A program made the translations under genes and the position numbers. The notes under the pieces are model-generated. The model did no database searches and was not told the DNA's origin. It was given only the letters and a program-made list of their open reading frames with translations. This document shows positions 1 to 64,000 of a stretch of DNA of 64,000 nucleotides, piece by piece. This DNA is from Sphagnum compactum (Eukaryota). The stretch is taken from positions 4,402,001-4,466,000 of the forward strand of contig OZ234494.1 in NCBI GenBank assembly GCA_965153455.1. The letters run 5' to 3'. Within the stretch, counting starts at the first letter, position 1; each line of letters starts with the position of its first letter.

Positions 1-3000
1 GATGGGTTTAAGTCTTTGTCTTTTATGTTTAAGAGGTTATATGTTGATGCAAGTTTGAATAGCCATTCAACAATTCTATACTACATTTGTGAGGAGTGAA
101 TGTAACATTGTGCATTCTTGAAATCTAGGATGCCCAATTCAAGGATTGGACATTGTGTTTGCACAAAATATGTTAGTAATGATAACATATGTGTACATTC
201 CGGGTCGGTGGATTCAAACCAAATATCAAGATATAAAGTTCAATATACTGCAAGTAATTAAATAGAAAGGTGGCTTATGTATAGTTAGATGTTGTTTATG
301 TTGTGATAACATGAATGATCGTTGAAATGTTTTGTTGTGTTTATCTTGAAAGTTTGTGGGTCGCCTTTTGGTGTGCAAAATTATATTCTTTAGGGTGAAT
401 AAACAAGGAATGCAATCTGAAAGGTGACTACATGGAAACTTGAAAATGTAAGACATGATTTGCTTTCTTTTGTTGTTGTCCGAAAAGGGCAAAAAACACA
501 AACGTGGAATATTTAATCACAAATCTAAAACGATTGATGCTTATTGTTTTGTGTGAATATGTATGCATTAGTAAAGTTGCATGTTTCGGGTTATTGACTT
601 GTTACATAGTTGCAAGGTGCATTCTAAGGGGTATTATTAATGTATATAAGCCTTGGACAAGTTTAATCAATGGAAGAATTGACTCTTTGAATGAAATGTG
701 TGTTGTGCAAATAAATTGATTTGGAGGCATCGCAAATTTGTGTCAATAGAGGTTGAAAATGTTTGCAAAAAGTGGAAAACATAAAATGGTATCCTCCTTC
801 CCTAATTGTTGATCTTCCAAGGTTGATGCACATTTGTTGTTTTCAATTCATGCATGCCAAAATTACAAGTTTAGGGTTAATGGGTTGTTGCATAATTGTG
901 AGGTGCATATTAGGCAATATTACTAATGGATAGGCCTTAAACAAGTTTTTTGGGTAAGTTTAGCATTGACTTGTTTGTATGGTGTACAAGTTTGATTATG
1001 ATATTGGTAAGGTGAAACAAATCATTCATGTCTAATTGAGGTTGCAAGATGTTTGCTATGAAAATTTAAAATACACACAATGTTGGCTTCTCTACCTAAT
1101 TACCAATCTTGAAAGGTCCATGTACATTTGTTGTTTTTAATATATGCATTTAAAACTTAAGTGTTCAAGTTGTGTAGAATATTTAAAGGGGACACATTCA
1201 CAAACAATATAACATCCTTTGGACCTAAGGGAAAGGCACCTTCTTCAAAGGAAATTATGTTGTCTAAGAACAAGTCCCTTGTGATTTTTTTGACATTTGT
1301 CCTAGTTGCTTTTGATAGCTGAACATTAAACATAACTAGCTTGTTGGTCATTTTAATTTTAAAAAAAATAAAAATTAAGACAACCATTACGATTTAAAAA
1401 TCATACCACCAATAAAGAGGAAAAACCTTAAGGCTTTGGATGCTTCCAAAAACTAGACATCCTAATTATTAGCTACATAAACCCCTTAGATTTAGCCCTA
1501 GAACTAAAGTGTGATAACCTAACCTTGCTTGCACCCTTTTACCCTATTTTGAACATTAATTCTAGATATGAAAAATTTTAGATCTCATGACTAGTTTTCA
1601 CACAAGAGATAATCAAAAATCAAGATATTAATCCAAGTATTATTAAATTTGATATTCATAAATGTTCAATGTTTAATGTTCAAGGTTTTTTTTTATACCC
1701 ACCCAACACTAGTATTCAATATTGACCACATTTCACTTTGAAATGAAAGAAAACCTTCTCCTATTAGCATATAGGATTAGTTGGACCCACATTCTCTTGG
1801 TTATTTGGATTGCCAACAACCAAGGTGAATGGACATTGCCCACATATGAAAGATGTAGAAAAATAAGAAAAAAACAAATTAAAATAATAAACAACGCACC
1901 AAGATGAAAAAAAAAATTAGAGAAAAAAAATTGGTAACTTAATATTCTTGAATGACTATTGCTATTCAAACAAAGCTTAGATTTAAATGTAAAAGGATGG
2001 TCACCATAAACTTCAATAGAAATTATGTGTTATGCAACATAATTCCTAACATTGTTGTTGTTTTTATCATATTTATTCAAATAAAATTATCATTATGTAA
2101 TTGAAAAAAATTGCAAAGTGACCCTTGGTTTGGGCCCTCCTTTCACCAATTACCCTTTATTTCAACTTCAAACTTTGCTATTAGCAAAATGAAAGTATTT
2201 GATTGAATCAAGGCTAAAATTCAATACCGTATTGTTTGATGCACAAGATTTGAAATAATTATGAAAATAGTACACATAACAATAATGAAGATGCTCAAGA
2301 AAAGAAAAAGAAAAAGATGAAACTAACATTATAATGAATTTGTACTAATTGAATTTCAAATATAATGTATTTTTATTGTTTTAAAAAATCTCACCTCCTT
2401 AACAATCAAACTTCACTTTACCAATTTTTCTAATCTCTCGAAAAATTAAAATTGAGAAAATCATTGTAATCTCTCCAAAAATTAAATTTGAGAAAATCAT
2501 GTAAACTTTCAAAATAACACCTAGTGAACATTCTTCAAAACATGGGACCGAATGAAAACTACACCATTCCATAATCTATGGGGGAAAAAAAAAAAAAACT
2601 TTCACCCTTATTATTTTAGTAATGCTCTAGCTCTCATGCTTTACACTAAACATTTATCCTAATATTTGATTAGGTTCGGTAACAAACATTTATCCTTGTT
2701 GAATATTTAATTTGTTTTAAAAAATTAGCTTTGACATTTAAATGGGTTTAAAAATTTTGGCATGTAATGAATATTATCAATAAAGAGTACATTATTATAT
2801 CACACAAGTGCAAAAGTGATTAGTTTGTGTAATATTGTGGCATAGTTGAGGATAATCAACCTTATGGCCCTCTTTTGAGTGATTTTTTAATTTTAAAAAT
2901 CACATATTATTGGGTTGATAATTTTCCAAAAAAAATTCTACAAAATAAGGGACTAAATTAAAAAAAACTACATGTTTCACAACTTCCCTAGGCAGGTTGA

Positions 3001-3593
3001 CTTAACTATGGTAAATTATTTTACCATAGTTAATTAACATTCAGCATGACTTGCTACTTTGTTTTTTTTGCTTAGCTCTGAAGAAATGCAATGCAAAAAA
3101 TGCACCCAACCAAAAGCTTTTTTGTTTTTTTCTGGGGAAGTCAGAAGGGAAAAAAAATGGAGCGGGTATGAATGAATACATGAAGAATTTTTGTTACCTA
3201 TTTTAGTGGGAAATCTTCTTCTTCTTCTTCTTCTTCTGCTCCCATTGAAATAATTCGACCCCAATAGAGAATTCCTTCCAAACATGGATCCATTTGCAAA
3301 TGGGTTTTGAGAGAACCCTTTGGATTTAGAAAAATAAATTATGTTGGGTTTGTTGGAAAGCTCGAGAAATTTGTGTCACAAAATATGTTGTTGAGTTTGT
3401 GAGAATTTTGGGTCTTGTTCTCCTTCTTCTTCTTCTTCTTCTTGTTGTCTGCCTTTGTGAGAGAGTGTTTTGCAGTGGAGGGTGGGTGGTGGGTGGTGGT
3501 GTTGAGAGAAGATCCAGAAACAAAGCAACAGTTGTAGTGAATTGAATTTGCAGTGACAAGAAGAGCTGTGAGGATGGATTGATTGAGAGAGGG

Positions 3594-3596
3594 AGA

Positions 3597-3658
<62 letters not shown>

Positions 3659-3680
3659 TGTGTGTGTGTGTGTGTGTGTG
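3594..3680. repeat. Compound (GA)n(GT)n microsatellite upstream of ATG6
   Basis: A long (GA) run followed directly by a (GT) run. Confidence 0.95.
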
Positions 3681-4010
3681 ATAGGGTTTTGTTTTTTGGG
3701 GTGTGTTTGTGTGCTAGGCAAGTTAGAAGAAAGAAATGGGGGTGATTGATGAGTGTGGGTTTGAAACCTAAAGGTGGTGGGGAAAGAAGAAGCTTTTGAT
3801 GCTCTGAGAGACAGTTTTGGAGAATTGGGTCGTGGAGATTTGGTGTCTGGAATGGAGGAAGAAGCTCAGGCCAACCAAGAGGGTTCCTCAAGGTGTGACC
3901 ACCGAGTTGAAGGTCTAGCAGGGGGAAGAAGGTAATTGGCGAGAAAGAGGAGAAGAGGAAGCAGGAGGAGGAGTTGGAGGAGGAGTTGAAGTTGGAGAAG
4001 GGGTGTGAGG

Positions 4011-7000
4011 ATGAGGGAAGAAGGGGGAGGTAAGAGCGGGAGGGTGGCGGCGGGAGGGGATCCTGCTCTGCCCAGATGGGTATGTCAGATGTGCCGCCAT
4101 CCTTTAAGCGTGGTGGGTGCCGAGTCCTTTGCAGAGAGAATCATGACAGAGCCTTCTCGATCAGGTGGGGTTGCAAAAGTCTTACCTTTTTTTTCCGCTC
4201 TCTCTTTCTCTCCTTTTTAGGGTTTTTCCATCTCACAATTCTTGACATGAATTGGAGCATGGTTTGCTGCAGAGGTTTATGCTAGCTAGGGATGAAACTG
4301 ATCACACACCACCCACCCTCTCTTTCTCTTGGGAATTTAGGTAAGATCAATGCTGAATTCCGATAGAGACTGAATTGTAACCTAGGCCTGGCTTATTACA
4401 GATGAATGAGTAGCTGAAGGTAGCTAGAGTGTGTGAAATCTTTTGATGGAGCAGGTGTGCAGGCATCATCAGTACATGGAAGTGGCAGTGTATATGCAGG
4501 CAGCCGGATGGACAACTCTTATGTGGTGTTACCAAATCATCGTGTGCAATCATCAGGATTCCCACCACCCCGACCCCGAACAGGAGGTATCCACTATCCA
4601 ACACCCGGGGCCACAACAAGCAGTGGTGTGGGTGCTGGACAACACAATTTGCATCAGCCTATCATCCCAGGCATGAGTGGGGAGAGCCATGGTGGACGGG
4701 CAATGGATGAGTCCTTTGTGGTATTACCATCAGCAGCATCAATGTACAGGTTTGAAGTTTCTGGAGAAGGAGCAGGAGGAGGAGGTGTGGGACGGCATGG
4801 GGGAGGCAGCAGTGGTGGGGTGGTCACCAGTGGCCAGCACACCAATAATGCAAGCTTTAATGCGACCGTAAATGTCCTCACTCGTGTGTTTGAGATTGCA
4901 TCTGCACAAACACAGGTACCTGAGCTTCTGTCCATGTGTATTTTGATGTCTTGTTTGACACTTATTTCTTTCTTTTGAAAGTTGCTTGAAATTGATTTGT
5001 TTGCAAAACAGGTGGACCAACCACTCTGCTTGGAGTGCATGCACTCGCTGTCTGAAGAGCTCGATAAGCAGGTAGAGGATGTGAGGAATGACATTAAAGC
5101 CTATCAGGCATGTCTTGACCGCTTGAACAAAGATTCTCAAGAGGCTCTCAGTGAGGAAGATTTTGCTCATGAGAAGTTGAAGGTACAGTAAAATGAAATT
5201 TTCAAGCTCATCTCTTCCTGTTTTTTCCTGATCAAGGGACTGACCACTGGGATGGCCTTGTTATCATAGTTGTAGATGTGATTTTTTACTTTTTAATTCC
5301 AGCTTCTGTTGACTGCATGCCCTGGCCTGTCAACTAGGTTGAGGAAGAGGAGAGGAAGCTGGAAATGGCAATTGAGGAGGTGGAGCAGCAGAAGAAAGAG
5401 GTTAATGCTCAGCTCCAGGAGCTTCAGCTGAAGTTCAAGGATTTCCAAGAACTGGAAGAAAAGTGAGAGCACCACATGCCCACACACAGCCACCCTTAAC
5501 CCTTGTTCCAAATTTCTGAACTAAGTTTAGAATTTTGAACTGACGTGTACCGTGTTGATTTGCTGAAGGGAATGTTCAAGTTTGAAGCTTTCCAGAGTTT
5601 GTTGCCTTGATTCCCAGCTCTTCTTTGAACACATTGAGGTAGCTAAGGAGGGGGTCATGCCTTGCAATGTGCAGGTTCTGGCATGACTGTAATGACTTCA
5701 AGTTGCAACTCACTGTCCATCAGGTTTCTCTATTGTGTACACTCCTGTGTCCACTCTTGCTGTCTCTGATCAATCCCCATTTCACTGTGCAATCATGTGT
5801 TTTTGGGGCATCCAAGAATGGGTCTCAGTGTGATAATCTCTCCCACCAACTTCTTCTAAAGGAGAAGAAGTCGGAGATCATTTGAGGTTTTTCACTGGAT
5901 GATTAGAGTTGAGGTTTGACGGACAGGAACTTATGCTAACTTGCAAACAGGATGAGCGGGATGGAGTGTTGGCAAAGATAGAGGTTGCTCAAGCACAGCT
6001 TGAGATGTTAAAGCGCACCAATGTGCTTAATGATGCCTTCCACATATGGCATGATGGTGACTTTGGAACCATCAATAACTTTCGACTGGGCCGTCTTCCC
6101 AATGTTCCGGTATGTCTTGAATTTTCTGCATGAACTCTCCCCTTCTTTCATTTCCTTGTCTCTTGGTCTTGAATTCAAGACACTATAGAAGCACTCAAGG
6201 GTGGGGGGGTTCTTAACAATGTATGGTTGTGGTCAAGGAGCAGTGATCCATCATGGCTTAGTGGATATGTAGGGCTGATGATAGGGTGAATTGCAAAAAT
6301 TCAGAAGTTGAAATTGAGCACAAAAGGGTGTCTTACAGCTGCTTTTCCTTCACATTCCTATTTAGAGTACCAAAGGATTCTGTGAGGAAGAGGGAGAGGC
6401 AACGCATTGTGACTGAGCTGCAGGTTTTTTGTATACAGGTGGAATGGGATGAGATAAATGCAGCATGGGGACAGGCATGCCTATTGCTTTACACCATGGC
6501 TCAGTATTGTCGGCTGAATTTCTCGTATCCTCTCCAATACTTTTCCTTGTATTATTGCTTGAAATCAAAATTTTCCATGTGGCTCTGCCCAGTGTACTTT
6601 GATTTCATTTTTTCCTGTTGAAATACCTTGACAAGAGTATGGCAGATACCGAATTCTGCCAATGGGAAGTTACCCACGCATTGCAGACAACAAAAACACG
6701 TATGAATTGTAAGTCTTTGTTCATCAGTCTTTGTTACTGTTTAGAGGGTGTTCTCTCTCACTGTCTCAACTAAACTGTTATTTATCTAAAGATTGTCTTT
6801 TTTATTTTTTGGATTTTTATGTGGGGCACTTCTATTTGAGCTGCAAGGATGGTTTGCAGATTTTTTGTGGGTGAATTTGGCAAGGCTTGCTACTGTTTTG
6901 AGTTTTTAAACTCTTGTCAGATTTGGACCTGTGAATCTCTTTTGGAGCACTCGGTATGACAAGGCCATGACATTCTTTTTGGCCTGCCTCAAGGAGTTTG

Positions 7001-7529
7001 CCGAGTTTGCAAATGCCAAGGATAGAGCAGCCAATGTTCCACTTGACAAGTGTTTCCAGCTTCCTTACAAGTAACTGCTTCCCCCCCTGCCCAAAACTCT
7101 AGGGAGTACTTTTTTCTCCTTTTCTCCAAAGCAAGGAGTCTCATGAGCTTAAAATATATCTTGGCTTTGTTGCAAGGGTGATAGGAAAGGTTTTTGATGG
7201 TGAAGACTCTGTGTGTTGATTGCTGTTGTGTTTGACATTTCAGGATTGAAAATGACAAGGTAGAGGGTTTCACAATAACACAAAGTTTCAACCGGCAAGA
7301 GAAGTGGACAAAGGCACTGAAATACACTCTTTGCAATCTCAAGTGGGCTCTGTATTGGCTAATTGGTAACACAGCATTCCAGCCTGCATCTCCTGCATCC
7401 TCATCTATGGCAATTGGCACCTCCTCCAGTCATGGGAGTTCAACTTCTTCCCAAGCTGTGGCACTGCAGCCAGAGTCCAGGATTGGTGCCTCCAGTACTT
7501 CTTCATTGCACTCCCATCCAACCATTTAA
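4011..7529 (+). CDS. ATG6: Beclin-1 / ATG6 (VPS30) autophagy PI3K-complex subunit, multi-exon
   Basis: Spliced exons give [21 protein letters not shown], a coiled coil, [65 protein letters not shown] and [23 protein letters not shown] at 4011, TAA at 7527-7529. Confidence 0.97.
6525..6645 (+). other. U12-type (minor spliceosome) GT-AG intron in ATG6
   Basis: 5' splice site GTATCCTC. Branch-point-like TACCTTGAC lies 13 nt before the end of the intron (GGCAG). Removal restores the frame ([13 protein letters not shown]). Confidence 0.75.
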
Positions 7530-9008
7530 AGGTTAATTATTTTCTCCTCTGACAAGTCAGTCGCTCTTGGCCATGACATGTTCGAACAGTTGATTCAAGC
7601 TGAGTCTCAGGAGAACTCTGTTCGGAGACTTTTCCCAAGCAGAGAAACATGCTGCAGCTATGAGTGGGACTTTCAAATTACAATGGCAAAAAAACCTCAC
7701 AGAGTAAAGAATTAGAGCTGTAACTGTGTAACATGAGCAGCTACTCTCGTTCTATCACTGGGAAGTACTTAACATTTCCAAATTGAAAACTGGCAGGAAC
7801 AACAACAAACACACCTCTTGGCAGAACAGCATACACAGGCGGCAATTGCTGTGCACAATACTGCAATGCTTGTGGCAATTGGAAGCATTATTGGCTTGCT
7901 TGTGTTTCAAATTGTTGTAGCTATATATATATGTTATAGAAAATCTCCAGTCTTTACTTCTGTGTTGAAGTTCATCACATGGGGCTGGTTTGGTGCAGAT
8001 GGGTTTTGCACACAATTGTCCCCTTGATTCTTTAGATGATGGGTGTGCATGTCTGTCACATCAGGATTAGAATGTACAGTGCCCGTTTGAACTGGTCTGT
8101 TGCACCAGGTGCCAAATACACTGAAGCTATGTCAAAATTTGGAAGCTAATGCAAACAGAGCTCGGTCCTCATCCCTCCTCCCCTTTTCCCCCTTGTGGAT
8201 GCTTCTGATGTCTGTCAGGCACCTCAACTGTTGTGCCCATACTCGTAAAAGACCTACTGACCTCAAATAACAATGAGGGTTGAAGTGCCATACAACTGTG
8301 TGACCCATTGGCTCCAAGTTCAAGCCAAATTTTTACTCCAAAATTCTATACTGATGCAAAGCTGATTTAACCTGAAAAATATGATTTCGACCTACACATA
8401 CAAATAATGATAGTTTCATCCATGACTGTGTATTTATCCATGTTTGGAGTACATGATGTTGTTGGGCAAGTGAGTTTGTGATTACTTTGTTCGGATACTG
8501 TGTTCAGATTCATTATAGAGTACAGTAGCCCTCCTCTATAGACTCTATGGACTCTATGGAGTTTTGGGAGTCCATAGAGTCTATCATGATGATGCTCAAT
8601 TTAAGATTGTTGTTGATGCTAGATTTATGTTGATCAACGATGATGCTGATGATGAGGAGTTTTGGGAGTCCAGGATCATGTCATGAGACATCTGCAGCAC
8701 AATGGGAAATTGAACAAGGTACCTTTCATCATCATCATCATCATCATCATCAAGTGAGGACTTAGGTTAATGTGCTTATGCTATCCATGGATTCGATGGA
8801 TGACGAGATTTGGCAACACTCTTGTGTTGAATTGCGGTTTAGGATTGTTGTAGAGAGAAGAGAAGAATTGGGTCTGCGAAACTTGCAGTAATCCAGGGTT
8901 GAGCGCAATTTGTGTTGCTTAAGCCCAGTTTGTCCAGTACAATTTTCAGTTTTTCGGGGGTTTTTTTGGGGTCTTAGCTTTTGGTGGATCTCCCCGAGAA
9001 TATTTGTC

Positions 9009-12000
9009 ATGGATTTGGCACGTATGTGTTGTAGCAGTAGTGGCACCACCACTACCACCAACAAGGTTTGGAGTTTTAGCAAGCTTCTTCACACACGCTT
9101 CATCATCAGAGGGGAAGAGTCGGGCATAGCTACTGCTTCCTTTGCAAGTAGACGAGGCTGTCGTCGTCGACCATTTGCAGGGATAAGCATGAAGGATCGA
9201 AAATGCTCAAGGTACATGTTAGAATTGTTCGGTCATTCTCATGGAAATATCGTAGGCAAAATCTTATGATGGTTTTTTGGGATTCGTCAATTTCTCAAGA
9301 GAAGAACAAATCAAAACAAAACAGAAAACCTCTCTTAGCTTTGAATAGTTCTGGTGGATTTGCAGCTTGTCTGCAGTGGCAGCAGCAGCAGCTATGATGG
9401 GTACTACGGAAACAAGACCTGGAGGCTCAAGAAGATCGTCAATTCCACCACCGGTACACCCAACTTACGATCTTCAGCAACTTATCCGCCTAGCTCTTGC
9501 TGAAGATGCCGGCGATCGAGGTAAACTTCTCTCCAAAAATGATGTTGGAGGGGACAATCCAGACGCTCCCTCAGCACATACTGTTTAGTTGCACCCCAAT
9601 CTTCCAAACCCTAATCTGTGGAATCTTTTCTGCACCTTGATCACAGGACTCAAACCATTTAGATTCTTAGTACTTAGATTCTTTGAATGCATTTTTTGTT
9701 TCATGAACTTTCAGATCCATGGAGACCATAGCCTCTCATTGAGAAAAAAAACAATAACAACAACAAAGAAACAGCAATCTGCCAATACAAGAAAGGGTTT
9801 TTTGGTCATGTTCAAACTGGAATTAGTATTGTGGTGGTGCAGTTGTGCTTTTTTGCTTCTACAGCCCCTCCAATAGCCCACGGTGAAATGTTTTGACAGG
9901 TGATATTACATGCTTAGCAACGATTGGACCAGAGATTCAAGCACAAGCTCAGTTTCTAGCTAAAGAAGATGGAGTTGTTGGAGGAATTGCCATGGCGGAT
10001 TTAGTGTTTTCAGAAGTAGATCCAAGTTTACAGGTGAGATCAAAGCATAGTGATGTACTTCTTATGATCACAAAATCAGTTGATATGGTTCTCTCTCTCA
10101 GAAAATGGAAACCCTAAAAACTGTGAATCCTGTTGAAGGCATTTTGTAACTTGTCTTTACATTGTGATGTCTTTTGTGTCATTGTAATGAATGTATTTCA
10201 AGTTCGAATTGTTTGTCCAGGATTTGTCACTGTTACCACTGTATGTTTGGTTCTGAATTGTGCCCATTTCAATGGTTTTTCCTGCTCATGGTTGTATTTA
10301 GGTGGAGTGGGAAGTGAAGGATGGTGACATGGTAACAAAGGGGTTGCACTTTGGTACTGTTTCTGGTAAGTGCAGGGAATTGTAATTTTGTCCCTGAGAT
10401 ATTGAGTTTGTCAGAGTCACCTGGCAGGGGTCTGTTGACTCGATTGATCTGATCTGATCTGATCTGATCACCAGAGAGCTCTGATTTTCAATAGGGGATG
10501 GTTATTTGTGGTTTTGAGTTTGCAGGGAGTGCGAGAAGCATCTAATTGCAGAGAGGGTAGTGTTGAACTTCATGCAACGCATGAGTGGTATTGCCACTGT
10601 CACCAAGGTACAATCCTTTGTTCTTACTTAGAAAGGGTCACTAAAAGACAATACAGACATCAAATTCTTTGTCAATGTCTCTACTTTGACAAGAACTTAA
10701 GTACATCAGTCCCAGACTGTAGAGCAAAATGAGAAAGCAGGCAACTACTATGTGCACATCCAGGGGTCAAATATCTGGAGAAATAAAATGAAATGAAAAG
10801 AAAAACTTTGCATAAGTAGATTGTGCAGAGTTTAGTTCAGAACCTTTTTGCAGCCTGGTTGAAGTTTGTAACCATCTTTTGATGAAATGTCTCATGGAAA
10901 TTTGATTTGAAAGATATGATGATTGGTTGTCTGTGGGGCAGGCTATGGTGGAAGCAGCAAATCCATCACGCATATTGGAAACACGGAAGACAGCTCCTGG
11001 TTTACGACTTATTGATAAGTGGGCAGTATGTCTCTTATTTTCAATTTTGCTTTTGTACTGTTAGCCCTGGTTCATCACACTTTTAGGTTTGGTTACTTGT
11101 TTGATTGGTTTTTGGGTTTCAACAAAAGATCAAAATGTTGGTGCAGGTGTTGATAGGAGGGGGGGAGAATCACCGTATGGGACTCTATGATATGGTGTTA
11201 GTCAAAGACAACCATATTGCTGTTGCTGGAGGAATTCCACAAGCTATTGCCGCTGTGGATGCCTACCTGAAGCAGGAAAACCTAGATGTCGGTGTTGAGG
11301 TACATATGTGAAAAACCATGTTCCATGATTCCCCACTTTATATTTTCCATCATTTCAAGATCTGCGGTGCGTGGCATATGCAGCTGAATGGATGTTGTAC
11401 TTGCACAGTGGTGGTTCTTTTTACTGAGAACTGTGGGTGTTCATTTTGCTTGCTCTGGCAAAACGTTCTCTTTTCCTGCCCTAATTTGACATATCAGTTA
11501 CATGCTTTATTATGTTCAGGAGTTGATGCTTGTGCACTAGGACCATTAGAGTGAAATGGTTTCTCAGTATGCTGAATGTGATGGGTGTTCATGGTTGATT
11601 AGATAGAGACACGGACACTGGAGGAGGTGCAAGAAGTGATATCATGCATTGAAAGGGATGTTGGACGTGTTACTCGTGTATTGCTGGACAACATGGTTGT
11701 ACGAATGCCAAATGGTGATGTTGATGTGTCGATGCTTCAATCAGCTGTTGATCTTGTCAACTCCAGGTTTGAAACAGAGGTCAGGGCATTCATTCAACCC
11801 TGCGTGGGGTTTTTTTGGGGGCAAAACAATCAACAGTGAGGGAAGGGTTTTGGAATCATAGAAAGAGTAGGTGCTTATTCCTTCATGTGGTGCTTTTTCT
11901 TTGGAAGAATGCAGGCATCAGGTAATGTAACAATCGAGACAGTTGGACGCATTGGCTCAACTGGGGTCACCTATATATCCAGGTACAGAAACAAGAAGTT

Positions 12001-12264
12001 AAATCAACCACATTACAGAGAACTATCTTGATCAGAGTGTGGGTTTTTTTTTGTTATTATGCCTTGACATTATCATGCTGGTTTTTATGTGGAATTCAAT
12101 CTTACAACCTAGCTAGTGTGACGGGTTGGTTTCTCTGTTGTGTTTTGGGGCATGCTGCTCATGACAGTGGGGCATTGACACATTCTGTCAAGGCATTGGA
12201 CATCTCCTTGAATGTGGACACAGAGTTAGCTGTTGCGGTAGCAAAACGCACCAATCGTGCATGA
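9009..12264 (+). CDS. QPT: Quinolinate phosphoribosyltransferase (NadC-type), with putative plastid transit peptide, multi-exon
   Basis: Exons encode [92 protein letters not shown] and [15 protein letters not shown]. The Ser/Thr/Arg-rich exon 1 (9009-9211) splices in frame to 9366. The start codon is less certain than the catalytic core. Confidence 0.95.
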
Positions 12265-15200
12265 TACTTTTCTTTGGATACTTGATAACTTATATGGAAG
12301 AACACATTGTCTTCCATTCTTGTTTCAAATTCTTCTCCATACTCTCCAAATGTCATTCACCAGCTAAAAGAGCTTTAGAGAGGGACCCATATTCTGTGAG
12401 GCACACTGGCACTCGCATCCTCACTTAGTCTCCTAGTTTTTGCTTCACACCATTGTCCTTATGATGTGCCCTAGTCTCCTCCTTGCTCATGCTTGCAATA
12501 TATTTATAAATTAACAAGGATATATTAATTTTAATATTTATTAACCCATTAGATAAATTTATATTAAGAATCAAAATATTCCATTAGGTTAAGGTTTGGG
12601 TACCCCCTCAAATCATATAAACCCCTTTTTGGGTAAAAAAATGGATATGTATTTTATTTATTCAATTAAATAAATGTTCACATTTTGGAATTTGAAAAAA
12701 ATAGTTTTTAAAGGCCAAATCCAATGTCGAAATGCAAGAATCCAAGTGTTTTAATTTGCCCTTGTCTACAAATATATACAAACATGTATTATTTTGATCC
12801 TCTCTTTCTTCTTTTGGCATCTCAATTCTATACCATATGGTTTGCCCAAAGTTTTCCCCTTTTCACCTATATAGCAATGTTTTATGTTTGAGAAATATAA
12901 CTATATCGTACCAAAATACGATCTAACAATAATGAAAATAAAATTATATGCCATATCTTTAAAAAATGACAAGTGTAAACCTAAAATTATATATTTAATA
13001 TTCCAAATATTTATGTGTTGGACCTATGTTTGTGTGTACTAGAGCCGAGAACATTTTTTATGACGATTAAAACATTTTGTCTTGTTGCACAAAAAATGTA
13101 TGGTGCAATTTCTTAATGAACTATGAATATTAGTTTTCAAGTTTGAAGACATTTGTCTAGTACCACATAAAGTGTTTGGAAAAAATTCATTAGACCATTT
13201 GTGTCATTCATCATAGGTCAATTGCTTTAGAGGAATGGTCACTTTTCTAGCCTTAACCACTTTGACTTATTTGTTTAAACTAGTGTTGAGCAATTATTTG
13301 ATTTTTCAAAGACTTGTCAATTTCACTTTTTTTTAATTCCATAATAAAAGAGCCATGGTTTTGGTTTTTGAAAAAAACAAAAAAACAAAGTACCATTAAT
13401 TATGGTATTTTCAAAAACCTTAAAAAACTAATGGTTTTCATGAAAGAACTAGTAAAAACTAGCAATTTTTTCATTGATTCTTTTTGGGTATTTTTTGATA
13501 ATTATATATTTTTGAACATTTTCATAACCAATTGGTAAATGGATATATACATGGTTTGATACACATGTGGGTTAGGTCTATGTCATATTTATCTAAGTCC
13601 ACGTTACAATAGTAATTAGATCTTAGTTACTATTAGTATTATAGTGCGATTAATGGGACATATAAGGTTATTCTTGGATGAAGTAATCTTAGAATTGTTC
13701 ATATTTGAAGGATGAAAAATGTAATAATAGTCACAAAGTAATCACAAAAATGTTTACAATTGAAATAAATTGTAAAGTTCAAAATATAGTCGCAAAAATG
13801 ATGAGAAATAATTGCATGCAACATGTAGCTCCATCTAGTTGTGAACCAATTAGTTACACAATATAAGATTTCTTTTAGTGAATGATGGTGTTATTTTTAA
13901 TGTCCAAATGATGTGAATAAAAAAAAGCAATGAATGTGAACAATCAATTGAAACCCAATGTATTTTTATGGAATTATGATTCATTTCCATCTTTTGCGAT
14001 GTTTGAAATTGTAGAATTAACAAAGATATTCATAAATGTTAATTGCCATTAAAACTCCAAAAGGATTCTTCCACATGGTTCCAAACAATTATTTTAAATG
14101 TACATATATGTTTACTCTTATGGCATTAACATTAGAGCTAAAGACCTTTGATACTAGTGATCACATGAAGACAAGGATTAAAGACAATGCTTCAAAATTA
14201 GATGAACTTTGAATGTGAATTTTATTGAAATGTGAATAGGCTCAATGACCATACTAGATGACCATTTTTTGTTTAGGGTGTAGGGTTTTATGAAAAAAAC
14301 CATAACTAATTCAAAATGTTTCACATGTCACATGCATTTTGCATATTTTTATACAAGAATACATTTGTTTGCTAAGGGTTAAGGTTTAGGTCATCAAGTG
14401 GCCACAAATAACATAAAATGATAGAATTAAAATTTTGTGCATGAAGATTTAGGATTTTAAAATATTCGTTTTTTCTTTTGGAATATTGTGATTTAAGCTA
14501 GTGAACAATAATACCCTACAACAGAAAATATATAACTATGTTTCCAAAGTAAATATATATACCTTGATGTTGTTTATGTATATATAAATATATATAAGGA
14601 TGATATTGAGTGTTTTTCTTTGCATGGTAATTTTTTGCAACTTGGCAAGTAAAAAAAGGGAGGTGCAAATGGTTTTTTGGGGAAAAAATGGGCCCAAGTC
14701 ATGACACTATGAAAATAAAAAAATAAAAAATCATATTTCAAGAATAAGTTCCAACAAGTCACCAAGTTACAAAAGGAATCCTAAATTCTTAAACTTCCCT
14801 CTCTTACCTCTTACCAAATTTGGCTTAGTCCCGTTGAGCATGATCATCAACCCACCTACTTCACGAATTTGAAAAAAAAAATTTGATCCACAAAGTTTTT
14901 GAAAAAATTAATTGAAATTTTAAATATTATTTTTGCAAAACATGAAAATCCATTACCAAAATAACATGGAAAAGGCCACCAACCAATGATGCCTTTAGAT
15001 TTTGAATGGGATTGAATTACTATGTTGTGGTGCAATTCAAAAGTTCATGGGGATTAACATAGATGAGGATATAAATTCCAACAAACCAAATGAGTTAATG
15101 CAACATGCATTTCATGGACTTTGTATTTTTTTTGTGAAGGATGGGGGTTTGTTGGATTTTTAATTTTTTCCTTGGACCTTCTATTCTCACCAAACTCCAA

Positions 15201-16286
15201 CCAAGTTCCCATTGTTTTGCCAACATGTTCCACTAGGTTGGTAACATGTTCCCAAATAGATCCCAATGTGTTCACCAACAAGTTCCCAATACCCAATTCA
15301 CAATGACATAGTTGAAAACTTGGTTCCAAGTCACCACATAATGAAGAAAAAAATTCAACAAGGTTGTTACAATGGACTCAATCCCAATAATCTTGAATGA
15401 ATAACCCTAGGTAGACAATAACTAATAGGGAAGGAGGGTGAAGTTTAAGACATGATTGTGGCAATCAAATAGAATTTGATACATTGAGTTGTGCATCACA
15501 TGAATGTTTAACATTCTAGTTTAAAAATTTGTGATTACAAAGAAAAAGAAAAAAAAAGACTTTGTTCACATTTAGGGCTCACAATTGCAGGAATATGACA
15601 ATTAGACCAACTTGAACCTCTACACATATTGGGTGAATTGCAACTTGCTACCAAAGGAATTTGAACTTGATCAACCCCCCTACTTGTTGGAATGATTTTT
15701 TTGGCACATTTTGTGTGGTAAATATGTATCCAAATTTAAGGAGTTCATGAATTTCATAAGGAATCACAAAAAGAATTTATCGGAAAGGCTTGCAATAGCT
15801 TAAAAATAACATGTAATCAGTAACCTTTCATTTGCCTAATGTGAATGTATCGACCTTGCAACATTAATGGAATATGGTATCTTTGAAAGAATAACTTAAT
15901 GTGTTTATTATACATATTGTTTTGAAATTGCACAATTTTTTTTAAGAACTTGAATTCATCCCCCCCCCACACATTTCATTGTTCTATATGCATTCTTATG
16001 TTGTCTAATGGCTTGTTTGGTTTGCTACCCTCTATTTGATTTCCTTTGGTTTCCTCCATCAATGAGCTTGGAAACAATAAACTCCACAAATAATGAGTTC
16101 AAGGTTTCATTGAATTTGTGTTGGTTGTATCCATTCTAATTATTGAACCAACACCATTGTTGTTATTTAGAATTTGGAATTGATTAGTGAAGAAACTACA
16201 TGATGGTTTTTCTCTACCATTTATTAAGTAGATGAGTTTCAAAATTCTAGTTTCCAAGATAGATTATATTATTTAAAAATGTTAAT

Positions 16287-17067
16287 TAACGCGCCCCCAA
16301 GTTCCTTGTTTGACCCAAAAAGGGTCCAACTATGTTAAAGAGCGAAAGTAGTTGGAACTTGGTGCCGCTCCCAGCTCCCAGGACCAAAGGGGGTGAGAGG
16401 GGCGTGTTGAAAGTTTCGGGATTAAACTAGGAAGAGGGACATCGTATTTAGTTGTTGGGTCCTGCATCCAAACCAACCAACAAGTTGGTTAGTTCACATT
16501 CGGGAACACTCTTGGTGTTGGGACAAGCCACGGGCAACACGGACTCATTTGACTCACCACGGCCCAGACTTGGGGGAAGCCACCATCTTCCCCCATATAG
16601 TATTCTCTGCGTTTGCCCACAGCACCTACATCCGAATGGCTTTTTGTCCCGGTTTGGACTCCCGGGACTTTGGAAGCTCATAACTCCTAGCTCAGACCTC
16701 CGATTGGGATGACGTCTGAAGTAAACTTGTAACTCTCCTCAAGATCTTTTCAACGGTGTGTCACACTCCACCTGCACATATCGGGGTCGGGTCGATTCCT
16801 GATTTTTAGTGGTCGGGAGTCAAACTGCCAGTTTGACTCCCGACCTTTCTTTCGACCATAACTTGTGCTGCAGATGTCTGAATGGCCCATGCGAGGCCAT
16901 TTTCGACATCTACACTTCAAGACCTTTCCAACGGTATAAAAAACACTTTAATGCGAGGTGTTTGGACGCCTATAATCAAGCTCTAAATTTTTGGGAGTCC
17001 CAGAGGACTCCAAGTTCCCACTTTTGGGAGTGTGAGTTTCATTTCTCACACTTGCCTCAAAGTGGGG
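16287..17067. mobile_element. GC-richer interspersed repeat insertion (LTR-like/unclassified) flanked by 102-bp direct repeats
   Basis: Sharp compositional shift from the AT-rich flanks. 16185-16286 and 17068-17169 are near-identical direct repeats. No intact coding capacity. Confidence 0.7.
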
Positions 17068-17489
17068 TAGTGAAGAAACTACATGATGGTTTTTCTATAC
17101 CATTTATTAAGTAGATGAGTTTCACAATTCTAGTTTCCAAGATATATTATATTATTTTAAAATGTTAATCATATTCGTTTTTTTACTTGTTTTATTTATT
17201 TTCAGTATTGATAAAATCATTTATTGCCTTAAGATACACTGTGAAAAAATCATGTTTGTTGCAATTAGTTTTAACATGATGTAAAATACTAATTTTATAT
17301 GTAGATTTTTTAATTAATAACTTATACACATATTTTTTTTGGTATTGTAAATTTTATTAAATGTTATTTTGAATAAATTTTACATCTAATTTTTTGGAAG
17401 TGTCCTTTCATTTATAAAAATAAATTTAATATGAAATATAACATATTTAAAAAATTGTATGAGTACCAAATCTCAAGATGCTTTTGCAT

Positions 17490-19000
17490 CATCCACAATA
17501 TTGTTGAAGATATATTGAGACGCTTGCATTTTATGGCCATGGGCATTTAAACATGTGGCTTAGAAAATGAAACCAACATAATCAAAACATAGATATTCAA
17601 CGCTTGAGTTGTTGAGATCCAATGATCTTGGTTTCCATTTATAATGCATAATATTGTGGGTATAATTAACCAGATATCGGAATTCTTTGAAAACATTAGA
17701 TGTATACTTTGTGGCAAGATCCAAGTAATGAAAATAAAATTGTCCTTGGAAAATGTTGATGGCTATTACATAATCATAAACAAAAACATCTGGCTTTTGC
17801 ATGAATTTGATTAGTGCATGGATTATTTTTAACATTTGAATCAAACAAGAGAGGGAAATGATCAATTCACATCATAAAGGAGTTCAAATTTCACCTTGGG
17901 AACCATGAAAGATGGATTGTCTTTTGCCATTTTTGCAACTAATGGCATGTACATGGACATTACTTGTTTTGCTGGGGTGAACATGCTAATTTAACATGAT
18001 TTTACATTATGCAAAATCTTGTTTTTTTTGCCTTCTTCAAATTTGCAAAACTCAAGGGGTTTTGTTGGGCTTTGAAAATAAATACATAATATGTTGAAAT
18101 AAATCCTCTATGTGTTTCACAACAAGTACTTAAGACAAAATCTACATTACTAAATTGGTGGATGTGCTATGAAGTGAATGCCTTCCAAGTGGGGAACAAA
18201 CTTATCTTGTAGTTGGTAGGTCACACCATTTTTCATGCCTCGGAAAACATTCACACTATTAGCATTATATAATATCAACTTCATAGCAATATTTGTTTTA
18301 GAAACACCCACATATTTTTTCATAATATCAATAATAATCTTTCTTAGATTATTAAAACCCCCTCCCCTAATGACATGTTCTAAAAAAATCAACACATGTA
18401 AATGACACCAATTTTGGACAACATAACAATGGATTAGAACTCATGATTGGTTATCAAGCGTGGTGATTCCATCATAAGAAAAGGCAAGGTACTTTGAACC
18501 TACAACAACCTTTCACATTTTTTTTGGACACTTGTTTGTGTAAACATTCAACCATTAGCCAATGAGTTGAATCATTGCAATGATTCACAGGGTTTAGGGG
18601 AACATTGAGAAAAAAAAAACAATGGTTCATAGTTTCATATTCCAACATAGGTTGGCCTTGCTGTAATAATTGTAGAATTGTGCAAACTTTCCCCTTTTAA
18701 ACCTCGTTAAATCACTTATTCAACAATGGAAATGCGACATCATTGAGAGTATTGCATTTCTTGTTCACATAAAATTCACCTTTCTTATTGCCCATACATG
18801 GCATGTCCCACACCACTTTTATCTTTCGTGCATGTTATCAAGTGTGTTAAATTTTAAACCCAAAATGACTTTCATAGCCAAACACACAATGCATTTCACC
18901 TGGTTAACTTCCCCAAAATCAATTTTGAACATTTATGCCCGTGAAATTTGTGTAGCCCAAAATTTTCTGCATTTGCGAAAAACATCATAAACCTTTTTCA
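17490..19000 (-). mobile_element. Degenerate hAT-like (ZNF862/C17orf113-type) transposase remnant
   Basis: Broken minus-strand frames include NSVNVFRGMKNGVT...PHLEGIHFIAH (like DGxxVFxG...HCxAH), IHALIKFMQKPDVFVYDYV and a VKCIVC zinc-finger-like piece. Many stops and frameshifts. Confidence 0.65.
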
Positions 19001-19937
19001 GCTTCTTTGGATGCGATTTGGGCTCGTTTCCTTCAGTTGGCAAAATAAAGATCTCGAACACATAAGCTTTAGTAGGAGGAACAAAAGTGGACAAATCGCT
19101 CGGGCACACCAATTGCATAGTAGGATTGTTGTGATTTGGTTCTGAGTTCAAATCAACCTTATGTTTGGTGTTCAAGCTTGCCTCAGAAGATGACATTGTT
19201 GAAAATTCATGTGAGTCGTTAGGATTCCAACTAGACTTGAATTAAAAAATTAAGATAATATCAATTGTACACTTCCCCTTCCTTTTTGAAACCATGGTGT
19301 CCAACACTTGCACAACAATGTACAATAAAAACCTGAAACCCAATTTCAAAGGCTCACTTGGTTTCAAAAGTTTAGAGCTTTCAGATCGAAAGATTCCAAA
19401 AATGTATTTTCAAGGTTGAGGTTGGGTGACAAGTCTTATGTGTAACACTTAAAGGACAATCACAAACCATTGAATTCAATGACAAAAAATGCGTGGCCAC
19501 AACTCCACATCATAATTCGCCCAATCTTTCTTTGTTGTTTCTCTTCATGTTTTAGCACTCTCAATGCTAGAAATGACAATGGTTGCTCCATGATTACCGA
19601 AAGTAATAGCAAAGGAAGTGAGTAACAAATTGACTATTATCGGTGAAAGAAGATCTCTCATCCATGGAGTTGGGTGATGATTGACCTAGATTGAATGATG
19701 CAAGCCAACGACGGATTGATGTCAAACCTAGTTAAAGTAGGCGATGTACATGTAGGGTTACATCACATTGTGACGATGTAGTTCAATGCGCTTGATGTGA
19801 AATATGGTGATTAAATTTTTTTTTCGGATGCCTTTTTTTTTCCTTCAATGCATTTCACCCATCAATTTCTTCTTTTGCTTTATGCCGATTTTTCACTTTA
19901 TTGGAAAAATGGCTGATGAGGGTGGGTAGTGCGTATG

Positions 19938-20010
19938 TAGGGTTTAGGGTTTAGGGTTGATGAGGTTGTAGGGGCTACTCGGGCAATAGCATAGAGTCAG
20001 TGGGCCCAAA
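19938..20010. promoter_or_regulatory. Three tandem telo-box/telomere repeats (TAGGGTT)3 plus a site II-like TGGGCC upstream of the lipid kinase gene
   Basis: tagggtttagggtttagggtt at 19938-19958 and tgggcccaaa at 20001-20010. Regulatory function is inferred from known plant promoter motifs. Confidence 0.45.
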
Positions 20011-21291
20011 TTTGAGCAATCCAAGCAAAATAGAAAATGCTCTATTTCGAGTTCTTTAGACTTGTGGATAAGTGAATGATAATGTACACTTTTTGTCCAT
20101 TTTAGGGTTTCGTTTGAGTTCAGTGCAGTGACACGGTGCGTGTGCAGCTCGGGACGAGAGGTTGTTGTGCCGATCAATTGAGGTTGGTTTTCTTCGAGAG
20201 CATAACGTTGAATTGCATTGATCTGTGAGTTTCCAGAAGGATTTTGTTTCCAAGGGGTTTTTTTTTTTTTTTTTGTCTTCCTTCTGTATCGACGGTGGAA
20301 TCTCGAATTTTGATGAGTGTTTTTTTTCTTGCTGGCTTGCTTGCTTGCTTGCAGAGGTATTGATGCCCACATCATTCTTTTGAATCTTAGCGCCTTTGGT
20401 TTCATGAACTTTTTCCCTTCTGGTTTTCAAAGGTAGGTGTCAATAAAGTTTTAACAAAAAAAAGGGAATTCCCAGTATCAAAGGTTGTTTAGAGTAAGAA
20501 GGAGAAGTGATTCCAACAGCAGTGGCAAAAGTAAAATGTCCCGGTGGATCAAAGTTGCCTCCCCCCCCAAATTTTTTTTTCCAAGATCAAAAGTTGCAAA
20601 GAAAAGTCCAGGAATTGAGGATTTTTTCTCTTGTGGTTGTTGTATAGGGTAAGAGGGGGGGGCGGAGGCGAGGGGAAAGTGATTTCCAACAGTGGCAAAA
20701 AGCTCCAGAATTAAGTAACCTTCCTGGGCTTTGGAGATTTAGGAATAGTTGGGAATCAAGTAGAGTTTGAGCATTGAGGTATTGAGAGGTATAGTCATAG
20801 GTTGTAAGTTTAAGGGTTTAGGGTTTAGACTTCAAAAATTTCATTTGATTTCCACTGTCTGTGTGTTTTTGTTCTATCACAGAATTTGGCATCTTCAATG
20901 GTTTTCTCTTCGCAAGAATTTAGTACTAGGATCTCAATTTGTTCATCTTCACAGAAAAAACAATGTTGTTGGATGATGATGGAAGGATCTCCACAGCAAG
21001 GATTGATGATGTATTATGGTGGAGATTTGACAGAATTCCAATTTCAACCCAATTCTTAGAGACATAAGCAACTTGGAGGAGAAGTTCTCTAAGGACAGGA
21101 TTCAATTAAACAGCTCCGAGAACTTCTGCAAGCACAGGATTCAATTCAGCAGCAACGGCTCTGAGAACTTCTCTAAGAACAGGATCCAATTCAGCAGTGG
21201 GTCTCAGGATTTATCCAAGGACAGGATTCAATTCAGCAGTGGGTCCAAGAACTTGTTGAAGGACAATATTCAATTCAGTGGCTCCAGTCAG

Positions 21292-24200
21292 ATGTCTTCA
21301 GAAGGAGAATTTGTGAACCGGGACTATGTTTTTGTTGTGAATCCCACTGGTGAGGTTTACATCAGTGGCTTTGGCCTCTTATTGTACAAAGTATCTGCTT
21401 GATTTCATCTTGTTTTTATATGCTGCATTGCTGCCTATTTTACCATAGATCTAAACCATTGATATATGCTATACTGAAATTGGACATCTTTCATTTGCTA
21501 AAACTCTATAGGATGCATGGCAAGATGCTCTAGCAAAGTGTGCACTACTGGGTGGTAAAGAAAGTTCTGATGGTCAAATCATTGTGCTATGAAGGTGGAA
21601 ATGGGCGTACAGGACGGGATTGGCAAAAACTGCTGCCTTTGTTACATTCTCGCCTTGGCAAATCCTGGAATGTATGCTCTTTCCTTCAATCTATGTTATC
21701 AGATCTGAATTCTCCATAATTTTTGTTATTGGTTTGCTTCTCAATTCTTGTCAGGTTGACTTGGCAAAGGTTCTCAACACTTATGAGTAGTTTGTTCCTT
21801 TATCTCAGTGTTCATGATTGTGCTTCATAGGTCTTGAACATAATCTGGAAGCAAATTCTCAAGTAAATTCAATAACAGAGCTGTTATTATTATCTCCAAA
21901 AGTTTTGGGACTATTGAGAGGTCTTTATAGATGATGAGCCTGTGAGTTATGGTCAGATTCGAAATTCTGTAAGATGCAGGCTGCACAGATTCGGGACAGG
22001 AGTTCTGAAAGTCTTTTATGATCACAGCATGTTTGGCTGACATGTACCTCATATTGGAAGCCTTTAGCTGCGTTGAGATCTCTGATTGCAGATGTACAAT
22101 TGCAGGTACGTGAAGCCCTGACAACTGGCCCGCTTCATGCTATAGAGCTTGCAAGGGAGGTGAGGAAAATCAACTCTGAACAATCATACAGTAGCAACTC
22201 TCAGTTTGTTCATAATTGTCAGTTTAACAACTTAATCTGCGATCACAAATCAAAGAAACGTAGCTTCATATTTGGTTATATAGCAAACTTCAGCACTGAA
22301 TTCTCCAATCCTGCTTGTAAAATAAGCCATATTTAGATGTGACATAGTGCAGGTTTGTGAGCAGTGATTGACAAATATAATACCATGTTTGGGCTGGCCA
22401 TCTCTCAATTGAGGAAAACCAGCAAGTTATGTTCAGTATCAAAAATCAGTTATGGCAGATAGATTTTTTTCCTGGCAGTGCCTATGGATCTGAAGAGGCT
22501 GCAACTGGAATTGACAGAAATCAGTGGGATTTATCTCAAGAAGATAGTGATCTGCTCACCCAATGCATGTGGCAGGCAGTTCAGAATGGAGCGGCCGCTG
22601 TAGTTGCTGTTGGGGGTGACGGAACCCTGAATGAGGTAATTGCACTGTGAATTTGGAAGTATAGGCCTACATTTGCATGTTATCATCTCTTTTGACATTA
22701 TTAGATCACATCCAAACCATATTGAACCATTTTGAAGGTAGCTACAAGAACCCGAAGAAATCATGTATTTTACTTTGTGACGCAAAAGTGTTTGAAATGC
22801 TGGAATGCACTGGAATAGCCTCCTCTACAGCTTGAAATATCCAGAGATTAGATTCTTGCATGACCTGGACATTTTCTTCATCCACATAATCTGTTTGTAA
22901 AGCAAAAGACTGAAATGCTAGCTTGTTACTGTCACTTGAATATGTTATTTACAAATCAAAATGAGAAAATCCCATGGCATTAGTTCTTACTATGCATAAT
23001 TATACTAACAGAGTCTGATGCATGGATTCTGCTTTTGTACATTGTGCAAAATACATTTGTGTTAGTGAATGAAGCAGTTCATAAGAACAAGAAAACTGGT
23101 AGACCAAAAGCAGAGCACTTGAGTCTTATTATAGACTGCATAATTTTGAGTCAACCTATTTTGTAGCTTGACTATGGTATTGGCATTTGGGGGTGAGTAG
23201 TTTACATCACAAGCATTTGGAGGAGGGAATGTCTGTGCCTGATGCTGGTCTGCAATATGGATTCTGAGATTAGGTACTGAATGGATTCTTCAAGGATGGA
23301 GAAGCTGTCCACCCACAGGAAGTTCAAGCAGGGCCACGCACTGCCATTGGGGTACCTCCTTACCAAATTCCTTATGTATTGTCATTCCTTTGGTAATTAT
23401 AGTAGTCAACTTTAGTCACTATGTGATATTGGTATGCATATTTTTCAAAATCAAAGCCTCTCCATTGTGAATGAGTCTGGCAGAGAAAGTCTTGATTGCA
23501 AGGATGTACTTCTACCACACACGTAGCCTTTCCAGAACATATTCCATGTGCAGATGTGAAGTTATTTCACCATTGGATTATCAATAGACAAATGAAGCAG
23601 AGATTGATCAATCATTCAATTTGTGCCTTTTTGGAACTCCAGTTAGTGAGGTGATTGTCTTCAACTGCTAACTTTTGAAAGGGCACAGTCATTCAATTTT
23701 TCTGTTCCCCAAACAACCAGAGAAAACTACCCATCGTTGTTAGGTTTTTGGGTGAAGAAGGAACACAAAAGCCATTGCCTGGTTTGTTTTGATGGTTTTA
23801 CAGCTTATTCCAATGGGCACTGGATCAGATTTTGCCCGACACTTTGGTTGGTGAGTTGTTATAACATCTCCCCCTGGTTTCTCGTTCTCTGTTGATCTGA
23901 TTTGGTTATTTGCCTTCACACTAACCTAGTTGAAATCTTAAGGAACCAGGTATGGTCAAGATGATCACAGAGTGTTTGGAATTTCATTCTTGGGATATGT
24001 GCTGCAGAAATACATTTGAACTCAGAGTTTGGACGGAGGATGTTTGACCTGGATAGGATCAACAAGAAATAAAGTTTCTGTTTTGCTGCAGCAAACTGTC
24101 AGAGCATAGGGAAATGGGTTTGAAAACAAGATGGATGGAGACATAAAAATGGGTGCCTTCACAAAATTCAGTCCAAAAATGTATGCTCAAACATGCAACA

Positions 24201-26620
24201 GAATTGGATTAAATAGTGAAAACCATAGCTCCTGGAGCAAATAATTAGAGAAAAGTGGTTGCCATAGCAAACTTGAAAAGAACTGAGAACATTCACTGGG
24301 TGTTTTCGGATTGTATTGAAGTTTCGACATGGGTCTCAAGAATATTACATATCCATGGTGATACCATTATATCCACTTGTGCTGTGACTATGTTATAATC
24401 CCATTCATAAAGGAGAGGAAGAAGAGTTGTGTTGAAATTGGTGTCGGGTTTTCATGGCACAGGAATGTTAATGACATGAATCAAGCAGTTGACCGCCTTG
24501 TTGTGGGTTTGGCCTTCATTCCTTACATCTTCTGACAGCTCAATCACTTTAGCTTAATTGCATGTAGTATTTTTGAATGGAAATAGATGCCCAGTTTTTT
24601 GGTGGTTGTTCATGCTCGGTGGAAAGCTAGGAATTGCATTTAGAAGGAAAACCTGTAGTTGTACCATGCTGTCTGACAATAAATTTAATAAAATCTGTAG
24701 TGTGTCTCATTGTTTGGTACGGAAGGCATCAGTGAACTTATTTGTGGGTTGGAATAGGGAACAAGCGGAAAATGGACGTGGGGCGTGTAGTGTTGGTGGA
24801 TGACAAAGTGGACCGCTATTTTCTCAATGTGGCAAGTCTTCATTTGTAAGTTGGATTAAAAATGTACTGTTAGAAAATGAAGGGAGGAATGTCAAAGACC
24901 CTTTGTTGACTTAATTGTGTATATATACTTGTCACAAAATCTCATGGATTAGAGAGCTCATTTTCTCTTGAGTTGTCACTAGTTTTTCTTGGAGACAATT
25001 GAATGCCTACATTTATACCACATTCTCAGGGGTCCAGGATCTGAGTTGTCTTTTGTGGGACTTTCTTACAAATTGGATACGATGTACCTTTTGCATATTG
25101 TGGCTGCCTTCAATGGTACCCTTGGGGGAGAGTAAAACTCAAAGCTTTATCTTCAGAGTGTTTTCTCTTAATATATTCTCTGAGCCTGAAGTATAGTAAC
25201 TTGTTGGATAGTTTTGTCATTACTTGGACTAATAGGGGGTTGATGGCATGTAGGAGTGCGAAGGCAGGTGCTCGGGTTGCCAAGTATAAAAGGCTGGGCA
25301 ATCTGTCTTATGTTTTAGGTGCCTTAGATGCCTTCAGAGACCACCAGAACCGAAACCTAAAAGTCAGGGTAACTGGAATCATGCCCCTGTTCCACCACTT
25401 TTGGTATTTGAGAGAGAGTAGTGAAAAGCTCCTATCTTAACAAATGAGGGAGTGGTGTAATGGGAAGACAATTGTTCTCCCTCTCTGCATGAACAGAGAA
25501 ACTCTGGTTGAAAGTCTCAGCGCTCAATGTTATAGACCTCACCTCCAAAAGAGAACCTGGTGCATTGAGGTGTTTCATTGTAAGATTTGAGAGCCAAACA
25601 AGCCAAGTTCACTAGGTAGACATTTCTCCTTATAGAATGCACGTTGAACATCTCCATATCATGAAACTTAAGCATCTAACAAGGACACATCTGCTTGCTG
25701 TATGTTTTTGAAACTGCTTCTGCAGGTGGATGGGGGAGAATGGCGGGCAGTACCAGATGTTTCAGCCATCTGTATTGGGAATGCAAAGTATTTTGGAGGG
25801 GGCATGAAAATTACCCCAACTGCTGACCCTTTCAATGGAAAATTGGAGGTGAGCATCCATCATTCCTCCTCACAAAGTCTGGAGGTACCATTGAAAACTG
25901 GAACTTCCAAGTATGTGTGAGGTTTGGGATTATGTGTGTTTGTGCTGAAAAGTGCTCAGCAGCTGAAAATGTTTGTTTGTGAAGAGGATCCCAATCAGTA
26001 GGAGCCGCTCAGCATTTTGTGGAGAGTAGAATAATAAATGTTTGCCATATTCCTTAAGCATGTTATAGAGCCAGGGCACCTACTGGACTAAGAGCTCAAC
26101 ATGGAGGTTGCAGGTGGTCACATTGCGGGATTTCAAGTGGTATGATTTTGTAACAAAGATGCATACACTCTATGCTGGGTCACACATCCAATTGAAGAAT
26201 GTTTCAAAAGAGAGGTACCCGCATGTGTCATTAAGCTCATGAGATGGGTGGTTGTGATTTTCCATTTTTAAGAAATTCCTCTTGATCCCTGAAGCCCACC
26301 AGAACTCCAGGTATTCGGTCTTTGCAAGTTAGGTTTAGCAGTGGTAAAAGATCTTACAGTTTCTCTCAAGCAAGAGGCAATACACTGCACAGAAGGGCCA
26401 TGGATGGACTGTTTCTATGGAGAAAGATGTTGATAATTGACCTCCTTAACAAATTTTCCTGGGTGGGGGGATTGTGATGGGCAGTGTTTCCACTATTGAA
26501 GTTGATGAGGAGATGGAGGCAGGCAGGAGAGAAGTCTATGTGCAAGCAGATGGGGAGCACCTTGGCTTCCTGCGGGCTTCTTTTTCAGTGCTGCCTGGAC
26601 AAATCGATTTCATAGTATGA
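21292..26620 (+). CDS. Diacylglycerol-kinase-family lipid kinase, sphingoid long-chain base kinase 2 (LCBK2)/YegS-like, multi-exon
   Basis: Motifs [79 protein letters not shown] and [14 protein letters not shown] at 26618-26620. The start is uncertain because the frame is open from about 21034. Confidence 0.88.
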
Positions 26621-27502
26621 GGTAGTGTACTGGTCTGATATATTATGGTTTGATTATGTTGATGCAATTCAACAAACTTTGAAGAGGTCTCTCCTGTTCT
26701 TCAAGAAAACAAAACCGTGTTATAAAACATGCAACAGGAGTTACTGAAAACTGAGGATGAATGTTCTGATTGTTTAGGCCTTTGTCTTCCCAGCAGATCG
26801 GATTGAGACTGTGTTTGGACCTGTGTACATTGGATGAAGTACAGCCTTTGAATAGTGTGAGATTGAGTTTAAACCTGTGTACACTAGATGAAGTAGAGCT
26901 TTAAAGTGAGACTGAGTTTGGACATGCAAATATGCACAGGATACACTGGTGTCCAAGAGGTTTTATTAAGGAAAATGAGTACATGTGATTCACAAGCCGC
27001 AATATTAGTTCAAGTGGTGATTTGAATAGTCCCTCACTTTATACTGTCCAAATTTTCATGTTTATGGGTGGGGATGGGAAGATGATTAACACTATTGGAT
27101 GTGGTAAAACACCAGGAGATGCCAAAGTAGGGGTTATGGGTGGAGATGCTTAAATATCCAATAGTGAACAAGGAAAAGGTAGTTATTATTCCCATGTACA
27201 TGATGTATCTAGATGGAAACATCTGTTGCCTTCATAAGCTTAGGATTGTGTCTAGATGGAAACATCCATTGCCCTTCACAAGCTTAGGATTGATGAGCTT
27301 AAACTCCATGTCACAATTGTGATACAAGTTGGAGCTAGGGTTATCAAGCGCCTCTTCACTAACTAGGTGTCAAGAGTTTTAGTTTACTCACCTAGTTAAG
27401 TCTTAGAAATGGCAAATGCAAGATGGTAATACTTTTTCTACCATTACCTAGTGTTGACAAGCAACAAACATGCCATGTAACGGTCACAGTTTGCAAGAAT
27501 GC

Positions 27503-27990
27503 TTAAAGGATATGTTCAGGGTGCAGGAGGCCCCAACCACTACCCTATATATAGGCCTCTATGTCCTTTAGGCATAGATGCTTGCATATACAGGGACATG
27601 CTAAAATGAAATAAAAGCTCTTTCCTTCAGAAGCTTGTTGCAGCTTGAATGAGGATACTGTTGACTTTTTTGATTAGCAATGTCTCTTGAGTGCTAGCCA
27701 ACATCACGTCTGAGTCTTCCCATTGCTTCCGGAAAGGCAACAGAAACTCAGGACGCAGATTGTGTATAATGGTTTGCCCAAGTTTTTTGGGAAGATTATT
27801 ATATGCTTATCTACACCCACTGTTGGGAGCTGATGAACTCAGTGGGTAGTCATGGCAGCTCGTCACTGCCGTTCGTGATGAAGGTGATGGTCTGTCACTT
27901 TGTGAGCGACTCTCATGAGGTTATGACTGCACTCATTGTCGTGTTACCCTTAATTGTTGTTGTGGAGATTTCTCTGCAACTTCATCGATC
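27503..27990 (+). mobile_element. Non-LTR retroposon (SINE/LINE-3'-end-like) copy A, the longest copy
   Basis: Flanked by a 13-bp TSD, tttgcaagaatgc (27490-27502 and 27991-28003). Homologous to five other copies in the window. Confidence 0.85.
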
Positions 27991-29338
27991 TTTGCAAGAA
28001 TGCCACTTACATTCCCTCTCATTACTTTTGTCTGTGAGCAATGTGTGTGCATGAAGCAAATTGGGAGAGAGTGTTAACTTCAACTACAACTCTGGCTACA
28101 CCTTTGGATAATTCTACTTCAAGTCGTCATCTTTAATTGCTTAAAAATTTTAAGAACCTCAAGAACTTTTCATAAAGTGTAAAGAGCAAGACTAGCATTG
28201 CAAAAGAGAACAAAACTCAAAATTTGAGTTTCATTCGCAACACATTGAAACAACCCAACCTTTGAAGAAGTTGAACTACTAATGATTAGGTCAGCTCAAC
28301 GCTGAAAGAAATGTTTGTCACATTTTGATTTGAGCTTTTGGATTTGATAAACTTTTGTTCTTTTCATGATTATTTTGTGTAAGAAGTAAGAACCTTACCA
28401 TGCATCAACAATTCTAAAATGTGTCCACAAGACCACCTTAACAACTGAAATCAACAGGCAGAAGTACAAAGTTAAAAAACCAATCGATTCCCAATCCAAT
28501 TAAAATCCAATCCAGTTAAAAATCCAATTTCGCAACATCAAGTACAACACCTTGTTCATTGATAAAGTCTTGAGTACAAATAGACATCTAAAATGGACTC
28601 AACACTTTCCAATCACCTTTCAAAGATTTGCAAATTTCACCAACATCATTTAAATAAACCTAAAACTACTCTTCGTATAATGGACAAGGAAATAAAGTCA
28701 ATAATGGCATCCATTGACATTAAATTTAGCTACAAATTTTAATAACAACATCATCTCATCTAACACCTAAACCAAGTCCCACCAACAAATGATGCATTAT
28801 TGGGTTGGGCCCAATGTGCAACTGCTAACTTTCTAAAGCCTCACAATGACCCATTCATCTTGTTAGAATCAGAAGGTGGATTGAACAACCAGATGTGGAG
28901 TTATGCACTGTGGAGGATCAGCCACTGAAGCTGATGAGATCAAGGAGAAAGACTACTGCACAAAGAAACAGGTGACATTGTGTGCCTGATGAGCACACTA
29001 GAAAGCAACAGGTGAACTCATCTTATAGTGTGTGAACTCAAAATCTTTATGTCATAAAACCATGGAACTTCAAGTGCTAAATTGAACATACTGTAACAAA
29101 AGAGGCTGTGGCTATGGGAGAAAAATAGTAAGTGATCTGTGGCAGCCAATCACCTGGCAAATGAGATCACCCAAGTCTCAATGTATACTACATCCTCAAA
29201 TCATTTGGAAAACAGCAATTACTCACACATTCTAAGAAAGTTTGAACACCAGTGCATTTTGGTGTACCAGCTGAAAAGGTGACTTACGAAAGGTGCCCCC
29301 CAAATCCTCCAAGTGATGGCCCAGCTGAATGCCTGAAT

Positions 29339-34418
<5,080 letters not shown>

Positions 34419-35419
34419 CTTAGTAGCCCCCAGTGGGTTGGGTTTTTTGGTTATTGGGTTGTCTTCCACCCCCCCCTCCCTCCGACTGCAGAAACCAAAA
34501 AAAATCGCGCGTCTTCTCAAACACCCAATAGCTGCTGCAACAAACAAATGCCTTGCAAACGACTAGTTAACAATTCTTCCTAACTCCAGTTCCACCATTC
34601 GTACCGCTAAAACAATTCTCCAAGATTCCGCTTCTTCTTAGAATGTGACTAGATTCAGTCAATATGCCCACTCATATTTGCTAGTTAATAATATGAATAA
34701 AAACTAATGGGAACAACTCAAGGTCTTCAATTAAGGACTTCTATTATTTATTTGGTTCATTGTTTAATGTTCAATTTTATTATTATTAAGAACTAATCAT
34801 GAACAGCACAAGGTTTCCAATAAGGACTTCTATTATTTAGTTGGTTCATTGTTGATTATAGTTGTGTACTTTCCATTTTATGCTTGGATTTTAAATGATG
34901 ATAACCATGTTATTGCCAAGGATTATAACATAAGTCCTTCAAGCTTGGAATATGAATGAATTAAGTTGGAAAAAAACTCTAATTCTTTCAAAAAAGAGCT
35001 TGTTGCCAATTTTTGGATAAGGGCTTTTGCTTGTTGAACATGATGATGTGGCACTTTAACCAAAATTTGATTGATTGTGTGATTGTGTCCTAACATGGTT
35101 TGTCTGTTGTGAAGTTAGTCATCTATCATTAGTTAGATTACTGACTATGATGACATGGTAATCCATTGTGACATAGAGTATGATTAGTGGAGTTGACATG
35201 GCAATGGCATTGTGATTAATTATGTGATTAAATGTGTTGACATGGCATGACAACATGGCTTTTTGATTGGGTGTGATGATGTGGCATGTTCATTATGATT
35301 AAGGTTATGATTGAATGTGACGATGTGGTATGTCCATCATGATTAATCATTTGATTTAATGTGGTGAGCTATAGCCTAACATTTTGGTTGTGGGCTTGAG
35401 TTACTAGCCCTAATCCAAC

Positions 35420-35990
35420 ACAATGCAATGGTGGTAATCAACTTGGAGGATCCTAATGTGTGGATTTAGACATGTATAGAACAAGCTACTTTATTTCGAT
35501 GTGTTATTCCTATGGTTATGGAGAATTTGGTAATTACTTAACATTGGATACATTACATTATGCCATTATTCGTCAAGGTAGTTCTTAATTTTGAATTTGT
35601 AAATTCAAACTAAAGGATTATGTGTACCTGTAATAAACAACATCAACTATTTTGGATGTGATTATAGGACGTGTTATTTTTCGTGTGTGGAAGATTTTAC
35701 TTTCTAGAGTGTTATTGTTGGAGGGTTGAGATGGTTAGACATGGAAGGACCATGTGCGTAATTGTGCATCATAGTATTTTCCCAATGTGAATGGCCAAAT
35801 TGACCCATCTTTAATGATGATTCTTGTTGGCCTACATTGTATGTTATGCAAACAATCTTTAGGAGTTGTCGTTATGTTCATTTGCAATCAATGTTTCCAA
35901 GGCTAGCATATGGGATGTCTTATGCCACCCTTGGAAACCACCCTTGGAAAGTTAATTGGCAAATGATTTTGCCCTTGGTGCACCGAGTAG
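35420..35990 (+). mobile_element. Decayed LTR-retrotransposon (Ty3/gypsy-like) pol 3' remnant with a PHD finger
   Basis: Broken frames give LLLEG..WKDHVRNCA, then CMLCKQ..MFICNQCFQG*HMGCLMPPLE..FCPWC, a C4HC3 PHD pattern. Stops are present. Confidence 0.6.
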
Positions 35991-37880
35991 ATTTAGTTTT
36001 TAAGGTTGGATAGAGAACTAACCTCAATGCTTTTTTTCATGGTGATTCATATTTGGTTGGGAATTTGAGGGATTGTAGTTAGGCTACTAATAATGGGTTC
36101 ATATTTGCACTTAGCTTATTAATCTATTCACTTCAAAATCAAGTGTTCATCCATGATGGATTTCCATAAAGTAGTTCAACATTGTTATTTGGCTTAAGAG
36201 AACTTTAGCCCCAAATAAGGGGGACAATTTAGACATGGTGTACCAGTTAGAGTATTTTCATGTTATGTTTTGTATGTAGGATGATAATGATAGTTGTAAA
36301 TGTTAACATAGGATCACATAACAACTATCATCTATGTTAACTACTTCGTTAAATGCCAATTTGTTAAAGATAAATCAAGTTAATTTAACTGTTTGAATTT
36401 TTATTTTGAATTGGCTTTAAGTGTGAATAAGGTTTAAGATATTTTGTGAGATGCGATATAATCCGAGTTTTTATGATTTCAAATCAATTTTGGTGATTTA
36501 ACATGCCAACACACTTCATTGTTGTATGCAAGTTTCTATTTGTTTTGTGCACGATTAGTTACTACATTTTTTACATGTAAATTTGTCAAACTTGGATTCC
36601 TATTTTCATTGCAAGTGAATGACTATTTTGGTTTGAACATGATGTACCATTCAAAGTATTTTCATGTTATGTTTTTGTATGTGAGATGATTATGGCAGTT
36701 GTAAATGCCAATGTAGGAATGCACAACAAGATATTGAAAATATCCTCAAATACGATGGAAAAACTCTTTAAAAAGACATAGATTCAAAATGATGTCCTCT
36801 CATGCTTATTTAGTTAAGAATGCACTAAATAGATTCCAGTTTAGAATCATTGAAGTGACGAGTACAACTTATGGAACCTCAAGTTGTTACACCTGAACTA
36901 GCTTCAGTCAGTCATCATCATTCAGCATCACTGGAATTCAGCTAAAACACCATTACATGTTCTTAGTAAACTATTGTATGTAAACAAGGTATCAAAGGTG
37001 TAAAAAATTCTGATATTTTACATCATTGGTAGGGGAATAGGCAAGCATATAGCTTTCCTTCACCATCACCCATGTTTTTTAAAACATATATATGTTACAT
37101 CACTCTGTGCCCCAACAAAACATTTTTGGATTTTCAAACTTCATTACTCAAGGCAACAGCTCTGATCTTCACACCTTTTGCTAGGCAATAGTGGCAATGC
37201 ACATTAAGTTGGAGATGATCAACCATGTGTATTTACCACAATAGTTTCTTCCCAATCTACTTTACCTACCCTGAACTCAAGCAGTGGGTTACATTGATCA
37301 GGCAACAATTCAGTATTGGAAGTAATGCATCTGTCCAGTAAAACTTGGCCACCTCCATGTTATTGGACACAAACTAAGGGAAAGCATCCTAATATTAATA
37401 AAATGAAACTTATATGATACTCCCACATCTTGTTTCCAACAACTCAAACAAAAAAATGAAGAGTCAGAAGCAAACAAGCCCTTTTAGTACCTTAAGTGTA
37501 CATTATCAACTCATCCCTTTGGTGGTTGAATCTAGGTAGCAACCTGAATGGCTGAAAGCAAGAAACTTCATCTGCTAAATAGACAATGTAGCATAGTGAT
37601 TCATACTTCAATTCCTAGCTCATCAACAACCAAAGGAAAGGCTGACAATCAGGATAAACTGCAGACATCCAATCTTGGAAGTCATCAAAAGACTAAAAGC
37701 ACCAGGATTTCTGATATAGTGGACTCATTTGACATGTCACTTCACTTCTCTTTTGTTTCCCGCAGTGGAACAACTGTCTCATAGCACATTTGGACCTGTG
37801 AAACCATCTTTTACAAAAAGGATATATCCTAGCACTGTTGTCATAGAACAGCCTAATGTGCGCATTCAACAGACATTATA

Positions 37881-40800
37881 CTATCGGAACAAGGGTGGCA
37901 ACACTGCATGTGAGTCAATGTCCAGCTGCTCCAAAGTTCTGCAGGCATGCAGTTTAAACTCATCAGTTGATACTTATTGTGGATGAGCCAATTCCAATTG
38001 TCAAAGCATATACCATGCACTTGTCAATAATTCCTCATGAAGAGAAGGAAAAGATAAATTAATATACGCTTGGCATTGTCTATTTTCAAGGGGTGGTGTC
38101 TGTGTGTAGTGTTCCATTACAGAATGCCCAAATAATGTGCTGAAATGGGATACCTTTGAAGGATAACAAAGTGTACCTGCAGACATTGTGACCTTGTTCT
38201 AATGAGCTGGCCACAAACCACAAGCGCCGTAGTGCTGATGTTTCCATCTGTATGAAAAAACCATTGCTGTTGCTTGCCTTCCACTTCCTTGATCCTTGAC
38301 CTTTCCACACCTACCCACACAATGTCTCTTGTTGAAGCATGTGTTGTGGGGCCTATCCAGTAGCAATATTCCAACTTAAACAGTCAGCTCACCACAGACA
38401 TTAGCTTTAGCATACCTGAGGAAATGCGATGGCTTTTTTGGGAACAACAAGGACAGCAGCCATTGATGAAGATTCAACTGCATATCGTCGCAGAAAGTCT
38501 GCACAACTGTTCACTGTATCTGGAGACTCAAAGGCCTGCAAAAAAACTTCAGTGTGAGAAATCTGGGAGGGCCCCTGAAGCACAAAGGAGCAATTGTTGA
38601 TGCAATGGGACACATGAGCTATTAAAGAAATACTGGAAAAGGAAATTCAGTTTGATCGGGACATTGCAATGATTGCAGCACAGAAACCAGTCCAACAGCA
38701 ATTATATAGGATTGAGAGAACCCAAAACAAAACCTAAGGGTAGACTACCTTGTCAACACCAACAAGTGGAAGAAACTCTTTTGAAGTATCCTTTCCCACA
38801 CAAAAGCGTACCCCAGCATCCACCTTTCCATTACTGTCATTCCATTCCTTCATGGAGGACTCAATTACTTCCTTCACAAAACTCCGGACTTCCTCACTGG
38901 TTCCTGGAGGAATAGCTCCCTGCAGCACCTGTATCACAAGGATCAAGATGACAACCTCATATTTCCAGTTGTTCAACAAAACCCAGATACCTTTTGATTC
39001 ATCAAAAAAGTAACATAACCTCTAATGTAACATCCGAGCTCTCTATGTACATCAGTGTACCCCATAGAGTGGGTCAAGATGCTCTCCAAGATAAAGCAAG
39101 TAGAGAGTCACAAACTACAAGCTCCCTGATTGGTAGTGATTCAACCATCAATCTGCAGGTAAATAGATAAGTACCACATCCAACTGCTGGTCTTTGTGTG
39201 TTGTTGCAGATTGGGATCCATTTACTTTCTCTGAATGCTTGTCAGATACTGCTGCTGATTTTGATCGCTTTTTCTCTCTCACCAGTTGTGTCAACCTCTT
39301 TATTTTTCCAGCAACTTCAGCACTCTGAGGGTTCTGCTTCAAGGCTTCATGATATGTTGCCAGTGCCTACACCCAAGTTCACATGTTTTACCACTGATTG
39401 CTAGCAGATAAACTTTGGTGCGTTGAAAACACCCACCCTGCTTGAAGTGTTTAAACATAAGAGATGGATTTACAAACTATGACAACTGCAATAAAAAGTT
39501 CAGGAAGTATTGATTGTCACCATCAACTTTGCTACTGGTAGATTACCTCTTCAAAACGTTCCATCGCTTCCAACACACATCCTTTCCTGAAATAGCCCTA
39601 ACACAGAACACCATTCACTCTGCTTCTATTAGTCCAGTGTACAATCCTCCTACCAAAGCATGAGACCTTATCCTCAGATAACAATCCGAAAAGCTTGAGC
39701 AGGGGTGGGGGGTTGCAAAATTAACAAGCAGGCAGGAAATAGGACTCCATGAGTGGAAAATAGACAGCACCTTCTCCCATGTAGGTCTGAGTTTGATCGT
39801 CATTTCAGCGTCTGCGAGTGATTTTGTCAACTTAACTAAGTTTAAGAAAGCAGCGGATCGGTTGCTGCAGAGACACACAACATCACACACATAGATCTGT
39901 GTTAGCTCCATTACTAGATTGAGAGTCCAAATGTGTTTTTCTGCATAACCTAATTGTACTCCAGGTAGAACTGCTTTACTTGCTTGCTTTATTTGTGCCA
40001 CTCTAAAGAGATTACATGTAAACTTCAAATTATGTGAGGGACAAAAGGATGGTAAGAACCGATGGACTGATTCAGATGCAGCTCCAAAAGCTACACTAAC
40101 TAAATTCATCTGAGAACCACAGGTCCAAGAGACAAAAGTAATAGCAAGTGACAGACAGACTTCATGTATCCACATGATGAGAATGGCTATTCTATTTTAG
40201 ACTTTCCAGACAATATTTTCTTGTCAACTATAATTTGTCAAGCTTCAACCATTAAAGGCATGCAAACAACCAACTTTGGTGCAGAAGGAAAAGAAGCAGA
40301 CCAAAAATGTACACTGTCAAGAGTAAGTTACTGTCTGTTCAGCTTAAGGGCTAATTCCTCTATGCAGGCGGTGATGGCTATTTAGTAGCCCTTACAGAGA
40401 CTGCCAGTCTGATTGTCTCTAGGGCTGATGCTTTCATGGGAGAGGTGACTAATTTCTAAGCCGTCACCAGGATAACTTGGTTGCCCTAGTCTTTCTACCT
40501 GCCAGCCCCCAGAAAACCAAAATTGTGAAGAAGGCCCTGAGTCTCTGCACTTTTGGTGACTGATTGACGTACTTGCTTCCATTGCAGCTGGATCGGCTAC
40601 AAGAGGCAACGTCTCGCATGGCATTTGCGGGATTTGAATCAATTAACACTCAACAGAAATCGATAAACTCTCTCACCCGAATATTTGGTCGATCCCTAAG
40701 ATTGTAAAAGATGCCGACCTGAGAGTAAACAACACTTGATCATCCGAGCCAACACGAACTCACAGCCTGTTTGTTCACTTGCGGGAATAATCGTAACCTA

Positions 40801-41115
40801 GCTTCTTACCACTCCAAGCAAAGCAAAGGAAAGAAAAAAAAGAAAAGAAGATTTCCAATCCGGATCCTGAGCAACAGCATGTGGTGACGGAAGAAGACCT
40901 AATTGTACACCATACAACAAACCAAGAAGAACGAGGAAAAAAGGGTTTTTCGACCAGACCACAAAGAAAATGCACCTGTAGAGTGCAGCATTTTCAGGAT
41001 CCGCTTTGATGGCTTGCGTGTAGACTGCTGCAGCTTTGAGGTAGTTTTTCTCCTTGAAGAGCGCATTCCCTTGCTCTCGCAGCGAAGGCACCGCTGCTGC
41101 TGCTTCGGCCTCCAT
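37881..41115 (-). CDS. Tetratricopeptide-repeat protein (N-terminal STI1/HOP-like TPRs, plant-type C-terminal domain), multi-exon
   Basis: LREQGNALFKEKNYLKAAAVYTQAIKADP..YSNRSAAFL..WEKGYFRKG, then AFESPDT..C..FLR and WKGQGSRKWK..GFFIQ. Ends LPPLFR*, stop at 37881-37883. Confidence 0.9.
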
Positions 41116-41832
41116 CACTGCTCCCACGCGAACAACGAGACACAAAACAAACTCACAAATGCGGCAATGGCAAAACGCGCTCCACAACTGACCTCGTACA
41201 ATATTCACATTATAATCTCCACACTCACTCCTTCGTGGATGACACTTTTCATACTACAATGTACTCAACATTCATCTCTTAAGTGGGCTTTCATTACTAT
41301 GACTGAGAGTCTTCATTGTTTGTGATTATTACCAAATCTGAAATGTGACCCTCTTTTAAGTATTTTCATTGGTCGTTCCTGTAATGTAAAGACCCCCTGT
41401 GAACATTTTTCTAGTGTAATTGGAGAGCACCATAATGGGTAGGGTGTTCTTAGGGAAGGGCTATTAGTCCAGGCCAAAAATAGTGGCAGCCAATTTTAAG
41501 AATTAGAAAATTTACATGGCAACCAATGACCACCATGGTTAGCTAGGGAACTGGAACCCAACAGAAAACTGTTTTCTGATCACATATCATCCATCCTTGA
41601 TGGTGCACAGGTGGGTGCTGGTTCACTGTGGCCACTTTTTCTTTTGCATTTAGCGAGATGTTTCAAAATATGGAACGCTTGTTCTGTTTTTTTTAAAATG
41701 TCTCACAATTTTGTTTTTTTCTTTTTTCCACCAACACCCATCAAGGATTCTATATTAATTATTTTAACTAATAAATAAATAAAGTATAATAAATGAAGTA
41801 GAAATGGAATGGAGTATTATGAGGAAAAGATG

Positions 41833-42136
41833 ATCATCACAAACTTAACATTCAACAATTTAGTAATGAAAATCCTGCGAAGTTCACTCATTCACAAGTT
41901 TTTATGTTTCATGCACAAGTATTATGCACTAAAAACACATTTGACACATGAATGTATAAGATGATACAAAATTCGTTCATTCATAAGTTCATAGTTCATT
42001 TATCATCGCATGTATTCATGTGTTTTAATAGGTTTTCAATGCACAATGATTCATGTGCAAAATGCATGAATCTGTCAATGAATAAACTTCACACAATTTA
42101 CATTACAAAATTGTTGAATGTTAAATTTGTGATGAT
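41833..42136. mobile_element. MITE-like imperfect palindrome of about 300 nt
   Basis: The termini atcatcacaaacttaacattcaacaatttagtaatg and cattacaaaattgttgaatgttaaatttgtgatgat are reverse complements (2 mismatches in 36). Degenerate pairing continues inward. Confidence 0.7.
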
Positions 42137-43309
42137 ACTTGAACTATGAATTTACAAATGATGAAAATCATACTAATAAAATGTATATCAATGTTCTCTT
42201 CAAATGCATGAGCTTTTTCGTTTTTTCATCCCATAGTCTCATATGTCTAAAACTATAATGGAAATTATTCTAAGCGTATCTTACCCTTTCTAGTTTTATA
42301 CTTACTAAAACAAAAAACAATGAATATAGGATATTGAACTTGGATGTAGAAATATAAATAAAAATGTATATGACGATTGAAATATGTGCATATTAAAAAA
42401 TCATTAAATAATAGAGTGAGGAAAAAAACATTCCTTACTTAATACTCCCCAAAAATGCTTCTTTGACATAAATAATTTGAAAATTTAACATTAAATGTCC
42501 TTCCTAGGGCTTCAAAATGGTCCTATTGTTCTCACTTCCTTTCATTTAAAAGACATTAAACATTATTTCAATAAAAATTATAAGAATTTCTTTTGATTCA
42601 ATTGAAATTACTGATAGCATTAAAATTCACCAATTTTTTTTACTTTAACAAATTTATTATAAATAATAAAGCAAGGAACTTTTCAAATTTTAAACATATA
42701 TTACAATTCATATTCAAAACCATTTCAATTTTTTTTATTGTTTGATATGTTGTAATAGAAAAATTGTTATGTTAAATTAAGTGAAATTGAATGTTTTTAA
42801 TTCATTAAACAAATGTATTCTATTAAAATCTTACAATCAATGCTTTAGAGTATCTACACACAATTATAAAGACACTTTCAACAACAAACTATTAGCATGG
42901 GAATAAAAAATGATTTTTGTACCCATCGCAACACTTGCATCACCAAGAGAACACAAGCCCTAAGATTTTAAGAACCTTACTTCAACATAGATGTGTAACA
43001 TGTTGTGATCAAGAATAATCATGGCACGTTGTTTATTGAAACTTGTGATGTGTTGTTTTGTGCTTTTGCAAAGTTTTCTCCACCTCAAAATCCTTTGATG
43101 CAATAGTACAAAAGTGAGGTGTAGTTCACTAGATTAAATCATTATGCGACCTTAAAAATGATATAAATTTATTGCATTTTAATGATTTCACCTTGGTTAA
43201 AGTTATTTCACTATAATATCATTATGTAAACATCATGTTTGACTACTAGTTGACATAATTCATTATTATAATTTATTGTTGTAAATATGTTTATATTTAA
43301 ATTGTTGTT

Positions 43310-44290
43310 TTAAATATCCTATGTTATTTTATGATATACCTTATATTATTTTAGGTTACTTTACTTATTTTAACTTATACCTTAAATTATTATAAGTTAT
43401 TATAGGTTATTAGACCTTAAATTGTTATATGTTATTCTACCTTAATGTATCTTACCTAACTTACTATAGGTTTTTTACTTTAAATTATTTTAAATTAAAT
43501 TATTCAACTAACCTTAGGCTATACCTTAGGTTATTTTATTTTAAGTTAATATAAGTTATTTCAAGTTATACTTTAGCTAATTCAAGGTAATTTTATTTTA
43601 TGTTATTACAAGTTATTTTATCCTAAGTATAATAATATAAAATAATATAAAATATAACATCATGACTTAAGGTAAAATAACCTAAAATAACCATTAATAG
43701 GCACCAATATAATAACCAACAATAGCCAATAATAAGATAACAAAAATAGCCATTAATAGAATAATCACTAATAGCCTATGGAATTTAGCCATTAATAAAA
43801 TAACTACTAATAGCCACCAATAACCATTAATAAAATAACCACTAATAATTACTAATAAAATAATCATTATTGCCACCAATAGAATAACTACTAATAATTA
43901 TTATTAGAACAACCATTAATTTCCATCAATAAAATAACCAACAATAACTACTAATAAAATATATGGGCATTAATATAATAGGCACCAATAACCACTAATA
44001 GAATAACCACAAATAACTTATGATAATATAACTTATAATAACCAGTAATAGTGTACAGTGAAATAATTTTCAATATCTAAAAATAACTTAAAGTGAAATA
44101 ACATACAATAACCAAAAATATCCAAAAGTAACATAAAATAGTTTAAACTGACTTAGAAAAACCAAAAGTAACCTAAGGTGAAATAACTAAAAATAACAAA
44201 AAAGCCATAAATAGCTGTAAATAATGTAGGGTGAAATAATTTAGAAAAATGAACAATAGCCCTATAATAGTTGAAAGTAGCCTAACATAG
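43310..44290. repeat. AT-rich degenerate satellite with inverted (foldback-like) arms
   Basis: The left part has ttattttaggtta-type units, the centre has aataaccactaat-type units, and the right part has the reverse-complement aaataacctaa-type units. Confidence 0.6.
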
Positions 44291-44590
44291 GTAGTATTAT
44301 TATAGTAACAAAAATCTTATTCATTTATTAAACATTTTCTTATTCAAAAGAATGGTAATTGAAATGTTATTAATGATATTCAAAAAAAAAATTATTCAAA
44401 TGATTTTACACTTTCAAAAGGAAATAAATGTAATTATGTACATTATTGAAAAAAAATTTAAACCAAAATTTAAACATTTCATTTTAACAAAATTTTAATA
44501 AATATGAATTTTCAAAGTTTATGTTTTTGTAATGTTTAAAATGAAATATTTGATAAATAAAATGCAATATAACACATTATCACAACAAAT

Positions 44591-44800
44591 GTGTTGGTTT
44601 GATGGTAAGGTTGTTTGCCTACATCTTAAAAATAAAGGGATCAATCTTCACAAATGGTGTGTTTGTGGTCAATAGTGGTAAGTTGATTGAATATTCTCCT
44701 ATGTAATTCCCTAAATTAGGTGCCTTCTTAAGTTGATGACATGACCTATATACCTAAGTTAGGTTTTAAACCTAGCATAGGTTGTGACACATGTCAATAA
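44591..44800 (+). mobile_element. Possible decayed tRNA-derived SINE head
   Basis: A-box-like tggtttgatgg at about 44595 and B-box-like gggatcaatc at about 44637, with tRNA-like spacing. No cloverleaf. Confidence 0.3.
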
Positions 44801-47800
44801 TTCATAGGTTAAAAAAATTAAAATTATCAATAATATCAAATATTATATTAAATATTAAGTAATTTAAATTTAATCAATTTCCATGTTGTTTAATTAATGA
44901 ACTAACAAGTGAAATGGCTTGATAAATTTGTATTTCACTTGAAAATAACTTTTTTTCACTAAGTACTAGTGGACCAATTCACTATTTGTAGCAACTGGTC
45001 CCATTTACTAAGAGGTTGAACAGTTTCATCATGGTAAAAATGTTTAAATTCACTCAAAATCTAGTGAAACCCATAGTGAACTAGGATGCATTTTGGGGTA
45101 GTGATGTTTTGTTTTTTTACAATGTTTCATTTTATGTCTTTTTACAAAGTTTTCTTTGCATTTAATGCTTTGGATTTTTTTCCTTTGTCATTTTATAAAA
45201 AAAATTTCACCTCCAATCCTTTTGTTGTTTTGTTTCTTTTGGAGGTGGAAACCTCCAACATTGATTTGTTTCTTTTCTTTTTAAAGAGGTTTTAACAAAT
45301 AATTTATTTGTGTTGTACCAAAAAAAAAAATTTGATTGATTTATTTCTTTTCTTTTTGTAAAGGTTCTTATAAATAACATATTTGTGTCATATCACAAAA
45401 AGAACAACTCCATGACCATTACATGTGAAAAAATGAGATTAATTATGAACTCAAGTTTGTTGTTTCATGTATTTATGCATTTGCACTATCATGTGGGGAA
45501 AAGGGAGGTCAAACACAAGGAACAAGGTTCGACTAATGCATGCACCATAAATGGTAGTTGCTTCAATTTTTTTAAAAAATAAGCTTGTTTTGTCTTTTAT
45601 TTTTAAACTTTTTATTGTTTATTCAAAATGTATACACCAAATTCATGAATGTTCTATGTTTTCTCTTATTATTTTGGAGGCAACACCTTCGAGTTGGATT
45701 TTTTTGGGTTCTTTTGATGCAATATATTTTGGGAAAGAGTTGTGTAATAAGGTTATATTACATGGTTGCAATGGGGCACAATTGGCCTAGATTGGTTTAA
45801 ATTGGATTGTATCCAGTAAATTCTTTGCAAGTTTTGATTTTGTAAGGCAAATTCCTAATTTGCAGTGGAGATGCTCTTACACTTAAAATTCAAAAAATAT
45901 TATAACTTGTAGATTGTGTAAACAACTTTAATCTAAACTAGTACAACTAATTGATATTTATTGTTTTATTTCAAAAGAGATTAGATTTGTAATAATAAAA
46001 TTGTACACTTGTCATCTTGGAGTGATGAATCCACACTTTACTTTTGTAAATACCAAAAAAAAGAAAACCATGTATCAAATCATGGTTGTATCCAATGTGG
46101 TAAATTTTATTCCTTAGGAAGCCATGATTGCATGCTACTCTAAAGTGATTGAGGATCAATGTATTCCACAACAGAATGTAGTTCATTGTTTGCTTATTGA
46201 AATTCAATGCTTATATACAAAACTCTCCTTGTCCAAAATTGTTTAAATCAACAAAACCACAAATATTACAAGTCGTGCATCCACTTTCCAAAACATTCAA
46301 TTAAAAAAAGAAGTACCAAATGAAGGAAATAAGAACGATAAAACAACAAGATGATCAAATGAAATAGCAAAGCAAAGTAATAAAGCAATGACTCCATGAA
46401 ACAATGAATTAACATAACAATTGAATCAATGAAATAGTGAGCCAAGTAATGACGTAATGAAATAATGAAAAAACAAAAAAAACAAACAAACTAGGAGCCA
46501 TGTTCAGCAAAGGTCAAAACGATGCAACAGTAGGGAAGCATGAGCGGTATTAAAGAAGTGAAGGAGAAGGAAAGCTAGGTGAAGATGAAAAGGCAAGGAA
46601 TGTGCTAAGATGAAGAGAGAGGAACAAAATAACATCAAGATACCCATACTCATGATGGAAATGCAATGGTCTGAATGAGTAGTGAGACTAGCAATCTTTT
46701 CAGCAGATGCCACTAGCATCAACACGTGTGAATCCAAAGGACAAGAGTGAAAAGGTAACTCCACATTTATGACGACTAATTTTACTAGGGTTTTGAATGT
46801 CAGATTAATTAACTTAGTGTCAGTGAATTCCCGGAAATAATCTTCACCTGCAAGTGTGGTTAGAGCTTAATTTCAGAACAGCTCAAAACTCATGCAAAAC
46901 TCAGAACTGAAAACTTTTGCTTAAGTCATGCAAGTTGAATATAACCACAAAAGCATCTGCCCAAAGTTGTGTCACACTCACATGTCCAAAACCACATTAG
47001 AGTCAAGAAGTTAAACTAGTCGATGAACACTGTCCAAAAGTTGACGCAACCCAAAAGCCTCTGTTGAAACCTCCAACTCCTGAGCATGCCTCAACATAAT
47101 ATTTATTTGCAAACATGGTTCACCCTCTCTTGGTGGAAGACATAGTCTCAGCTCTGATAGTTTGTAAAAATTTGTCAAAAGAGTCATTGGTCATTAGAGC
47201 CAAAAATGCTTACTGCATGACCTTGCTGTAGGGGACTTGGAGTTTGTTTTGCAAACTGTGTATTATATGTTGAGATATTGATGGCATTTTCTCTCTTGAT
47301 TCATCAGTACATTGAAGAAGTTGCAGATTTCACAAACATATTATTGTGGCTGATGACTAAGTAACAGTTGTTTGTAACTGCTGCAACCACTGCAACCACA
47401 CCCACTCTTACTGTTTAATGGATTTTAGCAGCGGGCCGTTCAATAGTTAAAGCCCAAGGTTCACACCTTACTCCATATGGGTTTAATAGCTCAAAGTTTA
47501 GAACGCAGAATCTCCTTCCTGTAATATCTCAATGTCTTCATGCAGTTGATGATCAGTATTGGGCAGTTATTAGAAGTGGCACCAAGTAATGGATGGTTCT
47601 CATGGCACTTCTAAAAAATCAGAGAACCAGTTCTGATACATAACTGTGCTTCTCAAAAAAAAATTTAAGAACCGATTTTGGTATATTTCAAAAGGCCAAG
47701 AACCAGTCAAATAACCCTCTACAAATTTGCCAGTTCTTTTTCACTTATTTCATGAAAACCACCAAAGGTTCTTTTATTCTGAAAATTTTCAAAAACCAGA

Positions 47801-47943
47801 ACTGGAGGTTATTAAAAAAATATAAATCAGATAATCGCCCAACACTGGTGGTGACTGGTGATGCACCTCACTAGTTTAGAAGTTTTGGCTCAAACTGGTG
47901 ACAGGATCGAGATGTTGAGACTGGTGAAATACCTGTAACTTTG

Positions 47944-50511
47944 TTAACTGCAATCAGTTGCAAATGGAGCTGTAACAGGAGTGTGTGGGCTGGAGTTTCT
48001 TGGGTATACCTACCCAATACCAAGGGACATATGTCAAACACCCCAGCCTCTGGTGGCTCACATGAAAACACCTTCAATGTTTAGAACCACGCTGGTTCCA
48101 TTCCCAAATGACATTACTCCACATCAGATTAGGGTTGAGGAGGAAATTGACAACCATCAACTGGAATTGAACAATGAATGGCAGAAACATATTGAAGACA
48201 AAATCAAATGATGGAATATAAGGAAAGTCCCTGAGGTTTCAGGAGCCATGGCCTTGGTTACCCTATTGTAGTGCACTTCATCACGATCCCAAGGTGCTTG
48301 ATGAAATGTTGTCCTGTTTGGCTACAACCAGCACCCAAGTGAAAGAATAACCCATTTAAGTTCAGTGTTAGAATATGCAGCCCCATGGTCCAATTTTCAC
48401 TTAGGGGAGGAGACCTGGGCAATCAATACCTGGAAACCTGCACCTGTGTAATGCCACATCACAATGGCTTATAATGGTTTATGAACAAGATTGAGCTCTA
48501 GGGTTAAAAGTTATGATGCCTGCTTAAATTCATTATAAAAGAATTGGTTTGACCAGAGGCTTCATTTACCAATCAAGGGCTGCAAATTGTGAAAGTGAAT
48601 GGGGTCCTTAGTACGATTTCATTGTGTTTTGAGCATTAAAATTTGAACTATGCTAATTGATCTAGCATAAGAGAAGCTGGAAAAGAAAGAGGGTGGGGTG
48701 AAGGACCTGAGGAGGGATATCATTATCAAAGGTTGCAAATGGAGCGGTATGTGAGGATGCAGCACAAAAAATAGGATCCATGGTATAACTGTTTATCCTG
48801 TTTGACTGTGGCACTTGCTGGTCCTTGTCCCAAGGAGTACCCTGCTCCACATTTGCCTGCTACCATAAAAAATCACAACTCTATTTGATGTCATATTTTT
48901 ACTCCCACTAATGAGTTGGTTAAAATGAGGCCATGACCTGTGCTTATGAAGTGTGAACAAGATTTTACTAGAGAGATATACATACGGTAACAATGGCTCC
49001 AAGAATTAAAGCCATAAATCAAACAGCCATCAAATATGCAGAGAGAGTATCTAAAGGTATGTAGAGCCCTTACACCACCATGCCAAAAGAGGGCTTCTAT
49101 ACCCCCTTGGATTTCTCTAATCACCAAATAGATTAACTCTGCTATACCTTGAGCTTCTTGTGTATTTCTGCTAGAATTCAGGTTCTATACACACTCATCA
49201 ATGGGAATGTCAAAAAGATTTGCAGGACACACAAACTAAAATAGCATACCTGGTGTTGGTCTTCCATATTTTCGGAAGTTCCATAGGGCATATTTTTGGT
49301 GTACTCTTGGGATGAAGGTCCTGTGACGTGGACTTGTCTCTGATCCTTGTCCCATGGAGCATCATCCTTTGTTCCATCACTATCCTGCCATATGCCCATC
49401 ATGTTATGTTCAGGAGATTGCAATGAACTGAAGTTGACATTGATTTGTACATCACCTCACCAGCTCAAAGTTTTTCCTGATTCCAATACAGCATCCATGC
49501 TTTCTGAGTTGCAGGGTGTGTAGTGTGTACAGAGGAGGTGAATGTGTAGGTTGAAGCCCTAGGAGTGAGGCATTCCATAAATAGGGCCTATGGAAGGCAA
49601 GAACCAAGCTCAGGCCAAAATTTTGACAATATCCCACTCCCAGAGCCCGAGCTGAACTTCAGAAAAAACTGAGGCCATCATTTTTAACAATGTCTTACAC
49701 AAAATAGACCCATTGCAGAAACTGAGGCAATCATCTATGATAGGCATCACGCAAAAGGCCTTAAGGGCAATCAATCTTAGACCAAAAAGTCAGAGGGCAA
49801 TAAATCTTTTGAATTAAATGCCATATGAACTATTCTTTCATGTAAGGTGTGCTCCAACTATACTACTAAATTATGTCCAGGTTTTTCTGATGAAAAATGT
49901 ATTCTATGAAGATCAAAGCACTTTGATGATGCATGCGTTCAAAGAGAGATAGAGGGCTAGCCTGCTTCTGTTGCTCAATATTTTCTGCAGTTCCAAAAGG
50001 AATGGTCTGCAAGGAAGGCAATCCAGATTGCTCAGGTGTGGCTAGGCAATTGGACACTGATTGATCCTGCTTCCAAGACTTTTGCCGCTTAAATAAAGCA
50101 TCACCGGAGGATGCACACAACTTGTACCCATAAAAGGGCTATGTACATTTGTGGCAAATACAAAATTCATAAAAGCAAATGGATGCAAGAAAGAATGGAT
50201 TACTTGATCATGCATCACTAGATCGTAGGTCAACACAAGTGAGATATGGATTTTTCGTCAATGAGGTAAACAACTTGGGTATGAATGCACTTAGTATAAG
50301 TTGGATGACAAAGAGTTTTGCATAAACAACTTGGGTATGAATGCACTTAGTATAAGTTGGATACCTCTTCTGGTGTTTGTTTTCCAGAATCTCCATCTTC
50401 ATAGTAAGGCTCAATATATGTTGAGCGCAGAGCTGGTGGCTCTGGACCTTTCTCCCATGGAGCATCCAGCCGCATTTCAGCAGCCTGTCATTTTGTAAGT
50501 TCATGCCATTG

Positions 50512-50554
<43 letters not shown>

Positions 50555-51648
50555 TGATGGATTTTCTTCTGTAGACTGAACGCGAATCTTGTGCACCTCA
50601 AGAAGTTCTATGTCTGAAGCGTAGAAACTGACCAAGTCAAAATTCAAATAGAGAGAGAGCCTTTTAAAGGTATATGAATGTCCAGAATTTGCATTTCTTG
50701 CTAACCCTGGACACTCCGCCACCCACGATCCCCGCAGAAACTTGACCACATTTCTTGCTAATCTTGGATACTCCGCCAAGATCTCCGCAGGAGCTTGGAC
50801 CTCTCACAAAATTTCATGTTAAATCCTGTGCAGGATTTTGTGCACAACTACCAAATCGCAAAAAGGATGATGATACCTTGAACTTCGCTTTTACATAATG
50901 TTCGTTATACATGCTTCCTAATGTTGGATAGTCCGCCACGATCCCGCAGAAACCCGACCTCTCAGAAAATTCATTTTAAATCCCGTGTCAGATTCTGTGC
51001 GCAACTACCAGATCGCAAGAAGGATGATGGTACCTTGTACATTGCTTCACACAATGCTCGTCATAGATGCTTGCCTAATCTTGGACACTCCGCCACGATC
51101 CCCGCATAAACTCGACCTCTCAGAAAATCTCATGCTAAATCCTTTGTCAGATTATGTGCACAAAGTCTACCAAACCGCAAGAAGGATGATGATACCTTGA
51201 ACATTGTTTTACACAATGCTCGTCATAAATGCTTGCCTAATCTTGGATACTCCGCCACGATCCCCGCATAAACTCGACCTCTCAGAAAATCTCATGTTAA
51301 AATCCTTTGTCAGATTCTGTGCGCAAAGTCTACCAAATCGCAAGAAGGATGTGATACCTTGTACATTGCTGTACACAATGCTCGTCATGCATGCTACAAT
51401 TTGAAAGTTTTAGGATCGGAATTCGTGGTCTGTGTCACCTGTCGACGGAGAGGCTGGTTGTGGAAAGTCGCATAAGGAGCTGTCTGCGAATTAGAAGCAA
51501 TGTAGGAAGATCCGATAGTAGTGGCACGGCCAATGTTGGGCGACACTTGATCTTTCATCCATGGCGCTGCTGCCGATGTCCCCTCCCGCCTTGGCTCATA
51601 CCTGGTCTTATCGTGTAATGTGGCAAACGGTGCTTTCCGAGAACTCAT
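47944..51648 (-). CDS. Uncharacterised repeat protein with exon-encoded PW-x-K/R-D ... (T)AP(F/Y)AT / P(F/Y)GT modules
   Basis: Mostly AG/GT-bounded, apparently phase-0 exons at about 51648-51439, 50484-50365, 50120-49962, 49384-49250, 48856-48707, from 48321, and 48009-47944 each translate to related motifs. Some junctions are uncertain. Confidence 0.7.
50695..51390. repeat. Tandem minisatellite of about 160 bp, about 4 copies plus a partial, in intron 1 of the repeat-protein gene
   Basis: The anchor ctaatcttgga(c/t)actccgcca recurs at about 50758, 50918, 51075 and 51237, with a partial at 50701. Confidence 0.92.
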
Positions 51649-52988
51649 CTTCTCGCCACTTCGTTCTTGTCTTTCGATTACGTGAATCTCCGCACAAATT
51701 CAATTCGTGTCTGCTTCTCTAACTGGAGACGGGCAATGAAAAAAAACCCAAAGTCCCCTTGCGAGAAACCAGAATTCTATAATTGCCACTCCCGTTCCAC
51801 AAATTGTTGGCAAATGGGTGTTTAGTGGGGAGGAGTATGTACAATGGCAGAGTTGGGGTGAGGGACGTGAAAAGGGAGAAGAGGGGAGCGGGCAGTTGGG
51901 ATTTACCACAGCACCAGCTATATTCACACTTGGAGATGGCATGCCCACTCACTCACTACGATTTTCAGCTTCAAACCATTGAGTTAGCTTATATCTGCAA
52001 TCGATCATGTGAGAATTATCTGCGGTTGCTCATATGAAGACCCAGATACAGTCCTTCACCGCTTCTTTCCCCTCATAAGATCATGTTTTCTGCCCAAGCA
52101 TATTCTTTTCCAAAAGAGCAGACCAACATTCAAGCTCCACTCTACCTCCTAGCACGCAAAACCAGTTTTGGGGGGGGGGGCGGAGAAGATTTGGGACCAG
52201 CTTGTGCTTCTCACACCTGCACAAATCTTTGATTTCTTCTCTGCTAAGGTGGCTGCCGAAGTCGCGGGCGTGATGCATCGGCGGATTTGGGTTTTGGACA
52301 AAAGCATGTCGGAAATCTTCTGTGGAAACATCATACCCCTTTAGACTGTGCCTACTCACGCAACATCGAGAACCGGCGAAGAGGGGACTCGTGGACCCAA
52401 ACCGTAAATGTCAGGAGTTGAAGTCATGAAGGTCTTCTGCCATATATGTGGCTTCTGGGATAACTTACAAGCTAATGTAATCCGGAACCCTATCCAAAAG
52501 ATAAGGACTTTCCATCTGCGTGTGTGATGTCTTCAGTTTGGCAATTTCCAATTGGTCTGTAGGCTTTTGCTTTGAGAAATTCTTTGAGCTTGAACATTCT
52601 CGTAAGAAGAATTTCAAGGTTTTGTTTGAGAGGTGGTTTTATTTCTTTGTTATGTTCTCAAACATGTTGATCACACACAGTTGTGGTGTCAGTATGACTT
52701 CTTCAGAAGTCACAAACTTTGCTTGCGTACGAAATCTTGTTGGAGAGTTTGAAATTCTCAAGCATTGCAATGGAGACAACTACGTCACCAAGAATTGAGT
52801 GTGCAACAAGTATTGACAATGTGGTTGAGGTTATCTGCCAGGTACAAAACTTGTCATTTCCTAAAGGGCAAGGAAAGACCTGTCTTTGAGCGAAATGCTG
52901 GGATTTGTTTTTCATCTCCTTTTGTTTCGTTTTATTTTTTGACAAGGAGAGAAGAGAGGGGATTACTGTGGTTCTAGTGAGCTTGCAG

Positions 52989-53363
52989 ACAGATAGAGAA
53001 TTCCAGTGGGGCTTGCAACAAGTGGGCCAGTGTATGGCAGACTTTCACAAGTAAGGCTCATTTGCATCATTGTGAAATGGCATTTCACATCTTGTTGTGT
53101 CTGCAATTTATTTCAGATGGCAGATGTGGTCATCTACTATGCAAAACAAGGCATACTTTGCACATTTTTCAACTAGTCAGAGCTCACTGCTACAGGTTTT
53201 TAGATAAGTTTTTCAACTAGGCAAATGTCAGAGACATGCCAGACATTGCGATTGAGCTCCCACTGCAGCCATGGATAGCATTTCAAACAGATGGACTGAT
53301 CATGCTTTCGGACATCCTAACTCCACTTCCAGCACTCAGGATTGAGGTTGATGTGAAGTGCAA
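52989..53363 (+). pseudogene. HEME: Uroporphyrinogen decarboxylase (HemE/UROD) unprocessed pseudogene fragment, two exons
   Basis: Exon 52989-53050 gives LQQVGQCMADFHK (like LMRQAGRYMADFRK). The exon from 53196 gives [46 protein letters not shown] (like [18 protein letters not shown]). It has an in-frame TAG and frameshifts, and no downstream HemE exons were seen. Confidence 0.8.
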
Positions 53364-54022
53364 GCATTCTTTCACCTATTTCCAGGCTGCAAGCCGTCAA
53401 CAACTGCCAGTAATTTTGAATTACTGTTGTCATCCTTTGCTGATGACAAATCTTTGTGATGGGTTACAGATTTTCCTGGGAGAGAAGTGGTAGTTTCCTG
53501 TTTTTCAATCAGTTGACCTGATCATTAACTCCCAAAACTTGCTTGTTGTTGCACTCATCAAGGCAATTGTTTCACAGATTTCTGCTCATGGTTGCAGGAC
53601 AATAAATGACCCAGACCAGTCATTGCCATTTTCAAGGGAAATATTGTCATCACTGTGACAGGAAGTGGAGGGGAAAGCAACTTTGATAGGCTTTGTTTGG
53701 GCTCCATGGATGCTGGCTGGAGATGGCTGCGGATGGAGGGGAGGGGGTAGGGGGGGCAGCCCCGAGTCTTGTGAAGACCAAAACTATCATGCTGCAGGCT
53801 AAGTTTGTAAGATCAAAGCATCAAAGAAATCAAAGGTTTTTTTCTCTGATTTGTTTTGCGTACTGAAGTACCTTGACAGCGCCTTCATCATCCTGAGAAG
53901 CCATGGTGGTGGTGTCTGTGGCATTGATTATTTGATTGATCACCACTCTTCTCATAGCACAATCGTTTGTAAATAAGCTTACAGACGTTGGTAACTATCA
54001 GCAAACTTCTAGCAGAACAGCA

Positions 54023-54173
54023 TATATCTATGAAATAGCAGAGAAATCTCCACAACAACAATTTGAAGGTAACATGACAATGCATGCAGTCATAATGTCA
54101 TAATCTTATTGAGAGTCGCTCACAAAGTGTAAGACCATCACCTTCATCACAAATAGCAGCGACGCGCTGCCAT
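54023..54173 (-). mobile_element. Retroposon copy D (5'-truncated)
   Basis: Perfect 16-bp TSD, ttctagcagaacagca, at 54007-54022 and 54174-54189. Carries only the 3' 151 nt of the family. Confidence 0.85.
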
Positions 54174-54657
54174 TTCTAGCAGAACAGCACAAACCACAAT
54201 TCTACCAATTCATACTTTCTATTGGGACATCCCCTAATAGAACTGCGCATCATACTCAATTATCAAGAGCAGAAATTTGGCAGAAGAGTTCTGGAAGAAG
54301 CAGAAACACAACACACATACGTCGCACCCGTGTGCATCACTCAATAAAGGCACTGCTTGAACAGTTTCGGCATCAGTCCCAACAATTGCGCGATCTGATA
54401 AAGCTGTTAGAATCGCTACTGGCAGATGAACAAATACCAAAAGTGAGTAGACCAGTTGCGGGCAGCAAGCTCACAAGCAAATATCATTGTCTGCAAATAT
54501 CATTGTCACAAATCCTATCAACAACGGCACCAAATGCCACAGCAGCTGTAATGCTATTTCCTTGAACTTTGCCTTCGGTATCTTTCTGCAACACACTGAT
54601 ACAGAAATTTAGAGAAAACTTTCGTTTTGCGCTCGTCAGTAGGGTTTATTGATCTTC

Positions 54658-54667
54658 AAACCCTAAA
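54658..54667 (+). promoter_or_regulatory. Telo-box (AAACCCTA) upstream of the ribosomal protein gene
   Basis: aaaccctaaa lies about 80-90 nt before the mS34 ATG. Telo-boxes are known in plant translation-gene promoters and leaders. Confidence 0.45.
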
Positions 54668-54747
54668 CATGCGTTCTAAGGGTTCTGTCGCCACAGACAG
54701 GAAAGGAAGTTGGGAAGTGAAGGATTGACACCTGAGTGTAGGGGAAA

Positions 54748-55556
54748 ATGGCAAGCGCGCATACGACTATGAAGCTCCTGCGGCGAGCGATGGCAACGGC
54801 AACGGAAGCCGCCGTCAAGGTTCCGTTGAAGAAACCAGGGGAAGGACATCCTAAAAGGAAAAACTTGTTTGATGTGGTGAAGCTGCTGCCTAACTGGGGT
54901 GTAGGCAGCAAGGTTGCCAAATCGCATTGGCGTCCAGAGACATTCTACAAAATCACGGATATCAAACTGTACAAGGTATGCAATTAGCAGGCCTCTTGGT
55001 CACGTAGAAATGTGAGATTGCAGCAAGAAGTTACGACGCTGTTAGGGGACTCCAAGCAGGATCACTCCAAGTTCGTTTTTGGTTCATCAACAATCTTTTG
55101 TTGACGGTCGTTATCATCAAACTCCAGACATGGAGTCTGCAGTCACTAAGCATGCAATTTTGCACGGTGGGATTCTAGGTTTTGTTGCATAGAGATGATG
55201 TTGAGAGCTTGGTTCTTTTGCGTGCAGGATCCAGGCCATGGAGCTGCGTGGGGAATCTATCATGAGGCAGGCAAGCCCCTTTCACCGTATGTTGTTGTCT
55301 GTTTCTAATTACAAACTATCAGTTGCAGACCAGCAGCACAGAGTGGTGTTTGTTCCTAAGTATTGAAGGTCCAGCTCAAAGAGTAACATTGCTCAATTGA
55401 ATTCTGAGTTTGCAAAGAAATGTGTTATGCACAGGTGTAGAGGCAGGCAGGCTGCAGAAGATAGGTGGTGCTAACAAACGGTGTTGGAAACACATTGAGG
55501 AGGAGACTTCACAGACTTGGAGAACAGTGGAAAAATCTCAGGTAGCACAAGGATGA
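54748..55556 (+). CDS. MRPS34: Mitochondrial ribosomal protein S34 (mS34)-like, 3 exons
   Basis: Exons 54748-54975, 55228-55270 and 55435-55556 give KRKNLFDVVKLLPNWGVGSKVAKSHWRPETFYKITDIKLYK|DPGHGAAWGIYHEA|G..KIGGANKRCWKHI. Confidence 0.85.
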
Positions 55557-56637
55557 GATGAAGCTGTTTACTGTACTGGAGAATGTGGAAATCTACACCA
55601 AAAGGGTTGCAACAGGCAGCTCCAAGATCATTAAAGAGATCAAGTGGCAAATTCTGCACATTGCAATGAAATGCAGCTGATGGGTTTTGTGCTGAGTGCC
55701 AATGCTATTGACAACTTCACATTCAGTGCTTAATCAGCAGGAGATGTGTGGATATGATTTAGTCAGGGATATGGTGACAATGCGATACATGCCACAAGGT
55801 CTTATGCACAAGCATATTGCATTTTCCTTCTGGACAGGTTGTCTGCCAAGCAAAGTGTGATTAGTGCAGAATTAGTTCCAGCAAAGCAGCTTCTTGTAAA
55901 CTGTTATTGAATATGCAAATCATTCAGTGCATTGTTGTTATAGACAAAGAGAGTTTACTTGTCTACCTTCTACTCCGTGTTATGTAGATTTGTATTGAGG
56001 ATGTACAACTGATCACTTTAATCTGCTTGATGCTAATAACTATAATTGTTGCAATCATTGAGTCTGTCACATATTACCCTCTTGTGATTAACATGCCCTC
56101 TGCTTCTTACTGATCACTTTTTACATCTGTGTGTCCTGAGGTTGTGTTGTTTTTGCAGAGTTCATCCGTCTTATCCCTATGAACAGGTGCCTCATTGGAA
56201 ATTTGGCAAACTGTGAGAAGAGGTGCTTGAAAGCTCTCTCAAGTTTGGTTGAAAATGTTTGTCAGAATCTATCCTTAACCTTGATGACATGCTGTCATAG
56301 TCATTCTCTCAAAAAATCCATGGAGCCATTTTTATTCCTGCACCATGAGTTTAGGGGAGCCTCTGTGTTTCCAAGATGGCTCATAGTGGGAGGATCTTCT
56401 ATCCCTAGTTAACTCTCTTTGACATTGTGCAAAGAGCAGTGGTCATATGTCTAGCTTATGCTTTGAAATTTGTGGTCAGGCCAGAAAATTCTTGGCAATT
56501 AAATGCAATTGTGTATATGAGCAGTTATGGTTTTCTTGTGTAGCTTTCTTTGCCTTGACCAGGAAATGACTCAAGACTTCAGGTCTTACGCATAACACCC
56601 TTCCTTTCATCAGCACCTAATGACCTTCCAACAGGTG

Positions 56638-56817
56638 ACCTGCCATTGGGAGCTGATGAAGTCGGTGGGTAGTCATTGCAGCTTGTCACTGCTATTTGTG
56701 ATGAAGGTCATCATGGTCTGACTTTGTGGGTGACTTTCATATGGTTATGATTGCACTCATTGTTATGTGACCTTCAAATTATTGTTGTAGAGATTTTTCT
56801 GCAACTTTGTAGATATA
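56638..56817 (+). mobile_element. Retroposon copy E (5'-truncated, diverged)
   Basis: ttgggagctgatgaagtcggtgggtagtca..gagatttttctgcaactttgtagatata matches the family core and 3' end. TSD not clear. Confidence 0.8.
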
Positions 56818-56964
56818 ATTAGAGGTGATTATGTTCCTAAGATCATTCCTAGGTTGATTTAAGTGTAAGGTAAAGCCCCAGGGTGGGGGCATTCCCTTAA
56901 AGGCCCTCATATTTAACAAACTTATCTGCTTCACCCATCATAAATCATAAAGCACAAGCCAAAG

Positions 56965-59900
56965 TGTTATCGATACTAAACATTAGGAGTTTGCTAGTAT
57001 TCCAAACAAGTTACAACTAGTGAATGCTCGCAGAATACCAAAGTCCTTTGGTATACACTAGTATAAAGACTCTGATTCTGAGATATGTGAAAAACAGTTT
57101 TGCACATATTCAGTAGAACAACCCATTGTACATCTTTCATGCTTTTCCAATATGGTAAGAGCTTTGAAATTTTCTGTAATAGGTTGTGTAACATAAAGAT
57201 ATGTTCTTATAATGAATAAAATTGATTTCATAATGAAAGAATTGGAATTATCAAAAACAATTCTTCAATCCTTGGTCAAGTTAGTTTCACTAAAATGCAT
57301 GAAGTGATTTATCAATAATCCAAATAGAGTAAAACATCAAAATGTCTCAGTTGATATTAGCCGCATTCCCAAAATTGGTGGAACATATTTCCATGTTTGG
57401 AAACATAGACTAGCATTATTGTTCAAAACACAAAAGCTTTGTGTGTTTGATCAATAGCTAATGGAACTAAAACCAAACCAATGACACCCACATTTGCACA
57501 AATAAAAATAAGGGCTATTGCAATTCCTATGATATGGGTAGATAATATTAATAATTGGGAGGAGTGAAAAACACTCTCAATGATTAATAATTGTTTAGAC
57601 AACAAAATGGTCTCACATGTACGATTATCTAAGACAACAACCCATGAAGCATGTCTAGAATTTAAGTAAATTGTTTAAGTCATAAGATTTGTTTTTAACG
57701 ATAAAATGCTAACACTTCAAGTAAGAGAAGATCATAGCATAACAAAACACATACCTACCTTCAAATCCCTACTTGAACAACTTTGTTACAATAGGAGCAT
57801 TGATTTCTAACAATGAGACTATTTTTCCCCTTATGAAAAATATGCCCTTTAGTTTTCAAAACCTCTTAAATTCAATGACAAAGCAATCTAATCTTACTTT
57901 ACAATCTCTAATCACATATTTAGTATTTTTTTAAAATAATGAAAAGCATCAATTCTATGTCTAATAGTGGTACAATCTGTTTATGTAGTCTAAAAGAAAT
58001 CACAACAAGGTCAAAAAATATATTTGAATTCATTCATCATGACATTTGTGATTCTTTACAAACACACACATATGGGGTGGCACACTATTTTAAAGTTTTA
58101 TTCAAGATACATTACAATCTATTTGCTAAAACATGAATCAATTTTTTTTGAAAAAATTCAACATTTCAAGAAACAAGTAGAAGCGGAAACCAATTAAAAA
58201 AATCAAAATCTTAAGGTCCTATGATGGAGGTGAATATAAGTCAAATGATTTTAATATCTTTTGTTAAGAACATGATATAAAAAGGCAATTTAGTATTTCA
58301 TATAACCTTCAACAAAACGAAATAAATGAAAGGAAAAATAGAACATTGATAGGGGTTGTTTTAGTAATGTTTTTCCATATTAATATTCCTAGAAGTCATA
58401 TTGGGGTGAAGCTTTAATTATTGCCAATTATTTACAAAACATGACTCCAATTAAGACTTTAAATGAGAAGACACCTTTTGGAGTATGGTCAAGAATTAAA
58501 CTTACATTAACACACTTAAAAGTATTTGCCTCCTATGGTTATGTTTTAATGCCAAAAGAAAATAGACAAAATCTTGATTCTCATTCCATAGTTTGCATTT
58601 TCTTAAGTTGTAGTTAGGAATTTAAAACATATTTATACGGAGATATTAGAAGGTTAATCATGACATTTTAGCACAATTTGGTATGAAAATTATTGAAACA
58701 TATTTATGGGTTAAGATAATCTTCTTGAGCATGGCGTGAAAGATTTGACACTTTTCTCCATCACATCAACTTCAAACAAATGGAAGTTGATCCAAATGTT
58801 TATATCCAAGTTTTATGAAAGTGTGAACTTCATCATTTTGACTATCTATGTTGATGATGGCATTGTGATGATTCCCAACCTCATTTTAACACATGAATTA
58901 AAGACAATTATTGAAATTTAGAAATTCGACATGACTTATGAAGATGATATTTGACATGATTTATGAAGAATATTTGATATGTCCAAGTATAACCTTGTTT
59001 TCACACCTCTTAAGGTATGTACAAAATTATCAAAGGAGATGAACCCCAAAATCCAAAAAACAAACCACAAATGAAATCCATTCCATATGTTCAAGTTATT
59101 AACAACTTAATGCATAATAGTGTCAACACATAACTTGATTGTTTTTATATAATCGATTCTTTGGCTCAATTTTTATCAAATCCTAGATCAACGCATTGGT
59201 AAACATTGAAACATACCCTAAGATATATTAAAGCCATTCCAAATGTTGGAACTAGACATCAACATCAAAATGATGGCCACATTTTGTGTAATTTTTGAAT
59301 GTTGATTGGGTTAGTAATAAATAATTTTCAGGTGGTATTTTGACATGGTCCAACAAAAAACAAACTTCAATTGTTTTATCTAGCACAAAATCCAAATATA
59401 TAGTTATATTGAAAACAATTACTACAGCCATTTGGATGTACATGTCACTTCATGAATTTAGTTTTCCTCAAATTGCACCTACAACAATTTACTTTGATAA
59501 TCAAAGTGTTATAACCTTCACAACAAACCTTAATTCTAGAAGTAAAACATATTGACAAACAATGTCATTTCACCCATGATCAAATTTTAGTTAAAGAAAT
59601 CACATTGGTTTATGAAGGTTGTCAACTTGATTTCATACCAATTTGAATTTTTTAAAACATTAAATTAAATCCAAGCATTCATGTTGTGGACCTTTGAAAT
59701 ACTCCATCAATATTTAGCAATTGCCTCTTTTGACCAAGCTAATGAACCATCCATGTTCCCATACCCTTTGTTTTGTTTTAAAATGAGAGATCATATCATC
59801 TCTACCATAAAACATTTGAAATTAATGAACCAATGTGTTCACAAAAGATTAAAAAACCATATTCACAACATGACAACACTAAGTTTAGTTCACTTGGATA

Positions 59901-60862
59901 TAAATATGTGCAAAACAAGGGTGTATGTACTATATGATGGTTCATGTTCAAGAGATACAACACTCCATACAAGTCCTTAACAAGTTTTTTTTTTAAGAGT
60001 CAAAATGGAGATGGTTGATATTTCATAAAATTTTCATTATTGTAATATTTGACTATTAAATTCTCACCCATGTACGAACATTTTAAACCTAGGTCAAAGC
60101 TTATATAAAAAGATGTTGATGTCATTTATTATGGTGGATGCAATTTGCAAACCCCAAAAGGAAAGTCCAACAAAGCTCATTAGAAGGTATTTAATATTTT
60201 TGTTTAATATGCTACCCAATGCAACTTTAGTGCAAGGGGACCTCAAAAGAAAGACAAGTTTACTTCATGGTGACATCGAACAAGGTAGACAACATTATGG
60301 TGGCCACCAAGTTAGGAGAACAAACCATGTAAAACAACTTACAACACCCAAAGGAATGCAACATGTTGTCATAAAACAACAAAATGGAAAAGTGAAAAAA
60401 AAGTTTAAAGGAGGAAACTAACCAAAAGATGATGCTCGTAACTAATATTAAAAATCGATATTATCATTAAAGATTTGAAACTTTTTGGGGTCAAAGCCAC
60501 ACAATCATTTCAAAAGAATATGTAATTCTTTTAAAATTTTGTATAAACACATAATAAAATAATGGTTCTATCAATAAGAAGTCTCAAAAGATTACTCAAA
60601 CACACCTTAGAAAACCATAACACTATTTTTTTTTACATGTACAAAACACTAGTAAAGGAAAGGGAGTGTCAACAATAGTGGGTATTAGTAATATATTAAT
60701 ATTCTAACAATACACAACTAGTGAATACTCACAATATATCAAAGGATATCTACTCTTACACTAGTGTAAGTATAAGGACTTTGATTCTAAACTCTTCTAA
60801 GATATGTGAAAAATAATTTACAAACAAAACAACCCATGTACATCTTTCATGTTTTTCCAATA
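56965..60862 (+). mobile_element. Degenerate Ty1/copia LTR retrotransposon
   Basis: Diverged LTRs of about 190 bp (56965-57152 and 60667-60862), both starting TGT and ending ccaata. PBS-like tggtaagagc at 57153 resembles tRNA-iMet TGGTATCAGAGC. PPT aaaggaaagggag precedes the 3' LTR. Broken integrase (IHHDIC, DGGEY, QQNEINERKNRTL), RT (IYVDD) and RNase H (WSNKKQTSIVLSST) occur in copia order. Confidence 0.88.
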
Positions 60863-62443
60863 TAAAAATTATCATGAACCCAAAATCATGAAGACCCCAT
60901 TTAATTTTGCAACGAATTCAATGTTGTCCTTGATGTTCATCCCTTCACAAATAGGAACACATATTCAACAAATATATACCTATAGTTCAAACTTTTTCAT
61001 AGCAAAAAGGAAAGAATATGGTAACCCTTTCAAAGTTGGGTTCTATAGATTTGTATTATTGTAACAACTAGTTTTTAAGTATGACATGTTGTTTAAAACA
61101 AATAGACATTTGAACACAACTAAATTTAATATGATGATTCTCATTTGCATGGCCATTGAAATTGTAAACCATGAAAAAGGTTGTGAAAGTGCCTACATGT
61201 TGTTAGTTTGTGAAACATTTGAATTAATAATTAATTAGTTAATATTTAACAAATTTTTTATTTAACACATACAAAGATCAAATATGTGTTTAATACATGA
61301 TTAATATGTATCATTAATTGTAATTAAGAATGTAACTAATAACTAATTAATTAACATTTACAGAAATTATATTTGTGATTAATGCCAAGTTAACAATGAT
61401 TGTTCAAAAGATGAGATGTTCAAGATGTTTTTAACGATCGCAAAATGAAACACCTTGTTGGACAATGTAAAATCATATTTAAGCTGGCCATGAAAATATT
61501 GTAGTGTCACACCTAGTTTTGGTGTAAGTTCAAAAAAAATTCCCATAATGTAACTAATAAGGTGTTTTCCAACTCCTTCATGCTTTCTATCCACCACTAA
61601 ATTTTTACAATAGAAATGGAGTATAACATCTCAACCCCAAGTCTCCAAAAACTTGCAATTCTGAAAATGCTTTTATTCCAAACTCCTATCAAATTAGCTT
61701 TCATGATTCTACATCACATGTTTGAAATTGCATTGCAATAAGGACATTCGGAGTATGTTAGATTTTCATTTGAATGAAAATGTGCTTGAAGTTGTGGAAT
61801 GGAAAGCCTTGGGATTTGTGTGGGGTTGTTGTTGATACTTAAAGAAAAAGCCAAAGGTGCAAAGTAATCAATTCATTTGCAATTGCTGGTTGCCCAAGTG
61901 TAAAGAACCAGTATAATAACACTAGAATCATGGTAATCCCAAAGCTTGCCCATTCATTGTCCTCTCTGCCTCAACAAAGGGATGGCAGTGTGTCACCACC
62001 ACCACCTTACACATACGTTGCGTCGTCTGGTATCCTCTCGAACAAGTAAGTGACTTGTCACACACATAATGGCGCTCAAGGATGATAATTATTCAACATA
62101 CTAAATTGAAAACACATGGACGTCAGCAATGGAGAAGCTCAAGTGAATTAGTCCCCTTCTTCTACCAGAAAAATTGTTTCTATGGACTTCACATGACCCT
62201 AAAATGTAGGGTTACCAAACCTTTTAGTTTACACTTTACGTGCTTTTGGCGTAAGCCTTGCGTGCATTTGAAGCTTGGCGGGTTTTGTGAGTAAAGAGGG
62301 ATGTTAAAGAACTGCGATCCAAGCTTTAGTTGAATGTGGAACATATCGGCTGCATCGGGTTCGGAATTCTCGGTATAATTTTGGTCTTTCATTCAGGTTT
62401 TGTCTCCCAGGATTGAGAGACAGAGACACACCTACACACAGAG

Positions 62444-63047
62444 ATGTCACAGTTGCCAGCTTCAGTCGTCTGCTTCCTGATTTTGTGGCTATGGCTACCT
62501 CGCATAATTTTTTTGCATGCCAAAGAGTGTACCAACATTCCAACAGAATACTTCTCTCATTCCCTACGTGCACGTAGCATTCCACAGCAGCAGCTTCATT
62601 ACGCTTCTGCGAGTTTGGATAACCTAGGAAAAACAGATGTGGTCACATCAGTGGAGTCATCTCTCCACGAGGCGGCTCTTTCAAGTTTTCAAGAACTGGA
62701 GCAGAGCAGTGCGGAGAAACTTTTGCCGCAACTGAGAAGATCATTTTCGGAGAATTCTCTCCAAGGGGATTTCTCGGTAGGACAAAATCAGGACGTGAAG
62801 TTTGGCAGATCTAGATCGCAGATTGGAGCGGTTAAGGGAATTTTGAAAGAAGTTTCATTGCACAATGTGAGACTCACACCGGGTTCGCCACAGGCAGTAG
62901 CTCAGGAAACAAACCTTCAGTACTTGTTAATGCTAGATGTGGACCGCATGGTATGGAATTTTCGCAAGACTGCGGAACTGGAAGCTCCTGGTACGCCTTA
63001 TGGAGGTTGGGAATCCCCTACATCCGAGCTTCGTGGCCACTTCGTAG
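62444..63047 (+). CDS. Glycoside hydrolase family 127 / DUF1680 (beta-L-arabinofuranosidase-like) secreted protein, exon 1; the gene continues beyond the window
   Basis: Signal-peptide-like N-terminus, AKECTN, LKEVSLHNVRL, AQETNLQYLLMLDVDRMVWNFRKTA, YGGWE..ELRGHFVG, then a GT donor at 63048. Confidence 0.92.
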
Positions 63048-63093
63048 GTCAATCTTCAACCCTAACCCCAACATAGCTCCTAGCTTCACATCC

Positions 63094-63740
63094 GTTCACA
63101 GTGACTGTTATCTGCCTTTTATCGTTTGTTGAAGTGTCTGTGTAAGGAATTCCTTTTTGCACATTGTGATTTCCTTGTTCCTGTGATGGAAAAGAATCAT
63201 ATTCGTTCACAGTGGCTCTTCTCTGCCTTTTATTGATTGTTTGAGTCTCTGCGTGAGGAATTCCCTTGTGCACAATTGTGATGTTCCTTGATCCTGTGAT
63301 GGAAAAGAATCATATTCGTTCCCAGTGGCTATTCTCTGCCTTTTATTGATTGCTTGAGTGCTAGCCAACATCACGTCTGAGTCTTCCCATTGCTTCCGGA
63401 AAGGCAACAGAAACTCAGGACGCAGATTGTGTATAATGGTTTGCCCAAGTTTTTTGGGAAGATTATTATATGCTTATCTACACCCACTGTTGGGAGCTGA
63501 TGAACTCAGTGGGTAGTCATGGCAGCTCGTCACTGCCGTTCGTGATGAAGGTGATGGTCTGTCACTTCGTGAGCGACTCTCATGAGGTTATGACTGCACT
63601 CATTGTCGTGTTACCTTTAATTGTTGTTGTGGAGATTTCTCTGCAACTTCATCGATCTCTTCATTGTTTGAGGCTCAGTGTGAGGAATTCCCTTGTGCAC
63701 AATTGTGATGTTCCTTGTTCCTGTGATGGAAAAGAATCAT
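63094..63740 (+). repeat. Tandem repeat of about 113 bp (3 units) in GH127 intron 1, with the third unit interrupted by retroposon copy F
   Basis: gttc(a/c)cagtg..tctgcctttta..ggaattcc..cctgtgatggaaaagaatcat recurs from about 63094, 63204 and 63317, and resumes at about 63663. Confidence 0.9.
63359..63662 (+). mobile_element. Retroposon copy F (young, nearly identical to the 3' part of copy A)
   Basis: About 300 nt with only 2 mismatches seen against 27687-27991. Flanked by attg(c/t)ttgag at 63349-63358 and 63663-63672. Confidence 0.88.
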
Positions 63741-64000
63741 GCCAAGTGAGTGAATGCCTCTTTACCGCTGAGGCTAGAGAGCATTTCTTTACCTGGGGCC
63801 TACAGTCATCCTACTCACAGTAACATTGGTAACAATGCTCCCAGCGCTTCCCATGATACCCTGGAAAGATAATACACTCTATGTTCCTGCAATCTGGATA
63901 ATTGTTTGAACCAGTGAACCATCGTAGTTGAGATAGTCAATGGCTAATTTCTAGGATGTGCCATTTGGTGCAAACATCCTGCTCATTTGGCTACATGCTG

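Follow-up and report, generated by a model that had tools for sequence, protein, structure and literature searches.

Penelope-like elements (PLEs) are reported by Craig et al. (2021, PMC8557442) to show frequent 5′ truncation and variable target-site duplications (TSDs) which result from target-primed reverse transcription. The Chlamys and Naiad elements described there (Craig, Yushenova, Rodriguez and Arkhipova 2021, PMC8557442) carry an N-terminal GIY-YIG endonuclease and favour microsatellite targets such as (CA)n, (C)n and (TA)n, and hammerhead ribozymes are given as absent from Naiads and most Chlamys. The hosts listed in that account are green algae, Chara, Selaginella (with EN-minus, rDNA-specific elements) and a slime mould, and mosses enter it with only a few BlastP hits (PMC8557442). 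Non-autonomous PLE relatives are characterised in it by common 3′ ends and head-to-tail arrays; MRC1 and other Chlamydomonas non-autonomous derivatives of Chlamys elements are described as short, non-coding and recently active, with the 3′ end of an autonomous PLE and with head-to-tail multicopy insertions (PMC8557442). The Dryad PLEs of conifers are named in a review as the only endonuclease-bearing land-plant PLEs so far reported (PMC9033089); they are members of the Penelope/Poseidon group with the endonuclease at the C-terminus, and their presence in conifers is ascribed to horizontal transfer. Among other plant retroposons, RTE LINEs and Au SINEs are described as having a conserved hairpin near the 3′ end and TSDs whose first base is a T located about 10 nt downstream of a T-stretch, and Au SINEs have T-run ends and Pol III A and B boxes (Nishiyama and Ohshima 2018, PMC6007223).

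Here we surveyed and analyzed a family of interspersed repeats in one window of Sphagnum compactum DNA, by which the whole stretch of 64 kb is meant. The copies represent the 3′-terminal part of a longer protein-coding retroelement, made up of the tail of its open reading frame (ORF) and an untranslated region (UTR) of about 380 nt. From sequence comparison the parent is probably a Penelope-like element of a Chlamys-like branch, and we give this reading a probability of roughly 0.6.

The copies were tracked by BLASTN with positions 27503-27990 as query and by nhmmer with a profile built from five copies (model length 402). Both searches returned the same six copies only; the hit ranked next by nhmmer has E=2.6. 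The six-copy family of the original prediction is thus real. The density is six copies per 64 kb window, all of them within 27.5-63.7 kb. Copy A (27503-27990, plus strand) is the longest with 488 nt, is young and served as reference for the identities given below. Copy B (30543-30941, minus strand) has 399 nt, is old, is 80% identical to A, starts at A position 87 and sits within a DnaJ/DnaJ-X intron, in the same orientation as the gene. Copy C (33864-34104, minus strand), in an intron of the same DnaJ gene, is a degenerate copy of 241 nt which was matched with E=4.5e-20 over model positions 225-401; pairwise alignment revealed an internal 15-nt duplication and one further insertion. It had been placed at about 33985-34105 on the minus strand, and the copy itself was rightly recognised but its extent was not, since it reaches to about 33864. 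Copy D (54023-54173, minus strand) has 151 nt, is old and is 82-87% identical to A, and copy E (from 56638 or 56646 to 56817, plus strand; about 172-180 nt) is likewise old and 82-83% identical to A. Copy F (63353-63657, plus strand) is a young copy of 305 nt, 99.3% identical to A, and was inserted into a 113-bp tandem repeat, within the first intron detected for a GH127-like gene.

The family has a common 3′ end: all six copies reach model positions 396-402 of 402 in nhmmer, BLASTN and pairwise alignment. The shared end had been claimed for five copies, and the sharing is correct while the count is too low. The 5′ starts fall at six different points for six copies, with lengths of 488, 399, 305, 241, about 180 and 151 nt, and the predicted variable 5′ truncation is thus upheld.

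The flanking regions were analyzed for TSDs against 2000 random position pairs, of which 3 gave a score of at least 13. Three copies have a clear duplication, one is ambiguous and two have none. For copy A the 13-mer TTTGCAAGAATGC at 27490-27502 (plus strand) recurs identically at 27991-28003 (13/13), where it directly abuts the element end ...CATCGATC. Copy B is flanked by 30521-30542 on the 3′ side and 30942-30963 on the 5′ side in element orientation (minus strand), which match at 20/22 positions. For copy D the 3′-side 54007-54022 and the 5′-side 54174-54189 (element orientation, minus strand) match at 16/16, and the last bases TAG of the 5′-side duplication double as microhomology with the element. 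The junctions of copy F are untidy, with a duplication of 4-10 bp and 5 extra bases. Its candidate TSD, ATTGCTTGAG/ATTGTTTGAG (9/10), is ambiguous because the first six element bases fall within it, and because it lies 5 nt past the 3′ end, sits in the host 113-bp tandem repeat and has a score of only 7, which 60/2000 controls reached as well. For copies C and E no TSD above chance was found in the comparison with the 2000 random controls. Hence, of the four duplications proposed earlier, those of A, B and D stand, and the one of about 10 bp at copy F is ambiguous. Microhomology at the 5′ junction was seen at copies D and F, and the three clean TSDs are complex sequence, none of them microsatellite. 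The fixed 3′ end, the 5′ truncation and the variable TSDs together back target-primed reverse transcription, as had been predicted.

A non-retroposon origin, that is, a DNA transposon or MITE, a solo LTR, a Helitron end or fragments of segmental duplications, would agree with the interspersed and non-coding nature of the copies and with nothing more specific. Cut-and-paste and LTR elements make short TSDs of fixed length, and the TSDs here are variable (13, 16 and 22 bp). Copy A was searched for terminal inverted repeats and has none; the ends are neither TG..CA nor the TC..CTRR of Helitrons, and the flanks are duplicated. Segmental duplication is opposed by the flanks of the near-identical copies A and F, which are unrelated. 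We regard this whole group of explanations as scarcely credible.

The copies fall in two age classes, young A and F and old B, D and E. Copies A and F differ by 2 transitions in 306 positions, which indicates recent activity, and the remaining pairs are 13-23% different. The CpG sites of copy A tell the same two classes apart, being kept at 9/9 in F, 1/9 in B, 0/6 in E and 2/6 in D.

On direct reading of the copies no poly(A) or simple-repeat tail was found and the ends directly abut the TSDs, so the family is tail-less as predicted. A tail-like repeat amounts to at most two 4-mers, (C/G)AT(A/C), the old copies ending in ..ATAGAT(ATA) and the young ones in ..ATCGATC. A hairpin with a 9-bp stem and an AUUU loop is predicted at 27959-27980 (plus strand), ending 10 nt before the 3′ end. 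The fold of the 3′ 169 nt has z = -3.1, and covariation in the hairpin is weak, with a compensatory change at 1/9 pairs among 5 sequences. Small-RNA relationships were searched with ARAGORN, which detected no tRNA gene, and with Rfam, which gave no family at gathering score in the window; for copy A at E<=5 it gave five sub-threshold snoRNA/miRNA rows only (E 0.2-3.9), which were treated as chance. Rfam likewise gave no hammerhead ribozyme, neither at gathering score for the window nor at E<=5 for copy A. The family has no small-RNA head and, as predicted, no Pol III boxes. In A and F an open frame of 94-128 aa runs to the 3′ end, and it was treated as non-coding because the older copies have frame-breaking indels.

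These terminal features can also be explained by a LINE with an APE-type endonuclease, of which the copies would be 5′-truncated 3′ ends. A ‘stringent’ reverse transcriptase (RT) that recognises a 3′ hairpin, as in RTE, L2 and CR1, needs no poly(A) tail, and the common 3′ end, the 5′ truncation, the TSDs of 13-22 bp and the junction microhomology fit such an element equally well. The predicted hairpin has its likeness in plant RTE LINEs and Au SINEs as described in PMC6007223, which the Sphagnum copies resemble also in being tail-poor and in their TSDs and 5′ truncation, and the two types of end could be taken for a very short tail of 4-mer repeats. On the other hand, plant RTE is stated in the same source to end in (GTT)n, and no (GTT)n, T-run end or A and B boxes are present in the Sphagnum copies. 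The RTE signature was not evident at the target, with a T-start in 2/3 clean TSDs and a clear T-run at -10 in 0/3, three sites being too few to judge. Head-to-tail junctions recur among the public relatives described below, and such junctions are stated in PMC8557442 not to be seen in LINE target-primed reverse transcription. The upstream ORF fragments have the [YF]DK..QP pattern of Chlamys PLEs, which is not decisive as they give no Pfam RVT_1 hit. On this balance a LINE parent is considered less likely than a PLE.

The coding nature of the parent was traced from the 5′ part of copy A, which consists of the last 34 ORF codons and a stop, followed by a 3′ UTR of about 381 nt. This C-terminal remnant (27505-27609, plus strand; 34 codons and TGA) is matched by 15/15 candidate public ORFs at 86-97% identity, and from this identity to the window the public ORFs are probably Sphagnum DNA. 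In P0249, P0250 and P0258 the frame runs on upstream into an RT-like stretch, and in P0285 the same two regions are joined through a longer spacer. Since public ORFs enter the repeat from upstream, the window copies are 5′-truncated 3′ ends of a longer retroelement. The upstream stretch is itself repeated, as it recurs in about 20/67 representative clusters found with P0249. The upstream ORFs have 50-70% mutual identity and are interrupted by stops and frameshifts, so their link to the subfamily of the window depends on four ORFs. Six ORF sequences share the terminus ...LQLH(R/G)S and then diverge into five different flanks, P0243 and P0244 having one common flank after it. In P0261, P0281 and P0273 the unit 3′ terminus is followed by 8-9 residues and then by the start of the next unit, which is a head-to-tail junction; P0266 has the same unit start, and its upstream stretch is not recognisable as a 3′ end. 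In the window, all six copies stand without a neighbouring partner.

Compared with P0285 and P0312, the A-type subfamily is without some 30-60 residues between the RT-like stretch and ...KGYVQG..., and the lineage behind the young copies A and F may be a deletion derivative which was moved in trans.

This deletion is one of the points which would suit an independent, non-coding SINE-like retroposon of about 0.5 kb, mobilised in trans, with a promoter of its own and a fixed 5′ end, since a subfamily lacking residues of its longer relatives could have become non-autonomous by deletion. Of the 15 first-round ORFs, nine have identical residues just upstream of the start of A and diverge beyond them, and many representatives start at M[FY]CIQVV, so that many copies would begin near one point; an internal TATATATA is also present, some 30 nt upstream of the start point of copy B. 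Against it, P0249, P0250 and P0258 read through the apparent start from the RT-like ORF, the flanking residues are homologous among contexts, the M-initial ORFs merely reflect an in-frame ATG, the window copies have six different starts, and no tRNA, 5S or 7SL head is present. A SINE of about 500 nt with a defined 5′ end was dropped as a candidate when the upstream continuation of the ORF was seen, and we consider an origin of this type very improbable. The original prediction had spoken of a SINE or LINE 3′ UTR family. It was right in that the copies are the 3′ end of a longer coding element; they are not a SINE, because there is no small-RNA head or Pol III box and copy A begins inside an ORF which continues upstream, and that ORF appears by eye more like a Chlamys PLE than a LINE.

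The search for further coding parts was extended over the window and beyond it. In the window, the tblastn search with 74 public ORFs had matches in five copies (A, B, D, E and F) and nowhere else. A tblastn extension upstream of copy A at 27436-27502, which resembled the element ORF, was re-tested with a profile made without the unit-bearing members; with E=12 and rank 12 in the window it is due to chance. No RT or endonuclease domain was found in the 144 window ORFs of at least 75 aa. In a set of genome contigs which holds no eukaryotic genomes, an exact 20-mer scan gave 0 hits, and a scan with a degenerate ORF pattern gave 50 pattern matches, of which tblastn confirmed 0.

The assignment of the parent to Chlamys-like PLEs was made by comparing the upstream ORF fragments with Chlamys sequences printed in the supplement of PMC8557442, which were aligned by eye. 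From the [YF]DK..QP motif onward P0312 and Chlamys-7_cRei align without gaps and 19/75 residues are identical, in what was chosen by eye as the best-looking pair. The binomial tail for 19/75 is 7e-8 to 1e-4 at a per-site chance identity of 0.06-0.10, and it is to be read with the choice of the best-looking pair in mind. P0284 contains the ..ADD.., [LI]YPxT and FLD motifs, with 43 aa from ADD to FLD vs 45 aa in Chlamys-7_cRei. The element ORF stops a few dozen residues past the RT-like region, as in Chlamys RTs. Pfam searches of 18 ORF fragments found no RT or other domain: 16/18 were without any hit, and each of the remaining two gave a single row of no relevance (E 0.66 and 0.18), with bit scores far under the cut-off. 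PDB sequences searched with an ORF profile gave 0 hits at E<=10, and the AlphaFold2 model of the ORF is poor (pLDDT 55). The ESM Atlas returned unrelated glycosyl-hydrolase clusters, with a recognition of 1647 that is below the useful level.

The assignment to PLEs, the endonuclease type and the sequence of steps are inferred as follows. The parent would be a PLE with the RT as C-terminal domain; copy A would comprise the 34 terminal codons of its ORF with the 3′ UTR, and the remaining five copies would be UTR almost throughout. The element RNA would be without poly(A) and would end in ...CAT(C/A)GAT(C/A), and it would be copied to DNA directly at a chromosomal nick (target-primed reverse transcription). 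A cut of the second strand 13-22 bp away would generate the variable flanking duplications. Reverse transcription may usually stop early, or the cDNA may join at microhomology, giving copies with a shared 3′ end and differing starts. The six repeats themselves are independent insertions of one family, mostly ancient and partly recent. To our knowledge PLEs in general have no poly(A) tail, and if the PLE reading is correct, the missing tail and the missing Pol III boxes are expected of the class.

Set beside the Chlamys and Naiad elements, the Sphagnum family is alike in its 5′ truncation and variable TSDs, in having no hammerhead and in the head-to-tail junctions, which here occur in the public ORFs. 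The Sphagnum-type fragments also share the ADD-[LI]YPxT-FLD spacing and, as judged by eye, the 19/75 residues with Chlamys-7_cRei, and the RT would likewise be the last domain, for which reason the ORF ends shortly after the thumb region. In contrast to those elements, no GIY-YIG endonuclease, CxC motif or IFD was seen here and no full-length copy is present in the window; insertion took place in genic DNA of ordinary type and in one 113-bp minisatellite instead of microsatellites. The six window copies differ from the Chlamys and Naiad elements also in being solitary, without pseudo-LTR, inverted partner or a ‘tail’ of 30-40 bp. With MRC1 the A/F subfamily may be likened, by description only, in being without part of the ORF tail of its relatives. 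The ORF which stops right after the RT-like region is unlike that of Dryads.

It is a tentative possibility, somewhat short of an even chance, that peat mosses harbour Chlamys-like PLEs with an endonuclease, as a large and diversified lineage which is still active and inserts genome-wide, introns included. Such a lineage would be the first in a land plant that is not explained by horizontal transfer. A PLE parent as such would widen the genome-wide range of PLEs in land plants from conifers to bryophytes, and a LINE parent would make the family an ordinary undescribed repeat family. The Sphagnum genome paper gives ‘unclassified’ repeats as the largest class with 7.8% (PMC9946827), and the present family could form part of this fraction. 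As copies lie in or adjoin genes (B and C in DnaJ introns, F in the GH127-like gene), the family adds to intron content and may possibly contribute to transcript variation. Dozens of public ‘hypothetical proteins’ are spurious translations of the repeat, some of them with TGA read as W.

The copies of the retroposon family were tracked in the window by BLASTN with the longest copy (27503-27990), which gave six matches, and an nhmmer search with a five-copy profile recovered the same six copies and none else below E=2.6. They are copy A (27503-27990, + strand, 488 nt), copy B (30543-30941, - strand, 399 nt), copy C (33864-34104, - strand, 241 nt), copy D (54023-54173, - strand, 151 nt), copy E (56638/56646-56817, + strand, about 172-180 nt) and copy F (63353-63657, + strand, 305 nt). 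The last positions of the model are reached by all six, from six distinct starts. The repeat family is thus real and was rightly spotted in the original prediction, as were its six homologous copies and their common 3′ end; this end had been assigned to five copies and is shared by six, and copy C, which contains a 15-nt duplication plus one more insertion and still reaches the common end, is longer than first proposed, extending to 33864. The 3′ termini read ...CATCGATC in the young copies (A and F) and ...ATAGAT(ATA) in the old ones, with the target-site duplication (TSD) directly abutting. None of the copies ends in an A-rich or simple-repeat tail, and terminal inverted repeats are missing from copy A. 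In the window neither a tRNA gene nor an Rfam family at gathering score was found, and when copy A was scanned against Rfam at a permissive cut-off it gave five rows, all at chance level.

Direct repeats flanking the six copies were scored identically with those at 2000 random position pairs of the same spacings. TSDs were found at copies A (13/13), B (20/22) and D (16/16), a score of at least 13 being reached in 3 of the 2000 controls, and no flanking repeat above the chance level of these pairs was found at copies E and C. Four TSDs had been claimed, and the three at A, B and D hold; the fourth, at copy F, is not solid, its score of 7 (9/10 match) being reached by 60 of the 2000 controls. 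Copy F sits within a 113-bp tandem repeat, and comparison of its junctions with the neighbouring repeat units leaves a duplication of only 4-10 bp, with 5 extra bases on the 3′ side and microhomology to the element on the 5′ side. On the lengths of the TSDs, the element termini and the flanking DNA, a DNA transposon, a solo LTR, a Helitron or a segmental duplication was rejected; A and F have unrelated flanks and 5′ ends, which makes them two insertions rather than a duplicated segment. Between A and F there are 2 transitions in 306 positions, and every other pair is 13-23% different. The nine CpGs of copy A are all retained in F and one of them in B (seven have become TG or CA), and the fractions retained are 0/6 in E and 2/6 in D. 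Taken together, the pair divergences and CpG retention point to long-lasting activity of the family that continued until recently.

Copy A opens with a 34-codon frame closed by a TGA stop (27505-27609). This stretch with 18 bases of flank was used as protein query, and all 15 candidates among public proteins matched the 34 codons at 86-97% identity. The matching ORFs are unnamed 'hypothetical' entries of 71-206 aa, and in several of them TGA codons of the repeat are read as W, which marks them plainly as translated from further copies of the repeat. Dozens of public 'hypothetical proteins' (P0241-P0307 in our labelling) are spurious entries translated from this moss repeat; P0308 (718 aa, repetitive, bacterial-type) was rejected as a chance match. 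Six ORFs share the 3′ terminus ...LQLH(R/G)S and diverge beyond it, and as one flank is common to P0243 and P0244, they give five different flanks and hence five further independent 3′ ends.

An apparent fixed 5′ start a few codons upstream of copy A, as in a SINE of ~500 nt, was overturned by a search with one of these ORFs (P0249) against 1.8 billion representative proteins. Of the 67 representatives recovered at E<=1e-3, about 20 match P0249 solely upstream of the repeat, so the upstream part is likewise repeated. As protein this part is much better conserved, and it is a coding region. It runs directly into the repeat in P0249, P0250 and P0258, and in P0285 both regions are joined via a longer spacer. 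The repeated upstream part and the read-through ORFs show that the window copies are the 3′ part of a longer, protein-coding element. In copy A this comprises the final 34 codons with their stop and about 381 nt of UTR; copy B begins 18 nt upstream of the stop, and C, D, E and F have UTR only. No piece of the upstream ORF was found anywhere in the window; an apparent ORF match just 5′ of copy A gave E=12 with an independent profile (rank 12 in the window) and was discarded as chance. Within the ORF-tail remnant of copy A lies an imperfect hairpin containing TATATATA (27546-27563, about 44-61 of the copy), about 30 nt 5′ of the point where copy B starts; this may be an internal promoter, unless the spacing is a coincidence.

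Of the two options first proposed, a SINE or a LINE 3′ UTR, the terminal part of a longer coding element is upheld. A stand-alone SINE is very improbable: a small-RNA head is missing and the unit is of coding ancestry. Even so, the subfamily of A and F is without some 30-60 ORF-tail residues present in longer relatives and is possibly non-autonomous.

The upstream ORF fragments resemble the C-terminus of the reverse transcriptase (RT) of Penelope-like elements (PLEs). They were compared by eye with the RT regions of Chlamys, a PLE branch, printed in the supplementary material of Craig et al. (2021; PMC8557442). In P0284 the motifs ..ADD.., [LI]YPxT and FLD follow in the same order as in Chlamys-4, -5a and -7 of Chlamydomonas, with 43 aa from ADD to FLD vs 45 aa in Chlamys-7_cRei and Chlamys-5a_cRei, and Chlamys-10a has ..SYP... 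at the site of the moss ..GYP..., all as aligned by eye. From [YF]DK..QP onwards, P0312 and Chlamys-7_cRei, a pair picked by hand and aligned by eye, have 19 identities in 75 gapless positions (25%), for which the binomial tail of this hand-picked pair is 7e-8, 5e-6 and 1e-4 at per-site chance identities of 0.06, 0.08 and 0.10. Like Chlamys, the moss ORF stops few dozen residues past the RT-like region, so RT would be its last domain. This motif likeness is the main evidence for the parent, which is most likely a Penelope-like element in peat moss, on the basis chiefly of a by-eye comparison and a hand-picked pair; the family would then most likely consist of its truncated 3′ ends. No relevant Pfam family was found among 18 upstream-ORF fragments, a profile search of PDB sequences with the upstream ORF gave nothing at E<=10, and the ESM Atlas gave unrelated clusters, recognised at too low a value to be useful. 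The AlphaFold2 model from a 21-sequence alignment had a pLDDT of 55 and just two confident helices.

A LINE with stringent recognition of its 3′ end would give an identical copy anatomy, and the last 169 nt are predicted to fold better than shuffles (z = -3.1), with a predicted 9-bp hairpin ending 10 nt before the terminus and a compensatory change in only one pair among five sequences. Plant RTE elements, which would be the obvious candidates, have, as a passage of PMC6007223 describes them, a (GTT)n end, a T at TSD position 1 and a T-run at -10, but neither this end nor the T/T-run pattern was seen here (n=3 TSDs, a small number for such a judgement). We consider a LINE parent less likely than a PLE, but a serious rival.

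The Penelope-like reading was further compared with the behaviour of known elements. In passages of Craig et al. (PMC8557442), PLEs are described as highly 5′-truncated, as integrating by target-primed reverse transcription (TPRT) from a GIY-YIG nick with TSDs of variable length, and as often lying in partial tandems (pseudo-LTRs), at times with a 30-40 bp tail; hammerhead ribozymes are missing from Naiad elements and from most Chlamys. The window copies are alike in 5′ truncation, in the TPRT pattern with variable TSDs and in hammerhead absence. Against a Chlamys-like assignment, their three clean TSDs are of ordinary sequence and not microsatellites. A tandem or inverted partner was found for none of the six window copies. 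In P0261, P0281 and P0273 a new unit begins 8-9 residues past the 3′ terminus of the preceding one, a junction that would agree, as indirect evidence, with pseudo-LTR or tandem structures; this unit start is also present in P0266, whose upstream stretch is not recognisable as a 3′ end. Also against a Chlamys-like assignment, no endonuclease was seen in the window ORFs or the public ORF fragments. Non-autonomous Chlamys derivatives have the 3′ end of autonomous families in common and form head-to-tail arrays (PMC8557442), and by analogy with MRC1 of Chlamydomonas the A/F subfamily may have lost autonomy and be mobilised in trans.

In the Sphagnum genome paper 'unclassified' is the largest repeat class, at 7.8%, and the words 'SINE', 'non-LTR', 'retrotransposon' and 'transposable' are absent from its text; of 23 matches to 'line...' words, the 12 listed are of the type 'lineage' and 'lines', and LINE may be mentioned elsewhere in it (PMC9946827). 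For mosses, the relevant passages of Craig et al. have solely few BlastP hits to the endonuclease-less PLE-X type (PMC8557442), and those of a 2022 review give land-plant PLEs from conifers and Selaginella only (PMC9033089). A full-text literature search for Sphagnum with Penelope gave 8 papers, of which no title was relevant.

The gene content was profiled by searching Pfam with each of the 144 stop-to-stop ORFs of at least 75 aa, and the window is gene-rich plant nuclear DNA. The exons picked out belong, on the + strand, to ATG6/Beclin (4.4-7.5 kb), a quinolinate phosphoribosyltransferase (about 9.9 kb), a DAG-kinase-like kinase (22-26 kb), uroporphyrinogen decarboxylase (53.2 kb), MRP-S34 (54.7 kb) and a GH127-like arabinofuranosidase (from 62.4 kb), and on the - strand to a DnaJ/DnaJ-X protein (30.1-34.6 kb) and a TPR protein (about 41 kb). 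A long Beclin exon has 99% identity to 'unnamed protein product [Sphagnum tenellum]', with Diphasiastrum and Physcomitrium next at about 60%, which places the window in a Sphagnum (peat moss) genome. Copies B and C are in introns of one DnaJ/DnaJ-X gene (30119-34562), on its coding strand, and copy F is in sense orientation within the GH127-like gene, in the first detected intron of which it interrupts a tandem array with units of about 111-113 bp (63086-63359 and 63660-63740; 2.5 units upstream, 87% matches). Another tandem array (50754-51395) is non-coding, with a period of about 160 bp and 81-86% between units, and has no kinship with the retroelement family. Two 102-bp direct repeats (16185-16286 and 17068-17169) with 96% identity lie about 880 bp apart, with a near-perfect 35-bp palindrome (16811-16845) between them, and together they may be a small terminal-repeat element. 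A stretch of ~300 bp (41833-42136) has a 70% match to its own reverse complement, a large imperfect palindrome which borders a very AT-rich block (42-46 kb, GC 24-26%). A long (TC)n/(GA)n microsatellite with A/G-rich runs (3300-3900) lies immediately 5′ of the ATG6/Beclin gene.
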